Virus record (IMG/VR): IMGVR_UViG_3300042731_004843
Location: 44,146 to 108,145 of that record
Strand: one strand, 5' to 3'
DNA from: a virus
DNA length: 64,000 nt
Shown: positions 1 through 64,000 of the stretch, one piece after another
How positions within the stretch are numbered: the stretch's first letter is position 1
Layout of the letters: each line of letters starts with the position of its first letter
The notes under the pieces: generated by a model
Seen by the model: the letters and a program-made list of their open reading frames with translations, nothing else
Told to the model about the DNA's origin: nothing
Databases searched by the model: none
Program-made: the position numbers and the translations under genes

Positions 1-998
1 CACTTACGCAAACCATCTACGTAGGTGCCCTTCATCTTGACCAGGCCACGTATACCCAGCACCAACTGTGCTGCCTCCACGCCTTTGGCGGCCAGCTTGG
101 TCAGCACTTCTACGTCAGTGGACGGCTGCCGATTGCCGCTCGTACCACCAGAGGTGTACTTGGTAGGGGCTAGGCCCAACTTCTTGAACAGCAGTTCCCG
201 CAGCTGCTGCACGCTGTTCGGGTTCATCTCCCGGCCTGCAATTCTGTTCAACTTCTTGTGCAGGTCGTCGATGCGCTCTTGGATCTTGGGGGACAGCTCG
301 TCCAGGTACCCGACATCCACCATCACTCCACGCCGGCAGCATTCGTACAGCACTCGGGTAAAGGGCGCCTCCACTTCATCGAAGTAGTCCCAGAGACACA
401 TACCGTCCAGGCTATGCTGAGACTCCAGCTCCTCTCGCAGGTACTTGTACACTCGGAAGGTAGCCCAGGCGTCCAGAGATGCGTAGGAGTGTGCTTTCAT
501 TGGTTGTTCGAGCAGAACGCGCATGAACCGCTGCGCTACATCCTCACCTTTCTTGCGTTCTGGGAAGACGGACTTGAACTCGTTCATGTTGAGACCGAGG
601 TGGTCCCACGCAGTTTCCTTCAAGCCGTGGCGGCCCATCCGGTTCTCGTCATAGAGCCAATCCATGGCCAGGGTGCAGTACGCATCACCTTTAGGCACCA
701 TGACGCCGGAGTTATGCAGCATGCAGAAGTCGAACGTCTGGTTGGTGAAGTACCACTTCAGGTCCGAGTCGTTAGCCAGTTCTTTGTCGTAGAGATCTAA
801 CATCTCCCTAGACAGGCAGTACCGGGAACCTTCATCAGGACATGCTGACCACAAGATCACATGGTCACGTGCCCTGTTTATGCCGGTGGTCTCTGTATCT
901 AGGGCGCACTCTCCTGTGTCCCGTACATGCCTGGCGAACTGCATGAAACCTTCGCCAGTGTCCACGTAGGTAACTGGGGGGACGTACTGAGTTGCCAT
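1..998 (-). CDS. DNA polymerase family A (PolA-like), N-terminal 3'-5' exonuclease and thumb region; runs off the window edge
   Basis: Absent from the ORF track (no stop in window). Manual translation from ATG 998 (GGAGG upstream): MATQYVPPVTYVDT...ALDTETTG (ExoI)...NQTFD (ExoII)...YASLDA (ExoIII)...MNPNSVQQLRELLFKKLGL...STDVEVL (PolA thumb). Confidence 0.9.
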   Translation of the reverse strand, partial: MATQYVPPVTYVDTGEGFMQFARHVRDTGECALDTETTGINRARDHVILWSACPDEGSRYCLSREMLDLYDKELANDSDLKWYFTNQTFDFCMLHNSGVMVPKGDAYCTLAMDWLYDENRMGRHGLKETAWDHLGLNMNEFKSVFPERKKGEDVAQRFMRVLLEQPMKAHSYASLDAWATFRVYKYLREELESQHSLDGMCLWDYFDEVEAPFTRVLYECCRRGVMVDVGYLDELSPKIQERIDDLHKKLNRIAGREMNPNSVQQLRELLFKKLGLAPTKYTSGGTSGNRQPSTDVEVLTKLAAKGVEAAQLVLGIRGLVKMKGTYVDGLRK

Positions 999-1015
999 AT
1001 GCCCTCCGCATGGAG

Positions 1016-1041
1016 GGCCTCCCCTCGTAGCAGGGGAGGCC
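1016..1041. other. intergenic hairpin (10-bp stem) between SSB-like gene and polA
   Basis: ggcctcccct-cgtagc-aggggaggcc; no clear U-tract. Confidence 0.5.
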
Positions 1042-1052
1042 TCCCACACTAG

Positions 1053-2129
1053 TTAGAGTTCCGGCTCTTCCGCGTAGTCGCGCGCTTTGTCTTGTCCCTC
1101 GGACCCGTAGGGGTTGCGGATCTTGAGTACCTTGGCCTGCCAGTCGAAGGGGTCCGGGGAGAACACCTTCTTGAAGGGCCAGGGCTTAGCCATCTCCTTC
1201 AGGTCGTCGGATAGTTCCGTGGGAGTCCACCTGGGGACCATGATGGTGGAATCGGTATTCTCTCCCTCCCGCTTGATCTCCAGGTCACAGTCGAAGATGC
1301 TGAGCGGGGTGGGATCTTGGCACCCGTCACACTCACTCTGCTTGATGGGGAAGTCTTTGGTGCCGCACTTCGGGCACTCCATGTGGCGCGCAGTGACTTT
1401 GAGGATGTCCTCGTCCTTCATGTCCGTGTTGGCGAGGTCGATCAGAGGTTCGGCACAGTTGGAGCACTCCCAGAGCACCTCCTCGAGCCGACCACCGCAG
1501 TTGGCGCAGTCCTTCTCGATCTCGTTCGTGATGCCCGCCAGTTGGCCCAGGTGCCGGCTACCCAGACTCAGGTGCACTTTCTTACCGAAGACCTTCTCCA
1601 GACCATCCTTGCAGTACTTGCAGCGGCGGCCTTCACAGAGCACCTTCCGGTGTACCTGCTCGCCTTGTCGGTCACCCTTCTTGTAGACGATGGGCTTGCC
1701 GTCATCATCGAACACGGGTTCTAGGTGGTAGTAGGCGAGGTGGATAGCGTTGAAGGCGTGTAGCAGCTGCCAGCCCACACCATCGTCGCCCTTCTCGATG
1801 GCTTCACAGCCCAGGCACTTGCCGCCGACCGCGGTGAGGTCACCGTCCGTGATCTTGTACTGCTTGCTGCAGATGAAGCTCTTGTTGCTGCGCTTCACGA
1901 AGTGGTTCACGTAGGGGTAGTACTCGCTGTCCAGCCCCTCGAGGTCGGTATAGGATCCCGGTAGCAGGCGCAGCTTAGTGGTCACACCGACAGGCGGCTT
2001 GAAGCGAGCATTCCAGCGGATGCTCAGGGAGTAGCCCTTGCCACCGCCACCGCCGCTTTCTTGACGGCGAGTGGCGTAGCCCCTTACTCGTTGGCCGAAC
2101 GACGATCTGTTGCGAGATGAATGTTGCAC
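1053..2129 (-). CDS. putative ssDNA-binding/annealing protein (gp32-like) with several CxxC Zn ribbons
   Basis: Start re-called at GTG 2129 (GGAGG SD). LRLLPG motif, multiple CxxC pairs, acidic C-terminus (EEPEL), located between primase and polymerase. Confidence 0.55.
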   Translation of the reverse strand: MQHSSRNRSSFGQRVRGYATRRQESGGGGGKGYSLSIRWNARFKPPVGVTTKLRLLPGSYTDLEGLDSEYYPYVNHFVKRSNKSFICSKQYKITDGDLTAVGGKCLGCEAIEKGDDGVGWQLLHAFNAIHLAYYHLEPVFDDDGKPIVYKKGDRQGEQVHRKVLCEGRRCKYCKDGLEKVFGKKVHLSLGSRHLGQLAGITNEIEKDCANCGGRLEEVLWECSNCAEPLIDLANTDMKDEDILKVTARHMECPKCGTKDFPIKQSECDGCQDPTPLSIFDCDLEIKREGENTDSTIMVPRWTPTELSDDLKEMAKPWPFKKVFSPDPFDWQAKVLKIRNPYGSEGQDKARDYAEEPEL

Positions 2130-3121
2130 GGTCTCTGCCTCCAGTGATGCCAGTCCTCTGCGTCCTCCAGGACGGCCAGTAGTTCTGGCTGGGATAGGTT
2201 GTCTGGCTGTGCCTCGTCCCCGAACTCCTCGGGGTACGTGCACACCAGTACTTCTAGGCCGCGCTGCCGCAGCCTCCTTCCTGCGTCTAGTGCGCCCTCT
2301 CTTCCTGCTTTGTTGGCGTCTAGCAGTAGGACGATGGAAGTCCCCAAGCGGCTCAGGATGCGCTCTTGCATCCATGTCATCCGACTTCCCTGCAGCGCGA
2401 CTACGTTCTCGATGTCTTGCTGCAGTACCCAGATACACGCCTTGTACCCCTCCACGATGACTAGGGTATCCAATTCACCGTGGAACGCCTGGGGCCAGAC
2501 GTTGTGCATGTTCCACAGGAACTCATGGTTCTTGATGTCATAACGCTTGTAGCGTTCTTTGGTGTCGTAGTCGTCCGGCGCGTACTTCAGCAGGTCCGGA
2601 GACTTGTAGACCTTGTATCGTGGGTAGTCCCCGACCACAGTGCGCCCGGAGATACCGACCAGATTCCCGTACAGGTCCCGGATGGGGAACGTGATACGCT
2701 GCTCGTCATGATCGAAGCCGATGTCCAGGCTTTTGAGTAGCTTCTCATCAAATCCGGCATCGACTAGATCTAACGGGCAGTACTGAAACACGCCTAGCAG
2801 CGCCTCGTTTAGGAAGTGCTCGCCGCGACCGACCTCAATAGTAGATGGATCGCGGCGACGTTTCGGCTGGAGCTTCTCCAGCTCCAGAGCAACATCTATC
2901 TGTTCTGGAGAAGAGCCCATCTTGCGCAGGAACTGGACGAACGTTCCTCGGGCGTGGCAGGAGTGGCAGTAGTACACCCCTGTATCCAGGTGCATGTAGA
3001 ACGATGGCTTCTTCTCCATCCCTCCTTTGTGGAATGGGCAGGGACCGCCAATGTTATTGGGCCCGGACATTTTGACGAAGCGCAGGTGGCGCTCTGCCAT
3101 CTTTCGTACTGTGTCTCTCAT
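2084..3121 (-). CDS. DnaG-type DNA primase (CHC2 Zn finger + TOPRIM)
   Basis: CPFH...CHSC zinc finger, RITFPIRD...GISGR, VIVEGY, LLLDANKAG, QPD. Confidence 0.9.
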   Translation of the reverse strand: MRDTVRKMAERHLRFVKMSGPNNIGGPCPFHKGGMEKKPSFYMHLDTGVYYCHSCHARGTFVQFLRKMGSSPEQIDVALELEKLQPKRRRDPSTIEVGRGEHFLNEALLGVFQYCPLDLVDAGFDEKLLKSLDIGFDHDEQRITFPIRDLYGNLVGISGRTVVGDYPRYKVYKSPDLLKYAPDDYDTKERYKRYDIKNHEFLWNMHNVWPQAFHGELDTLVIVEGYKACIWVLQQDIENVVALQGSRMTWMQERILSRLGTSIVLLLDANKAGREGALDAGRRLRQRGLEVLVCTYPEEFGDEAQPDNLSQPELLAVLEDAEDWHHWRQRPCNIHLATDRRSANE

Positions 3122-4623
3122 CCGTGCCGTTTACCCTTATTCATGAGCCCCGCCGCCCAGTCCTTCATGTCTCTGGATGGTTCTGAGCGCATGCGCTCAG
3201 AGCCGTTTCTTTTTCTCTCGTTGTCTTGTTCCTTGAAGAAGTTCTTGATGTCCTCGATCTCGTAGAAGACTACGGGCTCGAGCATCGGGTTGCCGTCACC
3301 GTCCACCTGCACCACACCGGTTTCGCTGATCACCTTGCGCATCATTACGCCGAAGTCCGAAGCAGCATTGCCGTGGATAGCGAAGCCCGTCATGTTGATC
3401 TCGCGGGCACCGGTTATGGCCAGCGCCAACTCATTCACTTCTGGGTTTCTGGTAGACTTCTTGTTGATCTCCACGGCCAGGTCGCAGTCCATGCCGTAGG
3501 AGTCAGCGAAGGCGATATTGGCCATACTCTTGCCCCTAGCCTCTTCAGATGGCCGGTTGGCCTGAGTGGTCCCAATCACTGGGATCTTGAAGTCCAGTGC
3601 TATCTCTTTGACGTCCTGGGTGATAGCAGACTGGTCATCCCACTTCACTGACCGCGTGTTCTTGCGGTCATTACGCATCAGGTACATGGCGTCCACGCAG
3701 ACTAGGTCGGGCTTGTGGTCCTCGACCTTCTTACGCAGACCCAGAACACCACCACCTCGTGGGTCGGTCCTATCGCTGGTGATGATCAGGGTCTTCCTGA
3801 ATCCGGTCTCCAGCGCGCAGGTATCCTCATCTTGAGACATGGTTTCCGCAGTGGCGTAGAACCGCTCCTCCATGGTTCCGCCTTCTGGGACGGGGATCTC
3901 AGCTAGCGTGCCTTGCTTGTACGCTCGGTAGGGCGCGCCGATCAACAGGCAGATGCTACGGTCTATCATCTGCTCCGGAGTCATCTCCCTGGTGTAGACC
4001 AGAACGCGGCGGCTACTGAAGTCGTAGGCATGCGTGGCAATCTTCAGCAGCACCCATGTCTTTAGTGACTTCGGCCTCCCGTAGAATAGGATGAACTCGC
4101 TTGTCTGCATCCCCTGGGTTTCTTTGTTCAACACGTCCCACGGGTACGGTATCCCTTGGTAGCCGTCTTGATCTCTGTGGCTCTCGTACCTGTCGATGGC
4201 CGAGGAGATGCTCTGTGACAAGATCAAATCCTGTGTCACGCGGCGTGTCCTCGCCAGGTCCCCTACAGTATTTTGGATGTCGACCAGCAGTTGGTCCGGC
4301 TTGTTGATGTTGTCCACGATGTGGTCAGACAGCACCTTCAACTCGGCACGTACGTGGTGGTCTTTGAATTCCGCAAGTACTGCATCCAGGTTGAGCCGAT
4401 TTTCTCTCGGGAGATCTACAGTCGGGAAACGTTTCTCCACCATCTCTCGAGTGGGGACGTTGCCCGCGGTTCGTTTGTTTCTCCAGAACTTGAGCAGGTA
4501 CTTCAGCACCATGCGGCCGTCTTCGGTCTTGAAGTCTTCCAGCCGCACGCCCTCATCCAGCACCTTCTGTAGATCTCCGACGTCTATTACTTTGGCTATG
4601 AGTTCTAGTTCTTGGCTTGCCAT
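3118..4623 (-). CDS. DnaB-like replicative helicase
   Basis: GIPYPW..LN..T.G, Walker A-like YGRPKSLKT, REM, Walker B VCVDAMYL, TTQANR; adjacent to primase. Confidence 0.88.
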   Translation of the reverse strand: MASQELELIAKVIDVGDLQKVLDEGVRLEDFKTEDGRMVLKYLLKFWRNKRTAGNVPTREMVEKRFPTVDLPRENRLNLDAVLAEFKDHHVRAELKVLSDHIVDNINKPDQLLVDIQNTVGDLARTRRVTQDLILSQSISSAIDRYESHRDQDGYQGIPYPWDVLNKETQGMQTSEFILFYGRPKSLKTWVLLKIATHAYDFSSRRVLVYTREMTPEQMIDRSICLLIGAPYRAYKQGTLAEIPVPEGGTMEERFYATAETMSQDEDTCALETGFRKTLIITSDRTDPRGGGVLGLRKKVEDHKPDLVCVDAMYLMRNDRKNTRSVKWDDQSAITQDVKEIALDFKIPVIGTTQANRPSEEARGKSMANIAFADSYGMDCDLAVEINKKSTRNPEVNELALAITGAREINMTGFAIHGNAASDFGVMMRKVISETGVVQVDGDGNPMLEPVVFYEIEDIKNFFKEQDNERKRNGSERMRSEPSRDMKDWAAGLMNKGKRHG

Positions 4624-4725
4624 GCTGCCTCCTGATAGAAAGCATCAAGAGTCAGCCCCGGAAACCTAGCAGTCAAGCCGCTAGGTATGGGGCCGCCGTC
4701 AGTAGAACACCACAAGATGTAGTGC

Positions 4726-5841
4726 CTATCTGGACAGTCTGCGCAGCACGTTTCCAGCCATGGCTTCGAACTCGAAACGCCTGTTCATGTCGTCGTAGTC
4801 TTGTGCGGCGCGGGTGATGGCCTGGAGAATCCCATAGTTGGTCTTGATGGGTTCCTTGTCGAACGCCTTGATGGCGGCCTCTCGGAAGTGCTTGGGAGCA
4901 TCCAGCCGCTTCAGCTCGGACTCGATGAGTGCTTGAGGGTGGTCTACAGAGCTATCCTGCATGTTGGTGAGTTGGTTGCGCGTCCGCTCCCAGCGTACTG
5001 GAGCTTGGCTGAAGACGCTCTTGAGCTGCTGGTCCAGTGCAGCGTCTTCGATGGGCCGGTGCTGCCGGTACAGCAGGCGGGAGTCACCGACAGTGATCAT
5101 CATGCCGTTGAGGCAGACCAGCCGGAAGCTGAACTCATCGATGGTGATGGCAGTGAATCCTACTTCCGAATTGCGCATGTGGAAGCCCGGGTAGACCAGG
5201 TCGTCTTTGGGCAGCGCGCCCTCGGCTTCGGCGATGTCGTAAATGTTCCGCACGGCGGGGTCAGGGTGGTTGCGGTCGATGGCCCCCATGTTGATGGGGT
5301 CTCCGACCAGGGTGAAGTGGTTGCACCGATCGTCACCCCACCTGGTCTTCTTGCTCAGGTGGTTGCCCATGAACCGGAGCTCGCTGACTTCGGATCCGAA
5401 CTGCCTCTCCATCCGGTCGAACAGCCGCTCATTGTCGATGGGGTGGTAGCCCGGTGACAGCACGGCACGCATGTACCCGTCGCATCCTGGTACGCCGGGA
5501 GTGCCGGGGCGGAATTTTGTGGTCCGCACCTTCCTCTTGTCTCCCGTCTTGGAGAAGCGCCGTTGCAGCTCTTCTTGTACCTGCTCATGCGTGACGAGTT
5601 TGGGGTCGAACCACTTGGCCCACTGCACCCCGAGCACAGAGCCCAACTGCTTCTGGGCCCAGTCGGTCATACGGAATGTGCCGACTTGGGGCAGCTCCAG
5701 ATCTAGCTGCGGTGTGACACGGATCTTGTCCATCTCCACCACAGTGTCAGGGTTCTGGAGGGCATGCTCCTTCGCCACAACTTCTCGTACGTGGTCAAAT
5801 TTGGTCAGGTTTTTCGTTTGTTCCAAGTCCAGTCCGCGCAT
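4726..5841 (-). CDS. DUF932-like protein
   Basis: RAVLSPGYHPIDN, NSEVG...RLVCLNGM motifs; start at ATG 5841 with GGAGG SD. Confidence 0.75.
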   Translation of the reverse strand: MRGLDLEQTKNLTKFDHVREVVAKEHALQNPDTVVEMDKIRVTPQLDLELPQVGTFRMTDWAQKQLGSVLGVQWAKWFDPKLVTHEQVQEELQRRFSKTGDKRKVRTTKFRPGTPGVPGCDGYMRAVLSPGYHPIDNERLFDRMERQFGSEVSELRFMGNHLSKKTRWGDDRCNHFTLVGDPINMGAIDRNHPDPAVRNIYDIAEAEGALPKDDLVYPGFHMRNSEVGFTAITIDEFSFRLVCLNGMMITVGDSRLLYRQHRPIEDAALDQQLKSVFSQAPVRWERTRNQLTNMQDSSVDHPQALIESELKRLDAPKHFREAAIKAFDKEPIKTNYGILQAITRAAQDYDDMNRRFEFEAMAGNVLRRLSR

Positions 5842-6163
5842 CTTCTTCCTCCGCTGAGGCTCCCTCACTGAAGTGGTAAGGGAGCAGGTCTTGTTCCATG
5901 GAATCGAGCAGCTCGTTCAGCAGGTTTAGGGTGCGCTCCGACCAAGTCTCTACTTGGGCCGAGCACTTACCGTGGGTGTGTAGGAGAGTTTTCTGCGTCC
6001 CTTTTACTGCGTCCTCCGCCGTCCCCTCCACGGTTGCGTAGGTCGCGGTCATTTGTGGGGACGTCGGAACCCCGGCGCGCACCTGTATGGAACGCATATT
6101 ATCCACGTCTACGCTGACTACGTGCACGCCGTTGATCTTGCACGCTCCGCTAGACACCCTCAT
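5795..6163 (-). CDS. hypothetical protein
   Basis: Tightly packed in operon, ATGA overlap with upstream gene. Confidence 0.65.
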   Translation of the reverse strand: MRVSSGACKINGVHVVSVDVDNMRSIQVRAGVPTSPQMTATYATVEGTAEDAVKGTQKTLLHTHGKCSAQVETWSERTLNLLNELLDSMEQDLLPYHFSEGASAEEEDARTGLGTNEKPDQI

Positions 6164-6510
6164 CGGTGAGACTCCGAGGCGAAGCTGTCCAGGTGCAGAT
6201 CCATCTCCTCCGCGCCCTGGATGGCCGTGGTCTCTGCGATCCTACCGGCCTCTTCGAGGGCCGCTTCGATCTCCTTTCTGCTTTGCCCGCAGGTGATGGT
6301 GACGTGGGATTCCGCCTTCACGGTCATGCCGGCTTCCCTGGTCGAGTACCAGTGGCTGAACCCTCTGGTCTGCCCGGCACGTGCGTTCCCGTCTCCCAGC
6401 GGTAGGTCGGTCTTCTGTCTTTTGTTCACGCGTTTCATCCTCTCTATGCGGTCAGCCGTCTTGTTGAACAAGAAGAATGTGCCGCTTATGGTCGCGACCG
6501 CATTAGTCAT
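6160..6510 (-). CDS. hypothetical protein
   Basis: Operon packing, overlapping start/stop. Confidence 0.65.
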   Translation of the reverse strand: MTNAVATISGTFFLFNKTADRIERMKRVNKRQKTDLPLGDGNARAGQTRGFSHWYSTREAGMTVKAESHVTITCGQSRKEIEAALEEAGRIAETTAIQGAEEMDLHLDSFASESHR

Positions 6511-6982
6511 CGATCGGCACGGATGGTATGACGTATGGTTTGGGCGTCCCCGGCATGTTGGCGGGGGCCTGCTCGTCCTCGTGGTACGCCTTGGCTACCA
6601 GCTCGTTGTCCACCTCACCTTGCCGCACCAACTGGTGCAATAGGTCGGCGTCCAGTTTGTAGGTGACCGTCTCTGTCAGAACCAGGTCGGCCTGTTCAGC
6701 CGGCAGGGTGTTGGCCAGGAAATCTACGTCGTAGTAGCGCTTGTACTTCTTCTGCGCCCCAACAACTCCTACGACCAGCTTGTCCTGGTCTAAGGTCCGC
6801 AGCTGGGTCTTGACAGCCCGGCTCGCAGCATCCAGTTGGCGGTTGTACTCACCAACCAGCTGCTCGTACTCGAGCAGTATGTCCTTGATTTCAGGGTCGG
6901 CCATGAACGTGAACAGCTCTTCCTTGGCCTCATCGAATCTGGCTACCGCCCGCTCAGCTACGCTAAGTTCTTTTTCTGGCAC
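6503..6982 (-). CDS. hypothetical protein
   Basis: AGGAGAGG SD, operon packing. Confidence 0.7.
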   Translation of the reverse strand: MPEKELSVAERAVARFDEAKEELFTFMADPEIKDILLEYEQLVGEYNRQLDAASRAVKTQLRTLDQDKLVVGVVGAQKKYKRYYDVDFLANTLPAEQADLVLTETVTYKLDADLLHQLVRQGEVDNELVAKAYHEDEQAPANMPGTPKPYVIPSVPIDD

Positions 6983-7661
6983 GGGTCACCTCTCTCCTGC
7001 TTTCTGGTGGCTCGATCCCGTAATATGTTTCCCGCAGGTGATCGATCACCTGGGCTGCCCTGACGAAATCCTCGGTAGTCTTGTACCAGGGCCCGCTCTT
7101 GGTTCGGTTGTGGGACCTGGCCAGGAACGCAGTGTGGTAAACGGGCATAAGCGCGTAGCGGATCGGCACATGTCGTCCTTGCATGGTGAACGTACGCATT
7201 CTGCCGCGCACCGCCTCCATCTTTGGGGCCTTGCCGGTCAATATTTGTAGCGGCACTTTGCCGACTGCGATGATCAGCAGAGGGTCCACGAGGTAGATCT
7301 GCTCTAGCAGCCTCTCTTTACACGCTTCCCTTTCAACTTTAGACGGCGGCCGATTATCTATGCGTACTCCGCCTGATCGGTCGTCTTCTACTTCCACAGT
7401 AGGCCGGCAACAGACGACGTTGGTGATGTAGAGGTCCTCCTGCCGGTCCAAGTCCACCGACTCCAGAAACTGGTCCAGTACCTCTCCTGCACGTCCGAAG
7501 AAGGGTCGGCCAGAACGGTCCTCGTGCTCCCCCGGCCCTTCCCCAACGATCATGATGTCCGCGTTGGGATTGCCCTCACCGAATACGAGACGCGTCCTGG
7601 TCTCTGCGAGGCCGCAGCGCTGGCAGTCTCCCCAGCTATCTTGGAGCTGAGCAAGGCTCAC
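6963..7661 (-). CDS. uracil-DNA glycosylase, family 4 (Fe-S type)
   Basis: CQRCGL..TR...VFGEG....IMIVGEGPG..ED..GRPF.G.AG, YITNVVCCRP, YH; start re-called at GTG 7661. Confidence 0.92.
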   Translation of the reverse strand: MSLAQLQDSWGDCQRCGLAETRTRLVFGEGNPNADIMIVGEGPGEHEDRSGRPFFGRAGEVLDQFLESVDLDRQEDLYITNVVCCRPTVEVEDDRSGGVRIDNRPPSKVEREACKERLLEQIYLVDPLLIIAVGKVPLQILTGKAPKMEAVRGRMRTFTMQGRHVPIRYALMPVYHTAFLARSHNRTKSGPWYKTTEDFVRAAQVIDHLRETYYGIEPPESRREVTRARKRT

Positions 7662-8059
7662 GACTGGTGCCCGCTCGGTAGCGGGCCTCCCGCGGGTTCT
7701 ATGCCTGCGTCTTTGGCGCGGGACACCATCTCTGCCCGAGAGCACTTCTCGAGCTGCTCCAGTAGGGGGCGCAGAGTACCAGGGCTTTCCTCGGGCCAGA
7801 AGTAGGACACGGGCTTGACCCTGACAGGCACCGCAGATCTGCAGATACCAGCTGGGAGCACCTGGTTGGATTGGACTAGAGCGCCATCCTCTCTAGGGAG
7901 TAGTAGCGTACGCAGAGTGCGCGCCTCATCCAGCAGGATGAAATCCCCCTTCCTCGCCGCCTCACAGATCTCGTCGTCTGTGAGTGTGGTCTTGCCGACC
8001 CAGAATGACTGGGGCGTGCCGTCACCGACTATGACCCAGTGCGCTTCTTGCTCACTCAT
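7658..8059 (-). CDS. hypothetical protein
   Basis: AAGGAGG SD, overlaps flanking genes. Confidence 0.7.
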   Translation of the reverse strand: MSEQEAHWVIVGDGTPQSFWVGKTTLTDDEICEAARKGDFILLDEARTLRTLLLPREDGALVQSNQVLPAGICRSAVPVRVKPVSYFWPEESPGTLRPLLEQLEKCSRAEMVSRAKDAGIEPAGGPLPSGHQS

Positions 8060-9510
8060 TTGGTTTCCTCCTTACCGTAAGGTCTCAGTATCTTGTAATC
8101 TAGGGGCCCGCCCTGCTCCTTGGGCCACCTACGTATCAGCCGTTTCAGTGTCGAGCACATCTTGTGCATCTTGGGCACAAAGACGTGGTCGAGGATGATG
8201 ATCACAGGCGTCTTCTTGTTTTCTCGGAACCGTTGTGCCCGGCCCATGCCCTGCTGGAGGGTGTTGAGTCCGCCGTCTTCCACGGATGAGCTGCCGAAGG
8301 GAGTCAGGAAGTAGAGCAGGTCTAGCGTGTCTTCATCCAGAGCCTCCTTCACCAGCTGCAGAGTCCCGAAGCTGATCTGCTTTGTGCGAAGGGTGCGTAG
8401 CCTGGCCTCCGGCTTCTCATTCCCAGTACACAACCCGGAGTCAGCAAACATGTCGTTGAGCAGGCGCAGCTGCTCAACGCTGTGGCTCAGGACCAAGATC
8501 TTCCGCCCCTTCTCCAACGGGGCACGTAGCTTGCGGGCGATGAACTCGTTGCACTCAGGTAGCCTGCCGAGATATGTCCGCAGCTTCGGTATGTTGATCT
8601 TGCCCTGTTTGTCGTAGATGCCCGTCTCTGGATTCTTCGCCTCTTTGGATTTCACGTCCACTGTTGCGGGGCATTCCTGGAAGTAGATGCGAGGGATCAT
8701 GTCCGGCATGAGGTCGGAGTGGTACACGTCCCCGATGTGGTACTGATAGATAGGCTCGAGCCCGTCCTCACGATTCACTGTGGCGGTCAGACCGTGCCGT
8801 TCTCCATAGAACATGGGCGCTGTGCGGACAAATAGTGGGGCCGACAGGTGGTGTACCTCGTCATAGATGACCAGCCCGAAGTACCTGTCCATGCCGGCCG
8901 GGATGTTGTTAGCGTGCAGAGACAGGGAGTGTATCATCGCCACACAGATGCCCCGTCCATCCCAGTCCCAGGTGTCCGGGGAGCCCTGCAGTACACCAAT
9001 CCCCCCGGGCACGCGCCTCATGTGCTCGCGGATCCTGTCCTGCCACTGATCGATCAGAGTGGTATTGTTCACCACCACCAGCGCGGGCACTTTACGCTCA
9101 GCTACGAGCTTCAGTGCCATGATCGTTTTTCCCTTACCGCAAGCTAGGTTGAGCAGCCCACTCTTCGCCGCCTTCATAGGCACCCATGCATCACGCTGGG
9201 TGGTGAGGTCTGGGCGTTTGGCGTCTAGCTCTATCCTGTCCATAAAGGCGACGCGCGGGAACTCCGTAGGTTGTACGGATAGGATCGGGAATGACAGGGC
9301 GGCGTACTCTCCACGGGGAAAGAACTCCCTGGGGACAATGAGGTGGTCCTTTTCCTCATGCCATAGCTGCAGGTACGTGATCCCCTCATTGTCCATCACC
9401 GGGAACTCGAGCCCGCTCTTCACGGAGCGCACATTGATGTGCTTCTTGGGCAGCCAAAGCTGCCTCCCGAAATACCCCTTGTCGGGGTCCCGACGCACGA
9501 AACTCAGCAT
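8056..9510 (-). CDS. superfamily 2 DExH helicase (UvsW/XPB-like)
   Basis: LACGKGKT, YDEVHH, GLTAT, QQGMGRAQR; start at ATG 9510 with GGAGG SD. Confidence 0.9.
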   Translation of the reverse strand: MLSFVRRDPDKGYFGRQLWLPKKHINVRSVKSGLEFPVMDNEGITYLQLWHEEKDHLIVPREFFPRGEYAALSFPILSVQPTEFPRVAFMDRIELDAKRPDLTTQRDAWVPMKAAKSGLLNLACGKGKTIMALKLVAERKVPALVVVNNTTLIDQWQDRIREHMRRVPGGIGVLQGSPDTWDWDGRGICVAMIHSLSLHANNIPAGMDRYFGLVIYDEVHHLSAPLFVRTAPMFYGERHGLTATVNREDGLEPIYQYHIGDVYHSDLMPDMIPRIYFQECPATVDVKSKEAKNPETGIYDKQGKINIPKLRTYLGRLPECNEFIARKLRAPLEKGRKILVLSHSVEQLRLLNDMFADSGLCTGNEKPEARLRTLRTKQISFGTLQLVKEALDEDTLDLLYFLTPFGSSSVEDGGLNTLQQGMGRAQRFRENKKTPVIIILDHVFVPKMHKMCSTLKRLIRRWPKEQGGPLDYKILRPYGKEETK

Positions 9511-9575
9511 GCATCCTCCAGAACGGCTAACTGCTTGTAATCCTTGTGGTGACGTTGCGGGGGCGGCCATGAACA

Positions 9576-9630
9576 GTACCTTACCAGATCTGGTAAGGTA
9601 CATTTATACATACATCGTCCGCCCTGTCAA
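9576..9630 (-). promoter_or_regulatory. sigma70-like promoter (TTGACA-N16-TATAAA) with a 26-bp perfect palindrome over the predicted start site
   Basis: Minus strand TTGACA 9630-9625, TATAAA 9608-9603; palindrome gtaccttaccagatctggtaaggtac 9576-9601. Confidence 0.65.
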
Positions 9631-9998
9631 AACCTATAATTGCGGAAGAACTGCCAGGCTTCGTAGAAGAGTCCGCGGAGGGCACCGCTGGCGCAATCTT
9701 TGGCGAAGCGCTCTATGGCGCGTTCTCCTTCGCCAACGATACCGCTTTCGCAGTTAGATCTCAGTCCGTCATCAGCGTCCTCTCCGTACCGCCGAGAGCG
9801 TCTGCCGGCGGTATTGGTGCGGCCGATTACTGTGGGGCGGGGAGAGAATGGACGCCGACTGTCTACTACCTCCATGCGGCAACTATGTTGGTACCTGCAG
9901 CCTTGACATTCGTGGTCATCGAGGCTGAAAGTGTGGGGGTTGCCCCAGCAGCTGGGGCGGTTGTCGTCGTTAGAGCTGATGTGGTCGTCATACGACAC
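9627..9998 (-). CDS. hypothetical protein with N-terminal Cys4 motif
   Basis: AGGAG SD; CWG...ECQGCRYQHSC. Confidence 0.75.
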   Translation of the reverse strand: MSYDDHISSNDDNRPSCWGNPHTFSLDDHECQGCRYQHSCRMEVVDSRRPFSPRPTVIGRTNTAGRRSRRYGEDADDGLRSNCESGIVGEGERAIERFAKDCASGALRGLFYEAWQFFRNYRF

Positions 9999-10076
9999 GT
10001 TATCTCCTGGGGTTAGTTGGGGTCCAAGACGAAGATCTTATAACAGCGTGTAGGCGTTTTTTGTCCTGCCCACTTG

Positions 10077-10105
10077 TTGACCCCACCGGAGCCGAGACGT
10101 AGTAT
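10077..10105 (+). promoter_or_regulatory. sigma70-like promoter for the structural operon
   Basis: TTGACC-N17-TAGTAT, 26 nt upstream of ATG 10132. Confidence 0.6.
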
Positions 10106-10131
10106 CATCGGGAGATCACGGAGAGACTGAC

Positions 10132-11496
10132 ATGCATACTGGATCTATCGTCGACTTCTACGATGACCCTCAGGGACTAGTTCTGAAGAATCGTCTGCCG
10201 CAAGAAGGCGTACCGGACTTCATCAAGCAGGCAGAGTTTCTAGATGAGCATACCCGCGGCACCTTACCGGACGATGTATTTGCCCTGGTCATGGTCGACC
10301 GTGGCGAGAAGCTGCGCAAGTTCGCCTGTGTAGACAAGGGTAATGTGGCCCTCAACGTGATCTACTTCATGGAGAACCGGGACCGCCTACCAGAAGAGGC
10401 CCAGAAGACTGCTGCGGCTAACCTGGCTAGGGCCTGTTCTTGGTTCGACCTGGCAGTACCTATGGGACTGGACAAGGAGGCGGGATTTTCTAGCCTGTTG
10501 AAGGCCCCTAGCAAGCTGGTGGGCGGGGGTATGGCTGCCGCAGATATAGGCGGCAGGGTCTCTGCAGGCAAAGAACGCCACCGACAGATGACGCGCACGG
10601 CCGACATGATCGGCTCCAACGTCATGCCCACCTCCGGTAGCAAGGAAAAGGCAGCAGCTCCTTCTACCCGTTCGGCTCTACGGGAACTGGACAAACAGAG
10701 AGCCGCAGATCCGGATCTACAGCGTAAGCTGAAGCGTACTAGAGCAGACATGAGGGCCAACCCGAGTAAGTACACCCTAAAGTCGGCCGCACTCCAGCCA
10801 TATGTGGACGTCACGGGGCAGAGGCCGCCGGAGAGGATCAAGCAGGCTAGCGCGGAACGGCACTGCTTGATTAAAGAAGGTCAGGCACACTTTCCGATCG
10901 ACAGCTATGGCCAGATCAAGCAAGCGTCGGTTTGGTTTGACGAGTACGGGCACACACTGCACCCAGCAGAGCGCCGGGAGTACTGCACCAAGCTAGCATC
11001 CAGGGCGGACGAAGTCGGCATCGAGGTCAGTGATCTCATTCGAAAATACGGGTCACCGGGCTATGCCACGGATGGAGAAGTGAACGTCGCGGTCTGTACC
11101 AGGATGCAGCATTGGGCAGACGATGCGCCTGAGCGTGACATGCTGAAGGGGTTGATGGAGAAAGCTGCTTCAGTCTCCCCGGATGTTTTCTGTGAAGCTC
11201 TCCGGCAGTTCGATGAAGCCACGGGCATGGACCATCTGTGGGACGATGAGATCTACGACCCCTGGTTTTCCACGTACGGCTTCAAGAAAGAGGCCGCGTG
11301 GTCCTGGCAGAGCGGAAACGACAGAGTAACGGAAGCGCAACTAAAGCTGTCGGCTAAGAAAGACTTCTTGGCTATCCGTGAAGCGTTCGGGTTGGAGGTG
11401 GCGGAGGAGTACAGGAAGAACCCCCAGCAGGTATTTGACTCCATGCCATTGGATTCTAAGCGCATTCTTACGCGCATGGCCAACGACCCCCTGTAG
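10132..11496 (+). CDS. putative virion (internal head) protein with two DUF6582-like repeats
   Basis: R..LPDDVFA...RKF..D and HFPID....A..WF...R.....LA.RA...GIEV segments; many KxA sites. Confidence 0.65.
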   Translation: MHTGSIVDFYDDPQGLVLKNRLPQEGVPDFIKQAEFLDEHTRGTLPDDVFALVMVDRGEKLRKFACVDKGNVALNVIYFMENRDRLPEEAQKTAAANLARACSWFDLAVPMGLDKEAGFSSLLKAPSKLVGGGMAAADIGGRVSAGKERHRQMTRTADMIGSNVMPTSGSKEKAAAPSTRSALRELDKQRAADPDLQRKLKRTRADMRANPSKYTLKSAALQPYVDVTGQRPPERIKQASAERHCLIKEGQAHFPIDSYGQIKQASVWFDEYGHTLHPAERREYCTKLASRADEVGIEVSDLIRKYGSPGYATDGEVNVAVCTRMQHWADDAPERDMLKGLMEKAASVSPDVFCEALRQFDEATGMDHLWDDEIYDPWFSTYGFKKEAAWSWQSGNDRVTEAQLKLSAKKDFLAIREAFGLEVAEEYRKNPQQVFDSMPLDSKRILTRMANDPL

Positions 11497-11499
11497 GAT

Positions 11500-12390
11500 A
11501 TGGCTACCCACGAAGAGCAGCTGCTGGGCCTCCTGGAGAAGATAGGCCAGCCGGAAGAGACCACTGCCGAGGTCCCGTCTGTACTGGACGGGACCTCCAA
11601 TGACGATCACGTCGAGACGTACGGCTCTTCCGAGGACCCCAACACGGAGGCTGAGCACGAAGAGCTGGCGGCAGCCAATACTGACCGGCAAGGGATGCCG
11701 GAAGGTGCGCTGTCCCCAGTCACGAAGCGGAACATGTGGGTGCATCACGACACCCACCCGGTAACATATGATGTGGCCCTCCTGGGCACGTACGGCACAG
11801 ACTGGTTTGAGTGGGAGCCCGGTACCCTCTGGCGTGAGATCAGAGAGGACTTCCGGGTACCCTCTATCAATGACCACGCCAAGGCCAAGATACAGGCGGC
11901 GAAGACGCTGCACATCAATGAATGGTACTGGACGAAGTGGGAAGTGTTCTGCTGGATCACGCAGGCCTTGAACAACAATATCCCGGACTTCCATGTACTC
12001 CAGAAGCCTTCCATAGCGCAGCTGATGCAGTCTGTAGACGCCGCTACGATGGTACGCAATGACGTGGAGTTCACCCCAGAGCTCCAGATGTTCGTGGCGG
12101 CTGCGATGGTAGAGTCCGGTGTATTCTATGCCCCGAAGCCCATAGACTTTTGCCAGGACGAGATCGAGACGCTGCTTGACGAGCTTCAGATAGATAAGAG
12201 CTTGATCGGGCAAGTACAGAGCAGGTGGCGAGAGGTGAAGCAGATCTCTCCAGAGGCGTGGGCGCGTTCTCCAGAACCCGTACTGCGGGAAGACGTGGTA
12301 GACATCCAGGTAGCCAAATTGAAAGTAGCGTGCGATTATCTGGATCTACGTCGTCGCCAACTGCAGGAGCAACTGAGGCTGCTCAAATGA
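11500..12390 (+). CDS. hypothetical structural-region protein
   Basis: Co-oriented, tightly packed upstream of portal. Confidence 0.7.
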   Translation: MATHEEQLLGLLEKIGQPEETTAEVPSVLDGTSNDDHVETYGSSEDPNTEAEHEELAAANTDRQGMPEGALSPVTKRNMWVHHDTHPVTYDVALLGTYGTDWFEWEPGTLWREIREDFRVPSINDHAKAKIQAAKTLHINEWYWTKWEVFCWITQALNNNIPDFHVLQKPSIAQLMQSVDAATMVRNDVEFTPELQMFVAAAMVESGVFYAPKPIDFCQDEIETLLDELQIDKSLIGQVQSRWREVKQISPEAWARSPEPVLREDVVDIQVAKLKVACDYLDLRRRQLQEQLRLLK

Positions 12391-13361
12391 AGCACATCAC
12401 GGCTCCCCACATGCATGGTTTCGTAAATGGGTTGACGAAGGAAGCCATCAACATGCGCAGCTTTATGGATCTCTACCGCAGAGCCGCCGGAAAGACTATT
12501 CCGGGGCACATTGGGAGGGCCACCAGCGCTATCAAGGACACGGCCAAGAAGCATCTGTCTGGTAGATACGGACGGCAGGTTGCCCTGGGCGCAGGCCTCG
12601 GTGCTGCAGGCGGTGCCGCTACTGGTGACGACGAGAACTGGAAAACTAGGGCGCTACAGGGCGCGCTGATCGGTGGTACTGCTGCTGGCGGCCGTATTTT
12701 GGGCACAAAGGTTGGTAGGCAGGCTGCATCGGAAGCCACCAAGAGGTTCGGTGAGCGCCAGCTATACACCTTGACCGGCAAGGGATTCAAAGGCCGGGAG
12801 GTTGGCCTTGAGGACGCCAAAAGATTGGGGATCCTCAAGGTTCCGGAGTGGGAGAAGCTAAAGGATACTCCGGGCGCTGTTAGCCGGGCCGTCTCCAAGG
12901 TCACCGGGAAGCCGGCAAAGACGCAGCTGGGCCGGGAAGCTGGGCGCTATGCTGCCGATGTAGAGGCTTTCCAGAAGGGCTTTCAGAACATCCCTGGTGT
13001 GGTGCACGGCGCTCTGACCCGACCTGGGGAACTCCTACGTAGTGGTTGGCAGAGGGCAGGTACAGCTGGGAAAGTCTTCGCTGGAGCCGGCGCTCTCGAG
13101 GCAGCACGCGCAGCGACCAAGAAACCGGAGGCCGGGGATCCGGGTAGGGCTCAAGCTGCTCTTGGCAGCTTGGGGCGCACGGCCGGTTACTTGGTGGCCC
13201 CCGGGGCTATGCTGGGGCAGGTAGCGGTGGGTGGCCTGGCTGGTAAGGGCGGAGAGGCCGTGGGGAAGATAGGTGATGTGGCGTCTAAGGCCAGGAAGGC
13301 CGCGATCCAAGTCCCGTACCAGCAGTATGCTGACCTAGCCCCGTACTACGGTGGGAGGTAG
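12387..13361 (+). CDS. Gly/Ala/Lys-rich glycine-zipper protein, putative virion cargo
   Basis: Start re-called at ATG 12387; leader ...GFVNGLTKEA, then GAGLGAAGGAATG, GALIGG. Confidence 0.7.
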   Translation: MKHITAPHMHGFVNGLTKEAINMRSFMDLYRRAAGKTIPGHIGRATSAIKDTAKKHLSGRYGRQVALGAGLGAAGGAATGDDENWKTRALQGALIGGTAAGGRILGTKVGRQAASEATKRFGERQLYTLTGKGFKGREVGLEDAKRLGILKVPEWEKLKDTPGAVSRAVSKVTGKPAKTQLGREAGRYAADVEAFQKGFQNIPGVVHGALTRPGELLRSGWQRAGTAGKVFAGAGALEAARAATKKPEAGDPGRAQAALGSLGRTAGYLVAPGAMLGQVAVGGLAGKGGEAVGKIGDVASKARKAAIQVPYQQYADLAPYYGGR

Positions 13362-13363
13362 TC

Positions 13364-15385
13364 TTGTCCGGCGCTAGTACGCAATCTGCGTCCAGGTTCT
13401 CCAGTCGTGGTCGTTCTGGTGGAGCGCAGGACTACGGACTCCAGTACCCCAGCCCCTTCTTCGACATCGGGCAGACCTATCTCCCGGCCACCGTCAAGCA
13501 GATGTTCAGGTGGTGTAGGTACTATTACTTGGTCAACCCGCTGATCAACGCGGTGGTGTCCAAGATGGCGGAGTACCCCATCACCGACGTGCTGTTTGAC
13601 ACAGAGCGGACAGAGCTGAAGGACAGGTGGACAGGCTTCCTGCTGGACCATCTGCGGTACCGGGCGTTCCAGGTAGAGGTGGGGCTGGACTACTACACCT
13701 ACGGTAACGCGCTTGTCTCGATCTTCTATCCGTTCTTGAAGTTGTTGGAGTGCCGCTCATGCGGCAACAAGCAGTGGGCTAAGGACGCAGAGTACAGGTT
13801 CCAGAACTATCAGTTCTACATGGTGTGCCCCAAGTGTGGGAACCATGGTCCGGCTCGAGCTTACGACCGGTACATCAAGGCGTCTAAGGGCATCAGGCTG
13901 CTTAGATGGAACCCGGAAGACGTAGACATACGCTACAACGACATCACGGGGGAGTACGAGTACTACTACTCTATCCCGACCCAGCTCCGCAACGACATCA
14001 TCATCGGCAAGAAGTCCACGGTAGAGACCGTTCCCCAGCTCTTCATAGACGCTCTGCGCCTGAAGAAGTCTGTGGTCTTCTCCCGCGACAACATCTACCA
14101 CTTCAAGCGTCCAACTTTGGCGGGCAAGGACAGGGGGTGGGGTACCCCCATGATCCTCCCGGTTCTGAAGGACACGTACTACCTTCAGATCATGCGGAAG
14201 GCCCAGGAAGCCATCGCCCTCGAGCACATAGTGCCTCTGAGGGTGATCTTCCCACAAGCCGGTTCAGCTACATCTGATCCTTTCACGTCCGTGAATCTGC
14301 AGGACTGGAGAGATCAGGTAGCCGGTGAGATCAGACGCTGGAGAGCGGACAACAACTACATCCCAATTATGCCCCTGCCTCTAGGTCACCAGACCATCGG
14401 CGGCGACGGGCGTGCGCTCCTGCTGTCGCAAGAGATACGGGTCTGGTCCGAGCAGATCGTGGCCGGTATGGGCATCCCTGTCGAGCTAGTGTTCGGAGGG
14501 TTGAGCTACTCTGGTAGCAACGTCTCCCTGCGCATGCTCGAGAACACCTTCCTGGGCTATCTCCAGGATCACCATTCGATGCTTAAGTGGATCATCAAGA
14601 GCACATCTGCGTATCTTGGTTGGTCCCCCGTCCGGTCCAGGTTCAAGCCGTTCAAGATGGCCGACGACCTGCAAAGAAAGGCGTATCTCTTCCAGCTCAA
14701 TCAGGCCGGCAAGCTGTCGGACGAGTCCCTTTTGGCGGACGCTGACTACGATTCCGCCAAGGAGGACTTGATCATGGAGCGCGAGAGCACCCGTAGGGCG
14801 AGTGCTCATAAGAAGCGTGTCCTACAGGACGCGGACATGCAGGGCGAGGCACAGATGGTCCAGATGAAGTGGCAGTCCAAGATGCAGGCGCAGCAGATGA
14901 AGACGGAAGCTGCTATGCAGAATGAGATAGCCAAGGACCAGGCAGCCTTCCAGGGTGAGCAGCAGAAAGACCTGATGGGCGCGCAGATGGCCATGCAGCA
15001 GGGAGGGCAGCCAGCGGAAACGGCACCAGAGATGCGGCCATCGCCAAGACGCCCAGAACTGATAGAGCCGCCGGAGCAGATCAAGTCGCCACTAACTGCT
15101 AGGTCTATGCAACCGATTCCTGCTGGGGCGACAGGAGAGTCCTTGCAGGGCAAGTCCAACATAGACCTCCTGCTTTTGGGTCGTAGGCTGGCGGACCAGC
15201 TGAACACACTGCAGCCAGTACAGAAGCAGCAAGCACTGTCCGAGCTCAGAGTCATGCAACCAGAGCTGCATGATGTCGTTTTGGGGCTAATGGTATCAGG
15301 GGGAGCTAGAGCCTCTGCCGCAGCGGCCCGACCTCTGCCTGAACAGAAGCCGGCCCGCCGCGGACCAGAAGCGCAACTAGTCTAG
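13364..15385 (+). CDS. portal protein (Zn-ribbon insertion, Q/P-rich tail)
   Basis: NPLINAVVSKMAEYPIT, DYYTYGNA, IYHFK...GWGTP, IVAGMGIP.ELV.GG.SYS; size and position. Confidence 0.8.
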   Translation: MSGASTQSASRFSSRGRSGGAQDYGLQYPSPFFDIGQTYLPATVKQMFRWCRYYYLVNPLINAVVSKMAEYPITDVLFDTERTELKDRWTGFLLDHLRYRAFQVEVGLDYYTYGNALVSIFYPFLKLLECRSCGNKQWAKDAEYRFQNYQFYMVCPKCGNHGPARAYDRYIKASKGIRLLRWNPEDVDIRYNDITGEYEYYYSIPTQLRNDIIIGKKSTVETVPQLFIDALRLKKSVVFSRDNIYHFKRPTLAGKDRGWGTPMILPVLKDTYYLQIMRKAQEAIALEHIVPLRVIFPQAGSATSDPFTSVNLQDWRDQVAGEIRRWRADNNYIPIMPLPLGHQTIGGDGRALLLSQEIRVWSEQIVAGMGIPVELVFGGLSYSGSNVSLRMLENTFLGYLQDHHSMLKWIIKSTSAYLGWSPVRSRFKPFKMADDLQRKAYLFQLNQAGKLSDESLLADADYDSAKEDLIMERESTRRASAHKKRVLQDADMQGEAQMVQMKWQSKMQAQQMKTEAAMQNEIAKDQAAFQGEQQKDLMGAQMAMQQGGQPAETAPEMRPSPRRPELIEPPEQIKSPLTARSMQPIPAGATGESLQGKSNIDLLLLGRRLADQLNTLQPVQKQQALSELRVMQPELHDVVLGLMVSGGARASAAAARPLPEQKPARRGPEAQLV

Positions 15386-15816
15386 CGCGCCAACCGTAGA
15401 CGCATTTGGTTGCGGTGTTGTGCCTCTCCTTCCTCCCGCTCTCTTGCCAGAGCTTTGATTTGTGCGTCTTTGAAACGTCGGTACTGGGTGTTGTGCTGGA
15501 TGTGCTTCCAGTATTCTGCCTCGGGAGTCCCCGCCTCATGCCCGCCCGCCAAAAGACGTAGCCTCAGCTCTTCTACCGCCCTTCGCGGGTACCAGACCTC
15601 ATGGTCACCCGTTTTTGCTCGGGCTCTGCTTCTGGGACCATCGGGGTTGATGTCCAGACGCTCGTGGACTGAACCACGCTGAGTTGACTTGAGGAACAGG
15701 TACTCATTGATCACGTCGTTGGGTTCATGGTAGCAGAGCCGGTCTAGGTCTTCCCGGCTAGAGATGCCCAGCTCCCGCATCCTCCGCGTCGGGTACCAAC
15801 CTGACCCGCTTCTCAT
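15382..15816 (-). CDS. hypothetical protein
   Basis: AGGAGG SD. Confidence 0.7.
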   Translation of the reverse strand: MRSGSGWYPTRRMRELGISSREDLDRLCYHEPNDVINEYLFLKSTQRGSVHERLDINPDGPRSRARAKTGDHEVWYPRRAVEELRLRLLAGGHEAGTPEAEYWKHIQHNTQYRRFKDAQIKALAREREEGEAQHRNQMRLRLAR

Positions 15817-15825
15817 ACCATCCTC

Positions 15826-16305
15826 CTATCTGGCGATACCTAGCATTTCCCTGCCCGCGTCGTAGTTGCCGTCACCGAAATGGAACGACACGCAGTCGGC
15901 GCAGAGCAGACCCAGGTTCGCCTGATCGTCATATGGATCGAAGATCCACGTCTCGAAGTCCACCTTCCCTATTTGGAACTGGAAGGCGTAGGGGTGGACA
16001 TGGAAGTCTTCCGGACATAGTCCGCACTCCCACCGACCCCCATTGGGTTTCCACACATCACGTCTGTTCCCCACCTGCGTTAGAAAACAATGCAGGTGGA
16101 AGAACTCTATGACAGCTTCTTCACGAGTGATGTGGTTGTCGTTTTTCCAGTCTGGTAGGAAGTAGCTGTGCCCCGGGTCCTTCTTCATCGGGTACAGCCG
16201 GCCGGAGATAGCCGCTACCAGCTCATAGTCGCATCCAAATTCCTCCAGGCAGAACCCGCACTTCTGTGCGGGGTTCACCTGGAATTGCGAAGGGATAACG
16301 TCCAT
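15826..16305 (-). CDS. Cys-rich hypothetical protein (duplicated CxxC...HxxC/CxxC units)
   Basis: CGFC...HLHC, CGLC...CADC. Confidence 0.7.
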   Translation of the reverse strand: MDVIPSQFQVNPAQKCGFCLEEFGCDYELVAAISGRLYPMKKDPGHSYFLPDWKNDNHITREEAVIEFFHLHCFLTQVGNRRDVWKPNGGRWECGLCPEDFHVHPYAFQFQIGKVDFETWIFDPYDDQANLGLLCADCVSFHFGDGNYDAGREMLGIAR

Positions 16306-16306
16306 G

Positions 16307-16423
16307 TTATGTGGCCTGCTTACGATCCTCGTCCCCTAGCGCACGACTTAGGGCACGCGCAATATCAGCCAGCTCGGAGAGTAGCGCGGCTCCGAAACTC
16401 AGGACGAAAACCGCCCACAGCAT
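16307..16423 (-). CDS. 38-aa small protein with hydrophobic N-terminus
   Basis: MLWAVFVLSFGAALLSELADIARALSRALGDEDRKQAT; TAATG coupling to upstream ORF. Confidence 0.45.
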   Translation of the reverse strand: MLWAVFVLSFGAALLSELADIARALSRALGDEDRKQAT

Positions 16424-16557
16424 TAGTCCTCATCGGAAGTGTTGTCGTCCTCCGCTTCATCTATACCGCCGGCGATCTCTTCATCGATCGTCCTCTCGAA
16501 CTCTTCCAGGCTACTGCCGCTGTCTTCATGGGCGTCGTCGGTATTGTTAGGTCCCAT
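16423..16557 (-). CDS. 44-aa highly acidic peptide
   Basis: AGGAGG SD; MGPNNTDDAHEDSGSSLEEFERTIDEEIAGGIDEAEDDNTSDED. Confidence 0.6.
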   Translation of the reverse strand: MGPNNTDDAHEDSGSSLEEFERTIDEEIAGGIDEAEDDNTSDED

Positions 16558-16696
16558 AGACTTCCTCCTGTTTGGGGCTGGAACAGCCTCTGCTTTTACT
16601 CTTCACCCTCCTTATACCCATCTGCCGCAGTATATTTCGTTGCCAGTTCTCCAGTTGATCTGGTAGGTTGTACGAACACATATACGGAGCGGCCTC

Positions 16697-19600
16697 ATGG
16701 CGCGTCTTTCCCCGGAAGAGAGCTTCGAAATTCTCAAGGACCGGGTCGCAGAGACAGTCGGCGGGCTCTTCCCGATCGTAGGGAAGAAGCACACACTGGA
16801 ACTGGGACAGGTCGACGTCAACGACAGGCTTCATATAGACGACATCCGTTCACAGAAGGAGGCCAAGCTGGGTAGCCGGACTTGGGCCGTCCCTGTGGAA
16901 GCTAAGGTCGTCTTACGAGACAACGACACAGGCAAGAGGGTGGATGAGCAAAAACTCCGCCTCATGAGCTTGCCCAAGCACACCAGGCGCTACTCCCACA
17001 TCGTCGATGGCCAGGAGTACCAGATCGACAACCAGTGGCGGCTGAAGTCCGGGGTCTACGCTCGAGTGAAGGACAATGGGGAGCTGAAGTCAGAGTTCAA
17101 CCTGGCCAAGGGCAGGGGCTTCAGCTTGGGGTTCGACCCCAAGAACCGCCAGTTCCACATGTCGTACGGCACCTCCAACATACCGCTGGCCCCGCTGCTG
17201 CAAGAGATGGGTGTGCCACAAGCCAAGATACAGGAGCAATGGGGCTCTGCTATTGCCCAAGAGAACGATAAAGACGTAGAGCAGGCAGTACTGAAGTTCT
17301 ACAAAGCCTCTACGGGTAAGAAGGCGGACGACTACGAGCAGGCGCGGCAGTACATGAAGGACACGCTGACCGCGACAGAGCTGCGCCCAGACACTACGAA
17401 GGTCACGCTGGGCAAAGGGTACAAGTCGGTGACTGGGGACGCTTTGATGGATGCGTCTACCAAGCTGCTGCGCATATCCCAGGGTAAAGCAGAGCCAGAT
17501 CCCAGAGACTCCTTGATGTTCAAGGACCTGCACAGCACGGAGGACTTTTTCGCTGAGCGGATCCAAAAGAGTGGTCGGGACATCACCCGGCGCATACAAA
17601 ACACTCTAGATCGGAAGAAGCGTGTCAGCGACATCGTCGGCCCGGACGTCTTCAATCGCCCCATCAGGACTATGTACCGCACTTCCCTGGCGAATGTCCC
17701 AGATCAAACCAACCCCTTGGAGATGATGTCTGGGCAGATGAAGACCACCATCACAGGCGAGGGAGGCATCAAGAGTTCGCACGCCATCACTGAGGACGCC
17801 AAGCTAGTCGACCCATCACACCTCGGGTATTTGGATCCGATACACACGCCGGAGGGGGCGTCCACAGGCGTGTCCCTGCGCATGCCTATCGGCGTGAAGA
17901 AGAAGGGCCACGATGTCGCCGTCAAGATGTTCAACGTCAAGACAGGCAGACTGGAGGACGTCAATCCAGAGAAGGCCATGAACTCCACTGTCGTCCTGCC
18001 TGACCAAGTTAGGTGGCAGGACGGCAAGCCTACGCCGGCCGGCAAAACGATCAAGATGAGTGGGCCAGGTAATGAGATCGTCGAAGGGCCCATGAAGCAG
18101 GCGGACTACATCATGCGGGACCCCATACAGATGTTCTCCATGGCATCTAATCTGGTCCCTTTCGTGGCAGCAGACCACCCGAACCGCAGCACCATGGCGG
18201 GGAGGCACATGGAGCAGGCAATACCGCTACAACGGCGCAAGGCCCCCTTGGTGCAGAGTGTAGCGGGCACCAAGACTTTTGAGCGGGTGATGGGTGATTA
18301 CGCCGGCCACACCACGCGCTTTGCTGGGGAGGTCGTGGGAATCAAGAAAGACGCCGTCGTCATCAAAGGAGACGATGGCAAGAATCATGAGGTTCAGCTA
18401 TACGATCACTTCCCACTCAACGACGATAAAGGCTTCCTCCACTCGACTCCTACGGTGAAGGTTGGGGACAAGGTTAAAAAGGGCCAGCCGATAGCGGACA
18501 CCAACTTCACAGATGGTGGGGCCCTAGCTCTAGGCACCAACCTCAAAGTCGGATACATGCCCTACAAAGGGTACAACTTTGAGGACGGCATCGTGATCAG
18601 TGAAGGTGCCGCAAAGGAGTTGTCCAGCGAGCACCTTTACCGCAAGACCCTACAACGAGACCGGCAGCACGTGCTGGACAAGAAGAAGTACCAGGCGTAC
18701 GCGCCAGATGCCGTAACTCGAGAGCAATCAGACAAGCTCGATGATGAAGGGGTCATCAAGCCAGGGCAGGTAGTGTCTCCGGGTGATACCCTGATCGCCG
18801 CACTACGCGAGAAGAAGGACACCAAGGAAGATCGCGAGCTCGCACGTATCCACAAGTCTCTAGTCCGGCCGTACACTGATGCCAGCGTGAAGTGGGAGGC
18901 TGACCACCCGGGGGTGGTGCAGGAGGTGGTAAAGAAGGGCAAGAAGTTGGCTGTCCACGTCAAGACTTTGGAGGCCGCTGAAATCGGGGACAAGATCGCC
19001 GGCCGTCACGGCAACAAAGGCATCATCACGAGCATTTTGCCGGATGACGAGATGCCACAGACCAAAGACGGCAAACCACTACAGATTCTGATGAACCCCA
19101 CTGGCGTGCCCGGCCGTACTAACCTCGGCCAAGTGCTGGAGACGGCTGTCGGCAAGATAGCTGAGAAGACTGGTAAGCCGTACACGGTCAAGAACTTCCA
19201 GCCTAATGAAGATCTACACGCCAAAGTTACCGCAGATCTGAAGGCGCACGGGCTACCTACTGACGGAAAAGAAGAAGTCGTGGACCCAAAGACCGGTAGG
19301 GTTTTGGGCAGGATCCTGACGGGGCCACAACATGTGGTCAAGTTGAAGCACCAAGTAGAGAAAAAGATGATCGCCAGGGCTGGTGGACCTGGCTATGCGT
19401 ATGACAGGAACCTGGTACCCAAGGGAGGGGGCCCGCACGGGGCGCAGGCTTTGGGCACTCTCGGCCTCTACTCCATGCTGGCGCATGGCGCTAAGGCCAA
19501 CTTGAGGGAGATGCAGACTCTCAAGAGTGACGCAGGCCAGAGTGATGAATTTTGGGCCGCCCTACAGGCTGGGGAAGCGCTGCCGGCGCCACGTCCCACG

Positions 19601-22600
19601 TTCGCGTACAAGAAATTCACCAGCTATCTCAACGCGCTAGGGGTCAACGTTAAGAAGGACGGCAACAATCTCTCACTCATCCCGTTCACCGATAAGCAGG
19701 TGGAGGAGATGAGTAATGGGCAGATCAAAGACGCAGCCAGGATGGTGCGGGCCAAGGACCTACGCCCAGAGACTGGAGGGCTGTTCGATCCCAAGACCAC
19801 TGGCGGTGTTGACGGTACGAAGTGGAGCCACATTCGTCTGGCCGAGGCTATGCCCAACCCCTTGTTCGAGCGGGCGATACAGAGCCTCACCGGACTAGAT
19901 CAGAAGAAGTACACGGATCTGGTTACTGGTAGGGCGGCTTTGGATAAGAGCGGCAACCTGACCTCCAACTTGGACGCCGGCGTAACCGGTGGTGCTGCAA
20001 TAGATAGTCTGCTCAAGAAGGTCGACACCAAGACGGCACTGGAACAGGCGCAGAAGGAGCTGGACAACCCCAACCTGAAGGGCAACCGCCTCGACCAAGC
20101 CAACAAGAAGGTCAAGTTCCTGCGGGCGCTAGATTCCGCAGGACTGAATGCCCGGGACGCGTACATGATGCAGAACGTACCGGTCCTGCCGCCGTCCATG
20201 CGCCCCATCTCCCAGCTACCTAATGGCGATCTCAATTTTGACGACGTCAATGGCCTCTACAAGGGGCTGCACCTAACGTCGTCCCAATTAAAGAAGCAGC
20301 AGTCTAGTAAGTTGCTGCCGCCAGAAGAGATGCAAGAGACCAGGGAGGAACTCTATGATGGGCTACGTGCATTAACTGGTTTGGGCGGCAATCCAAGGCA
20401 GGAGTTCCGCGGCATCCTGGACGTGATCGGAGGCAAAAGACTGGAGACGTCTGGTGGCCGGGCAACTGGTAGAAAGGTGGGCTCACCAAAGGAGGGCTTC
20501 TTTCAGAAGAAGTTGGTGCAGAGAAAGCAGGACCTCTCTATGCGGTCCACCATCATCCCCGAGCCGGCACTAGCTTTGGACGAGGTGGGGCTGCCCAGAC
20601 GTGCGGCGCTTGAGCTCTACAAGCCATTTGTGGTTAGGGAGCTGCGCAACATAACTGGCGCTTCCCCATTGGAAGCGCAGAAGAAGATCGGAGAGGGCGG
20701 ACAGTTGGTAAACAGGGCGCTTGAGCGTGTGGTAGAAAGCCGCCCCGTCTTGTTGAAGAGAGACCCGGCACTGCACAAGTACAGTGTGCAGGCCTTCAAG
20801 CCGCGCATTGTGGGCGGCAAGGCTGTCCAGATCCACCCGCTGGTGACCTCCGGCTACAACGCAGACTTTGACGGGGACACGATGGCCGCCTTCGTGCCCG
20901 TGAGTAATGAGGCCGTTGAGGAAGCCAAGAAGATGTACCCCTCGAGGAACCTTTTCAGCCCCTCGACTGGCAGCTTGATGTACTCCCCTACGCTGGAGAC
21001 CCAGCTTGGTCTGTACGGCATCACGCAGCAAACCGGAAAGAAGACAGGCAAGCAGTTCAAGGACATCAAAGAGGTCCACTCCGCTTTGAACAAGGGCCAG
21101 GTAGGCCTCAATGATACTGTCCGAGTGGGTGGCCTGACGTCCACGACGGGTAAGTTTCTGGTGGGGGAGGCGCTACCAGAAGATATGCGCAAGGATTTCC
21201 TCAAGAGGAAAGACCCCCTGGACAAGGCCGGGCAAAAAGAGCTGCTTACAACACTGGCCAAGCAGCACCGCAATGACTACGGGGAGGTGGTCAACAAGCT
21301 AAAGGACCTGGGCAATCGCTGGTCGACGGATACCGCGTTCTCTATTGGTCTGGACGACATCAAGCCGGAGACACGGACGAGAGATAAGATCTTGAAGGCC
21401 GCGGAGAAGCGAGTGGCTGCGGCAGGCGGCAAACCAGAAGCGGCCATACGGGAATTCGACAAAGCCACGCAGGAGATGGCCAAAGAGTTCGCCAAGATGC
21501 CAGAGGGCCGTAGCGCGCTGCTCACTATGAACCGTTCCGGTATCAAGCCCTACAACGACACTCTTCGGCAGATCAAGATGGCCCCCATGCTGATCGCTAA
21601 CGCCAAAGGAGAGGTCATCCCCACTCCGGTACGCAAGTCCTACGCAGAGGGCCTGGATTTGGCAGACTACTGGACCTCGATGAGTGGGGCACGCAAGGGC
21701 ATCATCCAGAAGGTACAACAGGTCCAAGAGCCTGGGTACTTGTCCAAGCAGGTTATGAATTCTGTGATGAACAACACGATCGCGGACAATGACTGCGGTA
21801 CGGACAAGGGTATTGCGCTGCCGACAGACGAGAAGGATATCCTAGACAGGTACACGGCTGCGCCAGTACGGGCTGGAAAGAAGACCATACCCGCAGGTAC
21901 GTTGGTCACTCCAGAAGTACGGAACACGTTGCGTAACAACAGGGTAGGGCGGGTGGTGGTGCGCTCTCCTTTGCGCTGCCAGCACGGCCCAGGTCTCTGT
22001 AAGAAGTGTTACGGCCTTACTGAAGACGGAAGAGAGCCGGAAGTAGGCTTGAATGTGGGCGTGTTGGCCGGACAGGCACTAGGTGAGCGCGCCACCCAGC
22101 TGGCTATGAAATCCTTCCACACGGGGGGCACTGTAGCGACCAAGGAGGGCCTGGTAGATGAGTTTCAGCGGGTAAAGAACTTGCTGCTCTTCCCCAAGAC
22201 TCTGCCGGGATCTGCTACTCTGTCTACCGTGAACGGCAAGGTAGACAAGATAGAGAAGGACCCTGCCGGTGGACACAACGTGTTCATCTCTGGGGAGAGG
22301 CACTACGTTCCCCAGAAGCGGGGCGTGCCCATGATGGGCGGAAAGACATTGCGCAGAGGGGCCCAGGTTAAGAAGGGTGCCGCGATCTCCGGGGGGGTGG
22401 TGAACCCGCACGATATGCTGCCGCTGACTGGTGTGGAGCCCGTACAGGGCTACCTATCCAATGAGCTGCACAACATCTACGGGCCTCATGGTATCCGCCG
22501 CAGGAATACCGAAGTGGTGGTCAAGTCGCTAACGAATCTCACCAAGGTGGATGATCCCGGAGACCACCGTGAGTTCATCCGTGGCGACTTTGCGCCACAA

Positions 22601-22855
22601 ACACTGGTCGCGAATATGAACAGGCGAGACAAAGGCAAACGGCCTGTACGCCACACACCAATCCTCAAGGGCGTGGACATGCTACCGCTGGACATGCAAG
22701 AGGATTGGATTGCTAGAATGAATCACCAACGACTGTCTCAGACAGTCGTGGCGGCAGCGCAGCAGGGGTGGACCAGCAAGCTGCATGGTAAGCACCCTAT
22801 TCCTCCGGTTGTTTATGGTGCAGAGCTGGGCAAAGCAAAACCTGGAGAATACTAA
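16697..22855 (+). CDS. phage DNA-directed RNA polymerase, fused beta + beta' single polypeptide (2052 aa)
   Basis: beta motifs HTPEG, GYNFEDG, GDKIAGRHGNKG, MNPTGVPGRTNLGQ; beta' motifs GGLFD, VPVLPPSMRP, NADFDGD (20858-20878), bridge helix GARKG, trigger loop GERATQLAMKSFHTGG. Confidence 0.96.
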   Translation: MARLSPEESFEILKDRVAETVGGLFPIVGKKHTLELGQVDVNDRLHIDDIRSQKEAKLGSRTWAVPVEAKVVLRDNDTGKRVDEQKLRLMSLPKHTRRYSHIVDGQEYQIDNQWRLKSGVYARVKDNGELKSEFNLAKGRGFSLGFDPKNRQFHMSYGTSNIPLAPLLQEMGVPQAKIQEQWGSAIAQENDKDVEQAVLKFYKASTGKKADDYEQARQYMKDTLTATELRPDTTKVTLGKGYKSVTGDALMDASTKLLRISQGKAEPDPRDSLMFKDLHSTEDFFAERIQKSGRDITRRIQNTLDRKKRVSDIVGPDVFNRPIRTMYRTSLANVPDQTNPLEMMSGQMKTTITGEGGIKSSHAITEDAKLVDPSHLGYLDPIHTPEGASTGVSLRMPIGVKKKGHDVAVKMFNVKTGRLEDVNPEKAMNSTVVLPDQVRWQDGKPTPAGKTIKMSGPGNEIVEGPMKQADYIMRDPIQMFSMASNLVPFVAADHPNRSTMAGRHMEQAIPLQRRKAPLVQSVAGTKTFERVMGDYAGHTTRFAGEVVGIKKDAVVIKGDDGKNHEVQLYDHFPLNDDKGFLHSTPTVKVGDKVKKGQPIADTNFTDGGALALGTNLKVGYMPYKGYNFEDGIVISEGAAKELSSEHLYRKTLQRDRQHVLDKKKYQAYAPDAVTREQSDKLDDEGVIKPGQVVSPGDTLIAALREKKDTKEDRELARIHKSLVRPYTDASVKWEADHPGVVQEVVKKGKKLAVHVKTLEAAEIGDKIAGRHGNKGIITSILPDDEMPQTKDGKPLQILMNPTGVPGRTNLGQVLETAVGKIAEKTGKPYTVKNFQPNEDLHAKVTADLKAHGLPTDGKEEVVDPKTGRVLGRILTGPQHVVKLKHQVEKKMIARAGGPGYAYDRNLVPKGGGPHGAQALGTLGLYSMLAHGAKANLREMQTLKSDAGQSDEFWAALQAGEALPAPRPTFAYKKFTSYLNALGVNVKKDGNNLSLIPFTDKQVEEMSNGQIKDAARMVRAKDLRPETGGLFDPKTTGGVDGTKWSHIRLAEAMPNPLFERAIQSLTGLDQKKYTDLVTGRAALDKSGNLTSNLDAGVTGGAAIDSLLKKVDTKTALEQAQKELDNPNLKGNRLDQANKKVKFLRALDSAGLNARDAYMMQNVPVLPPSMRPISQLPNGDLNFDDVNGLYKGLHLTSSQLKKQQSSKLLPPEEMQETREELYDGLRALTGLGGNPRQEFRGILDVIGGKRLETSGGRATGRKVGSPKEGFFQKKLVQRKQDLSMRSTIIPEPALALDEVGLPRRAALELYKPFVVRELRNITGASPLEAQKKIGEGGQLVNRALERVVESRPVLLKRDPALHKYSVQAFKPRIVGGKAVQIHPLVTSGYNADFDGDTMAAFVPVSNEAVEEAKKMYPSRNLFSPSTGSLMYSPTLETQLGLYGITQQTGKKTGKQFKDIKEVHSALNKGQVGLNDTVRVGGLTSTTGKFLVGEALPEDMRKDFLKRKDPLDKAGQKELLTTLAKQHRNDYGEVVNKLKDLGNRWSTDTAFSIGLDDIKPETRTRDKILKAAEKRVAAAGGKPEAAIREFDKATQEMAKEFAKMPEGRSALLTMNRSGIKPYNDTLRQIKMAPMLIANAKGEVIPTPVRKSYAEGLDLADYWTSMSGARKGIIQKVQQVQEPGYLSKQVMNSVMNNTIADNDCGTDKGIALPTDEKDILDRYTAAPVRAGKKTIPAGTLVTPEVRNTLRNNRVGRVVVRSPLRCQHGPGLCKKCYGLTEDGREPEVGLNVGVLAGQALGERATQLAMKSFHTGGTVATKEGLVDEFQRVKNLLLFPKTLPGSATLSTVNGKVDKIEKDPAGGHNVFISGERHYVPQKRGVPMMGGKTLRRGAQVKKGAAISGGVVNPHDMLPLTGVEPVQGYLSNELHNIYGPHGIRRRNTEVVVKSLTNLTKVDDPGDHREFIRGDFAPQTLVANMNRRDKGKRPVRHTPILKGVDMLPLDMQEDWIARMNHQRLSQTVVAAAQQGWTSKLHGKHPIPPVVYGAELGKAKPGEY

Positions 22856-23169
22856 TGAACGAGATCCAAATGGCCAGCATGTCAGACGAGATAGGTAAGA
22901 TCAAGCAAGCCGGTATCGGTAGCGTGCTCAAAGGCGTGGGCAAGTTCTTCAAGGGTGGTCTGGAGGGGGCAGGACAGCTGGCTAGTAAGTCTGGGCGGTC
23001 AGGGTTGTGGCAACAGACTAAGAGCCTCCCTGGGCAGATGCGAGAGTCCTTCCGACAAGGTGGCCTGGCCGGAGCAGGAAGAACGCTGGCGGGGTCTACT
23101 CCCGCTCAGATAGCTGGCGTGGCTGCGGTCCCGTTCGCTGCTGGCAGATTGTCGAAGCGAGACAACTAG
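22855..23169 (+). CDS. small cationic amphipathic protein with acidic leader ending KQA
   Basis: MNEIQMASMSDEIGKIKQA|GIGSVLKGVGKFFKGG... Confidence 0.75.
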   Translation: MNEIQMASMSDEIGKIKQAGIGSVLKGVGKFFKGGLEGAGQLASKSGRSGLWQQTKSLPGQMRESFRQGGLAGAGRTLAGSTPAQIAGVAAVPFAAGRLSKRDN

Positions 23170-24435
23170 ATGTCCTTCCCCAATTCACCCTCATCCTCCA
23201 GGATGAGGCCCGCCTGGATCGAGACCGGGACGGTGGCCAATGTAAACGCCAAAAACATGACGTTGGACTGGGTATCCCAGTACACCGGCAAGCAGATCCC
23301 TGACGTGCAGTGGATGTCCTCGTACGTACACTACAGCAACGGCGAGGGGTTCACGTGCGTGCCGGAGGTTGGCGCCCTGTGTGCTCTGTGCTTTCCGTCT
23401 GATGACGATCCGCCCTTCGTACTTGGGTTTCTCACAGGGCCCGAGCTGATTGGGGCAGATGCCGGAGACCTACAGGAGAAGGTAGAGGATCCCGGCGTAG
23501 AGAATGAAGAAGACCTGCCGCAGTCGCAGACCACCCAGGCGGGAGGGACTACTAGCCCCACCGCTAACCCCAGCGATGCTAGCTTCCGTGGTGGCAGGCC
23601 AATACTAAACCCAGGGGACATGTATTGGCAGGGACGCAACGAGAACTTCGTGGTGCTTCGGCGCGGGGGCGTGCTGCAGCTGGGCAGCACTCAGATCTGC
23701 CAGCGGGTCTACATCCCAGTCGGTAATATCATCAGGGATTTCTGCGAGAACTATGAGCTGAACACGGCAGCAGGCACCCTGAGCTGGCAGGTCAAGCGCA
23801 ACGAGAGCAATCCCAGCGGCAACGCGCCCTCCGAGTTCGAGCTCATCTCCAGGGAGAACGCCCAGGATAAGTACGCTTCTGTGAAGGTAATGATTGGTAC
23901 GCCCCGTGACGACAAGGCTAAAAAGAAGCTGTCTAGCGGCAACAACGCGTTCATAGAACTTGTCCTGGCCCCTCAGAAGATCGACCCGAATACGGGAGAG
24001 GTGTCTGGCAAAGGTGTGTTCGTGATCAGAGTAGACAAAGAGGGCAACTCGTTTGTCTACCAGGCGGGGGATCGAGACGAGGAGGTAGGCAACGACACAG
24101 TCACGGTCAGGGGCGCGCAAAATGTAGAAGTCGCGGGGGCGCGCACGATCAAGTCCCAGAGTGAGAGTAAAGAACTGCAGGGCAATCAGGACGTTAAGGG
24201 CGCAGCTAGCACAGAGACTTGGAGTGGAACCAAGACGATAGCAGCAGCACAACTGCTGCTTGGAGGTACTGGGGCTTCCGAGCCGGGCGTGCTTGGTCTA
24301 AAATTGGCGGCATGGTTGTCATCGCACACACATACGGTCACCGTGCCACCAGGGACAGCGGTAGTATCGACGCCGCCCATGACTGCACAGGCTTTGCCCG
24401 ATGCGATTCTCTCGACCAAAGTAAAGCTGTTATGA
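23170..24435 (+). CDS. baseplate central spike (gpV/gp5/VgrG-like)
   Basis: OB-fold G...VPEVG.....F...PFVLG, beta-repeat region, C-terminal HTH metal-binding tip. Confidence 0.75.
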   Translation: MSFPNSPSSSRMRPAWIETGTVANVNAKNMTLDWVSQYTGKQIPDVQWMSSYVHYSNGEGFTCVPEVGALCALCFPSDDDPPFVLGFLTGPELIGADAGDLQEKVEDPGVENEEDLPQSQTTQAGGTTSPTANPSDASFRGGRPILNPGDMYWQGRNENFVVLRRGGVLQLGSTQICQRVYIPVGNIIRDFCENYELNTAAGTLSWQVKRNESNPSGNAPSEFELISRENAQDKYASVKVMIGTPRDDKAKKKLSSGNNAFIELVLAPQKIDPNTGEVSGKGVFVIRVDKEGNSFVYQAGDRDEEVGNDTVTVRGAQNVEVAGARTIKSQSESKELQGNQDVKGAASTETWSGTKTIAAAQLLLGGTGASEPGVLGLKLAAWLSSHTHTVTVPPGTAVVSTPPMTAQALPDAILSTKVKLL

Positions 24436-24447
24436 TAGGAGAGGACC

Positions 24448-26460
24448 ATGGATCTCTTCCTCGACGATAAAAAACTGACGTTTGAAAAGCTCGGTATGGA
24501 AGCCAGGATGTCGGAGGAACCGAACGACTGGCCGGAGCAGATCTTAGACCAGCTCTTCAAGCAGGTACCTTTTGCCAGTGACTACAACCCCAAGGTAGTA
24601 CTGGATGAGATCGACCCAGACCGGCGCTACGCGTTGGGGAAGGTGGAGCTCCACAACCAGATGGCCATCAATCCTCGGGACGACTCCACCCCGATGGAAC
24701 TGCAGGGCAAGCAGAAGGTCCTCATACCGATCGTCATCAAAGACGGCAGGCTTGCTCCGCTAGACCTGCTAATGCACAGCGGTTTTGTGGAGCCGCTTAC
24801 TGAAGACCGCCTACGTGCGGCCCTCTTCCGTCCGTCACTCTTCGAGGCGATACGTAAGCGGCCAGGCGACATGAGCCTTATCGAGCAGCTCTACCCACCC
24901 AATCGGCAGTACGGCGGCGCCAGGGGCCCCCTAGTGGCTGACGTAGGTGCCGGGGGTATGGCTCGTACAGCATCGGCCAAGCCGGAGTTTCTTCTCGACG
25001 CCATCATGCCTACCGTCAAGAAGGCGCACGTCCAGAAGGTGGCCCAGCAGATCGGCAACGATCCAGTGCTGAGATCCGCACTCTTCTCCAACGACGCCGT
25101 CATCCCCTTCATGTCCAAGCTGGCAGAGGTGGAGGCAGTAGAGAAGGACCCGGACGACTACCTGCGTAAGATCGCAGGCAGCATCCCGCCCAACGTCATC
25201 CAGGTGCGAAAGATCCCTGGTGGTTTCAGGATCAAGACAGCCCAGAGTGAGGCGCTGGTACCCAGCTCCGATGATGTGGACAGGCCGACGGCTGTCGGCT
25301 CTCTCGGTGGGGACCTGGTGTCTGCCGTGGAGCGTGACGGTACGACCACCATCAGTACCATGTCCGGGGCCAAAGATACGCTCGAGGACCTGGTCATCAC
25401 CACAGTCACCGAGTTCGGTCTCTACAAGGTCAAGCGTTTGGGGGACAACAAGGAGATGGTGGGTTGGGTATTCCCGAAAGTTATGGCCTTCACTGGAGAG
25501 GTCCTGCCGATCGCTGTGTTCTCCAACGGTAGCGCGTCCGCCATGCAAGAGAATATAGCTGGCGTGCCGGTAGGCAGGCAGCCGGATGTACTGGACTCGC
25601 CTCCCCAGGGCTTGGGAGTCTTCTACTACGCCACCTCGAGCGGAGCCATGGCGTTGGTGCCTGTGATGGTCAAGGGCGAGGCAGAGACCCCGGAGGGGGT
25701 CTCGTACGTCTGTGAGACCATCATGGGGGAGCGCTGTGGAGTGATCAAGGTCCCGGGCCTGAAGAGCATACAAGTCATAGAGGAGGGCAGGTACGGTATC
25801 CCGGAGGACTGTGGGTTCATGCCCATGGACAACCCCACAGATCTAGTCTCCAGCCCTGACGAGTTTATCAAGCAGGCTGAAGCGCTCATGGTGGCCGGCG
25901 ATGGGGTACGTATCATCACTGACGGCAGCTGCTACACCTTCGATGGCCCAGCCATCGATAAGCTGGCCGGTGTGCTGCCCACCCAGTTTTTGGACAGGGA
26001 TGACGCGGTATTCCTGGGCGCCGTGCTTGGTCAAGAGCCAGAGAAGCTGGCGCACAAACTGGACAGCATCCGCAGCAAGGGCGGGCAAGAGCTGTGGATC
26101 CAGGCGGTTCCAGCCACCACCATGCGGGAGAAGTACGCGGAAGCCAGAGCTAGTGCCAAGGAGAGGTTGGACAATCTCCCCGACATGAGGACTGACCTGC
26201 TTAAGGAGGCGGCTCCGATAGAGGACCCAGCTGCTGTGGACAAGATCCTTTCTGTGGGATTCCTCAATCCAGAGAACGTGTCGATCTTCGCTAGCTACGA
26301 GCCGGAGATAGAGGCTACGATCAAGAAGCTGTCGGAGCTGCTCATGGCCTCGAGGATGGGGCTGGGGTCTGTGGAGGAGGGGGCTCTCCAGAAAGCAATC
26401 GTTCACCTCGATAAGGTAGTGGCTGGACTGAAGACGATCGGTTCTATGCCGCAGGCATAA
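24448..26460 (+). CDS. putative virion structural/inner-head protein
   Basis: GGAGAGG SD; numerous KxA sites. Confidence 0.7.
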   Translation: MDLFLDDKKLTFEKLGMEARMSEEPNDWPEQILDQLFKQVPFASDYNPKVVLDEIDPDRRYALGKVELHNQMAINPRDDSTPMELQGKQKVLIPIVIKDGRLAPLDLLMHSGFVEPLTEDRLRAALFRPSLFEAIRKRPGDMSLIEQLYPPNRQYGGARGPLVADVGAGGMARTASAKPEFLLDAIMPTVKKAHVQKVAQQIGNDPVLRSALFSNDAVIPFMSKLAEVEAVEKDPDDYLRKIAGSIPPNVIQVRKIPGGFRIKTAQSEALVPSSDDVDRPTAVGSLGGDLVSAVERDGTTTISTMSGAKDTLEDLVITTVTEFGLYKVKRLGDNKEMVGWVFPKVMAFTGEVLPIAVFSNGSASAMQENIAGVPVGRQPDVLDSPPQGLGVFYYATSSGAMALVPVMVKGEAETPEGVSYVCETIMGERCGVIKVPGLKSIQVIEEGRYGIPEDCGFMPMDNPTDLVSSPDEFIKQAEALMVAGDGVRIITDGSCYTFDGPAIDKLAGVLPTQFLDRDDAVFLGAVLGQEPEKLAHKLDSIRSKGGQELWIQAVPATTMREKYAEARASAKERLDNLPDMRTDLLKEAAPIEDPAAVDKILSVGFLNPENVSIFASYEPEIEATIKKLSELLMASRMGLGSVEEGALQKAIVHLDKVVAGLKTIGSMPQA

Positions 26461-26461
26461 G

Positions 26462-27358
26462 ATGGCGATCCACCGCAGTCCTTGTGAGTACTTCATCAAG
26501 TTTCTGCTGTCCCAGCAGGAGCATGAGCCCAACGCTATCCTACAAATCCTGGAGGACTTTAATCTCGGGACAGGGGGACTGGGGATCAGCTACATAAAGC
26601 GCCTGCAGCGTGATATGGAGCCGGTGCCTGAGCCTTGGGACCTGACCGACAAGGACGGACCAACCAGAGAGTACCTCAAGAAGCACAAGATCCATGACCT
26701 GTACTTCCCGCACGCCCATGTACAAGAGGCGTACGGCATCCTCTCCAGCGCGCAGCTGCGGGAGGACATAGAGCAGCTGCTGCTGTCCCCGCTACGTATC
26801 GAAGAAGTGGTGAAGCGGATTAACCGCCACTACAACATGACGATGACGATAGAGGGGGCGGAAGCGTACCGGCACTACTTCTGGAACAAGAGCCTACTCT
26901 CGATGCAGGAGTGGATGGAGGTGCTTGAAGGCACGCCCATGGGATCGGAGAGCATCACCATGCTCAGGGTGAGTCCCGATGTGGCGCAGTCTCTGGTGCC
27001 TTGGATAGCCGGTATGGCCGGGCCACCGAAGACACTCAATACGGGTACGGTGGCTCGGCGCATGAGGGACATTGCGTTCCTAAAGGTGTTGGAAATCGAG
27101 AGGCAGCCAGCTACACTGGCCCACTCGAAGATGATGAAGAACTACATGGACGTGGTCCGTGGCGCAGAGGCCGAGATGCGCCAGAGCGAGGTTGCTCTGA
27201 AGGACGTACTCAAGGCGTTCGAGAAGTTCCGCTTGCGTAAAGATGACAACTCCGTGCCCTCAATCGAGGAAGTGGCGGGCCCGAATTTCAGCCATTCCGG
27301 GGAGGGGACTGGGGCTGCTAATACTGCGGACGATATAATGGAGGACGACGATGGCTGA
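26462..27358 (+). CDS. hypothetical protein (possible terminase small subunit)
   Basis: Helical protein near terminase; function from position only. Confidence 0.6.
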   Translation: MAIHRSPCEYFIKFLLSQQEHEPNAILQILEDFNLGTGGLGISYIKRLQRDMEPVPEPWDLTDKDGPTREYLKKHKIHDLYFPHAHVQEAYGILSSAQLREDIEQLLLSPLRIEEVVKRINRHYNMTMTIEGAEAYRHYFWNKSLLSMQEWMEVLEGTPMGSESITMLRVSPDVAQSLVPWIAGMAGPPKTLNTGTVARRMRDIAFLKVLEIERQPATLAHSKMMKNYMDVVRGAEAEMRQSEVALKDVLKAFEKFRLRKDDNSVPSIEEVAGPNFSHSGEGTGAANTADDIMEDDDG

Positions 27359-27881
27359 GACTAAAGAGGTAGTAGTACGTGGCGGAATCAAGACCGCGCA
27401 GACCAAGAGACCTTTCTGGGTTTCTGACGAAGAGAAAAAGGGCCTATCTACTACCCCGCCGGACAATCTGGATGTGGCGTCCGCTATTCCCGCTCTGACA
27501 TGTGTAGAGGCCGGCTCTCTTGTGGGGGCCTACACCCGCAAGGACGGGTTGGTGATCTACCACGTCTACAAAAAGGATCGGAAAGAGATCTACGACGCTG
27601 CTCACGAGGCGCTGGCGAAGACTCGGGATCCGGCCGCTCAACAAGAGATATCCCGGAGGGCTAACCAAGATCTGGAAGAACATCCTTGGTGGCCGGACAC
27701 CGTAGTAAAACTCCACGAGGTCTTCTCCGAGCACTTCAAGCACCACCCCAACAAGATCACCTACTTCCCAGAGGTAGATAGCTGGTCTGTGATCTTGCCC
27801 GAACCCACTATGCCAGCAGCCTTGGCGCCACAATATCTAAAGGCTGCTCTCAGCAAACTCGCCCTATCGGTTGATGGCTAA
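27351..27881 (+). CDS. hypothetical protein
   Basis: GGAGG SD, overlap with upstream gene. Confidence 0.7.
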   Translation: MAETKEVVVRGGIKTAQTKRPFWVSDEEKKGLSTTPPDNLDVASAIPALTCVEAGSLVGAYTRKDGLVIYHVYKKDRKEIYDAAHEALAKTRDPAAQQEISRRANQDLEEHPWWPDTVVKLHEVFSEHFKHHPNKITYFPEVDSWSVILPEPTMPAALAPQYLKAALSKLALSVDG

Positions 27882-28050
27882 GTTGTGGCCGGCTTACGCC
27901 GGCCGGCAACATATCGTGGAAGATTCGGGCAAATCGATCGAATACAGCACCGATCGTAGTTGCCCGAACCTTCCAATCGAAGGGTGAGGAGGTTGGGCGC
28001 GTACAACATGGTGCGTAGGACCAGAGCAGTGATACATCCGGGTCCTACTA
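27880..28050 (-). ncRNA. candidate structured small RNA
   Basis: Three stems (28015-28048, 27918-27974, 27882-27910 with GTAA loop on minus strand) downstream of a GGTATAAG motif. Confidence 0.4.
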
Positions 28051-28097
28051 GTTTACTTATACCTTATCATTGCGGATCGTTTCGGTAGAATGGGAAC

Positions 28098-29927
28098 ATG
28101 TCCATAGTATCGCTAGACGAAGTGAAGTTGATCAGGTCCGCTAAGACCATGCCACTTCTCTACTCGGCGGACGGCGGAATCAAAGAGCCGTGGTTCGACT
28201 ACGATGAGGAGGGCATACCCACTGATTTTGGTCTGGATCTCGAGCCCCCTGACGTATCCCCGGAAGAGTTGGCGGAAATCGATCCCGACACGTTTATCTA
28301 CGACGTGTCGCCCTCCCAGTTCGCGGAGACGGCCATCAGAGTGCCCGAGGCTGGCCGGGTCACGGACTTCAAGTTCGAGGGGCGCGAATACCTGCGCAGG
28401 GTCTACGACTCTGACTCTAGGAAGATACTACTGAAGTGTGGGCGTCAGGTTGAGAAGAGCACGACCCTAGGTAACAGGCTGCTCTGCTACTCATCCCTGA
28501 CCAATAACTTCCGCTGTCTGTTCGTGGCTCCCTCGGCTGAGCAGGCCAAGGTTTTCTCCAACGACCGCATCAAGGACGTCATCGATGCGTCGCCGCTACT
28601 CAAGGCGTACACTTCCAGTAAGATCAACCAGGCCGTCTTCTTCAAGAAGTTCATCAACTTCTCCCAGATCCGGCTGCGCTATGCGTACCTTACGGCTGAC
28701 CGTGTCCGTGGTATCCCCGCCGACCTGGTTACCATTGACGAGATCCAGGACATCCTGATCGACAACATCCCGGTCATTGAGCAGTGTGCCTTCCACTCTC
28801 CCTACAAGTTGTTCCTCTACTCAGGCACTCCGAAGTCGATGGACAACACGATCGAGTTCTACTGGAACGAGTTCTCCACGCAGAACGAATGGGTAGTACC
28901 CTGTGAGCGGCACGGCACGCCCAACGACTCCAGCTCCTGGCATTGGAATGTTCTTACCGAGCGCAACATAGGTAAGAAGGGCCTAGTGTGCGACCGGTGC
29001 AAAGAGCCGATCAACGCACAGCACCCCATGGCGCGTTGGGCTGCCCTCAATCCGGTACACGAAGAGAACAAGTCCAAAGTCACTTTTGAGGGGTACCGCG
29101 TCCCGCAGATCATGGTGCCGTGGGTGGACTGGCCGGAGGTACTCCAGGCGCAAGAGCAATACCCCAGAGCCCAGTTCATGAACGAGAAGCTGGGCATGTC
29201 CTACGACTCTGGGGTGCGCCCCATCACTAGGGCACAACTTAAAGCCTGCTGCCAGCCCAGCATCCGGATGGGAGATATCGAGCACTTCAAGCAGATCGCA
29301 CAAGGTACACGGATATGGGCCGGGATCGACTGGGGGCCGGGGGAGAACGCCTCGTTTACGTGCATAGCATTCGGCGGGTACATGGGTACCGGCGTGTTCA
29401 ACATCTTCTGGGTCCATCGCTTCACTGGACCGGACCTCGAGCCTGAGAGACAGCTAGACCTGATCTCTCAGATGCTTTCCCAACTGAATGTTCAGTTGGC
29501 CGGCGTGGACTATGGCGGGGGCTTCTACCAGAATGATGCGCTGATCCGTCGCTTTGGACCGGCCAGGGTACAGAAGTTCCAGTACAACCCCCGACAAAAG
29601 AAGAAGGTCTACTGGGAGCAGAACCTGCTGCGGTGGATGTGCCACCGCTCCGAGGTGATGAGCGACGTCTTCAATGCCATGAAGCAGCAGAAGATAGCGC
29701 TACCTAACTGGGATGAGTTCTGTGACCCCTACGGCCAGGACATCCTGAACATCTTCAGTGAATTCAATGAGCGTCTGAGGATGATCGAATACAAGAAGGC
29801 CCCGGGCAAGACGGATGACGCCTTCCACTGCATCCTCTACTGCTTGCTGGCTTCTATGATCCAGAACCCGAGGCCGGACATCATCACGCCTATGAAGGAA
29901 GAGGGAATCCCGCAGCACCATGGCTAA
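28098..29927 (+). CDS. terminase large subunit (GpA-like ATPase + RNase H nuclease)
   Basis: KCGRQVEKST, RVRGIPAD..TIDEIQD, SGTPK, Zn ribbon, GIDWG, VDYGGG, DDAFH. Confidence 0.9.
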   Translation: MSIVSLDEVKLIRSAKTMPLLYSADGGIKEPWFDYDEEGIPTDFGLDLEPPDVSPEELAEIDPDTFIYDVSPSQFAETAIRVPEAGRVTDFKFEGREYLRRVYDSDSRKILLKCGRQVEKSTTLGNRLLCYSSLTNNFRCLFVAPSAEQAKVFSNDRIKDVIDASPLLKAYTSSKINQAVFFKKFINFSQIRLRYAYLTADRVRGIPADLVTIDEIQDILIDNIPVIEQCAFHSPYKLFLYSGTPKSMDNTIEFYWNEFSTQNEWVVPCERHGTPNDSSSWHWNVLTERNIGKKGLVCDRCKEPINAQHPMARWAALNPVHEENKSKVTFEGYRVPQIMVPWVDWPEVLQAQEQYPRAQFMNEKLGMSYDSGVRPITRAQLKACCQPSIRMGDIEHFKQIAQGTRIWAGIDWGPGENASFTCIAFGGYMGTGVFNIFWVHRFTGPDLEPERQLDLISQMLSQLNVQLAGVDYGGGFYQNDALIRRFGPARVQKFQYNPRQKKKVYWEQNLLRWMCHRSEVMSDVFNAMKQQKIALPNWDEFCDPYGQDILNIFSEFNERLRMIEYKKAPGKTDDAFHCILYCLLASMIQNPRPDIITPMKEEGIPQHHG

Positions 29928-29957
29928 AGAAAGACAGGGGCGCGCCCCTGTCTTTCT
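29928..29957. terminator. 30-bp perfect palindrome between convergent genes; probable bidirectional terminator
   Basis: agaaagacaggggcg|cgcccctgtctttct. Confidence 0.7.
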
Positions 29958-29962
29958 ACCTG

Positions 29963-30214
29963 CTAGCCGCCGAAGATCTTGCCGACGACCCACTTGCCTC
30001 CGCGGTACAGGCCGTAGCCAATGGCGGCACGGCCTGCAATGCCCACCCCGGCCTCCGCCTTGTTGCCAACACCAGGTTTGGCGAAGTGTTTGAAGGGGTG
30101 GAAGATGGCGACATCGAGGATCCCCAACCGCTCACTGGCTTCGAGCCGGCGATTCAGGTCTTCGATCTGTCGTCCCTGCGCCTCGACAGTTTCGTGAAGG
30201 TTCTTGTCGCTCAA
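29963..30214 (-). CDS. small hypothetical protein (coiled coil + amphipathic C-terminus)
   Basis: AAGGAG SD, upstream GGGATAAG motif. Confidence 0.65.
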   Translation of the reverse strand: MSDKNLHETVEAQGRQIEDLNRRLEASERLGILDVAIFHPFKHFAKPGVGNKAEAGVGIAGRAAIGYGLYRGGKWVVGKIFGG

Positions 30215-30289
30215 AACAATTCTCCTTGCAAGGGGTTACTGGACTGCAGTCCTTGGCCCCTTCCTTATCCCACAGTATTGATCAGTTTT

Positions 30290-30790
30290 TTAGTCGAGCT
30301 CTAGCTCGCCGTCCTTGAGCAGGATCTTGGCTTTCTCTGGTAGGTCGTCTGGGTATCTCTTGCACATGATCACGGCAACATCACGTACCATACGCCTCCC
30401 CTTCTCCAGTGTGGCGTACAGGTGCTGCAGTCCGATGTCACTGCCCAGGTCTTTGTGTTGTCGTATCGACGTCATCATCTTGATGGCGAGGTGGTAGAAC
30501 GGTTCCCAGGTGTGGTTGTAGTCCACGATGCCCTGTAGCCTCACCATCTCGTACTCTGACAGCTGTAGAAACAGCTCGGCCCAGCGTTCTATGGCTTCTG
30601 GAGGAAGCTGGGAGGGGGTCAGTCCTAGTAGCTGTACCGCGTCCCGATAGTACTTGAGCAGCTCTTCATTGGATACAGACCGAAGAGGGGACAGATCTAA
30701 CCCGTTGATGCGTAGCAGGAACTCTACCTGCTTTTCCAGCTTACCTACACGAGCTTGCAGCAGTGCTAGTTCCTGGTCCATGCTTCCCAC
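30290..30790 (-). CDS. hypothetical protein
   Basis: Coding-like ORF downstream of a sigma70-like promoter. Confidence 0.7.
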   Translation of the reverse strand: MGSMDQELALLQARVGKLEKQVEFLLRINGLDLSPLRSVSNEELLKYYRDAVQLLGLTPSQLPPEAIERWAELFLQLSEYEMVRLQGIVDYNHTWEPFYHLAIKMMTSIRQHKDLGSDIGLQHLYATLEKGRRMVRDVAVIMCKRYPDDLPEKAKILLKDGELELD

Positions 30791-30811
30791 CTGTGGTGCA
30801 TCGTGGTACCA

Positions 30812-30880
30812 ATACTATGTCGTCCCCAGGCGTCCTTCAACCTGGGTATGTTGACAGTACCGGAAGCACGCACCTATGAT
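30812..30880. promoter_or_regulatory. divergent sigma70-like promoters
   Basis: Plus: TTGACA(30851)-N18-TATGAT(30875-30880); minus: TTGAAG(30840)-N17-TAGTAT(30817-30812). Confidence 0.65.
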
Positions 30881-30897
30881 TGACCAGAGGTGAGCAG

Positions 30898-31815
30898 ATG
30901 AGCGATCCCAGTGCTATCCCCCTGGGCCTGCAGCAGCAAGAGGCCGCCAGAAATATTGATCCGGAACAGCTAGAGATGATGGGTAAGAGGGCGGCAGCTC
31001 TGTACACACAGGGTACGCCACTCAACGAGGCCGTCGTCTCGATAGTGAAGGAGGCACGGCTGGCGCCTGAACAGGTCAAGAGGGTGTGCGAATTCGCCAA
31101 TACCTCGGCTTATCTAGAGGAGTTCGAGAAGGCCGGGGAGGTCAGGAACGTGGAGTTCCAGGGTGGTCTGGCTGACCCGGGGGTGGTGCTGAAGGAGCTC
31201 AATGATGGCTCGGTGCCAGCTGTGCACCAGGTCTCCACGGAAGACTATGCTCCCCCCTCCGGATCCTACAAGACCGCTAGCGCTGATGTGTCCCTCCTGG
31301 CTGAGGCCTTCGGAGCGGTAGCAGGCCTGGAAAAGACCGCTAGCGTGAACCACTCTTCCCGAGCAAATCCAGTAGAGGCCGTCCATGATCTACGTGTGCG
31401 GCTGGAGGGTGCACGGGATCATTTGATGAGCAAGCTCTCCTCCTCAGAGATCGTCCTCAATGAGGCCAAGATCTTACTGAAGGAGGCGGCCGCCGAGGCA
31501 GTGCTGCAGGGCATGCCGATGGGAGATATCGTCCGGGCCTGGTGCAACTACGGTGACGCCAATCAGATCAAAGAGGCGACGGTCATGGTCAGGGACCATC
31601 TCCGTGCCCGTAGGATACTAGGGGCCGAACAGTTCGCGGAGTCCATGTCCAAGGAGGCCTCTGCCGGAGTCATCGCCAACCCGGAGCACCCACTGGTGGA
31701 CAACTTCCTAGTGCTCAATAAGATCGCCTTCGAGCATGCGAAGCTCGAGGAGGGCGTACGTATCCTTGGCGACCGTCTGGGAGACGTGCAGTCCTCACTT
31801 AGAGGGCTACTATGA
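30898..31815 (+). CDS. putative head/virion protein
   Basis: GAGG SD; EKAG, KTAS, EKTAS, KEAS sites. Confidence 0.7.
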   Translation: MSDPSAIPLGLQQQEAARNIDPEQLEMMGKRAAALYTQGTPLNEAVVSIVKEARLAPEQVKRVCEFANTSAYLEEFEKAGEVRNVEFQGGLADPGVVLKELNDGSVPAVHQVSTEDYAPPSGSYKTASADVSLLAEAFGAVAGLEKTASVNHSSRANPVEAVHDLRVRLEGARDHLMSKLSSSEIVLNEAKILLKEAAAEAVLQGMPMGDIVRAWCNYGDANQIKEATVMVRDHLRARRILGAEQFAESMSKEASAGVIANPEHPLVDNFLVLNKIAFEHAKLEEGVRILGDRLGDVQSSLRGLL

Positions 31816-32123
31816 GCATGGAGAAGGTAGCGCGCGCCTTCCAGATCTTGCAGGGTATGGAGAAGATGGGCGTGAACATCCTTGGCGGCCTGTCCGAAGC
31901 CGCCAAGTCGTTTGACGCGCTCGGTAAAGGCATGGCCGGGGCCCTAAAGGCTCGAGGGCATGAGACGGCAGCTGGTGTTGCGCGTGTGTTGCCCTACGTG
32001 GGAGCAGCCTACGCCGGGAAGAAAGCGTACGAGTCCGGCCCGGCTCAGCGGGTGCGTGCGTGGCACCAGCGGAGACAGTACGAGAAGGCCATGCGGCAGG
32101 CTCAGCAAGGAGGCTACTACTGA
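31812..32123 (+). CDS. small amphipathic putative virion protein
   Basis: MSMEKVA...EKMG leader, hydrophobic helix followed by basic tail. Confidence 0.7.
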   Translation: MSMEKVARAFQILQGMEKMGVNILGGLSEAAKSFDALGKGMAGALKARGHETAAGVARVLPYVGAAYAGKKAYESGPAQRVRAWHQRRQYEKAMRQAQQGGYY

Positions 32124-32845
32124 TGTCCAATCCAGTAGACGAATTCCTGCAGATGAAAGAGAAGCAGGCTGGGTTCCTGTCCAACTTGGGCAAAGCCATG
32201 AGAGGGCTAGGACAGGCATTTAAGGGCGGGCTGGCACAGGAGACGTTGAAGGCCGACACCACACTGACTATGGGACAGGCACTAGCCCGAGGTGCGGGGC
32301 AAGCGCTGCTTCCAGCTGCCGTCACGGCCGCAGCTGCCGGCATAGCCACGGGAGCAAGCAGGGGGATAGGCGCAGTGATGGATCGGTTTGGTAAGGCTAA
32401 GGACTACCAGGCCATGATGCAGGTACACCCCACCTTGCGGGACAAAGATCCTGGACAGGCACAACTCTACTTCAACTCTTTGCGCAGCACGGCACCTACA
32501 CTGGCGAAAGACCCACTAGTTGCGGGGTCTTTCGTGCGGAACATGATGGAGCTGCAGCCCTCAGAAGGTCCGGCCGTACCGTTGGCTACTACCAAGCTGC
32601 TGGCAGATGCGCAGAAGTCTTTGTCGCAGGCTCGTGGTGGCCGCGGCCCGATCGCAGAGGCGTTCATGACTGGCCGCTCACCTATGTTTGAGATGCCCAG
32701 GCAGCAACCTGAGCGCCCACAACTAGTTGGTGAGAGGCGTTTCGGCCCGATTCCTGGGGAGAAGATCTACGAGGAGGGCAAGATCGTAGGCCAAAAGCCG
32801 TCCACATGGGGTCCGGTGGGAGAAACCGTGAAGGACTACGGCTAG
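32123..32845 (+). CDS. putative virion protein with KQA leader
   Basis: MSNPVDEFLQMKEKQA|GFLSNLGKAMRGLGQAFKGG; AAGGAGG SD. Confidence 0.75.
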   Translation: MSNPVDEFLQMKEKQAGFLSNLGKAMRGLGQAFKGGLAQETLKADTTLTMGQALARGAGQALLPAAVTAAAAGIATGASRGIGAVMDRFGKAKDYQAMMQVHPTLRDKDPGQAQLYFNSLRSTAPTLAKDPLVAGSFVRNMMELQPSEGPAVPLATTKLLADAQKSLSQARGGRGPIAEAFMTGRSPMFEMPRQQPERPQLVGERRFGPIPGEKIYEEGKIVGQKPSTWGPVGETVKDYG

Positions 32846-32848
32846 CCT

Positions 32849-34894
32849 ATGATCGTCAAGGTCTGCCAGTTCAAGGCTCGACGAGAACGAGGTGAGCGTC
32901 TCGTTGAAGTCTTCCAGCCCGGAGACATGGAGAAGGCGGCCGCCTTCTTTGGTGGGGAGCAGCAGTCTGCCGTGGGGCACCCGTACAGGGGTGGTATGGC
33001 TAAGACCGCGGCGCCCATGTTGCCCGAGGTGCAGGCCTACCTAGAAAAGTTACGCCCCGATTCCAACAGAATCTACGTCCTCGTCAATGCCCTTGGAGCT
33101 GGAGAGTTCTGGGGCTCGAACATCAACGGGGACTACTTCCCTGAAGCCTCCTTGATCCACAAAGGCCCAGTCTACGGGTACGAAACCTTCTATGGGGCCT
33201 TCCCTTACAAACACCATGTCAACAAGGACCCCAGCAGGTCCTTCGGTAAGGTGGAGCTAGCCGTCTGGAATGACCGCATGAAGCGTGTAGAGCTCGTGGT
33301 CATGATCGACAGGGCTCTGGCCGCAAGGTTCGGTGCGCAGGATGTCTGCGACAAACTGGACCATGGGCTGTTCCCAGACGTCAGCATGGGGTGCAAGGTA
33401 CCCTACGACCTCTGCTCCAAGTGCCTAGACTGGGAGAAGTACCGCCGGGCACAGTCCACCTTTGATCCTACTCGCCACCGTTCGGTGGGGGCCGCCGTAC
33501 TGGAGTTCCACAAGAAGAATCCTATCCGTGGGCTCTCTGTCACTCGCGATGACTACTGTGAGCACCTCAAGACGATGCTCAACCGCATCCTTGGGGACGG
33601 TGTTAAGGTCTACGCGATCAACGACTACCCCCGCTTCTTCGACATCTCGTTCGTGTTCATAGGCGCGGACAAGACAGCAAAAGTCATGGCAAAGTTGGCT
33701 TCGGCACATACTGGGGGGGCCATATATGTTGTCGAGCCATCTTGGCAGGTGGCGGAGAATCTGGGGTACGAGCAGCCCTCCACGGAGAAGGAGCTCGAGC
33801 TGGAGAAGGCGGCCGCCGTGCAGTGGATCGCACGTGGAGGTCCCAAGCTCCGGCAGGCAGCTAGAACCGTGACGAAGGGGGTTCGGGGTAAAGCTACGAC
33901 AGTCAAGGAGATCGGGGGAGAAGCAGCCGAACGTGTCCTGGAGCGTAAAATGGAGCGCACGAAGGGCAAGGAGAAGCTGTCAGGCATCGAGGCGGTGCTG
34001 GCCAAGCTGCAAGAAAAAAGGGCTTCCCAGTCCAAGGGCGCGGAGATTATAAAGGAAGTCGTTCCGACACAATTCGGTAGTAAGGCTGTGCCTTTGGAAG
34101 GATCAAAAAGACCAGATCTACCTGATGAGGTCCTAGACGCTCTGGGCGGATGTCCATTGAGCGAGGCCCTCTCCACTCCCACCACGATGGGCATGGTACT
34201 GAAGCCCCGCGAGTTCCAGCGCATCACCATCATCCATGTTGGCAAGAAGCCCCTGGCCGACGCACTGGACAAAGACGGGAAGTTGTTTGCTCCTGTAGAA
34301 GGATCGGACACCTCTGTACCAATGGGCGGAGAGCACTTCAGCGAGATGCTGAAGAAGCTCCTGTTGCCGTTTCTCGAAGATCGCAGCTGCCTAGAGCCCA
34401 TCGCCAAGCGCAGACTCATCCGGGTCACGGTCGGCAAGCAGCCGGAGCACGAAGACCCGGATCGGGAATATGTGCAAGATGACCCCTTCCTACAGAAGAT
34501 CTCCTCAGCCTATAATGGCTACCTAGATCGCTTCGTGGACTGTTGGAGGGACGCGCCAGTGATCGTAGATCAGCACGCTGATCTTTGGGAGGCGGTGTTC
34601 AGGGAGGGCGTGGGAGACGGCTTCTCGAAGGAGGCTGCGGGTACAAGGGTGAATCCGGCTGTGGTTTTGGCAGGTATCGGGGCCGGATACGGACTGAGCG
34701 AGTACGCACGATGGCAGCGAGAAAAAGCCAGGATGGGGAGTCGGGCGCCAGTGGGTCCTGTCATGGACACGCTAGCGGAGTACCCGAAGCTCTTGGCAGC
34801 GCTGGGCGGTCTCGCTGCTTTAAAACAACAAGGTTCCAAAATCCCGGACAGATTGTTCCACGGCATCAAAGGTGCGATCACGATGGGTAAATAG
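32849..34894 (+). CDS. prohead maturation protease (HK97/assemblin-type fold) with C-terminal extension
   Basis: NINGDYFP, KHH (His), VSMGC (Ser), FFDISFV..GADKTA; upstream of scaffold and MCP. Confidence 0.75.
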   Translation: MIVKVCQFKARRERGERLVEVFQPGDMEKAAAFFGGEQQSAVGHPYRGGMAKTAAPMLPEVQAYLEKLRPDSNRIYVLVNALGAGEFWGSNINGDYFPEASLIHKGPVYGYETFYGAFPYKHHVNKDPSRSFGKVELAVWNDRMKRVELVVMIDRALAARFGAQDVCDKLDHGLFPDVSMGCKVPYDLCSKCLDWEKYRRAQSTFDPTRHRSVGAAVLEFHKKNPIRGLSVTRDDYCEHLKTMLNRILGDGVKVYAINDYPRFFDISFVFIGADKTAKVMAKLASAHTGGAIYVVEPSWQVAENLGYEQPSTEKELELEKAAAVQWIARGGPKLRQAARTVTKGVRGKATTVKEIGGEAAERVLERKMERTKGKEKLSGIEAVLAKLQEKRASQSKGAEIIKEVVPTQFGSKAVPLEGSKRPDLPDEVLDALGGCPLSEALSTPTTMGMVLKPREFQRITIIHVGKKPLADALDKDGKLFAPVEGSDTSVPMGGEHFSEMLKKLLLPFLEDRSCLEPIAKRRLIRVTVGKQPEHEDPDREYVQDDPFLQKISSAYNGYLDRFVDCWRDAPVIVDQHADLWEAVFREGVGDGFSKEAAGTRVNPAVVLAGIGAGYGLSEYARWQREKARMGSRAPVGPVMDTLAEYPKLLAALGGLAALKQQGSKIPDRLFHGIKGAITMGK

Positions 34895-34979
34895 TCTCGG
34901 TGATCGTCAGAGGCGTTGACACCTCGAGGACACGGCTCACCGGCTGAGAGAGAACGAAACCGAGATCAAGGAGAAGACA

Positions 34980-35618
34980 ATGGACGAGCAACTCGCACAG
35001 ATCTACGGCACCGGACAGCCCGTGGCCCACGATGAGGAAGACCTTCAGAAGACCGCGGCCGCTGAGCTGCTGGTCAAGCTGGCTGAATCAAATGGCGTCT
35101 CTCTGGATCAGTTCTCTGATGAGGACATCCAGGGGATGATCACCGAGCTGTACCAGGACAAGGAAGCCGCGTCCAAGTGCAGTGAGGGTATGCCGCCCTT
35201 CCCGCCCAAGAAGGACGAGAAGGAAGACAAGAAGGACAAGGGTGAGGACGAGGGCGACGAGAAGAAGGAGAAGGAAGCTCAGGCCAAGTTCGCAGAGGCC
35301 GACTTCCTGGGCCGCGTCATGGCGCACGCCATGGTGCAGGAGCTCAACAACATCGACAAGACGGCATCGCCCCAGCAGCAAGAGAAGCAGGCGGCAGCTC
35401 CCGAGCAAGGAGCTGCCCTGGAGCAGCTCGCTCAGCAGCGTGCGTGGGAGATGGCCAAAGAGGCCGGCTACGTGGATGAGCAGGGCAACCTAATCACCCC
35501 GCAGCAGCCACCGAAAGAGAAGACTTCCGCCCTGAAGCAGGCCGTGGATTTCCGCGCTCTCCAGCTCTTGGAGGAGGCGGGTCTGCCTGTCGAGTGGAAG
35601 GATCAAGGCAAGGAGTAG
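34980..35618 (+). CDS. putative scaffold/internal head protein
   Basis: Acidic, low complexity, many KxA sites. Confidence 0.7.
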   Translation: MDEQLAQIYGTGQPVAHDEEDLQKTAAAELLVKLAESNGVSLDQFSDEDIQGMITELYQDKEAASKCSEGMPPFPPKKDEKEDKKDKGEDEGDEKKEKEAQAKFAEADFLGRVMAHAMVQELNNIDKTASPQQQEKQAAAPEQGAALEQLAQQRAWEMAKEAGYVDEQGNLITPQQPPKEKTSALKQAVDFRALQLLEEAGLPVEWKDQGKE

Positions 35619-35637
35619 TAGGATAGGGGCGTAGGCC

Positions 35638-35946
35638 GTGCAAGGTATTAACATGTCGGCGTTTTATCAGGAGATCGAGAAGATCGCGGCTCAGGCCAGG
35701 TCTTCTACTAGCGTGTGGTCGTCCAAGACAGTTGGGGCGGCCCGCTCTAAGTCTACCGGGCAGCAGACTGCCAAGGCGCCGACCACTCCTAGCAGCCTAA
35801 ACGTCAAGATCCCCTCGCCCGGTAAATACGGGCCGAGACAAAACTACTCTCAACCGAACGTCGTGACCGCACCTCCGGCCAACCCCATGCAGGGAGCGGG
35901 AGCACGCAATACCCCGCCACCTAATGTGGTTTTCGGTGTGCGGTAA
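35638..35946 (+). CDS. small putative virion protein with AFYQEIEKIA leader
   Basis: Shared leader motif. Confidence 0.7.
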   Translation: MQGINMSAFYQEIEKIAAQARSSTSVWSSKTVGAARSKSTGQQTAKAPTTPSSLNVKIPSPGKYGPRQNYSQPNVVTAPPANPMQGAGARNTPPPNVVFGVR

Positions 35947-35959
35947 CAAGGAGGCCCAA

Positions 35960-37309
35960 ATGGAGTTCACGCTTCAAGAGCTCGTTCAGCAGACGCTGGC
36001 CGAAGCCGAAAATCGGGTAAAGACGGCCGCGGCCGCCAAGCCCGAGGATGAGAAGCAGGGGTCTCCGGCTAAGACGGATCCTTCGAACACTCCGAGCACT
36101 GCTCCGGAGCGTAACGAGGAAGGTATCAGCGAGAAGACCGCCACGGCGTTCGTGGAGAAACTAGCGAGCGCGGTGCAGTACCTCAACGAGAACTACCTCG
36201 AGAAGGATGCCGTCGGCAAGCCGGAGCCACCAACAGCCCACACCCCGCCACAGGCGGACTCGGGCGTCGGGGCGGGCAAAGGCACCGGCGCCATGCCTAC
36301 CAACGTGGACAAGCCCACTTCTGGTATGCAATCTGAGGAGACTGGCCAGGCCACTCCTCAGCAGCAGCCGCCAACCAACCCCGGACAAGACGTCAAGTCC
36401 CCCGGGCAGGTGAATCCAGCCACCGCCATGCAGACGGACATGAATGACCGTCCCGGCGGCTCGGAAGACTGGACCAACACGGACAAGATGAAGCAGGCAG
36501 GTCTGGCTGCATTGCGTGAGGCAGCAGCCAGTCAGACGAAAGAGGCCAAGGTCTACGACGTCGCTGCCAAAAAGGGCCTGGGCAGGGTCGGTCAGCTGTT
36601 GTCCGGCTCTCGCGCAAAGGGCCTGAAGCTGATGGAGCAGATGGGTGGGGCAGCCAAGGGCGCAGCCAAGTCTGAGGCCCGCAAGGTAATGGCCACCAGG
36701 GCCGGTGCCGGTGGCCTAGCTGCTGTAGGTGCCGGAGCGGCCGCTGCGAAGAAGCTCAAGGGCAAGAAAGACGAGTCCACCAAGGAAGCCCAAGTAGCTC
36801 GCATCCTCGACATCATGAGCAAGATGGCGGCGGACGCGGAGAACCCGGCAAAGATCGGTGCTAAGGCGACCAACCCGCACCAGTCCAGCCCGGAAGGGGC
36901 ATCTGAGTCCGAGAAGGACGTGCCCTCCCAGCCGGGAGAAGTGTCCAAGCAGGAATCGATGGTCGGCTCCAACCAGTCGGCTATCGACTACACCAAGGGT
37001 CAAGCGAAGGCCGTGGCCAAAGCACGGATGCGTGAGGTTCTAGACGAACCAGCTCAGAAGAAGTCGACGGACCCGGTCCTTCATAACAACCTCACTGCTA
37101 CTGGCAAGGCCGGTGTGAAGATCGCATCGCCCGAAGCCGGAGCGGCAGCGAGGGCCCTCCTCGAGAAGATCGCGGAGGAAGGGGCAAGCCCAGATGCAGG
37201 CCCCGAGCAGAAGGAGAGAGCTTCTAAGCTGCAGGAGCTCTTGCAGAATCGTCAGGAGTCCCAGCAGGGGGCCCTGGAACCCAACATGCCCGTTAGCGGC
37301 GGGTACTAG
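35960..37309 (+). CDS. putative scaffold/internal head protein
   Basis: AAGGAGG SD; about 10 KxA sites, disordered. Confidence 0.7.
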   Translation: MEFTLQELVQQTLAEAENRVKTAAAAKPEDEKQGSPAKTDPSNTPSTAPERNEEGISEKTATAFVEKLASAVQYLNENYLEKDAVGKPEPPTAHTPPQADSGVGAGKGTGAMPTNVDKPTSGMQSEETGQATPQQQPPTNPGQDVKSPGQVNPATAMQTDMNDRPGGSEDWTNTDKMKQAGLAALREAAASQTKEAKVYDVAAKKGLGRVGQLLSGSRAKGLKLMEQMGGAAKGAAKSEARKVMATRAGAGGLAAVGAGAAAAKKLKGKKDESTKEAQVARILDIMSKMAADAENPAKIGAKATNPHQSSPEGASESEKDVPSQPGEVSKQESMVGSNQSAIDYTKGQAKAVAKARMREVLDEPAQKKSTDPVLHNNLTATGKAGVKIASPEAGAAARALLEKIAEEGASPDAGPEQKERASKLQELLQNRQESQQGALEPNMPVSGGY

Positions 37310-37318
37310 GAGGACGCC

Positions 37319-37702
37319 ATGAGCAAAGAGAAGATCAGTGCAGCCCAGGCGGCTCAGGTCTACTCGGAGGTCCCGGGCGTACTTCGTGCCCTAGCTTCCG
37401 AGCGTGATGAGCTGCTCACCAAAGTAGCCGGCCTTCAAGAGAAGGTAACGGAGTACGAGGAGCGCGACCGCATCGAGAAGATCGCTCGAGCCATGGAGGA
37501 CAAGGGCATCGACCCGAGCACTTCCCTGGTGGAGAAGAGCGAGAGGATCAAAGAGGCCGCGCAGAAGGGCAGATCACTCGACGCTATCGAAGAGGCTGTC
37601 GAGATGACCGCTCCTAATGGCGAGCTGGCAAAGCTCGCTGAGGAGAGGCCGGGTAACGGTGTGTCTCAGCTTGAGGCTTACCTGACGGACGCCCAGTCCT
37701 AG
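37319..37702 (+). CDS. putative scaffold protein
   Basis: Coiled coil, EKIA/KVA/KLA sites, precedes capsid genes. Confidence 0.7.
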   Translation: MSKEKISAAQAAQVYSEVPGVLRALASERDELLTKVAGLQEKVTEYEERDRIEKIARAMEDKGIDPSTSLVEKSERIKEAAQKGRSLDAIEEAVEMTAPNGELAKLAEERPGNGVSQLEAYLTDAQS

Positions 37703-37730
37703 CAGCGACACGAACTGAGGGAGAAATCCG

Positions 37731-38180
37731 ATGGCAAACATTCACTTCGAGCTGGTCACCGAACTTCAGGGACTGATTCGCCGGGACTTTACCCTGGCGG
37801 ACAAGGCCCTGGCGAACCCGAACAACACGAACCCGCTGATCGATGGCGAGTTCCTGAGCCTCGATGCCGCGTACCATCTGGTACGTGCTGCCGATGGCGT
37901 GCTGGCATTCGCGCACTTCATGGAGCGGGGACGCTTCGACGTGCAGGCCTTGGGCAAGACCATGGTTCTGTTCGGCGGGACCTACGAGGCGGACACTCGC
38001 GTGTTCACCGCAACCGGCCTCACCCTGGGCGGCAAGCTCCAGGTCAGTGCGTCCGTAACTGTCGACGGCAAAACCAAGTCTGGAGTCGCCAACTACGCCG
38101 CAGGCGAGGTTGTTGGCTACGTGACGCGGCTGCCGGCAAACAACGGCGGGAAGCTCCGCTTCCTGCAGACCATGGTCTAG
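37731..38180 (+). CDS. putative capsid decoration/cement protein
   Basis: 149-aa beta-rich protein immediately upstream of MCP. Confidence 0.6.
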   Translation: MANIHFELVTELQGLIRRDFTLADKALANPNNTNPLIDGEFLSLDAAYHLVRAADGVLAFAHFMERGRFDVQALGKTMVLFGGTYEADTRVFTATGLTLGGKLQVSASVTVDGKTKSGVANYAAGEVVGYVTRLPANNGGKLRFLQTMV

Positions 38181-38231
38181 TCCACGGCTAGGCACAGCGA
38201 GGACCAAACCAAGGTACCAAGGAGAAAAACC

Positions 38232-39353
38232 ATGAGCGTTCCCGCAAGAGTACTGAATGACCTCTTTTCCCAGAAGCTGGGCACCAGCGAGGGGAAGGAA
38301 AAGATCGCGGAATACGCAGGCACCTACATTCGTGACCGGCTGCGTGAAGTCAGCTTTGCGCGCAAGATTCTGCCCCCGCAGATGGTCACCCGTGCGGACT
38401 GCCAGCGTTCCGTCAACCACGACACCCTGGTGAAGATCATCGACGTCGAGCCCAAGAGCCGCGCGATGGCCATCACCTTCCGCGGTCAGCCGACCGCACG
38501 GTTCATCCGCGCTCCCAGGGCGGAGGTTCCGTTCTTCACCGTCTCGAGCGAGAAGTTCGAGAAGACCGAGCAGGAGCTCCTGGCCTACGAGATGCCGATC
38601 ACCAAGGTGATCGAGGACAACTCGGTCAAGGACATCCAGGAGATCGAGGACCGTGAGTTCACGATCCACATCGAGGCGGCTGTCCAGGCCCTCCAGGCGG
38701 AGGCCAATGGCGGCGTCACGACCACCCTGAATGCCACGTCGGTTCAGGCCGGTACCGTGGTGGAGTTCTCGGTGCGCAAGGGTGAGCTGGCCCGCAACGC
38801 CACCACCGATGACGGCACCGTCTATCCGGTACAGAGGCCGGACTTCGTCAACCTCTTCAAGCTGTTGGACGGCAACAGGCTGCGCGCGGAGATGGTTCTC
38901 ATCACCGAGGTGGACTGGGACGACATCCTACAGTGGACCGTTGAGGATTTCGGTGACCGCGTCCAGTCCGAGACGACGGTGGACGGCTACAAGTACAACC
39001 TGCTTTTGGGCCGGGCGTACTGCCGCACCATCAAGACGGACATCCTTCGTCCAGGCAACATCTACTGCTTCACCAAGCCGGACTTCTTTGGCCGGTTCTT
39101 CATCCTGAACAACACCAAGTTCTACATCGACAAGATCGCGAACCTGATCACGTGGCAGTCCTGGGAGGACATCGCCATGTCGGTCATCAACATCGCGTCG
39201 GTGCGGAAGGTGGAGCTGTACTCGGGTGACGCGACATCCAACGACGCCGATGGTATCCTCTCTTCGGTCATCCCCGTGGACGAGGAAGATCTAGGCGCTG
39301 AGAACAACCGAGTCGATTCCGGCCTGGTGTTCCCGGGTGTCGAGGTCTTCTAG
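38232..39353 (+). CDS. major capsid protein
   Basis: IRDRLRE.SF.RKIL, DIQEIEDRE, PDFFG motifs; strong codon bias; followed by terminator. Confidence 0.8.
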   Translation: MSVPARVLNDLFSQKLGTSEGKEKIAEYAGTYIRDRLREVSFARKILPPQMVTRADCQRSVNHDTLVKIIDVEPKSRAMAITFRGQPTARFIRAPRAEVPFFTVSSEKFEKTEQELLAYEMPITKVIEDNSVKDIQEIEDREFTIHIEAAVQALQAEANGGVTTTLNATSVQAGTVVEFSVRKGELARNATTDDGTVYPVQRPDFVNLFKLLDGNRLRAEMVLITEVDWDDILQWTVEDFGDRVQSETTVDGYKYNLLLGRAYCRTIKTDILRPGNIYCFTKPDFFGRFFILNNTKFYIDKIANLITWQSWEDIAMSVINIASVRKVELYSGDATSNDADGILSSVIPVDEEDLGAENNRVDSGLVFPGVEVF

Positions 39354-39398
39354 TCCTCTGGCTTAGTCCTAACGGACTGCCGTGGGCAAGACCACATG

Positions 39399-39433
39399 GG
39401 CGCCGGCGTCGCTATGGCGCCGGCGCCTTTTTT
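39399..39433 (+). terminator. Rho-independent terminator after MCP
   Basis: ggcgccggcgtc-gctat-ggcgccggcgcc followed by T6. Confidence 0.85.
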
Positions 39434-39446
39434 CTAGGAGGAGACA

Positions 39447-40094
39447 ATGGCCGAAGTAGCCAAGAAAGACACCAAGCCAGCCTTCCAGGTAGTGAATACT
39501 GTCCGCCGGGTAGGTACTAGGTTGCACCGCGCTCTGTCCCCACGGCGCCAGCGGTGGCAGCTCTGGGTTGCCGGCCAACGGCTTCTCCGGAACAAGAGGC
39601 TGCCGTTGACGGAAGAGCAGTTCCTCAAAGAGAGGGACCATCTCCATAAGCTGGTACTGAGCGGCAAGGCGGCCGTGATCACCCCGGACAACGTCAAGGT
39701 CACTACCACGCCGGATGGGCGCTACGTGCTGACCAAGATGGGGACAGGGGCTACCAAGCTACTGGAGCAAGGGGAAGTCCCTGCATGCTTTGGCGAGAAG
39801 AAGGTAGCGAAGCCTCAGCCAAAGCCGGCACCCGCTCCAGAGACCCCAGCGGAGGAATGGCCCAAAGAAGAGCTGCCCAAAGCAGAGCCGGAGGAAGCCT
39901 CTGACCCCAAGAGCCAGGACCTGACGGCGTTGCCAGGTATTGGTGGTGGTCGGGCAAAGAAGCTGGAAGGCGTCGGGGTCACCGCCTACTCTCATGTAGT
40001 AGAATGTGGTGTCGCCGGCATGATGGAGATCCTCGGCATCACGAAGGACGTGGCTGAAGAGATCGTGGCGGCGGCCACCAAGCTGGACAGCTAG
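39447..40094 (+). CDS. protein with C-terminal helix-hairpin-helix DNA-binding domain
   Basis: DLTALPGIGGGRAKKLEGVGV...GI. Confidence 0.75.
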   Translation: MAEVAKKDTKPAFQVVNTVRRVGTRLHRALSPRRQRWQLWVAGQRLLRNKRLPLTEEQFLKERDHLHKLVLSGKAAVITPDNVKVTTTPDGRYVLTKMGTGATKLLEQGEVPACFGEKKVAKPQPKPAPAPETPAEEWPKEELPKAEPEEASDPKSQDLTALPGIGGGRAKKLEGVGVTAYSHVVECGVAGMMEILGITKDVAEEIVAAATKLDS

Positions 40095-40103
40095 GAGACG
40101 ACC

Positions 40104-40406
40104 ATGGCCAAAGTCAAGTACACCGAAAAGGGCGGTTCCGGAGTCAGCGTGATGCGCTGGCGCGTGCTGCCAAACGGTAAGATCTTGGACCCACGCGGCA
40201 ACGTGCGGGCGCAGCTGCCTGACGATGTGGCGTACAGCCGCGCAGCCAAGCGGCTGGCCGATAGGGGCGCCCTGTCCATCGAGGGGTACACGCCAGCCAA
40301 AAAGACTAGCCCGGTACCAGCTCCGAAGAAGGACCCAACCAACAAACAGGTGGGCCCAGAACCGGAAAGTCCGGAGAAGAAGGACAAAAAGAAGTCGGGC
40401 AAGTAG
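40104..40406 (+). CDS. basic hypothetical protein
   Basis: AGGAG SD. Confidence 0.7.
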   Translation: MAKVKYTEKGGSGVSVMRWRVLPNGKILDPRGNVRAQLPDDVAYSRAAKRLADRGALSIEGYTPAKKTSPVPAPKKDPTNKQVGPEPESPEKKDKKKSGK

Positions 40407-40421
40407 TCCGCTGAGGCGCTC

Positions 40422-40937
40422 ATGGCACCCGAGCTACAAGGCCTGGAGGGTATCCCCGGGGTGAGCGACGTCTTCAGCTCGTTCATCCAGACCGTCCGGT
40501 TATTCACTAGGGACCATCCCCAGTTGAACCGGCTGGTAAAGGGGGAGGAATCGTCCGACCGTATGGTCGCGTGGGCGATTCAGGACTTTCTGAGTGACTT
40601 CGCCGGTACCCCTCCCCCGCTGGGCTACATGACTCTGGAGCAGCTGTTCGATCAGCACCTTCAGGCCTTCGCCCTTCGAGGGACCACGGTAGCCTTGCTA
40701 CAGTCCGTCGGCATTCTACAGACCCGCAACCACCTGCAATTCTCTGATGGCGGCATCAGTGTGGGGGTATCCGATAAAGCGCCCATGCTGATGCAGTGGA
40801 TCCGCGACTTCCAGAATAAATACGAGCAGCAGAAACTGCAGATCAAAGTGTCCATGAACATCCAGCAGCTTCTGGGAGGACACAGCGGAAGTCACAGCGA
40901 ATATTTTTTTACCAACGGGTGGTATGGGGTTTATTGA
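40422..40937 (+). CDS. putative head-tail adaptor/neck protein
   Basis: Size, position after MCP, helical with DGGISV motif. Confidence 0.6.
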   Translation: MAPELQGLEGIPGVSDVFSSFIQTVRLFTRDHPQLNRLVKGEESSDRMVAWAIQDFLSDFAGTPPPLGYMTLEQLFDQHLQAFALRGTTVALLQSVGILQTRNHLQFSDGGISVGVSDKAPMLMQWIRDFQNKYEQQKLQIKVSMNIQQLLGGHSGSHSEYFFTNGWYGVY

Positions 40938-41006
40938 ACAATGGTAAGTACGATAATGGTTGCTATCCTTGCTGTGCAGTCGTACGCTACTTCTATGGAG
41001 GTAGCT

Positions 41007-41774
41007 ATGGCAAAAGTACGCTTGGATCATGGGCTGATCGTACGTCTTTACCAAGAGGGTAAGTCTGCTGCTGAAGTGGCAGTGGCGGCAGGTTGCTCGA
41101 AACCTGGGGTGCTTCATGTGTTACGTCTACACGAAGTGCCACTTCGTGTAGGGGCTAAAAGATCAGATACGGAGAGGCGTCTAGGGTTTCAGCCGACGAA
41201 GACGTGGGTACTCTCTCTGCTACAAGAAGCGGATAGCGCAAAGCAGGCAGCAGAAAAAGCCAACGTCCCGTACTCTACATTTATCGACTGGATGGACAAA
41301 TTGGACGTCTCTCGGGCCCCCTGGCGCGGTGGGCCCAGAAGCGGCAATGCGCGCAGACAAGAGATCCCCATCGAGGAGGCGATTGCACTTTCCAATGAAG
41401 GCACGCCGTATGCGGAGCTCGCTGCTCGCTACGGCGTTTCCTACGGAGTTGTCTGCCGCCGGATGAAGGATGCCGGCCACGTGTCACCCAAAAACAAGCA
41501 GACCAAGCACTCCCAGTTCCGCCACGTACAGGTGCAGAAGCGTCGGGTTCTGAACGAGTTAGGCATTACTACCTGTCAGATTTGTGGCGAGAGCAGGTCC
41601 CTGGACTATTCTCACATCGTGGCTGATAGGGACGGCGGGCCTATCGCCGCCGACAATTGTCTTGTTTTGTGTCCTTCGCACCATCGATTTTTCGATAGCG
41701 ATTCCCTGACGTCGGCCGAATGGCGTAAGATTTCTCGCAAGGTATTGGCGGCAAGGAAGAAGTACGCCGTTTAG
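41007..41774 (+). mobile_element. free-standing HNH homing endonuclease with N-terminal HTH repeats
   Basis: CQICGE.....SHI....GG....N...LCPSHH; start re-called at ATG 41007 (GGAGG); more AT-rich than flanks. Confidence 0.8.
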
Positions 41775-41783
41775 GAGGACGAG

Positions 41784-42248
41784 ATGGCCTATACAGGCAG
41801 AACGTTCGACAACATCGAAGAGCTGACGGACTACCTAAACGGCATCGTCCTCGGCAAATCTTTTTTGGCCAGCTCCAAGGTGTATGGCCTAAATGCGCTA
41901 ACCCTGATCATCAATGATGGTGGGGTAGATCGCACAGTCACGTTTTCCGATCCCAGTGAGCAGGGGCTGTCCCCAAAAGAGATCTTGGATCAGATCTACG
42001 CTACGCACGCCAACCTCGGGTCCCCGAATGTGGGCTTTCGTAGCTACGGCCATGCATCGCCTCCCAAAGTGTCTCTGGCTGTCTTCACCGCTAGCTATAC
42101 TGTGGACAAAGACGGTACGGCCAACACTATTCTGGGATTCTCCACCACGGTCGACACAGTGGTAGGAGCAAGTGCCGTGGTACAAGCTGATATCGTTTCC
42201 ATCACCAGGTCTGATGAGGGGAACAAGTTCTATCTGGTGCACGCGTAG
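41784..42248 (+). CDS. putative structural protein sharing a repeat with tail sheath
   Basis: TVTFSDP...GLS and DGTANTILGF match sheath FTFSDP...GLS and DGTANSILGF. Confidence 0.7.
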   Translation: MAYTGRTFDNIEELTDYLNGIVLGKSFLASSKVYGLNALTLIINDGGVDRTVTFSDPSEQGLSPKEILDQIYATHANLGSPNVGFRSYGHASPPKVSLAVFTASYTVDKDGTANTILGFSTTVDTVVGASAVVQADIVSITRSDEGNKFYLVHA

Positions 42249-42258
42249 GAGGGTCACG

Positions 42259-43587
42259 ATGAGTGATAGAGCGCTGTATGACGTCCTCACGGAAGGCACT
42301 CCCACGGAGATACCATGGGACAGGGCGGCCGCGCACTTCGTCAAGCTGAAGATCGCCTCTGGCGGACTCCTACCGGAAGACATCGATGAGCTGGAGGAGA
42401 TCACCAAGAAGGCCAAGGCGGAGGAGAAAGCCGCACCCCCATCCCCGACCGTGTCCGTCTCCAAAGATGACCTGGATAAGGCTGTCCAAAAGGGCATTCT
42501 GTCCGGCACCCGCAGTGCTGTGAGCGGAGATATCTCCCGTGCAGCACTAGTAGGCCGTAAGCGTGGGGAACGTGTGGGTAAGAATGTCGGTACCGCAGCA
42601 GGTATCGTGGGCGGCGGCCTTCTTGGGAGACGGCTTTTTAGGGGCGGCCCAACTGGTACCCTCGGTGGAGCAGCCCTAGGGGCTCTGCTAGGGCACGGCA
42701 CAGGTAAGGCTGTCGGGGAAGAAGTAGACCGAGCCAAGATCAGGGCTCGAGCTAAAGGCGCAGCCATCGAGAAGACCTCGGACTTCGACTCCGAAAAAAC
42801 GGGGCAGGACAAGGTCATTGAACTCTTGATGGCGAAGAAGGCCGAGATCTCCAAGCAGGCCCAGGATGAACCGCAATCCGGCCCACAGGACAACGAGGGC
42901 ATCCCGGTAGAGGCACCGGTGGAACCGACCACAGAACCCATGCAGTCCCCCGATGTCCTCGAGGCATTTCTAGTGGCGCAGCAAAAGGCCAATGAAACTG
43001 AGTTCTTCAAGCAAAAGGCCGAGGAAGCTCAGATGGTGGCAGAGCAAGCCACCGAAGCAGCCGAACAGGCCCAAGCTACCGCCGAGCAGGCTCAACAAGC
43101 CGCTGACATGCAGGCTCAAGAAGGTGCCATGCGTGAAGAGGCCAACGCCCAGCAGATGGCCACGACACAACAGCAGGCCCAAATGGCCTCCCAAGATGCC
43201 GTAACGGCCCGTAATGAGTCGCTTATGGCCCAGCAGCAGAACATCCAGATGAGGCAGGCTGTAACGGACTTCCGCCAAGCCCTGATGAACCTCATCTCGC
43301 AAGATCCCACGCAGATGGTCCCGCCCCCGATAGCTCCGACCGGGCCAATACCTGGGGCAGAGCAAGCCGCAGCAGGACCACCCGCAGAAGCAGGCCCACC
43401 AGGTACTCCGGCAGAAGGCGGACAGCCGGGAGAGATGCCTCCAGGGCCACCAGAAGCCGCAGGACCGGCCGCACCACCTGACCTGGGCGGACAACCGCCG
43501 GCAGGACCACAAGGCCCTCCAGGGCCACCTCCGGGCCCTCCAGGAGCACCACCAGCTGGACCACCGGCAGGACTACCCCAGGGATAG
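42259..43587 (+). CDS. glycine-zipper / Q-rich coiled-coil / Pro-rich putative virion protein
   Basis: Start ATG 42259 (AGGAGG); KIAS, EKTS, KQAQ sites. Confidence 0.72.
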   Translation: MSDRALYDVLTEGTPTEIPWDRAAAHFVKLKIASGGLLPEDIDELEEITKKAKAEEKAAPPSPTVSVSKDDLDKAVQKGILSGTRSAVSGDISRAALVGRKRGERVGKNVGTAAGIVGGGLLGRRLFRGGPTGTLGGAALGALLGHGTGKAVGEEVDRAKIRARAKGAAIEKTSDFDSEKTGQDKVIELLMAKKAEISKQAQDEPQSGPQDNEGIPVEAPVEPTTEPMQSPDVLEAFLVAQQKANETEFFKQKAEEAQMVAEQATEAAEQAQATAEQAQQAADMQAQEGAMREEANAQQMATTQQQAQMASQDAVTARNESLMAQQQNIQMRQAVTDFRQALMNLISQDPTQMVPPPIAPTGPIPGAEQAAAGPPAEAGPPGTPAEGGQPGEMPPGPPEAAGPAAPPDLGGQPPAGPQGPPGPPPGPPGAPPAGPPAGLPQG

Positions 43588-43596
43588 GAGAAGACG

Positions 43597-44715
43597 ATGG
43601 ACACCTTCTTGACCGAACTGTACGAGGAAGCACAAGAGAAGAGGGCCTCTGCTGAGCTCCAAGACTTCATGAAGTCTATGGATCGTGATGACTTGGAGGC
43701 TTTCTTGGGGCTGGACAAGCAGGCCGTGGCCGGACCTGCCGAGGGCGAGATGCCCGCCAACTGGCAGGGCAAAGAGCTGGACGCCTCCCAAAAGGCCAAG
43801 GACGACTACCTGGCTCAGGAGCACCAGGGCACGCCCAAGTCGGTAGAGAAGACCGACAAGTGGGCCCAGACCTGCAACAGCCAGGAAGGCACATCCAAGG
43901 TCAAGTCGGACAAAGAGGATGAGCCGAAGACCAAGGCCGCGGAAGCCAAGTTCCAGGCAGCCGATGCCATCGGCAGGATGTTCGCCAAGCAGGCGTCTTT
44001 GGGCTCTTACTTGGGGGCCAAACGTTCCGACAAGAAGCGTGAAAAAGAGAAGAAGTCCCAGGGTCTGGGCTCTGACATGGCAGCCATGGACTCCGGGCTG
44101 GAGAACACGGCCGAGGCCAAGATCGCCAGGATCTTTGGCGCGGGCGAGCCCTCAGAGACTATGTACAGCGACAGGGTTCCTTACGACGTGCGTGAGCGCG
44201 CGTTCAAGGGCTACCTGCAGCAGAAAAGCCAAGAGGCACCGACCGGCCTAGCCAGAGCCTTAGGTGGCGGGGCCGCGGTAGGCGGGGGTCTGGGAGCCCT
44301 CTTGGGTGCCGGTACTGGTGGGGGCAAGGGCGCGCTGATCGGTAGTGGAATCGGGGCTGGGCTAGGCGCTCTAGGTGGCGCCGGCATGCGCGCCGCCGAC
44401 AAGTCAGAGATCGCCCGCACCAAACAGGAACTGGCTAGCGGGGACCTTCCACTGGCTATGGCCCATAGGATCGGGGACTACGAAAGCAGTAGAAATTTTG
44501 CCGAGGAGATGAGGCGCCAGCAGGCGGACTCCAAGACAGATCGCCGGCACAGAGAGCACATGGACGTCCTTAGAGGGCGGGGCAGCACCAAGAAAGCGGA
44601 AGCCAAAGCCAAGATCGCCCAGATGGCCATGAAAGTCTCCGAGGGCGCTCCTGAACACGTCAAGGCTGCTGCTGTCTTCATGGCCGGTCGTAAGATGGCT
44701 GAGCTCTCCAAGTAG
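43597..44715 (+). CDS. glycine-zipper putative virion protein
   Basis: GGGLGALLGAG...GALIGSGIGAGLGALGG; EKRAS, KQAV, KTKAA, KQAS. Confidence 0.72.
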   Translation: MDTFLTELYEEAQEKRASAELQDFMKSMDRDDLEAFLGLDKQAVAGPAEGEMPANWQGKELDASQKAKDDYLAQEHQGTPKSVEKTDKWAQTCNSQEGTSKVKSDKEDEPKTKAAEAKFQAADAIGRMFAKQASLGSYLGAKRSDKKREKEKKSQGLGSDMAAMDSGLENTAEAKIARIFGAGEPSETMYSDRVPYDVRERAFKGYLQQKSQEAPTGLARALGGGAAVGGGLGALLGAGTGGGKGALIGSGIGAGLGALGGAGMRAADKSEIARTKQELASGDLPLAMAHRIGDYESSRNFAEEMRRQQADSKTDRRHREHMDVLRGRGSTKKAEAKAKIAQMAMKVSEGAPEHVKAAAVFMAGRKMAELSK

Positions 44716-44720
44716 CAGCC

Positions 44721-44900
44721 ATGAACCCGCAGACCCTACAAGGGATGGCCGATGAGCTCGAGAAGATCGCCACCGGGGGTCAGTTCAAGTTCATGGGCAT
44801 GGCCGACGATGAGAAGAGGCGCACCTTGGCCATGAGCAAAAACCTCAACCAGAGCCTCGGCAAGGTACTCACCCACGAGTACAAGGACGACAAGAGGTAG
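44721..44900 (+). CDS. 59-aa protein with ADELEKIA leader
   Basis: Not in ORF track; MNPQTLQGMADELEKIATGGQFKFMG...; fills the gap between neighbouring genes. Confidence 0.7.
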   Translation: MNPQTLQGMADELEKIATGGQFKFMGMADDEKRRTLAMSKNLNQSLGKVLTHEYKDDKR

Positions 44901-45812
44901 ATGGCCAACCTCGTAGTCACTAAGCCCCTGGTCCGGGGGTTCTCCCTGGACTTCCTGGAAGTCACCTGGGAGATAGAGGACACCTCTCTTGATCCCCACG
45001 ACTTCCAGTTCCAGCTCTTCCGGAGTGAGTCTCCGATGGGGCCATGGGATCAGATCGCCGGGCCCTTTGAGGATAGATACCGCTTCGTGGACAATCAGGT
45101 GAATCTGCTCCACAGGTGGCGGCAGATTTACTACAAAGTCCGGAGCACGGAGAAGGCCAATGCGGACAACTACGTGGATAGTGAGGCCTTCACCTTCCAC
45201 GCAGAACCAGACCTGATCGCGGAGGAGATCCAAAGGCTCGAGCGCATAGTGTGGGAGGAATACGCCGGCAGGCGGTGCTTCATCTTCCCGGCACGCACCT
45301 TTGGTCAGCGGTGCGGCAACTGCTACGACGGCCCGGAGAAGGGCAAGGGGTTCACTTCCCAGCGCCGTAGGTCTAACTGCCTGACATGCTACGACACCGG
45401 GTATGCGCGCGGATACCTAGATCCCATTGAGATCTTCGTCCAGATAGACCCCTCTTCCAAATCTGTCCAGACCGTACCTGTGGCAGAGCGGCAGCAAGTG
45501 GACACGACAGCACGTTTGCCTAACTTCCCACTGCTAAAACCCAGGGATATAATCGTCGAGACTGAAAACAGGAGGTGGCGGGTAGTCAAGGTGACTTCTA
45601 CGGAACGGCTCAGGAGCGTCGTCCACCAGGAACTCCAATTGCACGAGCTGGTGGCGGGCGACATCGAGTTCCAGCTTCCCATCAGACTAGAAGATTTGAG
45701 AGACTTTGAGCCGAGCCCTGGTAGGAACTTTACGAACCCCCATAACCTGGAGGGCTTCGAAGCAGAGGCGATCAAACATGCTTTCGCAGTCTACGGGTAC
45801 GGGAATGATTGA
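44901..45812 (+). CDS. putative neck/head-closure protein with Zn motif
   Basis: FN3-like N-terminus, RC..C...C..CYDTGY..GY, P.LKPRDII.E....RW.V. Confidence 0.6.
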   Translation: MANLVVTKPLVRGFSLDFLEVTWEIEDTSLDPHDFQFQLFRSESPMGPWDQIAGPFEDRYRFVDNQVNLLHRWRQIYYKVRSTEKANADNYVDSEAFTFHAEPDLIAEEIQRLERIVWEEYAGRRCFIFPARTFGQRCGNCYDGPEKGKGFTSQRRRSNCLTCYDTGYARGYLDPIEIFVQIDPSSKSVQTVPVAERQQVDTTARLPNFPLLKPRDIIVETENRRWRVVKVTSTERLRSVVHQELQLHELVAGDIEFQLPIRLEDLRDFEPSPGRNFTNPHNLEGFEAEAIKHAFAVYGYGND

Positions 45813-46170
45813 TTACTCCGCCTTCCACGGTGAGATCGAGAAGATCGCCGCGGACAACGACAAAGGCAGAATCACGAAGGAAAAGCTCAAGAGATTTGCA
45901 ATCGCAGCTCCGGTAGCAGCCGGTGGTGCAGCCCTGGGACACGGCGTTGGCCAGCTAGTAAGGCGTAATGTCCTATCTCCGCGCACCTTGCAGGCCCTGG
46001 ACGCTGCCGCAAAGCGGAAGCCCTTGGTGGCCAAAGCAGTAGGCGCTCTCCCGGCTGTGGCCGGTGGGTTGGCTGCTGGTGCCGGGATGATGCAGGCGAT
46101 GAAGGCGCGGCAGATGCGGGACTTCATCGAGGGAAAGAAGGAAGATGGCGGACGTACCGACACCCAGTAG
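45805..46170 (+). CDS. small amphipathic protein with AFHGEIEKIA leader
   Basis: Start re-called at ATG 45805; two hydrophobic Gly/Ala segments. Confidence 0.72.
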   Translation: MIDYSAFHGEIEKIAADNDKGRITKEKLKRFAIAAPVAAGGAALGHGVGQLVRRNVLSPRTLQALDAAAKRKPLVAKAVGALPAVAGGLAAGAGMMQAMKARQMRDFIEGKKEDGGRTDTQ

Positions 46171-46984
46171 CACGGTTCACACCGCTGGTCCCCTAGAAGA
46201 GGGCTGGCTGAATGACCCGTTGAACTACATGGTCAAGGCGTTCATTGCCTTCCTTCAGACCATCTTCGAGACGGCTCCGGCAGGACACTTCCACTGGCGT
46301 CCGGAGCTCGAGGAGACGGAGATCGTGATCACTGAGGAGAATCCAGTGAAGACCGACTCCATCGAACAGAAGCCGGTGATCTCTGTGATCCTGGGGCCAA
46401 CGCGGTTCAACGGCTCTTCGTTGGACGACTTGGTACACGTCAGCATCACAGACGCCAAAGAGATCCACACGGACCTTATCCCCGGAACCATGTCCCTCAA
46501 CTGTGTGTCCCGGGTACCCCAGGAGTGCCGGTTCATCGCATGGATCTGCGCCCGAACCATCTGGAATCTGAGGAAATTGTTCATTCGCGAGCCCTTCATC
46601 CACGACGTAGGCCGCAACATCAGTGTGGGCCCAGTGACGCCGGCCGGTGCATTGGTGGCGGGCGACACCGAGGGGGAGTGGCACTCAGTTTCCGTGTCTT
46701 GCCCGTTCTTCTTGCAGTGGACGGATAGAGTCACGCCCCTGCAGCACGATTGGAGCGGTCGGCCCATCCACCTGTTAAAGCAGGTGGCAATGAAGTTCAC
46801 AACGCGTCTGAATGAGGCGCAGCCAAACCTTACGCACACCCAAAACACTGGGCTGCAGCAGTGGGGAGATCAAGTAACTCAACCCAAGAGTCTGCGGCCG
46901 CCCAGTATGCGTGGAAGACGTATCCAAACAGAGCCTCACCCGAGTTCTCAGTCGAGCTCGCTTGAGGTAAAGACCAAGGTCTAG
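46145..46984 (+). CDS. putative tail terminator/completion protein
   Basis: Immediately upstream of sheath. Confidence 0.55.
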   Translation: MADVPTPSSTVHTAGPLEEGWLNDPLNYMVKAFIAFLQTIFETAPAGHFHWRPELEETEIVITEENPVKTDSIEQKPVISVILGPTRFNGSSLDDLVHVSITDAKEIHTDLIPGTMSLNCVSRVPQECRFIAWICARTIWNLRKLFIREPFIHDVGRNISVGPVTPAGALVAGDTEGEWHSVSVSCPFFLQWTDRVTPLQHDWSGRPIHLLKQVAMKFTTRLNEAQPNLTHTQNTGLQQWGDQVTQPKSLRPPSMRGRRIQTEPHPSSQSSSLEVKTKV

Positions 46985-46999
46985 TGAAGGAGGCCCGCA

Positions 47000-49900
47000 A
47001 TGGCTGATGAGCTGATCCAACCTGGCGTATCCGTAATCCAGGAGTTTAGGACGATCAGTCCGACCATCATCACCCCGACGCTGGTTCCGTGCGCCATTGC
47101 GCCGGCCTTCCAGGTTATCGAGGCGCTGGAGACGGACGCTACCGGTAATCAGGTGGTGAACACGGATGCCGTGGCATCCGTGCCGGCATTGGTGGAGTCG
47201 GAAAATCCCGGTGACTACACCGGCCTAGACACGTTGACTCTAAAGGTGAGCGTGAACAACGGCCCGGCACAGGAGTTCACCTTCAGTGACCCGACAGCAT
47301 CGGGCCTGAGTGCCACGGCGGTCAAAGATCAGATCGCAGCTGGAGCTCCCGATGGATTTGGGGCATACGTGGTCACCAGGAGTGGGTCGGACTACGTACA
47401 GCTCCGCACCATCAACAGCGGCGACGGTCAGATCCTTCAGATCTTGGACGGTACCGCCAACTCCATCCTTGGCTTCAACCAGGGGTGGCAGGCTGAAGGC
47501 GTCTCGACCTACCAGCAGGTAGACGTCCGGGTACAGCAGGACAACTTCCCGGACCCACGGGGACTGCTGCCGGATGAGGCTGATGTAGATGAGGACAGCA
47601 TCCGTGTCTTCGTCAACACCGGCACCACGCTGAAAGAGTTCCAGCGGGACGAGACCTTCTTGCGCAAGCTCAAGAAGGCCATCTACACCTCGGGCGACAT
47701 CACCTTCCCGACTACTACGCTGACCGGCAAGAAGTTCTCCTTCCAAGATGGGCAGGGAGCGGCCGTGCAGGAGTACACGTTCGCGGGTGAGGCTGCTACC
47801 GCCATTGCACTAGCAGCCGCAATGAACGCCCTGATCGGCTCCACCAAGGTGGTCGATAACGGACTCACCAAGATCGATTTCGTCACCGAGACCGGCTACT
47901 TCAAGGTGGTCACGCCTTCCAGCGACTCCGCCCACGCCATCATCAAGTGGACTGACCTGGATGAGGCGTACACCGTGGAGCCGGTGGATGATGGAGACGG
48001 GGACTCGAGAACTCCGATCATCGTTATCGATGAGGAGGACTTCACTGCCCCCGCCACCGAGGCCAATCTGGTAGGTACTGCCACATTAGGCGCCACGGAG
48101 CAGGTGATCAACAACCTCAGCTTCGAGGTCGCCGTAGATGGCGAGTACATGCAAGAGATCAACTTCGTCGGCAAGCCGCTGGTCGGTAGCGCTGTGTACA
48201 ACGCGGCCAACACCTTGACCGGTGAGACGCTGACCTTCGAGGTGAACGGCACACAGAAGGCTGCCGTGTTCTCTGGCGGCGATCCCGTCAGCATCGCCTC
48301 GGCCATCGCACAGATCAACGCGGCTGCAGGTATCACTGTGGCTTACGAGTCGGATTCTTTGGGAAATCCGACGGCTTCTGGTGGCTACCTGGCCCTCCGC
48401 GTGGGCGGAGCAACCCTGGTTGAGGGCGGCGACGTCAAGTTGCTCTATCAGGGCGTTGGCGATGACCCGACCTGGACAGACTTGGGCTACGCAGCCGCCA
48501 TCGGTGCGGATGTCGAGCAGACCTTGAAGCTGGATGCTCCGGCCGAGTACAGCGACATCGTTCGGCAGATCAACCAGACGATGGGGGCCGGCTTCGCTGA
48601 TGATGACGGTACCGGCAAGCTCGAGTTGCTGTCTTCCATCCAGGGAGCCGAGTCCAAGATCCAAATCGGCAAGGGCACGGCCAATACGTTGCTGGGCTTC
48701 ACTGATGACCAGACGACGTACGGTGACGCCTTTGCCCCCAAGATCGGAGATGCAGTTTGGGTAGACGGCGTCTTCATCGGCAACATCGCCGTGGTCATGC
48801 CCGGAGGGTACAACAATCGCCTGAAGCTGGACCGAGAAGTGGCCCTGACCTGGGGTGGAGTGGCGTACTACATTCAGGCCCAGAACATCCCTGACACACT
48901 ACCATCTGACAGGCCCACACCGGACCTGGTGGTGGACACTACCGGGGCCATCCTCGTGAAGCATGACGTGCTGCGCGACACTGAGGGCAACCCCATCGTA
49001 GCGGTAGGCCAGCTCATCATCGCCTACAACGCTCTGCGTCTGGACGTCACTCCCGCGGCGAATGATCCAGGACTGCTGACCCTGGACGACACCACGGACC
49101 TCGAGGACGCGCTGGCTCCGCTCAACACGGACAACCCGCTCGGGCTCATGTTGTACTTCATGCTCATCAATGCCCCCGGCATCACGGTCACGGGACTAGG
49201 TGTGGATGCGGTGAGCGCGGAGAACCCTGACGGAACTCCGGAAGCCTATGCCAGGGCGCTTGCCTACCTGGAGAGCAAAGAGGTCTACGCACTGGCTGGC
49301 GCTTCCCAAGATCCCACGGTGCACCAGCTCTTCCAAACTCACGTCAACGCGCAGTCCGACCCGGATGCCAAGGGAGAGCGCATTGCTCTCATCAACCCGG
49401 AGATGCCGGGGAGAGGCCGTACCCGACCTGGTCATCAGCGGCACGGATGGTGACTCGACGGCCATCACCAACGAATTCGACACCAAGCTGGCGGGGCTGG
49501 CCTCGGCTGTCTTGGCAGCAGGTATCAACCCCGTGGGCACCATCGGCGTGGATGAAGGCCTGTACCTCGACATCGCTTCTGACACCAAGAAGTACAGCAT
49601 CAGCGCGATCAGCGGTACGAAGGTCACTATCCGCGTGGCCTTTGCTCCGGGAGAGAACGACGACGGCTTCTACGCCACCACCAATTTGCCGAGCACTTTG
49701 ATCTCGGAGACTTTCTCTGTCAACGTGCGCGGCGAGAGCCTAGTGGACTCCAACGGGGATCCAGACTACGAGGCCATCGCACAGGCATACCAGGACACCG
49801 GTAAGGCCTACGCAGACAGGCGCATGGTCATGGTAGCCCCGGAAGAGGTGGGCGCTGTAGTAGACAACCTGGAACAGCGCATCAAGGGCTACTACCTGTG

Positions 49901-50405
49901 CTCGGCCATCGCCGGCATGGTTGGCCAGCAGGCCCCTCAGCAGGGCTTCACCAACTTCCCCGTCACCGGGTTCACCAGGGTGTTCGGCTCGAGTGACGTG
50001 TTCAACCGCACCCAGATGAACGTGGGTGCGGCAGGAGGTACCTACTGGGTCATCCAGACTCTGGCGGGCACGCCTCTTCTGGCACGCCACCAGCTCACCA
50101 CGGACCTCACCAGCATCGAGACCCGTGAGCTGAGCATCACCAAGGTGGTGGACTTCACCGCGAAGTTCATGAGGTCCGGCCTTCGGAACTTCATCGGCAA
50201 GTTCAACATCACCCAGCCGTTCCTGGACACGCTGAGCACGGTGGTACAGGGTCAGCTCTCGTTCCTCACGGAGTCGGGAGTCATCGTGGGCGGTGACCTG
50301 AACAACATCATCCAGGACGAGTCAGCCCCGGATACGGTGTTGATCGACGTCACTTTGGACGTTCCTTACCCATGCAACTACATCCGATTGACACTTGTCA
50401 TCTAG
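47000..50405 (+). CDS. contractile tail sheath protein, split by a +1 frameshift at GGGG 49408-49411 (about 1134 aa if joined)
   Basis: N-terminal QPGVSV; C-terminal RHQLTT, RELSI, FIGKFNI, VPYPCNYI; ORFs 47000-49453 and 49248-50405 join as ...NPEMPG-EAVPDL on removing one G. Confidence 0.85.
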
Positions 50406-50427
50406 CGTGACAATTCGCAGAACGTAG

Positions 50428-51519
50428 ATGGCTGGTACTGCACCAAATACTGCGGGCATGTCCCTCCCCAAGATCCCCGACAAGAAGGGCACGGGCGGAT
50501 TTCGTGCAGCTATGGTCGCCCACGAAATGGGCCACGCTACAGACTTCGAGGGGCGCAGGGCCCAGAAGCTGCGCAGTGCCCTAGAAAGGGGTCTGTGGTT
50601 GGGCGGACAGGGCGCCACCCTACTAGCTCAGTCTCGGGGCCGACCCATGATGGCGGCTCTCGGTGAGCTCGCCTCCTCGGCCCCAGACCTGTATGACGAG
50701 GCCGTGGCCACCAAACGCGGTCTCAGGGCTCTGAAAGATTCCGGCAAATACACTCCGGCGGAGATCAAGAAGGCGAGAAATACGCTAATTTGGGGCGGAG
50801 GTACGTACGGCGCCCATGCCCTAGCAGACGCTGCTATCTCCGCAGGCACTAGCAGCTTTAACCAATTAGCCAAGCAGACAGACTCTCCAGAAGTGGCTGT
50901 GGGGGCTACACTCGCGCCTATGTTGGCCAAGCGGCTAGTAAAGCCCATGATCACTGGTGCTGTGAGCGCGGCTTTCACTCGTTCGGCTAAAAAGTCCCCA
51001 GTGATTACTCCCGCAGAAGCCGAGGGTCTACGCAGGCAAATGGGTGTTCGCGCCCAGATCTACGAAGCAGATCCCGAGATCTTGGAGGACAATGCTGCTT
51101 ATGTACGGGGGGGCGGCCATAGAGGCCCTCTTCGCGGTTTTCGACAAGCGTCTGTAGAGACCCTGTTGGCGGAAAAGGATAGGAAAAAGAGGACGGGGCA
51201 GGCCTCAGAAGTGCTGAGAAGAGGGGGTGTCCTTTTGCCCAAGACCGCCTCTGTTGCTGCTGATGAATGGGAGAAGGACCCGCCCAGTCTCGGTAAGAGG
51301 ATCGCCAAAGGTGTCGGTCTTGGCGCCCTTACCGTCGGTACTGCCGGGGGCCTTATTGCGGCGTCAGATCCTAAGACCACCAAGAGACTCATCCAGCACG
51401 TACGTCAGCATGGGATCAAGGGACTGAAGAAATTCAAGCTGGCTAGCATCGGGCCGCCAGCTCGTGAGACACTTTCAAGAACGCACTGGCCGGCGTTGGC
51501 CAAGGCGCTAGCCAAGTAG
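50428..51519 (+). CDS. zinc metallopeptidase (HExxH; YugP/Zn_peptidase_2-like) with KxA sites
   Basis: AHEMGHA ... DEAVATKRG ... ARNTL...TY. Confidence 0.7.
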   Translation: MAGTAPNTAGMSLPKIPDKKGTGGFRAAMVAHEMGHATDFEGRRAQKLRSALERGLWLGGQGATLLAQSRGRPMMAALGELASSAPDLYDEAVATKRGLRALKDSGKYTPAEIKKARNTLIWGGGTYGAHALADAAISAGTSSFNQLAKQTDSPEVAVGATLAPMLAKRLVKPMITGAVSAAFTRSAKKSPVITPAEAEGLRRQMGVRAQIYEADPEILEDNAAYVRGGGHRGPLRGFRQASVETLLAEKDRKKRTGQASEVLRRGGVLLPKTASVAADEWEKDPPSLGKRIAKGVGLGALTVGTAGGLIAASDPKTTKRLIQHVRQHGIKGLKKFKLASIGPPARETLSRTHWPALAKALAK

Positions 51520-51529
51520 GAGGCACGAG

Positions 51530-52252
51530 ATGGCTACCTTCAGTGAGTGGTCGCCCTATGAGAAGTTCGTACAGGCCGGTATGGTTGACGGCCAGTTCCT
51601 CAATGCCGGGTTCACCGTTTTGGCGGCAGGGCCTCCACGGCTAGCCAACATTGGTGGGTCTACAGCTTTGGCCGGCGCTTTGGCCGGTGCCGGAGCAGAC
51701 CAGATGGTGATGCCAGTAGGCGTGGTCCAGAACGTCAATCTGAGCCACAACAGGACGTTCAACAGGATCTTCGAGGTTGGTTCTGAGCGCTCCTACTTCA
51801 TCTCCGGCCGCACCATCGGGCAGCTGTCGATCGCCAGGATCTTGTACCATGGTCCCAGCTTGCTCCGCATGCTGTACGCCTACTACGAGGACGCCATCCC
51901 CCCGACGGTGGTGGAAGCAGTGTTCCCGAATGCGGGCATCGCAACCGTGGCTAACCCCCACGATGTCGTGATTCCGCCTGGGTACGAGAACCTGTTCCTC
52001 AACCTGGCTTCGGACCTATTCAACCAGCCCGTGGGTATCTTGCTGTACGTCAGGGACAGCAACTTGGACACCTACGGGGCGGTCTACCTGGAGAGCTGCT
52101 ACGTGCCCAACCACACCTGGGCCACCGACGCCCAGGGAGTCATCATTCAGGAATCGGCGGCTATCCAGTTCGAGCGGGCGGTACCGGTAGCAGTGAGTGC
52201 CTTGTCGCTTATCGCTGGTGCGTCTGGTAGTGCTCTGGGCATCGGAAGCTAG
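51530..52252 (+). CDS. tail tube protein
   Basis: GVVQN......RIFEVGS.RSYFI.GR..G.L.I.R; downstream of sheath. Confidence 0.75.
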   Translation: MATFSEWSPYEKFVQAGMVDGQFLNAGFTVLAAGPPRLANIGGSTALAGALAGAGADQMVMPVGVVQNVNLSHNRTFNRIFEVGSERSYFISGRTIGQLSIARILYHGPSLLRMLYAYYEDAIPPTVVEAVFPNAGIATVANPHDVVIPPGYENLFLNLASDLFNQPVGILLYVRDSNLDTYGAVYLESCYVPNHTWATDAQGVIIQESAAIQFERAVPVAVSALSLIAGASGSALGIGS

Positions 52253-52256
52253 TCCT

Positions 52257-52898
52257 GTGCCCCGCTTGATCCCATACGGCGAGGTCGTGAAAACGGCCAG
52301 TCGCAGGCGTGCTGCAGCAGCCGCTGATGCTGGTCGTGGAATGGCGCACGCCATCGTGTCCACGGACCTGGCCAAGGTGGCCGGGATGTTACTGGCCAGG
52401 TCTGCAGGCATCGACCAGGACATGGAGAAGGCTGCGTCCTTGATGGTCCAGACGGGGGCTCTATCCGAAGAGGACTTCCTTCTCGAGAAGGAAGCCGGAT
52501 TTGCGGGCCTCCGATCTCTGTTCTCCCAAGCCCGCGGCGGGCTCAGTGGGATCCGCAGAAGGATGGGCGGCATGTTTCAGGGCAAGACCGCGCCCTACAA
52601 GCCCAGCAAGGCCGCAAAGGGTTGGTCTGCAGGCCCCAAGAAGGCCCCAGAGGGCATGGGAGGAGTCAAGGGCGCCAAGGAAGGCAAAAAGGGCTTCGGT
52701 TGGGGCAAGGCCCTGCCCTGGATGGCTGTAGGCGGTCTCGGGTACGGTGCGTACAAAGGCATCCCGGCCGCAGTCAGGACACTGGAAGCAACTAGCACAA
52801 CACCTATGGCGCAAGGATTGGGGTGGAGTCCGGTAGCCTACGGGTACGGACACACACCGTACGGGCCGGGGATGGCGACCATGGGAGCAGGTGCATAG
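52257..52898 (+). CDS. putative virion protein (KxA leader + amphipathic/TM segment)
   Basis: KTAS, KVAG, EKAAS, EKEA|GFAGLRSLFSQARGG; start uncertain (52257 or 52341). Confidence 0.65.
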   Translation: MPRLIPYGEVVKTASRRRAAAAADAGRGMAHAIVSTDLAKVAGMLLARSAGIDQDMEKAASLMVQTGALSEEDFLLEKEAGFAGLRSLFSQARGGLSGIRRRMGGMFQGKTAPYKPSKAAKGWSAGPKKAPEGMGGVKGAKEGKKGFGWGKALPWMAVGGLGYGAYKGIPAAVRTLEATSTTPMAQGLGWSPVAYGYGHTPYGPGMATMGAGA

Positions 52899-53008
52899 AA
52901 CTCTGTAGTCGGGTCCTCCACAAGTCTCAGCCACCGTGGGAAACCACGGCCTGCCGGCTACAGATACCGCCCCCGCTCGGGATTCGGCCCCTGGGCGGGG
53001 GCATCTTT

Positions 53009-53503
53009 TTAGCTCTGATCTCCCTCCGGCAAACCTACCACAGGCCAGTCTTGTTGGGCTGGTGGGGGCTGGTACTCCTGGTCGAAGTTTTCCATCTCGG
53101 CCTGCGTGGAGATGTGGGAGGGCCGCACAACCCCAACTTCCAACTGCTGTTTGTTGGGGGCGGGCTGGGAGATTTTGTGAGTGATTTGATCTAGCAATTC
53201 CCGCTCATGCGCTCCCAGCATAGAGAAGTCGTTGTCTCCCACCATGAGCCGGAAGGCTAGCTCCTTCTCTTCCGGTCCGTACTTGTCTGTGTCGTCATCC
53301 ACTACGTCTAGCAGTAGCCCGGTCTCCCGGCCAAACAGCTGCTCGAACTGTGTAGGGGCTAAGGAAGACGCCGGAGCGTCTTTAGTAGGTGGGTCGGCCG
53401 TGGGTGGAGCCGGGGCATGCGCGGCTAGGTACTCATCGGTCTTGGCGAACATGGGGCACTCGGTGTGCGGGTGATCTCCATTGCAGAACAGGCATTTAGT
53501 CAT
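53009..53503 (-). CDS. hypothetical protein with N-terminal CCHC knuckle
   Basis: CLFCNGDHPHTEC. Confidence 0.7.
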   Translation of the reverse strand: MTKCLFCNGDHPHTECPMFAKTDEYLAAHAPAPPTADPPTKDAPASSLAPTQFEQLFGRETGLLLDVVDDDTDKYGPEEKELAFRLMVGDNDFSMLGAHERELLDQITHKISQPAPNKQQLEVGVVRPSHISTQAEMENFDQEYQPPPAQQDWPVVGLPEGDQS

Positions 53504-53723
53504 TCGGTCCCACCATCAGTCCGGCAACGCGTTTCTCATAGTACGCTGTGATCAACGCGCGCACAACATCAGATGGCAGGTAGTTCTTGTCCTGCTGCTC
53601 GCCAATGCGCTTAGCCTCCAGCTCGAGGAACCGCATCATGGGAGGTGGTAGGAAGACGGTGAGGCGCCGGCGTATATCTTCCTGCGCCTCTTCTGGTCTT
53701 GATTTGTGGGTCTTACGTGGCAT
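53496..53723 (-). CDS. ribbon-helix-helix-like DNA-binding protein
   Basis: RRLTVFLP....FLE..A.......SDVVRALI pattern. Confidence 0.6.
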   Translation of the reverse strand: MPRKTHKSRPEEAQEDIRRRLTVFLPPPMMRFLELEAKRIGEQQDKNYLPSDVVRALITAYYEKRVAGLMVGPND

Positions 53724-56511
53724 CAGCCAGTGTGGATATCTTCCCGATACCGCGCCCCATACTGTCTACTACTTCATTGCAGTCGAGGCAGTAGAACAGG
53801 TCCTCGCCATGGGCCTCGTGGAGCCCCATTTCGTCCAGCTTTGTTGGTGGGATAGGCCGAATACGCACATGGTAGCCGCCCGTGCAAGTATGTCGGAGAC
53901 GCTGGACCTTGGGTCGTGGACACATGCATCCCCTGTCCGTGCCACATTTCTTGCAGTAGACGGGCTTGTACAGCTCGGTGCGCTTCTCCAGCTTGCGTGC
54001 GTCCTCTTGAGCCTTGTGTAGAGCCTCTACACGTTCTTGTTCCCTCGCAGGGGCCAGCTGCTTCTGCCTCTTGATGAACTCCTCAGTCTCCTGGGACCAG
54101 GACCTGTCCATCAGGGCAGCCAGCGGCACCTCTTCTGGAGTTGTGGTCTTGCTGAATCTCTCGACCGATTCGCGATCTACAGCCTCCTGAATTGCTTTGG
54201 CTCGCCCGGCCGCTATGGCGTCCGCGATGTTGCGGGCAGACCGACCGTAGCAGAACCTCCGGGGAATGGGCATCGCGAAGGCGGCATCGGCCATTCTCTG
54301 GTGGGGATCCATCGGCATGTCCTCGTAGAGGCGGCGCATGTTGTCCGTTTTCAGCACGTCCTTGGCCACTCTCTGGTGGGGATCCCAGACCTCACGTAGC
54401 TCCTCCGGAGGGATGAATGGGTTGTTCATCTTCCTCAGCATGTCCTCAGCCACCTCTGCGATGAAGTGCGCCTTCGGGTGGCCACAGTCGGACAGACCCT
54501 CCACGACCTTGCGTAGTACGTCGGCCGGTCGAGTATTGGACTGTTCCACAAGAACGGCCACTAGTGGCTGAAGCAGACAAGCTCGTACGGTATCTCCGGT
54601 CAAGGAGTCATCCCCAGGAGGAGTGGTCATCCGCACGTAGTGCATGGTTTGTCCGGAACGGCTCTTGGCCCTAAGCTGCAGATGGCCGGGTACCTCGCGC
54701 CCACTCGGGGCGTGCTCGAAAGTGACGCGATAGAGCGTATTGTGGTCATACGCCTTCGTGCCCTCGATCTCCGCCAGCACCGGGCTCTTGAGCAGTTTGC
54801 CGTTGAATACCCCGTCAACAACGGCATCGTCGTGGATCATGATGCCTTCTTCCCACGGCACCTCGAGCTCTTCTACCAGCCCCTCCATTATTTCTCGCTT
54901 GGTGGTGGAGAAGGCGCGAGCAGCGGGTTCGATGAACTTCTTCACCAAGAAGTGGGCATTGATATCGCCTACCTTGAGGGCGCGTCCGTACTCTAGGCCC
55001 TCCACGCCGTATGCTTCGAAGCCCACGTAGCCGTGTCCACGATCTTCTATGGACACGTCCTGCAGTTCTACGTCCTCCCCCTCCACCTCATACAGGGTAC
55101 GGCCTCCTTCGCAGTGCGGGAAAGTGGAGCAGCTCCAGAACCACTGCCCCTCCATGGGCCCGTGTTTGGCCAACCGGATTACCATGGGGGCGGCGCAGCT
55201 GGGGCAACTCGGCTGTCCACAGGCTTTGTACGCACATTCTTGTAGGTGAGAGCAGCCCTGGCACTCTTTATCGTGGACGTCGAAGTACTCTTCGTCCCCG
55301 ATGCAGTCCCGTCTTTCTGCTGTTTCCTTTTCCATCTTGGTCTTTACCTCCTGCCACACCTGCGCCTCCACACGCTGGCGTTCACGATAGAGGTTGTGTA
55401 TCTGCCGACTCCACACTCCCATTCCTTCGTGATCTTTATGGGCAGACGCGAAGTCGAATTTTGATTTCGCCTCAGTCTGAAGCATGATGAGGCGCTGTAC
55501 TCTTGGATCCTCCCGCACGATGAGGTCTGCGTCAGAAGTGGGCGATCCCTCCATCCTCTTCTTCATTTCCTCGGCCTGTTCCTCCGGAGATGCGTGGGGG
55601 TCTAGGTCTTTGGACAACGTACCCAGAAATCGCTCCTGCAGCTTCTTGAGCCCGACAATGCTGTCGTCGGTTAGCGGGCCGCTAGGCATGATGTACAAGG
55701 GGTCCACTGGTCGGAACTTACCCACGAATTCCGGACTCGAGAACCGAAAGGCGTTATCGTCGAACCAGATGTCCTCGTGCTTCGTTGGTTCGGCGGCCAC
55801 CTTACCCTCGATATGCGCGTGCTCTAGCGGTTTGACGGGCCAGACCGTTTCGATGTCCAGCGAGAAGACGTCGCCGTTCTTGTTCGGCACTCCGCGTTTC
55901 TTGATCGTGCCAAGGACCAATACGCACTGGTCTGGCTTGGAGGAGAAATCCATTCCTATTACGCGGTCGCCTTCTTGGGGCAGCTGGGCGTACCCATCGT
56001 GAGTAAGCGGTATCGAGACAGGCGTCAATTCTTTGCCGTCTGGGCCCGCTAGCATCAGCCCGGACCCGTTTAGGGCATCCTTCTTCTGCGCACCCATTTG
56101 TGCCGCTACGCGCAGCTCCAGCTGCTCGAAGTCCGCCACGACAACATCCGAACCTACGGACTGGACCGGCACATCTACCCCAGGTGCCCGATAGGTGGGT
56201 TGGTCCGGGTTGCATGTTGGGCACTTTGGCTCCGGCACGGAGCAGCCCATGGAGAACTCTTTCAGCTTGTCGAGCGTCATCAGCGTGCGCAAGGCCTCCT
56301 GCATCACAGGAGGGCCGTAGCCCTGCTCGTCTCCTTCCGGCGGCCATCGCCTCAACCTCCCCATGGGAGGCCCGTGAATGTAAAAGGAGGGTCGGGGCGT
56401 ATTGGTCTTGTCCCCCGGTTTAAGCCTTCCCGTTACGGTTCCTTTGTACGGCTGCTGCGCCTGCATCTTGGACTGCCACCACGTGTTCTCCGGCTTCTTT
56501 TCGTCGCTCAT
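53713..56511 (-). CDS. 932-aa mosaic protein made of short motifs of essential phage proteins plus Zn fingers
   Basis: See findings; includes a topoisomerase-type C4 finger CPSC...FWSCSTFPHC. Confidence 0.8.
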   Translation of the reverse strand: MSDEKKPENTWWQSKMQAQQPYKGTVTGRLKPGDKTNTPRPSFYIHGPPMGRLRRWPPEGDEQGYGPPVMQEALRTLMTLDKLKEFSMGCSVPEPKCPTCNPDQPTYRAPGVDVPVQSVGSDVVVADFEQLELRVAAQMGAQKKDALNGSGLMLAGPDGKELTPVSIPLTHDGYAQLPQEGDRVIGMDFSSKPDQCVLVLGTIKKRGVPNKNGDVFSLDIETVWPVKPLEHAHIEGKVAAEPTKHEDIWFDDNAFRFSSPEFVGKFRPVDPLYIMPSGPLTDDSIVGLKKLQERFLGTLSKDLDPHASPEEQAEEMKKRMEGSPTSDADLIVREDPRVQRLIMLQTEAKSKFDFASAHKDHEGMGVWSRQIHNLYRERQRVEAQVWQEVKTKMEKETAERRDCIGDEEYFDVHDKECQGCSHLQECAYKACGQPSCPSCAAPMVIRLAKHGPMEGQWFWSCSTFPHCEGGRTLYEVEGEDVELQDVSIEDRGHGYVGFEAYGVEGLEYGRALKVGDINAHFLVKKFIEPAARAFSTTKREIMEGLVEELEVPWEEGIMIHDDAVVDGVFNGKLLKSPVLAEIEGTKAYDHNTLYRVTFEHAPSGREVPGHLQLRAKSRSGQTMHYVRMTTPPGDDSLTGDTVRACLLQPLVAVLVEQSNTRPADVLRKVVEGLSDCGHPKAHFIAEVAEDMLRKMNNPFIPPEELREVWDPHQRVAKDVLKTDNMRRLYEDMPMDPHQRMADAAFAMPIPRRFCYGRSARNIADAIAAGRAKAIQEAVDRESVERFSKTTTPEEVPLAALMDRSWSQETEEFIKRQKQLAPAREQERVEALHKAQEDARKLEKRTELYKPVYCKKCGTDRGCMCPRPKVQRLRHTCTGGYHVRIRPIPPTKLDEMGLHEAHGEDLFYCLDCNEVVDSMGRGIGKISTLADAT

Positions 56512-56843
56512 GATTTCGGCCTCAAGTCTCCTTTCATCTTCTTTGCCGCGGCCTCCAACGTCAAGTACTGACCAGCGTAGTACGCCGTATATCGGCGTCC
56601 ATCTTTGCTGATCTTGGCGTCTTTGGATAGCCCCGACGGCAGGTGGGTGACTCGCATGGTGATCCTTCGTTCAGGCCCCCTGACACTCGGAAGAAACCAA
56701 CCACTTAGGGCGCCCCTGAAGGTGGGTCCCGGCGTGCACTCGAACCATTCGACCTCCTGGTAGTTGGCTCCGGGCCCCATCCCTAGCGTCCGCACCATTT
56801 TGATGCCTTCGATCTTCCATGTTCTTTGCGAGGACACGATCAC
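56508..56843 (-). CDS. hypothetical protein
   Basis: Operon packing. Confidence 0.6.
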   Translation of the reverse strand: MIVSSQRTWKIEGIKMVRTLGMGPGANYQEVEWFECTPGPTFRGALSGWFLPSVRGPERRITMRVTHLPSGLSKDAKISKDGRRYTAYYAGQYLTLEAAAKKMKGDLRPKS

Positions 56844-56845
56844 TC

Positions 56846-57370
56846 CTACAGCAGTATCTGGTTGGTGAAGACGCCGATAGGCCCCGCCTTAGGCTGGAAT
56901 ACAGCCATCATCTTCATTCGCTCGTCCAAGTTTTGGTCCGGGGGCTGCAGATAGAGTGAGTAGCCCGCACGCTCGACGAAATACTCCACCACGTCGAAGT
57001 TGGTGTAGTGGTAGTAGAAGCTGGTGTCGTCGCATTTGAAGATGAGGCAGCCCTCAAAGCCCTCTCTCCGTTCGGGCTCCGCCTCTACGGCTTCTCCAAA
57101 CACGCCATCCGGATGTAGCAGCACGTCCTGCCAGTCTCTGTCCTTCAGGAGCTCCGTCTTGGCGAGGGTGTGTCCGGCGTTGGCCAGCAGCTTCTGGAAC
57201 TGGGAGCACTCGCGGTCCACCAGATCTGCCGGCCATTCGAGCAAGATCCCTCCGTTCGTGACGACGACCGTCTCCCCGTAGTCGATCGCGTAGGGAGGGC
57301 AGGCCCTGAGTCCCTCCTTCTCCAGCTTGCGCCGCAAGAAGGGGATGGTGCCTTGGTCTAGTGGCTTCAT
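56846..57370 (-). CDS. hypothetical protein
   Basis: Operon packing (ATGA overlap). Confidence 0.7.
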   Translation of the reverse strand: MKPLDQGTIPFLRRKLEKEGLRACPPYAIDYGETVVVTNGGILLEWPADLVDRECSQFQKLLANAGHTLAKTELLKDRDWQDVLLHPDGVFGEAVEAEPERREGFEGCLIFKCDDTSFYYHYTNFDVVEYFVERAGYSLYLQPPDQNLDERMKMMAVFQPKAGPIGVFTNQILL

Positions 57371-58005
57371 TGCACCGAGACCGATCCAGCCACCACGTGG
57401 AACCTATCCAGCGGCGCCTCGTGCTTCTCGCAGAGCTTGGCGAAGATGCCGGCCCAGTTCGGGATAGTGAGCTTGTAGGACATGCTGCCGTGCTCGATCT
57501 TGACCGTGGCGAGTACGGTGTTCACGCAACCCATGAAGTTGCACTCGAGCGTGCGGGTGAGCTCGCCGCCTTGTCGGTAGATGGTGGTGATCGAGGCGCC
57601 GCCCTCTTCCAGCTCCGAGTCGTCGATGAGCTTATGCAGCTCTTCCACTTTGACGGAATTGTACTGCTTGGCCACATCCGGGGAGACGCCCAGTGCTTTG
57701 AGGGCCTTGGCGAATCGGCGCTTGTTCTTGATCGAGCAGGTCGCGTCGTGACCGAAATCCCAGGTGTGGTACCTGTCGCCCAGGTCCATTCGGCACAGAG
57801 CTTGGATCTCCGGGAAGACGATGTTCGCCTTGATGAACACGCCCTTTTCGGGATCGTAGACGGTGTACGTGGTCTGCTTGTAGTCCCTTCCGTACTCCCC
57901 GGCCGAATTCCGGTAGATCTTCTTCGCGCCTATCTCCTCCAGCTCGGAGATGAAGTCTGGGATCTTCTCGACTTTGATGGTGATGGTGACGGGCTCACGA
58001 TTCAT
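57367..58005 (-). CDS. hypothetical protein
   Basis: Start ATG 58005 with GGAGG. Confidence 0.7.
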   Translation of the reverse strand: MNREPVTITIKVEKIPDFISELEEIGAKKIYRNSAGEYGRDYKQTTYTVYDPEKGVFIKANIVFPEIQALCRMDLGDRYHTWDFGHDATCSIKNKRRFAKALKALGVSPDVAKQYNSVKVEELHKLIDDSELEEGGASITTIYRQGGELTRTLECNFMGCVNTVLATVKIEHGSMSYKLTIPNWAGIFAKLCEKHEAPLDRFHVVAGSVSVQ

Positions 58006-58211
58006 TGTGTCCTCCAGTCTCTTGGCATGGTGCCTCCTCGGCTCAGCCAATCGTCCAGGTTGTTGAAGTTCTCAGCTAGTTCTTCTCCGAGCGTGTCTCT
58101 GCTCGAGCTCTCCTGTCGTTGTCGGTCTTCTGCAGCTTGTCTGATCAACGCCTTAACAAGGCGTCGGCAGGCTTCCAAGGAAGCGTTGGGATCCATCAAC
58201 ACCTCGTTCAT
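58002..58211 (-). CDS. hypothetical protein (LD.WLSRGG..P.DW motif)
   Basis: Operon packing. Confidence 0.65.
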   Translation of the reverse strand: MNEVLMDPNASLEACRRLVKALIRQAAEDRQRQESSSRDTLGEELAENFNNLDDWLSRGGTMPRDWRTQ

Positions 58212-58549
58212 GTGTCCTTTATGGTCTTCGCCAGCAGAATCGCCGCCTTCCAGCCCTGTAGAGTGGGTGCGAAGCGGGCAAATGGCGTGGGTGAGACGTG
58301 CGGCTTGTCGCAGAAGTGCGGATCAAGGCGTCTTGCAACCTGCAGTTGCCGCTTGGTGGTGTTGAGGTACAGAATGACTTTCCTGCCCTCATAGTTGGTT
58401 GCGTCGGGATACTGTACCTCTGCCACGATGTGGGGGCCGACTGGCTTCACGTCCATTATCCGAAAATTGTCCGGGCGCGGGTTACCCGGGAGCGCGGCGG
58501 GTTGAGGACAGCTGCAGCTGCATACGGAGAATTTCGGCAGCAGTCCCAT
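58208..58549 (-). CDS. hypothetical phage protein
   Basis: NP.P.NF.I, YPDATNYEGRKV, LDPHF, PFARF.P...GW motifs. Confidence 0.7.
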   Translation of the reverse strand: MGLLPKFSVCSCSCPQPAALPGNPRPDNFRIMDVKPVGPHIVAEVQYPDATNYEGRKVILYLNTTKRQLQVARRLDPHFCDKPHVSPTPFARFAPTLQGWKAAILLAKTIKDT

Positions 58550-58551
58550 GA

Positions 58552-59115
58552 TCAGCAATCCCTCTCTTTGAGTCTCCGGATGAGCCACTCAAACGCCGAT
58601 CGGGCATACGATGTCCAGCCGGTCACCCCGGTTTCGTGGTCCTTGGCTAACTGCTCCTCCAACAGCTCTATGGTACGTGCGCGCTCCTTGCGCTCGCCGT
58701 CCATGATCAGGGACAGGCTATCGAGATCCTGGTGGTAGTACTTCTCGAGCTCTTTTTCTAGCTTGACGGCGCGTTCTGCTAATGATGCTAGCTCCAGGTC
58801 TCGCTGGTGTATTACCCTCAAAGCCTCGCTTTCCGAGATCTTGGCTACCTCAGCCTCAGCCCCACGGTCGTGTAAGAGCTCAACTAGCACATCCAGTTCT
58901 TGCTGTATGCGTTTCCAACCGGTTGCTGCCTCTTCCCCGGTTGGTTTTGGCGGTCCCTGGGCGTAGCAGCCATGGCAATAGACGTTATAATCCCCCTCCC
59001 CATCTCTGAGTACTTCTGCCCATTCCCCTCCGCAGAATGGACACCTCAGCATGGCCCCCGTCTCAGGAGTAGGTGGATGCGTAAACCCTTTATCGTCGTT
59101 CAATCCATCACTCAT
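58552..59115 (-). CDS. Lar-like (restriction alleviation family) Zn-finger protein with coiled coil
   Basis: CPFCGG...VYCHGCYAQGP....EEAA..W; start re-called at ATG 59115. Confidence 0.6.
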   Translation of the reverse strand: MSDGLNDDKGFTHPPTPETGAMLRCPFCGGEWAEVLRDGEGDYNVYCHGCYAQGPPKPTGEEAATGWKRIQQELDVLVELLHDRGAEAEVAKISESEALRVIHQRDLELASLAERAVKLEKELEKYYHQDLDSLSLIMDGERKERARTIELLEEQLAKDHETGVTGWTSYARSAFEWLIRRLKERDC

Positions 59116-59510
59116 CTTAGGGGCTCCCACTTCTCTGCCATCTGCTCGACCTTGTCCGCTGGCACGCCGTGGCTGTTGCGGCATTCCTGTAGGGGGCGCT
59201 CGATGTGAACGATGTGAACTGGGATGTTCCGTTTCTTCGCCTCTTCCACAAAGAAGCGATAGTGCTCGTAGGCGTAGCTCACGTTGTCCACCACGATGGG
59301 CAGGGTACTCTCCGCATCTAGGGCCTTCAAGAACTGGTCTTGAGTCCACTGGATGGCCTCGGACAGCTTGTGGTAGTCGAACTTGTACTCCTCACCGTCC
59401 TTGGTCCAGAACTTGTCCATGCTTATGTGGGTGTAGGCCACCAGGAAGTTCAGGAAGGTCGTCTTGCCAGATCCAGGTAGACCGCGCAAGATGATCACAC
59501 TTTTCTGCAT
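59112..59510 (-). CDS. P-loop kinase (AAA_33 / polynucleotide-kinase-like)
   Basis: ILRGLPGSGKTT, VVDN, RNSHGVP..KV..M. Confidence 0.85.
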   Translation of the reverse strand: MQKSVIILRGLPGSGKTTFLNFLVAYTHISMDKFWTKDGEEYKFDYHKLSEAIQWTQDQFLKALDAESTLPIVVDNVSYAYEHYRFFVEEAKKRNIPVHIVHIERPLQECRNSHGVPADKVEQMAEKWEPLR

Positions 59511-59871
59511 GATTCCTCCGTATTTCGCTCCATAGATTGATCTACTTATGCCTTGTTTTTGCCGCCATTTAACGGCATTATGTCCGCCTCATCAAGATGC
59601 CGAAGTGGAGAGGCATGATCAAGAGAGAACCAAACCTGTCCATAGAGTGCGGGGGCACTGTCTTCAAGTCGGGGAAGAACGGCCGCCAGTTGAAGCTAGG
59701 CACCCACTGTCGCCTGTTCCAAACACTGCCCGTCTGCTGGCGCTCCATGCTCTGTGTGGGATTCACGTACTACCCTCCCTGCCCAGACCTGTCCCGTTGC
59801 CTGTCTATGCCGAGACCCAAGACCATCCAGGGCAATGAGTAATGTAGGATAATGTAGTATGGAAGGGGTAT

Positions 59872-59905
59872 GCCTCTCAGAGCCCTCTAGAGGGCTCTGA
59901 GAGGC
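59872..59905. repeat. 34-bp perfect palindrome in a long intergenic region
   Basis: gcctctcagagccctct|agagggctctgagaggc. Confidence 0.9.
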
Positions 59906-60047
59906 TTTGTGGGTCGGGTTGTGGGATTGCTAGTCTTAGGCTGGTGGGCGTGCTGAGGGGCAGATCTGAGGGCCAGAATGGGGCCTGTGCCCGTGCTGCC
60001 CGGCTCTCCAACAAAGCCCGGAAGGTGGTCTACGTCTTTTCAGGTAC

Positions 60048-60314
60048 TTAGCGCCGTCGGTTCGAGTCCCTCTCCTTGGCCCGGTCCACCCTCAGCTTGC
60101 GGCCGTCCACGTCCATGCCGTCCCCCTGGTCGATGGCCTTGGTGGCCCCCTCCTCGTCCGAGTAGGTCACGAAGCCGTAGCCTTTGCTCTTCCCGGTTTC
60201 CTTGTCGGTGATGATTTTGGCCTCAGTGACGGAGCCAAACTTCGCGAAAGCCTGCTGCAGTCCTTCTTCAGTCGTTTCCCAAGCGATGCCACCGACAAAC
60301 ACTCTGTTCTTCAT
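60048..60314 (-). CDS. RRM (RNP-1) RNA-binding protein
   Basis: RNP2 VFVGGI, RNP1 KGYGFVTY. Confidence 0.95.
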   Translation of the reverse strand: MKNRVFVGGIAWETTEEGLQQAFAKFGSVTEAKIITDKETGKSKGYGFVTYSDEEGATKAIDQGDGMDVDGRKLRVDRAKERDSNRRR

Positions 60315-60333
60315 GTTCTTCTCCTGATTCACT

Positions 60334-60585
60334 CTACTTGGTCTTTGGCCGGGTTATGAGCCCGGCGCGGATCAACTCCACTATCTTCCGTTCTGCTTCT
60401 TGTTGTACTTGTTCTCGTGTCTCCCCGCGATCGATGCGCGCCAACTCCTTGAGTACCGTGTAGATGATGTTCTCGGCTAGGGCTTGCGCGCCCATGTGGC
60501 CTACGAGCGTCTTCCTGGCCGCAGCTAATAGCTCACGAAGCGACCGTTCCATTTCTACCAGTTTGGGGTCTTTGATTCGCTCCAC
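60334..60585 (-). CDS. hypothetical protein
   Basis: Operon packing. Confidence 0.6.
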   Translation of the reverse strand: MERIKDPKLVEMERSLRELLAAARKTLVGHMGAQALAENIIYTVLKELARIDRGETREQVQQEAERKIVELIRAGLITRPKTK

Positions 60586-60587
60586 TG

Positions 60588-60887
60588 CTACCTCTTTTCT
60601 ACAGCAGCGAGGGCGCGCTTAAGTCCTCCTTCCTCGCTGGGTATCGCGTGGTAGACCGCCCTACGTAGCACAGCGATCACCTCCGTGAGGGCCTCCTTGC
60701 GTCCAAAGAGCTTCGCCGCCAAAACTTCTTTGTCGTGCACACTCTTCAGCTCTTTTGCCAGCTCGGTTGATATGGCCTCCACATCCATGGGAGGCAAATG
60801 GGGCCCGCCGTAGGCACCGCTGCAGTGCCTAGACAAGACGCGGCGGACAACCTCTACAACCTCTTCACTTTTTGTTGAATGAGTCAT
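60588..60887 (-). CDS. hypothetical protein
   Basis: Operon packing. Confidence 0.6.
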   Translation of the reverse strand: MTHSTKSEEVVEVVRRVLSRHCSGAYGGPHLPPMDVEAISTELAKELKSVHDKEVLAAKLFGRKEALTEVIAVLRRAVYHAIPSEEGGLKRALAAVEKR

Positions 60888-61521
60888 GCGCCCTCGACAT
60901 CAGATATCTGGCCAGTTTCTTCCCTCTCTCTGTAAGGATCCACCCGAGCTCCGGACTGGGCTGCCCATGGCTGTCTAGCGCATGTACGACCAGCTCGCCA
61001 GCATTCAGCAACCCCACTATCTCGAGCAAATCCTCGCGACGCATGCCCAGCTGGCGAGCCGCGTCGGCAATTTTTCCGTTGTTGGAGATGGCCAGCAGCA
61101 CGGCGCAGTCTATGGCGGACATGCTGTCCGCCAACAGATTCACGTTGGCTTCTTTGTTGGCGGACAGCATGCCGACCCTGGGGAAATTGTCGGTACCAGG
61201 CCATGCCTCCAGGGAGAACATGTAGCCCCCTACAGCCACCGCATAGGTGCCATTCTTCCCGGGCCCGATCGTTACGGCCGTCTCAGTGGCGGCTACTAAG
61301 GCCACGTCTCTGGTACCTACCCCGCGAACTATGTAGATCCCGTCCGCGTCTTCTTCTGCTACAAGCATCTCGCTGTCTTGGCAGAGTCCGTCGTTGTGCA
61401 GGTTCTCAAGAAGCTTGCGTAGCTTCTCCGGTTTTGGGTCTCTAGGGAACATGCCGCCCAAAGTGTCGTCAGAGAATACGGTGCTCTCATCATTGTCTGG
61501 ATCTAGGGTGTCGTCGCCCAT
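60865..61521 (-). CDS. hypothetical protein with C-terminal winged-HTH-like segment
   Basis: AAGGAG SD; IADAARQLGM...L...ELV.....WILTERG. Confidence 0.65.
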   Translation of the reverse strand: MGDDTLDPDNDESTVFSDDTLGGMFPRDPKPEKLRKLLENLHNDGLCQDSEMLVAEEDADGIYIVRGVGTRDVALVAATETAVTIGPGKNGTYAVAVGGYMFSLEAWPGTDNFPRVGMLSANKEANVNLLADSMSAIDCAVLLAISNNGKIADAARQLGMRREDLLEIVGLLNAGELVVHALDSHGQPSPELGWILTERGKKLARYLMSRAHDSFNKK

Positions 61522-61631
61522 GGTAGCTCCTTTGTAGGTTGATCCGTGGTTCTTATACCCACTTTAGTGCTATCATGCCACCCACCCACGAAGGAGGCGA
61601 TCATGATGGCCAACTAACATAGGAGGTGATC

Positions 61632-61808
61632 ATGCACCACAAGAGAAGAAGGCCCCGTAACCTGAGAGCCGGCTGCAAGATGTGCAAGCCATGGAAGATC
61701 AACGGCGTGAACAAGTGGTCCAAAGATCTAGCCCGTGCTTCGGATTACCGTCGGCTCGAGGACTTCGATGACTGCACCCGCCGGAGATGTGTCTCGGGAG
61801 AGGGCTGA
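61632..61808 (+). CDS. small basic CxxC protein
   Basis: AGGAGGTG SD; HHKRRRPRNLRAGCKMCKPWK. Confidence 0.65.
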   Translation: MHHKRRRPRNLRAGCKMCKPWKINGVNKWSKDLARASDYRRLEDFDDCTRRRCVSGEG

Positions 61809-61944
61809 GGCCTTCAAGAAGCTGGGCCTGAAGCACCACTGCCCAGTGTGCGCGAAGAAGATCGGAAGGCACTGCCCCAGAAAGCTCCACAACTGCCTCA
61901 ATACGTACGTGGAGTTTGGTGGCCCACGACCCTACAGGAGGTAG
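61768..61944 (+). CDS. small Cys/His protein
   Basis: GAGGA SD; CPVC...HC...HNC. Confidence 0.5.
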   Translation: MTAPAGDVSRERAEAFKKLGLKHHCPVCAKKIGRHCPRKLHNCLNTYVEFGGPRPYRR

Positions 61945-61957
61945 GCGCCTTGATACG

Positions 61958-63166
61958 TCAGGTGTAGAGGCCGTTGTGTAGTTCTCGCGCTAGTCTGTTG
62001 TAGCACTTCTGCTCCCGCCCACATCTATCTGGCTTAGAGTGCGCGCCGTCCTCTTGAAAGGCGTATAGGCTGGACTTGATAAGGGCTTCCGCCTTTCGCG
62101 GGTATGCGCCAAGTGTCCATTTTCCACCTTCCTTCACCACGTATAGGGCTAGAGTGGCTAGGCAGGGGAACACGAATCCGTCCGCCACATCTACTACGTT
62201 ACCGTCTCTATCTTTCTTGACGGGACGCCCCTTTCCCTTCAGCTTCTTTGGGCCCGTGTGTTTGCTGTCCGCGAATAGTTGGTGCCTCTTCCACTTACAG
62301 TAGGTGTCCCACGCCGTGGTGGCGATGTCGACGTAGTACCTGTACAGCGCTTTGGCCTCTTTGTGCTTCGGGTGCGACGGATCTTTCGTGACCATGTACA
62401 GTTCCGCGAAGTCCTTCAGAGAGCGCGTCTTTGTGCTGTAGATGGAGGCCTTCTTCATCACTCGAAGGCCCCCGTCATAGGACTTAAACTGTCGTTTCCA
62501 GAAGGAGCTCCACAGCTCGGCTGGGGTTAATAGGCCGATGACCCTGACTAGCTTTTCGGTGTCCACCATACCCTCTTCTAGCGGGTCGCTTTCTCTCAGC
62601 CTGATCTTCATCCCCTTCTTTCTGAACTCCCGCTGGAGGTCGTCCAGAACACCTTTTGCGTTAGCCACCGAAATCAACTGCACGGGGATCTGACGATTTA
62701 GATTGACTGTCATGTTGGCAGTCACCTCTTCGTCATCCAACAGGAAGAGCTGGAACGTGATATAGGCTTCTGGCGCCCCCTCCCCCCTACGAGCCAGGTC
62801 CAGGAGCGCATTTTCGATCGATCCTCTACTCTGCGCCCCGTCCATCACTGAGGGGCTGTCCAGCCGCAAGATCCCGCTGCCGCTGCTCCGCAGGCCACTA
62901 CCGGCTACTGCACAAATGGTGGCGCCGGAATTATACATGGAGAACAGATCTGGCTCATTGAGCAGCGTGCCCTCGATGGCTTTGTGGATCTTGTGCTTCT
63001 TTGCTGGATCCAGACCGGCGAGGTAGTCCCGGAGGTTCTCTTTGGTCGATAGGGGCACGATGTCTTGTACACGCGCCTTACCGCTAAAATGACGGTATCC
63101 ACGCCTCTTTTGGCAGGGGTCGGTGATCTCCTTAATGCAGAAGTACGGAACCGATACTATGGGCAT
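61958..63166 (-). CDS. AIPR family (ParB-like fold) protein
   Basis: ENLRDYL, I..TL..EP..F..YNSG.TI, SVMDGAQS, N.Q..V. Confidence 0.75.
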   Translation of the reverse strand: MPIVSVPYFCIKEITDPCQKRRGYRHFSGKARVQDIVPLSTKENLRDYLAGLDPAKKHKIHKAIEGTLLNEPDLFSMYNSGATICAVAGSGLRSSGSGILRLDSPSVMDGAQSRGSIENALLDLARRGEGAPEAYITFQLFLLDDEEVTANMTVNLNRQIPVQLISVANAKGVLDDLQREFRKKGMKIRLRESDPLEEGMVDTEKLVRVIGLLTPAELWSSFWKRQFKSYDGGLRVMKKASIYSTKTRSLKDFAELYMVTKDPSHPKHKEAKALYRYYVDIATTAWDTYCKWKRHQLFADSKHTGPKKLKGKGRPVKKDRDGNVVDVADGFVFPCLATLALYVVKEGGKWTLGAYPRKAEALIKSSLYAFQEDGAHSKPDRCGREQKCYNRLARELHNGLYT

Positions 63167-63254
63167 ACTTGTCTCCTTGCGGCATAGCCGCGGTTAACGG
63201 TCCTTGGTGATTGCCCCGATGGGGGTAGGGTAGTCTCAGCGATCATGGGGGTTT

Positions 63255-63292
63255 CGCACAAAATGATCGTCCCGTCAAGATCATTTTGTGCG
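63255..63292. repeat. 14-bp inverted repeat upstream of AIPR gene
   Basis: cgcacaaaatgatc-N10-gatcattttgtgcg. Confidence 0.85.
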
Positions 63293-63300
63293 GGTAGGGC

Positions 63301-63960
63301 TCACTCCAACATGTCGGCGGTGATCATCAGTCCTTCGAAGCGTATTCCCGCGCCCTTGAATAGCTCTTGCACACCCTCACTCAAGCCATACCTTGACGCG
63401 TAGGACTCCCCGAAGAACACCTTTTCGATGCCCGCTCTGATGACGAGCTTGGCGCAGTCGTAGCACGGGGAGGCAGTGCAGTAGAGGGTTGATCCCTGCG
63501 GGGAGACGCCGTCCAGAGCACACTGCATGAGGGCATTGGCCTCTGAGTGTATGGTCCTGACGCAATGACCGTCACGCATGATGTGGCCGCCCTTGCTCTT
63601 CTTGACACCCACTTCTGGTGCCCCGCGACCGCATCTTGATGCCCAGTGTTCCTTACGCCCACAATCACAGGTGCTGAGTAGCCCTCTGCCCACGATATCA
63701 TGCACATCGCGGGGATCTAGCCATTTGCCGCAACGAGCGCAGGCGTAGAACTCTTCGGGGTCTGAGCAGTGTGGTTGCCCTGGAGCCGAGCCGTTGTAGC
63801 CGCCAGCGATCATGCGCCTGTTCTTCACCAGGACAGCCCCAACCCCATGCCGGCCGGGATCAAATAGCAGTTCTGGTCCTCGATCACAGGTGCTTCTGGT
63901 AGCGGTCAGGTGGGCCATGAGCATCCAGTAGTCGTCCCAGGGGAGCCTTCCTATCTTCAT
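63301..63960 (-). CDS. dCMP deaminase (ComEB-like) with Zn-ribbon insertion
   Basis: RSTC.R, VGAVLV, GYNG, HSEANA, SPCYDCAK. Confidence 0.92.
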   Translation of the reverse strand: MKIGRLPWDDYWMLMAHLTATRSTCDRGPELLFDPGRHGVGAVLVKNRRMIAGGYNGSAPGQPHCSDPEEFYACARCGKWLDPRDVHDIVGRGLLSTCDCGRKEHWASRCGRGAPEVGVKKSKGGHIMRDGHCVRTIHSEANALMQCALDGVSPQGSTLYCTASPCYDCAKLVIRAGIEKVFFGESYASRYGLSEGVQELFKGAGIRFEGLMITADMLE

Positions 63961-64000
63961 ACTCGCCTCCTCCCTGCCCCGTCTTTGCCGTACCTCTCCA

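Follow-up and report, generated by a model that had tools for sequence, protein, structure and literature searches.

Several small proteins encoded within one 64,000-nucleotide stretch of viral DNA (the window) begin with much the same short peptide, and the question raised by this locus is what that peptide is for. The window belongs to the 108-kb genome of an uncultured large phage; in this phage and many relatives, about 20 otherwise unrelated proteins carry a short acidic N-terminal tag that ends in Lys-x-Ala. The original prediction named seven such N-termini and proposed a portable packaging signal, ending in a cleavage site and analogous to the capsid targeting sequence (CTS) of phage T4.

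The shared N-terminal leader

A leader is present at all seven of these N-termini, either in its direct form or in a diverged form with orthologue support (all ORFs described here lie on the plus strand). In a 97-aa ORF (35653..35946), the leader is MSAFYQEIEKIA, at 35653-35688, and the predicted mature part is basic (pI 11.9) and rich in Ser, Thr and Pro. Its leader had been read from a GTG at 35638; the leader stands, whereas that start does not, since all orthologues begin M-(S/T/A)-A-F, which identifies the ATG at 35653 as the true start. Twenty-five orthologues keep aFF[DE]EL.K[ILV][AG]. The 121-aa ORF at 45805..46170 has the leader MIDYSAFHGEIEKIA (45805-45849) ahead of a basic mature part with Gly-zipper-like segments, and a 59-aa orphan ORF (44721..44900) starts with MNPQTLQGMADELEKIA (44721-44771). 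The orphan has no homologue in relatives; in a comparison of the variable slot downstream of 43597 at three informative loci, its place in locus L007 was taken by a different leader-bearing ORF, of 62 aa.

The four weaker leaders were upheld by orthologues in which either the leader takes its strong form or K-x-A is conserved. The first belongs to a 104-aa ORF (22855..23169; diverged leader SMSDEIGKIKQA↓GIG, where the arrow marks a predicted cut), whose positional counterparts in two relatives, G001 and G005, read SFIDELEKIG and AFLSELSEIEKQG, respectively. The second, HGFVNGLTKEA, is a diverged leader on a 324-aa ORF (12387..13361), with SAFVDELNKTA and LAFVDELEKLA in orthologues, and the third, MDTFLTELYEEAQEKRA↓SAEL, is found on a 372-aa ORF (43597..44715), with K and A conserved and the middle residue variable. 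The remaining one, on a 240-aa ORF (32123..32845), represents a second leader type, NPV(D/E)EFL followed by a linker and K-x-A↓GF (here NPVDEFL and KQA↓GFL). Among its orthologues, the linker between leader and site ranges from 0 to ~20 aa.

Beyond the seven cited ORFs, the leader occurs on at least ten more ORFs of the 108-kb genome. A 296-aa acidic ORF that had not been listed (11500..12390) has the leader QLLGLLEKIG↓Q, and a 670-aa ORF (24448..26460) has an N-terminal KLTFEKLG↓M, with TFEKTA and FVKIAA in orthologues. L-x-(M/L)-G-K-x-A-A is conserved at aa 26-33 of a 305-aa ORF (30898..31815), and a.EK.[AG] site (GMEKMG) lies at aa 16-20 of a 103-aa ORF (31812..32123). Outside the range first considered, a 186-aa basic protein (52338..52898) contains the sites DLAKVA↓G, MEKAA↓S and LLEKEA↓GF. 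The consensus first put forward, (F/M)xxE(I/L)EKIA, captured a motif that is indeed shared, but its E ahead of K and its last residue, A, can both vary. The core consensus is F-F-(D/E)-E-L-x-K-(I/L/V)-(A/G), and the leader form is a-F-F-(D/E)-E-L-x-K-(I/L/V)-(A/G). In six families, K and A/G are kept at aligned columns while the intervening residue varies; in several, conservation extends past the A as well (A-[SA]-A-E-L-L). The predicted P1′ of the K-x-A sites is most often S, A or E, with many other residues also found.

The six-frame translation of the window contains EKIA six times; every copy lies in a coding frame of the plus strand, within 35.6-45.9 kb. Three of the copies are part of E[IL]EKIA and fall at residues 7-17 of small ORFs. 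Across the whole genome, the EKIA DNA pattern was found eight times on the forward strand and never on the reverse, compared with zero and two, respectively, for the backwards control. As a control for residue order, EK[ILVM]A was compared with 23 other orders in the plus-strand frames of 80 related loci (1.04 Mb). It occurred 431 times, and 22 of the 23 other orders only 14-108 times; the exception, K[ILVM]AE (334 times), has sites that overlap those of EK[ILVM]A.

Position is equally constrained. In four genomes, strict leaders start 17 times at residues 0-10 and six times at residues 10-20 (23 within the first 20), and beyond the N-terminus they fall to ≤0.01 per 100 aa, at least 19-fold rarer, with scrambled controls flat throughout. 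The present genome has seven strict leaders in 2520 N-terminal aa versus two in 22910 interior aa; the corresponding counts in three complete relatives are 6 vs 4, 4 vs 3 and 7 vs 2, for interiors that are 5-6 times longer. The signal specific to leaders consists of an aromatic residue at -5 (3.0-fold) and acidic residues at -3/-2 (~3-fold), which are missing from internal matches, and the amphipathicity of the leader exceeds that of shuffled sequences only modestly. Equal frequency in non-structural genes had been named as an observation that would count against a packaging tag; the 44 minus-strand, replication-type genes of the genome contain no strict leader. A nucleotide-level element behind the common start (a promoter, RNA structure or recombination box) is ruled out because synonymous positions vary freely, and selection therefore acts on the peptide.

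Carriers of the strict leader comprise 58 distinct sequences in 30 BLAST-unrelated clusters, and some BLAST singletons among them are diverged members of one family. In the present genome the mature parts are mutually unrelated after leader removal; the claim of unrelated downstream sequences thus holds at BLAST level, and comparative evidence bears out a portable N-terminal element on unrelated proteins. The leaders are acidic, and the predicted mature products are basic in 13 of 16 cases. No recognisable domain was found in the cargo proteins, and PHROGs and Pfam searches with nearly all plus-strand proteins returned only terminase, major capsid protein (MCP), HNH endonuclease and weak spike or Gly-zipper matches. 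Judged by size and charge, the putative cargo, mostly small and basic, seems more like T4 internal proteins than effectors. Against a head-loading role, some of the carriers are encoded at a distance from the head module.

Lys-x-Ala sites and a protease-fold protein in the head module

The genes of the head module are ordered terL (28098), protease (32849), scaffold-like (34980 and 35960) and MCP (38232). The MCP (38232..39353) has a conserved EGKEKIA↓EY at aa 20-28; its K-x-A falls at aa 23-26, just upstream of the part that aligns with the major-head-protein profile (residues 32-328), and would end a putative 26-aa propeptide (38232-38309). Similar sites are found in a 212-aa acidic scaffold-like protein (34980..35618; conserved EEDL(E/Q)K.A↓AAELLVKLA at aa 19-35), in a 449-aa Ala/Pro-rich scaffold-like protein (35960..37309; NRVKTA at aa 18-23, and FVEKLA↓S and LLEKIA↓E near the C-terminus), and in a 127-aa coiled-coil-like protein (37319..37702), which has a conserved internal DRIEKIAR. 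The MCP and scaffold-like proteins have K-x-A only, without F-F-D-E-L.

The 681-aa protein encoded at 32849..34894 has a core (aa 55-284; 33011-33700) that is predicted to adopt the assemblin/gp21 prohead-protease fold and is flanked by conserved K52-T-A54 and K282-L-A284. A model of the core built from a 64-sequence alignment (pLDDT 94.3) replaced an earlier one from 16 sequences (pLDDT 58, tied matches at Z ~4). Using VIA-align, the model was matched to the VZV protease (1vzv_A; Z 11.0, rmsd 3.2, 118 aligned), T4 gp21 (5jbl_A; Z 9.8, rmsd 2.8, 133/165 aligned) and the HCMV protease (8j3s_A; Z 8.1), with the next unrelated fold at Z 5.5; the two best Foldseek matches were herpesvirus proteases. 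H123, S179 and D187, candidates for the active-site residues, are invariant among 64 diverse family members, and inteins in this family are located between SMG and C, two residues past S179. At the sequence level, neither of the Pfam HMMs Peptidase_S77 (T4 gp21) and Peptidase_S78 (HK97) matched any part of the genome at E ≤ 10, profile searches against PDB sequences returned nothing, and no link to solved proteases was found.

The leaders themselves do contain F-D-E, and a T4-type hydrophobic-x-Glu was considered as the general site rule. We rejected it because the sites flanking the protease (GMAKTA and VMAKLA) and several others lack Glu, which leaves K-x-A(/G) as the sole common denominator. 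The MCP and the scaffold-like proteins have this same end of the leader, as do the two flanks of the protease domain. The analogy with the T4 CTS therefore fits on comparative grounds, and the same evidence supports the view that K-x-A/G is distributed as a cleavage site for a prohead protease should be.

A candidate loading and trimming signal

Our preferred reading, to which we assign a probability of roughly 55%, is that the leader is a T4-CTS-like propeptide that is recognised at (hydrophobic)-x-Lys-x-Ala/Gly by the phage's own capsid-maturation protease and serves in prohead loading and trimming. The predicted recognition site comprises the last residues of the leader, and we infer that the scissile bond probably follows the Ala or Gly. 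The cleaving enzyme would be the N-terminal domain of the 681-aa protein, with a non-Glu specificity. The same site appears to define the short MCP propeptide, to recur at several positions along the scaffold-like proteins and to delimit the protease domain at either end; because it is shared, maturation of the head would shorten the shell protein, cut up the scaffold, free the protease and strip the leaders, as in T4 and phiKZ. F-F-D-E-L is expected to form a small acidic amphipathic helix, lacking at internal sites, that most likely recruits tagged proteins to the assembling prohead core, like the T4 CTS, and the cargo, mostly small basic proteins, would remain in the head with the DNA. It is from sequence that we infer cleavage, targeting or packaging, ejection and any "effector" function of the cargo. 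Since the characterised phage proteases of the gp21-type fold all cut after Glu (PMC5694885), a Lys-x-Ala specificity would be a departure from them.

The leader could instead be a cleavage site only, with K-x-A cut by the head protease, F-F-D-E-L providing extended (exosite) substrate recognition, and the proteins entering through other contacts. Such extended recognition is possible for proteases of the gp21/assemblin fold, the MCP and scaffold-like proteins have K-x-A alone, and many SPN3US head proteins are packaged unprocessed (PMC10052503). We nevertheless regard this explanation as unlikely, given that the linker of 0 to ~20 residues between NPVEEFL and K-x-A in the 32123 family is hard to fit to one contiguous epitope and suggests that the leader element and K-x-A have two separate functions. 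In the T4 precedent, moreover, targeting and cleavage are coupled (PMC3012670).

More doubtful is the idea of an uncleaved docking helix, which would be retained and bind a common partner (scaffold, portal, inner shell surface or chaperone), with K-x-A as part of the binding face. It would account for conservation running past the A in several families, and both the motif and the residues around it could form a helix of modest amphipathicity. Against it, the motif stands on both sides of the protease core, just before the MCP profile region, and repeatedly along the scaffold-like proteins, and this is the classic layout of maturation cleavage.

We give very little credence to the possibility that host machinery reads the tag, either as an export leader of the double-glycine bacteriocin type or as a site for a host protease such as Prp, which cleaves head proteins of staphylococcal phage 80alpha. 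E-L-x-x-I-(A/G) loosely resembles double-glycine leaders, and some orthologues end in GG or AG, but the spacing is unlike the double-glycine consensus, and the phage's own protease has the site too, as do the MCP and the scaffold-like proteins. Furthermore, the motif is conserved in thousands of phages from many environments and hence, presumably, from many hosts. Lastly, short motifs may recur by chance in Ala/Glu/Lys-rich proteins, and composition or the hidden paralogy of small ORFs seen in some BLAST singletons might contribute, but a reading without function is already contradicted by the ~tenfold excess over scrambled orders, the N-terminal enrichment in four genomes, the restriction to one strand and module, and aligned-column conservation with free synonymous variation.

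Related phages and known systems

The protease family has >3,000 cluster representatives in a clade of 110-200-kb phages that is almost wholly uncultured. The cultured Salmonella phage Arash retains the protease and K-x-A sites, with VKEA↓G at the homologous position of its MCP (gp226), TKQA in gp222 and gp223, and LKAA in gp221; the 141 kb of it that we examined contain no strict leader. Mass spectrometry of Arash virions (PMC10585845) lists 116 proteins, including metabolic enzymes, with a coverage column that is implausible for some entries; the coverage values are compatible with either loss or retention of the MCP propeptide. We found no published cleavage measurement for phage G or other relatives in accessible text.

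For the clade as a whole, we propose tentatively that a gp21/assemblin-fold protease, with a Lys-x-Ala specificity undescribed for phages, acts together with a portable, acidic and amphipathic loading tag of 9-12 residues, F-F-D-E-L-x-K-I-A, and that each phage thereby packs ~10-20 rapidly evolving proteins, most of them basic or of Gly-zipper type, to be delivered along with its DNA. If true, this would give a sequence rule for predicting which proteins thousands of uncultured large phages package and perhaps inject, proteins that are otherwise without any annotation. It would also mean a new substrate specificity for the capsid-protease fold common to tailed phages and herpesviruses, a function for a family that includes Arash gp222 (annotated just as "structural protein"), and a candidate tag for loading foreign proteins into the heads of this clade.

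The closest comparison is with T4, whose internal proteins are diverse and have nothing in common but a conserved CTS (PMC3012670). Like the CTS of IPI-III and Alt, which gp21 removes, the present leader is a short N-terminal peptide on unrelated, mostly small basic proteins; its terminal motif also marks the putative MCP propeptide and scaffold, and the predicted protease fold is shared. Proteases of the gp21 type are self-processing and also cleave off N-terminal propeptides (PMC5694885, PMC10052503). In contrast to T4, where the leader ends L/I-x-E, F-F-D-E-L-x-K-I-A has a predicted site at Lys-x-Ala/Gly, the carriers number ~20 per genome, against a handful in T4, and a second leader type has a variable linker. 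Unlike gp21, the putative protease is the N-terminal domain of a larger protein and has no Pfam S77 match, and packaging and cleavage are predictions here.

phiKZ gp175 and SPN3US gp245 (MEROPS S80) likewise come from large phages with virion RNA polymerase genes, in which many head proteins have N-terminal propeptides and the protease processes itself (PMC5694885, PMC10052503), as predicted here. Cleavage by those enzymes follows Glu, in (S/A/G)-x-E or A-x-E, whereas the present code is K-x-A, and their propeptides are long with no shared short tag, as opposed to a conserved 9-12-mer.

Herpesvirus assemblins (MEROPS S21) follow the rule (V/L/I)-x-Ala↓Ser at their maturation and release sites. 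They provide the best structural matches to the modelled core, the sites similarly flank the protease domain, and a small residue, Ala, is at the predicted P1, with Ser or Ala common at P1′. In departure from that rule, P3 is Lys rather than aliphatic, P1′ extends beyond Ser, and the context is a phage with a cargo leader.

Phage P1 DarB also has an N-terminal signal, which by itself can bring a protein into the head (PMC9024508). In P1, the Dar proteins lack both a shared consensus and a connection to a cleavage motif, whereas the present leader is one consensus carried by many proteins.

Genome setting and occurrence of the leader

The window is the rightmost 64 kb of an IMG/VR viral contig that measures 108 kb and has an estimated completeness of 58%. 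It has virion genes in plus-strand blocks and replication-type genes in minus-strand blocks. The large terminase gene (28098-29927) and the gene for the major capsid protein (MCP; 38232-39353) are both on the plus strand. By MCP, the closest cultured relative is Salmonella phage Arash (28% identity), and there are at least 328 MCP relatives in IMG/VR, many of which come from contigs 120-195 kb long. Downstream of MCP, still within the head genes, 40941-41774 (+) has PHROG matches to an HNH endonuclease/HTH protein and is probably a homing endonuclease. The virion block also contains a 2052-aa ORF (16697-22855, +); split RNAP beta-like genes lie nearby in Arash. At 23170-24435 (+), weak Pfam matches to Phage_base_V (an OB domain) and to the Gp5_C repeat point to a gp5-like tail spike, and therefore to a contractile tail.

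The original prediction was that unrelated small proteins of this phage share an N-terminal leader, (F/M)xxE(I/L)EKIA. All seven of the N-termini it cited are present, and the observation was confirmed and extended to further ORFs. Translating the window in six frames gives six EKIA matches, every one of them in a plus-strand coding frame and within 35.6-45.9 kb. Three belong to E(I/L)EKIA sequences located at residues 7-17 of small ORFs (35653, 44721, and 45805, named by start coordinate), one is at residues 23-26 of MCP, and two are internal to proteins encoded between the candidate protease and MCP. Rough gene calling across the full genome identified at least 10 further ORFs with the same kind of N-terminus. 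Uncited leader ORFs in the window start at 11500 (LLGLLEKIG), 24448 (LTFEKLG), 30898, 31812, and 52338, whilst leaders outside it read GLFSELEKIG, SFFDELVKLA, DFLEALGQVKEA, PAFFGELEKIG, SFFEEMEKIA, and ALQSELEKIA.

The motif is strongly biased in strand, residue order, and position. Related loci totalling 1.04 Mb contain EK[ILVM]A 435 times on the gene strand versus 6 times on the other, and 431 times in coding frames versus 14-108 times for 22 of the 23 other residue orders, the sole exception overlapping the EK[ILVM]A sites themselves. In plus-strand genes, the strict leader pattern occurs 7 times within the first 35 residues, compared to twice in 22,910 interior residues. Nor is the leader equally common in non-structural genes, as there were no strict matches in 44 minus-strand genes. 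Three complete relatives exhibit the same N-terminal enrichment, with every carrier co-oriented with the MCP gene. When four genomes were pooled, the strict leader started at residues 0-10 in 17 cases and at 10-20 in six, with a rate elsewhere of ≤0.01 per 100 aa; scrambled leader controls were flat. The non-structural ORF 57367-58050 (-) has a leader-like DFISELEEIGAKK at aa 17-29, which is probably due to chance, given that Glu stands in place of Lys.

Conservation and portability of the leader

Orthologues of 35653 and 45805 retain a-F-F-(D/E)-E-L-x-K-(I/L/V)-(A/G), in which neither the Glu preceding Lys nor the final Ala is invariant. In the 43597, 34980, 31812, and 35960 families, Lys and the Ala/Gly two residues on occupy aligned columns, with a variable middle residue. 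In the 32123 family, between 0 and ~20 linker residues separate a conserved NPV(D/E)EFL from a downstream K-x-A|GF (bar, predicted cut); because this linker varies in length, the two look like separable elements. Of the cited leaders, 22855 and 12387 are the weakest, and counterparts of both in relatives have the strong form. Synonymous positions of the leader codons vary freely, and the constraint therefore acts on the peptide. Upstream of N-terminal sites there is also a preference for an aromatic residue at -5, acidic residues at -3 and -2, and an aliphatic one at -1; this signal is missing from internal motif matches.

The claim that the sequences downstream are unrelated also held at BLAST level: without the leader, the carriers share no relationship. 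Among all sequences fetched, 58 distinct carriers fell into 30 BLAST-unrelated clusters, an upper bound, since certain singletons belong to one family whose members have diverged. Gene content varies at 44716-44900, the slot flanked by orthologues of 43597 and 44901: the present genome has a 59-aa orphan there, related locus L007 has a different ORF of 62 aa that bears a leader, and L024 has no gene. In a relative (G005:C1:100600-102012), the first residues of a 470-aa protein, LWEELEKCAA, are leader-like, and the LLPHQ after them resembles a SNF2-type helicase motif; the protein may be a tag-bearing enzyme.

A candidate prohead protease

Sequence-based searches with the 681-aa protein encoded by 32849-34894 returned no match. 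Its conserved core (aa 55-284) lies between two conserved sites, M-x-K-(T/V)-A|A and V-M-A-K-L-A|S. M-x-K-T-A|A is universally conserved; before it, at 32924-33010 (aa 26-54), an extra MEKAAAFF site and a ~16-residue insertion are found in the present genome and in its closest relatives. A model of the core (pLDDT 94.3) was built with a 64-sequence alignment, sampled from the 3,075 cluster representatives of the family. In VIA-align, its best four matches were capsid-maturation proteases, namely those of VZV (Z 11.0, rmsd 3.2, 118 aligned), T4 (gp21; Z 9.8, rmsd 2.8, 133/165 aligned), HCMV (Z 8.1), and KSHV (Z 5.8), with unrelated folds from Z 5.5 down. The top two Foldseek matches were herpesvirus proteases, with weak E-values.

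H123, S179, and D187 do not vary among the 64 aligned sequences. Many homologues (e.g., P0123, P0125, P0133, P0134, and P0152) contain one to three inteins with Hint and LAGLIDADG domains, most commonly at PDVSMG|C, two residues past S179, with a second site at KVPFDT|C (bars, insertion points). Active-site motifs are frequent places of intein insertion, and the commonest position fits S179 as the putative nucleophile. Arash gp222 (L089:16036-17511), whose sole annotation is "structural protein", is clearly homologous to the protease domain (hhalign probability 100%, E 3e-43) and keeps both flanking sites; in Arash MCP, K-x-A is retained at the corresponding position.

Proposed head maturation and the predicted cut

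One short site is thus common to the MCP N-terminus, the scaffold-like proteins (34980 and 35960), the protease flanks, and the leader ends of many unrelated proteins. The leaders are acidic, and the predicted mature products mostly basic (pI 9-11.9 in 13 of 16); none of these products, which the original prediction took for effectors, has a recognizable domain. By analogy with assemblin, and because Ser, Ala, or Gly commonly comes next, we place the predicted scissile bond after Ala/Gly. All characterized phage proteases of the gp21/assemblin fold cut after Glu (PMC5694885), so the predicted Lys-x-Ala specificity would be new for such enzymes; we found no published report of a Lys-x-Ala head-protein site in the accessible literature.

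The original prediction interpreted the leader as a T4-like packaging tag ending in a cleavage site. The layout and the shared tag fit this interpretation, which is partly supported. The shared-site layout, as read from the genome, matches head maturation of the T4 and phiKZ type (PMC5694885, PMC10052503), and diverse proteins with only an N-terminal tag in common are reminiscent of the internal proteins of T4, which share a capsid targeting sequence (PMC3012670).

What the first reader, a model, noticed from the sequence alone, without database searches (positions are those of the whole stretch)
16697..22855. Minimal single-chain beta-beta' RNA polymerase embedded among virion genes
2052 aa versus roughly 2700 aa for bacterial beta+beta'. 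The fusion junction is near 19600-19720. The beta' N-terminal Zn-binding domain is deleted (GGLFDPKTTGG runs directly into WSHIRL), while the C-terminal Zn site (DCGT..RSPLRC..LCKKCYG) is kept. No alpha, omega or sigma gene is seen in the window. Fused RNAPs are known from metagenomic tailed phages but are little characterised. Position between portal and spike suggests it may be virion-packaged.
Basis: partly seen in the sequence, partly recalled or inferred. Interest (0 to 1): 0.7.

Follow-up and report, generated by a model that had tools for sequence, protein, structure and literature searches.

The report
Single-chain phage RNA polymerase with own sigma
An uncultured large wetland phage encodes both big subunits of a bacterial-type RNA polymerase as one trimmed 2,052-residue protein between its portal and tail-spike genes. 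It also has its own sigma factor, and it belongs to a very large, barely studied phage lineage that probably carries the enzyme inside the virus particle.

Summary

- **Architecture:** residues 1-989 are a trimmed beta and 990-2052 a trimmed beta', joined without a linker.
- **Kept:** catalytic NADFDGD, bridge helix, trigger loop and the second Zn site (four Cys).
- **Lost or changed:** the beta' N-terminal Zn-binding domain is deleted and the rifampicin pocket is substituted.
- **Neighbours:** portal (13364-15385), central tail spike (23170-24435) and large terminase (28098-29927). This order recurs in most of 80 related viral contigs.
- **Other subunits:** no alpha or omega was found in this 108-kb contig or in two complete cultured relatives. 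A sigma70-family gene lies about 40 kb upstream of the window on the same contig. A complex model docks it on the enzyme's clamp helices (0.67 against 0.01 for the best control).
- **Virion packaging:** in Salmonella phage Arash (about 31-33% identical), published particle mass spectrometry found polymerase, this sigma and an SNF2 helicase at densities like portal and capsid proteins. Packaging here is inferred from that.
- **Distribution:** the fused form is very common in metagenomes. I found no paper describing it.

This scan has already reported the same kind of gene on several other genomes, with the same conclusions.

Verdict: real, and a new variant of a known kind.

The parts
13364..15385 (+). 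Portal protein (673 aa)
   Evidence: 32% identical to Arash gp204 portal, E 2e-84. 8 of 17 family members hit phrog_16240 'portal protein', best E 1.4e-7. Found upstream of the polymerase gene in 65 of 80 related loci.
15382..16305 (-). Small minus-strand island (144-aa and 159-aa ORFs), function unknown
   Evidence: ORF list. No Pfam hit for the 159-aa ORF. Conserved only in the closest relatives.
16611..16618 (-). GGTATAAG element, candidate promoter of the minus-strand island
   Evidence: The block TCCTTATAnC is conserved upstream of the polymerase gene in 5 relatives. Function inferred.
16640..16669 (+). Candidate -35 / extended -10 promoter of the polymerase operon (TTGCCA-N18-TAGGTT, preceded by TGG)
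   Evidence: 28 nt before the ATG. The blocks GTTGC and TCTGGTAGnTT are conserved in relatives while the flanks diverge. Which polymerase uses it is unknown.
16697..22855 (+). Single-chain beta-beta' RNA polymerase, 2,052 aa (P0001)
   Evidence: GC3 is 0.71, like other large genes of the contig at 0.69-0.73. It is the only RNAP barrel set in the contig.
16697..19663 (+). Beta module (aa 1-989)
   Evidence: Lacks E. coli beta 220-357 and 945-1049. The flap tip segment is aligned and present.
17681..17758 (+). Rifampicin-pocket equivalent, substituted
   Evidence: E. coli Q513N, F514V, H526G, R529K, S531T, L533T; D516 kept. G at the H526 position is the family consensus. Resistance is inferred, not tested.
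19664..22855 (+). Beta' module (aa 990-2052)
   Evidence: Matches C. difficile beta' 142-1130, E 5e-107. No SI3 insertion.
19802..19822 (+). Site of the deleted beta' Zn-binding domain (G1036 to K1042)
   Evidence: E. coli beta' 64-88 is absent in all family members and both cultured relatives aligned over this region.
20231..20350 (+). Clamp helices (aa 1179-1218), predicted docking site of the phage sigma
   Evidence: Alignment to E. coli beta' ~265-310. These residues form the interface in the complex model.
20858..20878 (+). Catalytic NADFDGD (aa 1388-1394)
   Evidence: D1390, D1392, G1393 and D1394 are invariant in 22 family members.
21794..22009 (+). Second Zn site (C1700, C1761, C1768, C1771)
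   Evidence: Aligned to E. coli C814, C888, C895, C898. Nearly invariant in the family.
22855..23169 (+). Small Gly/Ala-rich ORF (104 aa), start overlaps the polymerase stop (ATGA)
   Evidence: No homologues found among relatives' ORFs.
23170..24435 (+). Central tail spike protein (421 aa)
   Evidence: Profile hits the T4 gp5 beta-helix, E 2.7e-7. Model (pLDDT 72) matches VgrG, P2 gpV, phi92 and phi812 spikes. Downstream of the polymerase in 58 of 80 loci.
24448..27881 (+). Three conserved genes of unknown function (670, 298 and 176 aa) in the same tightly packed operon
   Evidence: No Pfam or PHROG hit. Conserved in 65, 46 and 11 of 80 loci. The 298-aa protein weakly resembles Arash gp219, E 9e-5.
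28098..29927 (+). Large terminase subunit
   Evidence: phrog_675 E 2e-58; PF05876. Homologue of Arash gp1.

Best explanation
**What it is.** This is the phage's own catalytically competent, bacterial-type RNA polymerase core, made as one chain. Beta is fused head-to-tail to beta' at the point where their ends meet in cellular enzymes. It is trimmed of lineage-specific insertions and of the beta' Zn-binding domain.

**How it most likely works (inferred).**
- It needs no alpha or omega encoded by the phage.
- A phage-encoded sigma70-family factor (256 aa, contig position 3453-4223) gives it promoter specificity by docking on the clamp helices.
- It is expressed together with the portal, spike and terminase genes.
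- By analogy with phage Arash, it is packed into the capsid with that sigma and an SNF2-type ATPase. It is then injected and starts phage transcription independently of the rifampicin-sensitive host enzyme.
- Only one polymerase set is found, so the same core probably serves the whole infection. A second sigma may be involved, as in Arash.

**Shown:** architecture, conserved active site, deletions, gene context, presence and fold of the sigma, family size.

**Inferred:** activity, sigma use, alpha independence, packaging and injection, rifampicin resistance.
For: **Architecture and motifs:**

**One polymerase set only:** found in this contig and in the complete genomes of Arash and Vibrio phage D69.

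**No alpha or omega:** none in the three records, while the control genomes all ring.

**Sigma:**
- Pfam Sigma70_r3 scores above its cut-off.
- The family profile matches RpoD over regions 2.3 to 4.2, E 1e-10.
- The model has pLDDT 79, and all 50 listed Foldseek hits are sigma factors.
- It is a full-length homologue of Arash gp10, E 7e-24.
- Sigma homologues sit on contigs of the same length as those carrying fused polymerases: 127264, 109973, 178277 and 113240 bp.
- The complex model of sigma with aa 1000-1430 scores 0.67 against 0.01 for the best of 3 controls. That mark was reached by 58 of 80 solved complexes and 2 of 110 mismatched pairs. Runs agree in at least 47% of contacts and the partner's pLDDT is at least 69. 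The interface is clamp helices 1179-1218 with sigma residues 41-121. A pass for this textbook pair may reflect likeness to solved holoenzymes.

**Virion context:** portal, spike and terminase neighbours, with synteny conserved down to 33% polymerase identity.

**Packaging in a relative:** in the PMC10585845 table, Gp206 has the most spectra (3516). My normalisation uses lengths.

| Arash protein | Spectra per residue | Unique peptides per 100 aa |
|---|---|---|
| Gp206 (beta + beta' N-terminal part) | 2.3 | 8.4 |
| Gp216 (beta' C-terminal part) | 2.0 | 6.6 |
| Sigma Gp10 | 2.0 | 10.3 |
| SNF2 helicase Gp217 | 2.4 | 8.1 |
| Portal | 1.5 | 5.5 |
| Ribonucleotide reductase | 0.9 | 1.4 |

The second Arash sigma, Gp196, is absent from the table. 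This contig also has the SNF2 homologue (38% identical, E 4e-79).
Against: - No experiment exists on any fully fused member.
- Packaging rests on one proteome in which 116 of 272 proteins were detected, metabolic enzymes included. The authors themselves allow carry-over of abundant proteins.
- The operon is preceded by a -35/-10 type promoter that a host sigma70 holoenzyme could also read.
- The universally conserved beta motif GGQRFGEME is degenerate here, reading HGAQALGTL, so activity cannot be taken for granted.
- Absence of alpha rests on Pfam models. A very divergent platform protein among the unknown neighbours, or use of host alpha, is not excluded.
- The contig is only about 58% complete.
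Confidence: 0.6

Rival explanations
1. It is a non-virion polymerase only. The enzyme is made late or mid-infection and transcribes phage genes in the cell, but it is not packaged. Early genes are read by the host polymerase. The Arash particle signal is carry-over of a very abundant large protein.
For: - The Arash proteome lists 116 of 272 proteins, including ribonucleotide reductases and RNA ligases, and its authors raise this possibility.
- A sigma70-like promoter precedes the operon.
Against: - Peptide density of polymerase, sigma Gp10 and helicase in Arash equals or exceeds that of the portal and is 5-7 times that of ribonucleotide reductase (my calculation).
- The other Arash sigma (Gp196) is not listed.
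- The gene sits between the portal and spike genes in most of 80 loci.
Confidence: 0.25
2. It is a hybrid enzyme. The fused chain still needs the host's alpha dimer (and perhaps omega) as an assembly platform, as the naturally fused beta-beta' of Helicobacter does.
For: - No phage alpha or omega was found.
- Cellular rpoBC fusions keep alpha (established knowledge, not tested here).
- The enzyme is much closer to bacterial beta and beta' than phiKZ-type enzymes are.
Against: - An injected enzyme that must first find host alpha would be slow to act.
- Alpha-less phage multisubunit polymerases exist: phiKZ and AR9 (PMC7598289).
- Covalent fusion removes one reason for a platform.
- None of this is decisive.
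Confidence: 0.2
3. The phage sigma redirects the host core polymerase, as T4 gp55 or SPO1 gp28 do. The fused enzyme would then use another specificity factor, or none.
For: - Many phages without their own polymerase encode sigmas (PMC7824862).
- The complex model cannot distinguish the phage core from a host core.
Against: - Sigma and fused polymerase co-occur across the lineage.
- Both are found in Arash particles at similar density.
- The clamp helices and flap tip are retained.
- The predicted interface is the canonical one.
Confidence: 0.12
4. It is not a phage gene, or not a working gene: bacterial contamination, a chimeric assembly, or an inactive relic used structurally.
For: - The GGQRFGEME motif is degenerate and the Zn-binding domain is lost.
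Against: - The ORF is intact in the 10 distant loci translated and in the 32 fused sequences used for the tree.
- The catalytic residues are invariant.
- The lineage is separated from three bacterial references by a long branch with 100% local support.
- Composition matches the rest of the contig.
- The gene is flanked by portal and terminase on 80 independent viral contigs.
Confidence: 0.02

Closest known systems
RNA polymerase of Salmonella phage Arash (Gp206 + Gp216, with sigma Gp10; PMC10585845) and of Vibrio phages D69, D148 and D181
   Same: - Same lineage: 31-33% identity over 97-98% of the length in the Vibrio phages, and 33% over residues 5-1478 in Arash.
- Same direct beta-to-beta' junction and the same Zn-binding-domain deletion.
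- The gene follows the portal gene.
- Same gp10-type sigma.
- Same SNF2 helicase partner in Arash.
- One polymerase set per genome, with no alpha or omega.
   Different: - The cultured phages split beta' after about residue 1478 into a second gene. In Arash ten genes lie in between. In D148 and D181 a homing endonuclease lies under the match.
- Here, and in the other fused loci checked, the whole enzyme is one chain.
- The fusion is not commented on in the Arash paper, where Gp206 is called the beta subunit.
mReC, metagenomic Caudovirales with a deep-branching beta and beta' (Weinheimer and Aylward 2020, PMC7481178)
   Same: Uncultured large tailed phages from IMG/VR that encode bacterial-like, size-reduced beta and beta' recognisable by cellular profiles.
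   Different: - Every mReC entry I saw in their table lists beta and beta' as different proteins: 999-1487 aa and 903-1303 aa.
- No ~2,050-aa entry was found in the held supplement text.
- Their capsid and terminase families are PF07068 and PF03237. Here the terminase is PF05876 and the capsid protein has no Pfam hit.
Virion and non-virion multisubunit polymerases of phiKZ/AR9-type jumbo phages (PMC7598289, PMC7824862)
   Same: - Phage-encoded two-barrel enzymes without alpha or omega.
- One set is packaged and injected.
- An SNF2-type helicase co-varies with the polymerase genes.
   Different: - Those enzymes are split into four or five polypeptides and come in two paralogous sets.
- They are very divergent from cellular beta and beta' and have no sigma.
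- This enzyme is one chain in one set, is easily aligned to bacterial enzymes, and comes with a sigma70-family factor.
Cellular rpoB-rpoC fusions (Helicobacter, Wolbachia; established knowledge, not tested here)
   Same: Beta C-terminus joined to beta' N-terminus in one polypeptide.
   Different: Cellular fusions are full-length, keep the Zn-binding domain and work with alpha2, omega and host sigmas. This enzyme is about 700 aa shorter than E. coli beta plus beta', lacks that domain and has no phage alpha or omega.
Single-chain two-barrel phage polymerases (crAss-like gp66, YonO, P23-45 tape-measure polymerase; PMC7481178 introduction, PMC10770324)
   Same: Both catalytic barrels lie in one polypeptide. 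Some of these enzymes are packaged and injected.
   Different: Those enzymes lack recognisable beta and beta' domains and belong to the RdRP-like branch. P0001 hits six cellular Rpb1/Rpb2 Pfam domains with E values down to 3e-65.

Membership tests
Cellular-type multisubunit RNA polymerase large subunits (beta / beta') | Beta barrel domain (Rpb2_6) and beta' barrel domain with NADFDGD | tested here: met
   PF00562 E 3e-65; PF00623 E 8e-28. NADFDGD at 1388-1394, invariant in the family.
Cellular-type multisubunit RNA polymerase large subunits (beta / beta') | Bridge helix and trigger loop | tested here: met
   Both align to E. coli beta' 770-810 and 915-940. There is no SI3 insertion.
Cellular-type multisubunit RNA polymerase large subunits (beta / beta') | Beta' N-terminal Zn-binding domain (four Cys) | tested here: not met
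   E. coli 64-88 is deleted, and no Cys remains in the region.
Cellular-type multisubunit RNA polymerase large subunits (beta / beta') | Second beta' Zn site | tested here: met
   C1700, C1761, C1768 and C1771.
Cellular-type multisubunit RNA polymerase large subunits (beta / beta') | Conserved beta motif GGQRFGEME | tested here: not met
   It reads HGAQALGTL in P0001 and is similarly degenerate in relatives.
Cellular-type multisubunit RNA polymerase large subunits (beta / beta') | Alpha dimer and omega as partners | tested here: inconclusive
   No PF01000, PF01193 or PF01192 hit in this contig or in the Arash and D69 genomes. Use of host subunits or a divergent platform protein cannot be excluded.
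Arash-like phage polymerase lineage | Direct beta-to-beta' junction with the Zn-binding domain deleted | tested here: met
   Shared by P0001, distant fused members, Arash and D69.
Arash-like phage polymerase lineage | Gene follows the portal gene; gp10-type sigma and SNF2 helicase elsewhere in the genome | tested here: met
Arash-like phage polymerase lineage | Beta' split into a second gene | tested here: not met
   It is one continuous ORF here. Ten distant loci also carry a single ORF of 1,992-2,261 aa. In the tree, the split isolates are one of several deep branches, and the branching order is unresolved.
Arash-like phage polymerase lineage | Presence in purified particles | not testable with these tools
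   Known only for Arash (PMC10585845).
mReC clade (PMC7481178) | Separate beta and beta' genes; T4-type capsid (PF07068); PF03237 terminase | tested here: not met
   Here it is a fused gene, the terminase is PF05876 and the capsid protein has no PF07068 hit.
phiKZ/AR9-type phage polymerases | Four or five polypeptides, two paralogous sets, no sigma | tested here: not met
   One chain, one set, and a sigma present.
Sigma70 family (for the 256-aa partner protein) | Regions 2, 3 and 4 in order; docking on the beta' clamp helices | tested here: met
   - Sigma70_r3 scores 34 bits against a cut-off of 25. Region 4 scores 19.6 bits, below its cut-off.
- The profile aligns to RpoD regions 2.3-4.2, E 1e-10.
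- Fold hits are all sigma factors.
- The region 2 Pfam model was not hit.
- Docking is modelled only.

The most novel reading that the evidence does not exclude
The lineage carries a self-sufficient two-protein bacterial-type transcription machine: one alpha- and omega-free core chain plus one dedicated sigma. It is packed in the capsid with an SNF2 ATPase and injected with the DNA, and it serves as the phage's only polymerase. Loss of the Zn-binding domain, together with the remodelled beta C-terminal motif next to the fusion point, would make it deaf to host termination and antitermination factors and to rifampicin.
Probability: 0.35. Interest if true: 0.8.

Novelty: new variant of a known kind. 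Interest (0 to 1): 0.6.

Why it matters
If the chain plus its sigma is active alone, it would be the simplest known sigma-dependent bacterial-type polymerase. That has several consequences:

- It offers a natural test of whether the alpha platform, omega and the beta' Zn-binding domain are dispensable.
- It is a compact, orthogonal and probably rifampicin-insensitive transcription system for synthetic biology.
- It suggests that a very large, widespread group of ~180-kb phages brings its own holoenzyme into the cell. That would change how their early infection, host take-over and sensitivity to host defences should be modelled.
- Cultured relatives (Arash on Salmonella, D69-type phages on Vibrio) make the questions directly testable.

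Tried and rejected
- **Nucleotide search:** megablast of the gene against the phage collection gave no match.
- **Neighbour annotation:** Pfam and PHROGs on ten neighbouring proteins named only the terminase.
- **Portal:** the profile against solved structures gave no portal hit. Portal identity rests on PHROG hits of family members and on Arash.
- **ESM Atlas:** no usable hit for the 670-aa neighbour.
- **GGNATAAG:** not enriched as a motif overall. Only its positions are suggestive.
- **Tree:** the mixture-model tree did not finish in time. A FastTree tree was used, and the base of the phage clade is unresolved. I therefore do not claim whether the split form is derived or ancestral.
- **Second sigma:** tblastn for an Arash Gp196 / D69_0246-type sigma in this contig found nothing at E <= 1. 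The contig is about 58% complete.
- **Sequencing runs:** no RNA holder is listed. The one run holding most of the gene is a wetland metagenome that may be the source sample.
- **mReC supplement:** sample numbers of related contigs turned up only as reference capsid or terminase rows, not as fused polymerases. One supplement file was cut when stored.
- **Literature:** searches for a description of fused phage beta-beta' found none.
- **Bacterial contamination:** considered and rejected.

Full report
**What is there**

window:16697-22855(+) is a single open frame of 2,052 codons with a GGAG ribosome site 7 nt before the ATG. Pfam places Rpb2 domains 3 and 6 at residues 335-898. Rpb1 domains 1, 2, 3 and 5 follow at 1135-1957. 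The best solved relatives are bacterial beta' chains, for example C. difficile at E 5e-107 over residues 1065-2030.

The window is the last 64 kb of a 108,145-bp linear IMG/VR virus record, judged about 58% complete. That implies a genome near 185 kb. The only sequencing run holding most of the gene is a wetland metagenome.

**Anatomy**

- *Junction.* The beta part ends at G989, equivalent to E. coli beta ~1341. The beta' part starts at N990, equivalent to E. coli beta' ~17. There is no linker. The junction is therefore at about nt 19664.
- *Missing relative to E. coli.* Beta 220-357 and 945-1049, the beta' SI3 insertion, several shorter segments, and beta' 64-88. The last segment is the N-terminal Zn-binding domain with all four Cys.
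- *Kept.* NADFDGD (1388-1394), the bridge helix, a trigger loop without insertion, the four Cys of the second Zn site, the clamp helices and the flap-tip segment. In a 22-member family alignment the catalytic Asp residues are invariant and the four Cys nearly so.
- *Rifampicin pocket.* It carries Q513N, F514V, H526G, R529K, S531T and L533T in E. coli numbering. Single changes at several of these positions give resistance in bacteria (established knowledge), so resistance is a reasonable but untested inference.
- *GGQRFGEME.* This universally conserved beta motif reads HGAQALGTL. It lies in the beta C-terminal part, next to the fusion point. Together with the loss of the Zn-binding domain, this suggests that the clamp and RNA-exit corner has been remodelled (inference).

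**Family**

A word-indexed search found over a hundred full-length homologues at 48-85% identity and about 2,050 aa, on contigs up to 199 kb.

An exhaustive HMMER search used residues 600-1700, which span the junction. Nearly all of its best 150 cluster representatives had fused-type lengths and matched across the junction.

IMG/VR holds at least 568 stretches encoding a relative. Ten of the most distant loci (33-39% identity) each carry a single ORF of 1,992-2,261 aa.

The closest cultured phages are Vibrio phages D69, D148 and D181 (187 kb) and Salmonella phage Arash (181 kb), at 31-33% identity. In these phages the beta-to-beta' junction is fused in the same way and the Zn-binding domain is deleted in the same way. 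However, beta' is cut after about residue 1478 into a second gene.

In a FastTree tree, the 34 phage sequences separate from three bacterial references with 100% local support. The split isolates form one of several deep branches, and the order of those branches is unresolved.

About half of the sampled homologues are longer. They carry insertions of at least 120 aa at conserved sites and have intein or homing-endonuclease Pfam domains.

**Context**

- The 673-aa protein upstream is a portal. It is 32% identical to Arash gp204, and 8 of 17 family members hit a portal PHROG.
- The polymerase gene heads a tightly packed operon whose third gene encodes a central tail spike. Its profile matches the T4 gp5 beta-helix at E 2.7e-7. 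Its model matches VgrG, gpV and phage baseplate spikes.
- The large terminase follows at 28098, and the capsid gene homologue lies at 38232.
- The order portal, polymerase, spike, 670-aa protein, 298-aa protein, terminase recurs in most of 80 related loci, down to 33% polymerase identity.

**Partners**

Pfam models of alpha (two models) and omega find nothing in this contig or in the complete Arash and D69 genomes. All 14 control genomes ring. Each of the three records has only one beta barrel and one beta' barrel, unlike phiKZ-type phages.

Outside the window, at contig position 3453-4223, lies a 256-aa protein with these properties:

- It scores above the Sigma70_r3 cut-off.
- As a family profile it aligns to RpoD regions 2.3 to 4.2 at E 1e-10.
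- It folds with pLDDT 79, and the closest solved structures are all sigma factors.
- It is the full-length homologue of Arash Gp10.
- Its relatives sit on contigs of the same length as those carrying fused polymerases.

A complex model of this sigma with residues 1000-1430 scored 0.67 against 0.01 for the best of three controls. That mark was reached by 58 of 80 solved complexes and 2 of 110 mismatched pairs. The runs agree in at least 47% of contacts, and the partner's pLDDT is at least 69. The interface is the canonical one, clamp helices 1179-1218 against sigma region 2. Because sigma-core complexes are solved many times over, this pass shows likeness to them. It does not show that this pair binds.

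A 1,218-aa SNF2 helicase with an inorganic-pyrophosphatase domain lies at contig position 33437-37093. It is 38% identical to Arash Gp217.

**Packaging**

The Arash paper reports that Gp206 is the most detected protein in purified particles. Gp216, sigma Gp10 and helicase Gp217 are also present. I normalised these counts using protein lengths from the record.

| Arash protein | Spectra per residue | Unique peptides per 100 aa |
|---|---|---|
| Gp206 (beta + beta' N-terminal part) | 2.3 | 8.4 |
| Gp216 (beta' C-terminal part) | 2.0 | 6.6 |
| Gp10 (sigma) | 2.0 | 10.3 |
| Gp217 (SNF2 helicase) | 2.4 | 8.1 |
| Portal | 1.5 | 5.5 |
| Ribonucleotide reductase | 0.9 | 1.4 |

This looks like a specific, roughly stoichiometric cargo. 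The caveat is that 116 of 272 proteins were detected, and the authors themselves allow carry-over. No rifampicin or transcription experiment is reported there.

**Promoters**

GGNATAAG is not enriched overall. Allowing G or T at the second base, 5 of its 12 copies on the whole contig lie 31-54 nt upstream of minus-strand gene starts.

Five TTGnnn-N17/18-TAGnnT elements lie 22-32 nt before gene starts, one of them before the polymerase gene.

Upstream of the polymerase gene, both the TCCTTATAnC block and the GTTGC...TCTGGTAGnTT block are conserved in relatives whose flanks have diverged. Which polymerase reads which class is unknown.

**Literature**

The metagenomic mReC clade (PMC7481178) lists beta and beta' as separate proteins. 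It uses other capsid and terminase families. Reviews of jumbo-phage polymerases describe split, sigma-less enzymes. I found no paper describing this fused lineage.

This scan has already reported the same architecture on at least five other genomes, and the follow-ups reached the same reading. I reached mine before seeing them, and they are not independent evidence.

**Verdict**

The gene is a member of a very large, cultured-but-unstudied phage lineage. The fully single-chain, Zn-domain-less, sigma-equipped form is a new variant of phage-encoded multisubunit-type polymerases. Activity, alpha independence, sigma use and packaging remain inferences, and all can be tested directly in Arash or the Vibrio phages.

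Noticed in passing
G000:C1:33437-37093 (+), 7-10.7 kb before the window start (L007:13437-17093): A 1,218-aa protein with an SNF2-type helicase core (aa ~285-671) and an inorganic-pyrophosphatase domain (aa 871-995). [quoted passage not shown] It may be a polymerase-associated ATPase.
   Followed up: partly
Homologues P0005-P0387: About half of the sampled fused polymerases carry one to four insertions of at least 120 aa, with intein or homing-endonuclease Pfam domains. The hot spots are NADFDGD (P0001 aa ~1390-1410), the trigger loop (~1810-1820), the beta GDKxxxRHGNKG motif (~770-790), HTPEG (~380-390), ~940, and the former Zn-domain site (~1040).
   Followed up: partly
L001 (Arash) and L002 (Vibrio D69); hits H1 and H2: The cultured relatives split beta' after about residue 1478. 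In D148 and D181 a homing endonuclease gene lies under the match, which suggests that mobile-element insertion caused the split.
   Followed up: no
window 23170-24435 (+): The central spike protein has an N-terminal OB-fold-like part, a disordered acidic linker (aa 94-134) and a C-terminal SSHTHTV motif. That motif is reminiscent of the metal-binding HxH apex of P2 gpV-type spikes.
   Followed up: partly
window 24448-26460 (+) and 22855-23169 (+): The 670-aa protein begins ...KKLTFEKLG and the 104-aa protein begins ...MSDEIGKIKQAG. These resemble the '...E(I/L)EKI(A/G)' leaders that other first readers flagged on unrelated proteins of this genome as possible capsid-targeting or cleavage signals. 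The polymerase itself has no such leader.
   Followed up: no
window 16600-16670: Two candidate promoters sit back to back: GGTATAAG on the minus strand and TTGCCA-N18-TAGGTT on the plus strand, 21 nt apart. Both blocks are conserved in relatives.
   Followed up: partly
window 22793-22852 (C-terminus of P0001): The last residues (...VYGAELGKAKPGEY) are conserved to the final tyrosine across the family; Y2052 is nearly invariant. The function is unknown.
   Followed up: no
window 19370-19400 (P0001 aa ~893-920): The universally conserved beta motif GGQRFGEME is replaced by HGAQALGTL, here and in similar form in relatives.
   Followed up: partly

Follow-up and report, generated by a model that had tools for sequence, protein, structure and literature searches.

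A rare phage protein family with a predicted zinc-binding scaffold and permutable core-protein cassettes: a candidate self-mimic

In a 64,000-nucleotide window of a viral genome (IMG/VR record IMGVR_UViG_3300042731_004843, positions 44,146 to 108,145) we have identified the product of one minus-strand ORF, P0001, as a candidate self-mimic: a folded zinc scaffold that would display short core-protein cassettes in disordered linkers and thereby titrate a host or rival factor. We give this reading a probability of about 0.4. The scaffold would comprise a helical hairpin, a Top1-type zinc ribbon, a pair of beta/alpha sub-domains and, at the C-terminus, a Cys/His module (Table 1). The cassettes would reproduce, in frame, the best-conserved segments near the active sites of the phage's own PolA, portal and protease-like protein, possibly also of its MCP. 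P0001 would most likely act stoichiometrically, competing for or titrating a factor of the host or of a rival element that recognises such conserved segments.

P0001 represents an undescribed phage family and is itself a genuine, fast-diverging accessory protein. The initial annotation had its coordinates right, but the ORF, which is real, lies on the minus strand; its start overlaps by 4 nt the stop of the preceding (upstream) minus-strand ORF. The family is rare: 1.8 billion representatives contain about 12 clusters of it at 50% identity. Neither tblastn nor megablast of the phage GenBank collection returned a match to P0001, and the distant members P0006, P0008, P0013, P0035 and P0052 were not found in IMG/VR. 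Among the 47 genes common to this phage and the related phage G001, P0001 ranks second highest in divergence.

Table 1. Features of P0001 and their positions in the window
Feature	Residues	Position in window	Strand	Remarks
Whole ORF P0001	932 aa	53713..56511	minus	full-length homologues, 34-43% identity
28-nt patch	12-20	56452..56479	minus	identical to portal gene 14869-14896, in frame, sense-to-sense, E 4e-9
PolA TGR/NIP-like cassette	24-41	56389..56442	minus	N-terminal in P0001 only
Portal-like cassette	63-83	56263..56325	minus	profile ranks portal first, p 0.05
SMGC / CP.C cassette	86-100	56212..56256	minus	resembles protease-like ORF 32849-34894
PolA motif-A-like cassette	123-140	56092..56145	minus	profile 14.0 bits; 22/24 nt identical to PolA gene
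Block with G.D[FWY]-type strand, N.NGD and D.ET motifs	183-222	55846..55965	minus	kept in 10-11 members
P.[FY]VGKF cassette	257-266	55714..55743	minus	kept in 6 members; claimed to be MCP-like
Helical region including long helical hairpin	282-402	55306..55668	minus	N-terminal part portal-colinear in P0002-P0004 and P0153
Cys-rich module (403-431) and Top1-type C4 Zn ribbon (435-468)	403-468	55108..55305	minus
Folded beta/alpha core, two beta3-alpha sub-domains	470-700	54412..55104	minus	pLDDT ~90
Second variable linker	710-781	54169..54384	minus	DPHQR.A twice, nearly identical, plus a decayed TGR/NIP cassette
C-terminal helix and Cys/His module	800-932	53716..54114	minus	most widely kept part of the family

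It had been proposed that the first ~270 residues of P0001 concatenate signature motifs of different essential proteins. All the peptides quoted are present, as are their claimed counterparts in PolA, the portal, TerL, a 681-residue head ORF (here the protease-like ORF) and MCP. Taken alone, however, P0001 is no better than its shuffled controls: Smith-Waterman comparison of aa 1-290 with 113 phage ORFs gave a maximum of 52, against 52.7 ± 4.8 in 300 shuffles, and the sum of the ten best scores was likewise at chance level (p = 0.23). This result, and the failure of several claimed pairs, favour the view that P0001 is an ordinary DNA-binding protein of the zinc-ribbon kind whose N-terminus varies, and that the matches are a product of pattern-finding, an account that we nevertheless consider hardly credible in the light of the family as a whole.

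Profiles of the cassettes were made from the family without P0001, with 40 shuffled proteomes as the null. Two of them scored far above this null. The SMGC profile found the phage's own protease-like ORF at 19.4 bits (null maximum 7.5) and the motif A profile found the phage's own complete PolA, encoded 54 kb from P0001, at 14.0 bits (null maximum 6.4); the portal, TGR and ExoI cassette profiles reached p values of 0.025-0.05. The expected protein ranked first of the 113 ORFs for 7 of the 11 cassettes and second for two more. When the 113 ORFs were ranked without bias, the top three were the protease-like ORF, the portal and PolA, all of them within the five predicted proteins (chance probability about 4e-5), and members without the cassette regions gave a z of about 0. 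Moreover, three cassettes match three parts of one Pfam family, DNA_pol_A, with an E of about 0.001 each: P0035 through its TGR/NIP region (E 0.0012), P0008 through motif A (E 0.0027; also matched in P0004 and P0153) and P0013 through motif B (E 0.0015). The PHROG DNA polymerase family matches 4 of 12 members (best E 1.3e-6), with a match in P0001 itself at aa 723-776 (E 0.019), and the PHROG major head protein (E 0.009) and portal families match one member each. Phage_portal (PF04860) was found in P0004 and P0153 only, at 13-14 bits over about 60 residues (E 0.03-0.05; cut-off 39.1). The profile, ranking, Pfam and PHROG results have largely refuted chance resemblance already, and a subset of the cassettes is clearly non-random at the family level; the members being related, a given cassette represents a single evolutionary event.

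About half of the motif pairs originally listed fail testing. The resemblances to PolA motif A and to the SMGC motif of the protease-like ORF are strongly supported at the family level and that to the PolA TGR/NIP segment is also upheld, while the resemblance to the GWG-P region of the portal, which draws on the Phage_portal matches and on the colinearity of P0002 with portal aa 240-353, is supported less strongly than motif A and SMGC. The claim of concatenated signature motifs therefore stands for PolA, the portal and the protease-like ORF. Support for the ExoI-like, PIQ-like, N.NGD and MCP pairs is weak; in the case of MCP the cassette profile misses the protein, and it is the PHROG match in one member that speaks for it. 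In the aa 183-222 block TerL, the protease and ExoI are top-ranked, but weakly or non-significantly so, the TerL nuclease giving a z of about 0. No support was obtained for the TerL, sheath and spike resemblances, and IMIHDD, taken for PolA motif C, is not conserved in homologues. Motif B is present in other members, but the P0001 peptide assigned to it, FCYGRSARNIA, aligns to the TGR/NIP cassette of the homologues, as does AKAIQEAVDRE, assigned to MCP, and both therefore belong to a decayed TGR cassette. Nor is the string confined to the first ~270 residues, a second cassette-bearing linker being found near aa 700-800.

The cassettes, which are about 8-60 residues long (up to ~90 for the portal-like stretch of P0002), vary in position and order among homologues while their motif residues are kept. 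The portal-like cassette, for example, lies mid-protein in homologues and has shifted towards the N-terminus in P0001. As the initial annotation had suggested checking, cassettes are shuffled, gained and lost across the family, and identical cassette residues are retained, wherever and in whichever order the cassettes stand, even where overall identity between members is no more than 20-28%. Such permuted order suggests a molecular mimic: since position is irrelevant but the motif residues matter, each cassette would act alone as a displayed peptide.

Three whole-domain assignments were considered and rejected. Membership of PF00476 is contradicted by a best score of 18.3 bits against 34.3, and by fragments of 30-57 residues that match at differing places and in permuted order. 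Like family A DNA polymerases, the P0001 family has short segments of the TGR/NIP, motif A, motif B and PIQ type; it differs from them in having these as fragments only, out of order, and with no conserved motif C. A complete portal domain (PF04860) would require far longer matches, and those found fall below 39.1 bits. A circularly permuted protease domain fails on order, since the family runs SMGC, His, N.NGD, the reverse of the protease-like ORF.

The cassettes are kept as peptides and not as DNA. The same codon as in the cognates is used in only 19 of 47 cases (0 of 5 in the TGR cassette), the SMGC cassette matches its cognate gene at 24 of 45 nt, and there are no DNA matches of at least 16 nt in G001, the only second genome available, whose cognate motifs are almost identical to those of this phage; general copying at the DNA level was accordingly rejected. 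Identity to the cognate genes is limited to the 22 of 24 nt at motif A and a 28-nt patch, the sole non-hairpin exact repeat of at least 20 nt in the 108-kb genome. The portal copy of this patch is the native one and the P0001 copy is recent, derived from the portal gene. Short-patch identity of this kind, and the coincidence of cassettes with intein homing sites, could point to a function of the DNA itself, as ectopic target copies for homing endonucleases or CRISPR or as gene-conversion donors for essential genes. Quite apart from codon use and the absence of matches in G001, the cassettes differ from their cognates in amino acids inside critical motifs, so that gene conversion would be harmful, and we regard a DNA-level function as very improbable.

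According to the structural models, about two thirds of P0001 is an ordinary folded zinc-binding scaffold of non-enzymatic appearance. The core is predicted with a pLDDT of 85-96, compared with ~30 for aa 1-281 from the same alignment, although with so shallow an alignment, and with permuted cassettes, this low value is not proof of disorder. Proline makes up 11.4% of aa 1-281 and 4.6% of the core, and the cassette-bearing linkers of the family are proline-rich and predicted to be disordered. Of the expectation that a refuting single domain with full-length homologues might be found, one part holds, in that full-length homologues exist and most of the protein is folded, whereas aa 1-281 is not modelled as a domain. 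The Cys-rich module is shared with a small ORF at 9627-9998. The ribbon following it matches Zn_ribbon_Top1 (PF01396) at 24.8 bits (E 1.9e-5; gathering score 32 bits) in P0001 and at 32-44 bits in P0002, P0003, P0004, P0006, P0013 and P0153, and its four cysteines are all invariant in close homologues. The family shares this ribbon with Top1-type C4 zinc ribbon proteins, but Toprim and topoisomerase domains are lacking; in P0001 the ribbon accounts for ~35 of 932 residues and its score lies below the cut-off. E475 is the sole nearly invariant residue besides Cys and His, and there is no conserved catalytic set. Foldseek searches of PDB, BFVD and VIA-wide with the whole model and with a model of aa 430-720 gave no clear fold match; the matches listed are mostly to the long helical hairpin, with some weak RNase-H-like ones (Z 5-6). 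An HNH identity for the Cys/His module at the C-terminus appears unsupported: the module profile finds no solved HNH structure and the only sign of HNH is a Pfam match in P0052 (E 0.31 over 14 residues). Pfam gave no Hint or LAGLIDADG match in any family member.

Is the cassette region the remains of something once functional in another way? Illegitimate recombination, possibly at fragile sites that homing endonucleases target, might have joined fragments of the PolA, portal and protease genes into an ancestral gene, their surviving motif residues now serving folding or the binding of metal or DNA with no mimicry involved. Patch copying does occur, as the portal patch and an internal 22-nt duplication in the P0001 gene attest. 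The SMGC site hosts inteins in homologues of the protease-like ORF (P0001 itself has none), so that the copied protease motifs fall exactly at intein or homing endonuclease cut sites. With their abundance of Cys, His or Asp, several cassettes could bind metal. The N-terminal part of the helical region is colinear with portal aa 240-353 in P0002-P0004 and P0153, and the portal-like part of P0002, being both long and colinear, resembles a degraded domain. A fold-specific role would nevertheless predict something other than the retention of the same residues at 20-28% identity in any position and order, and the cassette region, unlike the core, is not modelled as a domain. We consider such a relic chimera rather doubtful.

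Returning to the self-mimic, the coincidence of the copied protease motifs with intein insertion sites, which are a protein's most constrained spots (PMC5050341), speaks in its favour. Bacterial immunity reads conserved core proteins of phages, such as portal, capsid, terminase and polymerase, and phages face such sensing with proteins that are not free to mutate. The Gol peptide of T4 is a trigger at the peptide level for Lit. A family that maintains copies of immutable segments under selection, in flexible linkers and without fixed order, would make an obvious candidate for a phage response and would supply peptides for tests with sensors. The protein kinds copied in P0001 are those that bacterial sensors reportedly recognise: Avs families reportedly sense, among others, portal, MCP and DNA polymerase (PMC13581612). 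The original proposal of a multi-decoy against immune sensors is plausible as a reading of the sequence. However, Avs recognition is described as based on fold and structure, not on linear peptides (PMC13581612), which argues against simple linear-peptide decoys, and a mimic of a trigger could activate a sensor instead of blocking it, so that it must bind without activating. The broader form of the proposal, in which one scaffold with peptide copies of the least mutable segments of polymerase, portal, head protease and perhaps capsid would blunt several host or rival factors simultaneously, as a broad-spectrum counter to recognition of core phage proteins, while short-patch copying from the phage's genes refreshes the string, we consider doubtful.

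A different target is conceivable. The cassettes could be dominant-negative fragments that upset the folding or assembly of the homologous proteins in co-infecting phages or satellites, or an integrated bait that reports attack on core proteins by a rival. Integrated decoys of this logic are known from plant NLRs; the portal-like stretch spans much of the portal, and P0001 diverges fast, both of which would suit this role. The cassettes are, on the other hand, as close to the phage's own proteins as to those of others, so that a weapon would be expected to poison its bearer, and the scaffold has neither a recognisable effector nor a conserved catalytic set. We judge a weapon or bait improbable.

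The one published analogue that we found in the literature is Bodo saltans virus, described in eLife in 2018, for which a decoy role was proposed for fused fragments of essential genes and whose genome is intein-rich in essential genes (PMC5871332). Its ORFs and P0001 have in common that an accessory ORF unites a binding scaffold with in-frame pieces from the catalytic regions of essential genes of the same virus, including DNA polymerase. They differ in that Bodo saltans virus belongs to the giant viruses and infects a eukaryote, whereas P0001 comes from a phage, and in that the scaffold consists of ankyrin repeats in the former and zinc modules in the latter. The Bodo saltans virus fragments are tied to recent duplication and recombination at genome ends, whereas the cassettes of the P0001 family are old and conserved at the peptide level, with several to a protein and an order that varies from homologue to homologue. 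An ankyrin scaffold of recent-duplication origin was rejected for P0001, there being no ankyrin match in Pfam and so little DNA identity to the cognates. Even if P0001 proves to have another function, its architecture is unusual: a string of active-site motifs from other proteins that is conserved, can be permuted and is renewed through patch copying.

Within the phage itself, the real portal is the ORF at 13364-15385, recognised by atlas features only, and Pfam and PDB sequence searches identified neither it nor the protease-like ORF, whose protease label is weak, its basis being a weak atlas lead and motif logic only. There is no C-terminal address tag shared within this phage genome. For P0001 and nine neighbouring ORFs no PADLOC-DB 2.0 family was found at E ≤ 0.01, PADLOC models being of host defence and not covering phage counter-defence proteins. 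A Lar-like restriction-alleviation ORF lies in the same minus-strand block as P0001.

The initial annotation proposed that this 932-aa protein, encoded at the annotated coordinates by one minus-strand ORF (see table), is a chain of core-protein motif mimics and a candidate multi-decoy against immune sensors. Read from P0001 alone, the motif string found no support: local alignment of aa 1-290 to the phage's 113 ORFs was no better than for 300 shuffles. The family tells more, since distant P0001 relatives bear the same short motifs at other places and in other orders. For each conserved cassette, a profile drawn from the family with P0001 left out was run against the phage proteome, and 40 shuffled proteomes served as the null. 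PolA motif A was recovered by the motif A profile with a score of 14.0 bits, against at most 6.4 in the null, and the protease-like ORF by the SMGC profile with 19.4 bits, against at most 7.5. The portal, TGR and ExoI profiles reached their expected sites with p 0.025-0.05; PIQ, N.NGD and G.D[FWY] placed the expected protein at rank 1 but were not significant singly, and the MCP and His profiles failed to find their expected proteins against this null.

A definition-free ranking, in which each of the 113 ORFs was scored by its z-score averaged over ten members' cassette-bearing parts, put the protease-like ORF first, portal second and PolA third, all within the five proteins predicted beforehand (chance probability ~4e-5); members without cassette regions gave z of about 0. 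Three parts of the Pfam DNA_pol_A profile were matched in three members: P0035 matched at TGR/NIP (E 0.0012), P0008 at motif A (E 0.0027), as did P0004 and P0153, and P0013 at motif B (E 0.0015). Phage_portal matched P0004 and P0153 (E 0.03-0.05), and aa 175-265 of P0002 are colinear with portal aa 240-353. The PHROG 'DNA polymerase' matched four of 12 members (best E 1.3e-6) and 'portal protein' one (E 0.029). These four tests (cassette profiles, ranking, Pfam and PHROG), all independent of motif-spotting by eye, show that PolA, portal and the protease-like ORF really have been copied. Set against them, chance resemblance, with which the shuffle result for P0001 alone would agree, is scarcely credible.

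Copying of the MCP is possible, one member having matched 'major head protein', the PHROG of the window's own MCP (E 0.009), despite the failure of the cassette profile. Copying of TerL, for which G.D[FWY] was not significant alone, was not supported, and nor was that of sheath and spike. IMIHDD, once read as PolA motif C-like, is not conserved in the family, and FCYGRSARNIA and AKAIQEAVDRE, assigned to the PolA motif B tail and the MCP, align to the TGR/NIP cassette of homologues. Both DPHQR.A repeats are present and resemble the PolA D-I-H...A...F motif weakly.

Apart from a Top1-type Zn ribbon, P0001 matched no Pfam or PHROG family, nor anything in deposited phage genomes. Of the matches from a HMMER search of 1.8 billion representatives, a dozen or so were true relatives and the remaining 471 covered the Zn ribbon alone; full-length relatives share 34-43% identity. 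Two genomes of the family were covered. In the related 117.7-kb phage contig G001 a relative occupies the syntenic position, and at 34% identity P0001 is the second most divergent of 47 common genes (median near 65%; PolA, portal, TerL and the protease-like ORF, 71-83%), its gene being among the phage's fastest-evolving. Membership tests rejected P0001 as a polymerase, portal or intein and as a known defence protein, and a literature search found no paper describing such a phage protein.

An AlphaFold model from a 16-sequence alignment gave pLDDT of ~30 at aa 1-281 and 85-96 at aa 330-700 (87.8 for aa 430-720 modelled separately); proline makes up 11.4% of the N-terminal part versus 4.6% of the core. 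The scaffold is made up of a helical hairpin, a Cys-rich module, a Zn ribbon, two beta3-alpha sub-domains with only weak RNase-H-like matches, a second variable linker (aa 700-800) and, as the family's best-conserved part, a C-terminal Cys/His module; it shows no conserved catalytic set. The Cys-rich module (aa 400-426; ECxxC...EC type) is common to a 123-aa ORF of the window (blastp E 8e-4). Cassette order in the closest subfamily is SMGC, motif A, His, G.D[FWY], N.NGD, VGKF, portal-like, scaffold, TGR/NIP, PIQ. P0001 has its TGR and portal cassettes shifted to the N-terminus and retains a decayed TGR where that cassette used to stand; in P0008 PIQ comes immediately ahead of motif A, and in P0013, P0035 and P0052 the cassettes are thoroughly permuted, some following the scaffold.

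Tolerance of any position, retention of motif residues, flexible linkers, a non-enzymatic-looking scaffold and fast evolution all fit a reading in which the cassettes would act as independent displayed peptides, P0001 being a mimic that competes for something binding conserved segments of core phage proteins. We give this reading a probability of roughly 0.4. It is reportedly by fold that STAND sensors of bacteria recognise core phage proteins, among them portal, capsid and DNA polymerase (PMC13581612), so a simple linear decoy of such sensors does not fit easily; a trigger mimic would also have to bind the sensor without activating it. A relic chimera devoid of mimicry is rather unlikely, though the strongest competitor. 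Rapid divergence would also suit a role in virus-virus conflict, a distinctly less probable explanation given that the copied segments are the phage's own.

The same codon is used at only 19 of 47 identical residues in nine cassette/cognate pairs (TGR, 0/5), which shows that the cassettes are maintained as peptides. A role at the DNA level is very improbable, even with the exceptions: motif A matches the PolA gene at 22/24 nt, and a 28-nt stretch (P0001 aa 12-20) is identical to the portal gene, in frame and in sense, and is the sole non-hairpin exact repeat of >=20 nt in the whole genome. Since the corresponding portal position in G001 holds a diverged version, portal was the donor, and short-patch copying into the P0001 ORF therefore still happens. 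The two copies lie 41.5 kb from each other in opposite orientation, each in the reading frame of its gene; a hypothetical crossover between them would invert the entire structural module and join portal aa 1-510, in frame, to aa 21-932 of P0001. The DPHQR.A copies (aa 710-745), 25 codons apart and 21/22 identical in DNA, are a recent internal duplication.

With >1,785 homologues, the protease-like ORF is one of a very large group of uncultured-phage proteins that is highly conserved and has no Pfam family. A prohead protease/scaffold fusion is its probable identity; among named atlas clusters, prohead proteases S78/S77 come nearest (0.81, as a lead only). Its homologues carry inteins (C...HN then C or S) at four sites, after residues 89, 123, 181 and 236. 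The first three lie directly before N.NGD, at KHH and inside SMG^C, the three protease motifs copied in the P0001 family. Inteins are known neighbours of conserved motifs and active sites (PMC5050341), and their positions independently single out the copied segments as those under the strongest constraint in the protein. Endonuclease-induced breaks may have been the source of the fragments.

The window covers the right-hand 64 kb of an IMG/VR viral contig 108,145 bp long, from a phage of at least ~108 kb (CheckV completeness 58%) so divergent that few ORFs have PHROG matches; a complete PolA gene lies just left of the window. The P0001 gene stands among minus-strand ORFs whose stops and starts overlap, a block that the Lar-like ORF hints may hold early or counter-defence genes. 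The 2052-aa ORF looks like a fused multisubunit-type RNA polymerase. The portal ORF, without a Pfam or PHROG match, was recognised by language-model features only; it does not adjoin the terminase, TerL following only ~13 kb downstream, and is flanked by replication genes on one side and the RNA polymerase ORF on the other.

Table. Features of the window, in window coordinates.
Feature	Position	Strand	Basis or remark
123-aa ORF	9627-9998	-	Cys-rich module
Portal	13364-15385	+	language-model features 0.96-0.97
28-nt repeat, portal copy	14869-14896	+	
2052-aa ORF	16697-22855	+	several PHROG 'RNA polymerase beta subunit' families along its length
TerL	28098-29927		PHROG
Protease-like ORF, 681 aa	32849-34894	+	between TerL and MCP
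MCP	38232-39353		PHROG
HNH endonuclease, free-standing gene	40941-41774	+	PHROG; inserted between MCP region and tail genes
Sheath	49248-50405		PHROG
P0001 ORF, 932 aa	53713-56511	-	single ORF
DPHQR.A copies	54277-54384	-	
28-nt repeat, P0001 copy	56452-56479	-	
Lar-like restriction-alleviation region in 265-aa ORF	58552-59349	-	PHROG E 4.5e-8; Pfam below cut-off; same block as P0001
Helicases			PHROG
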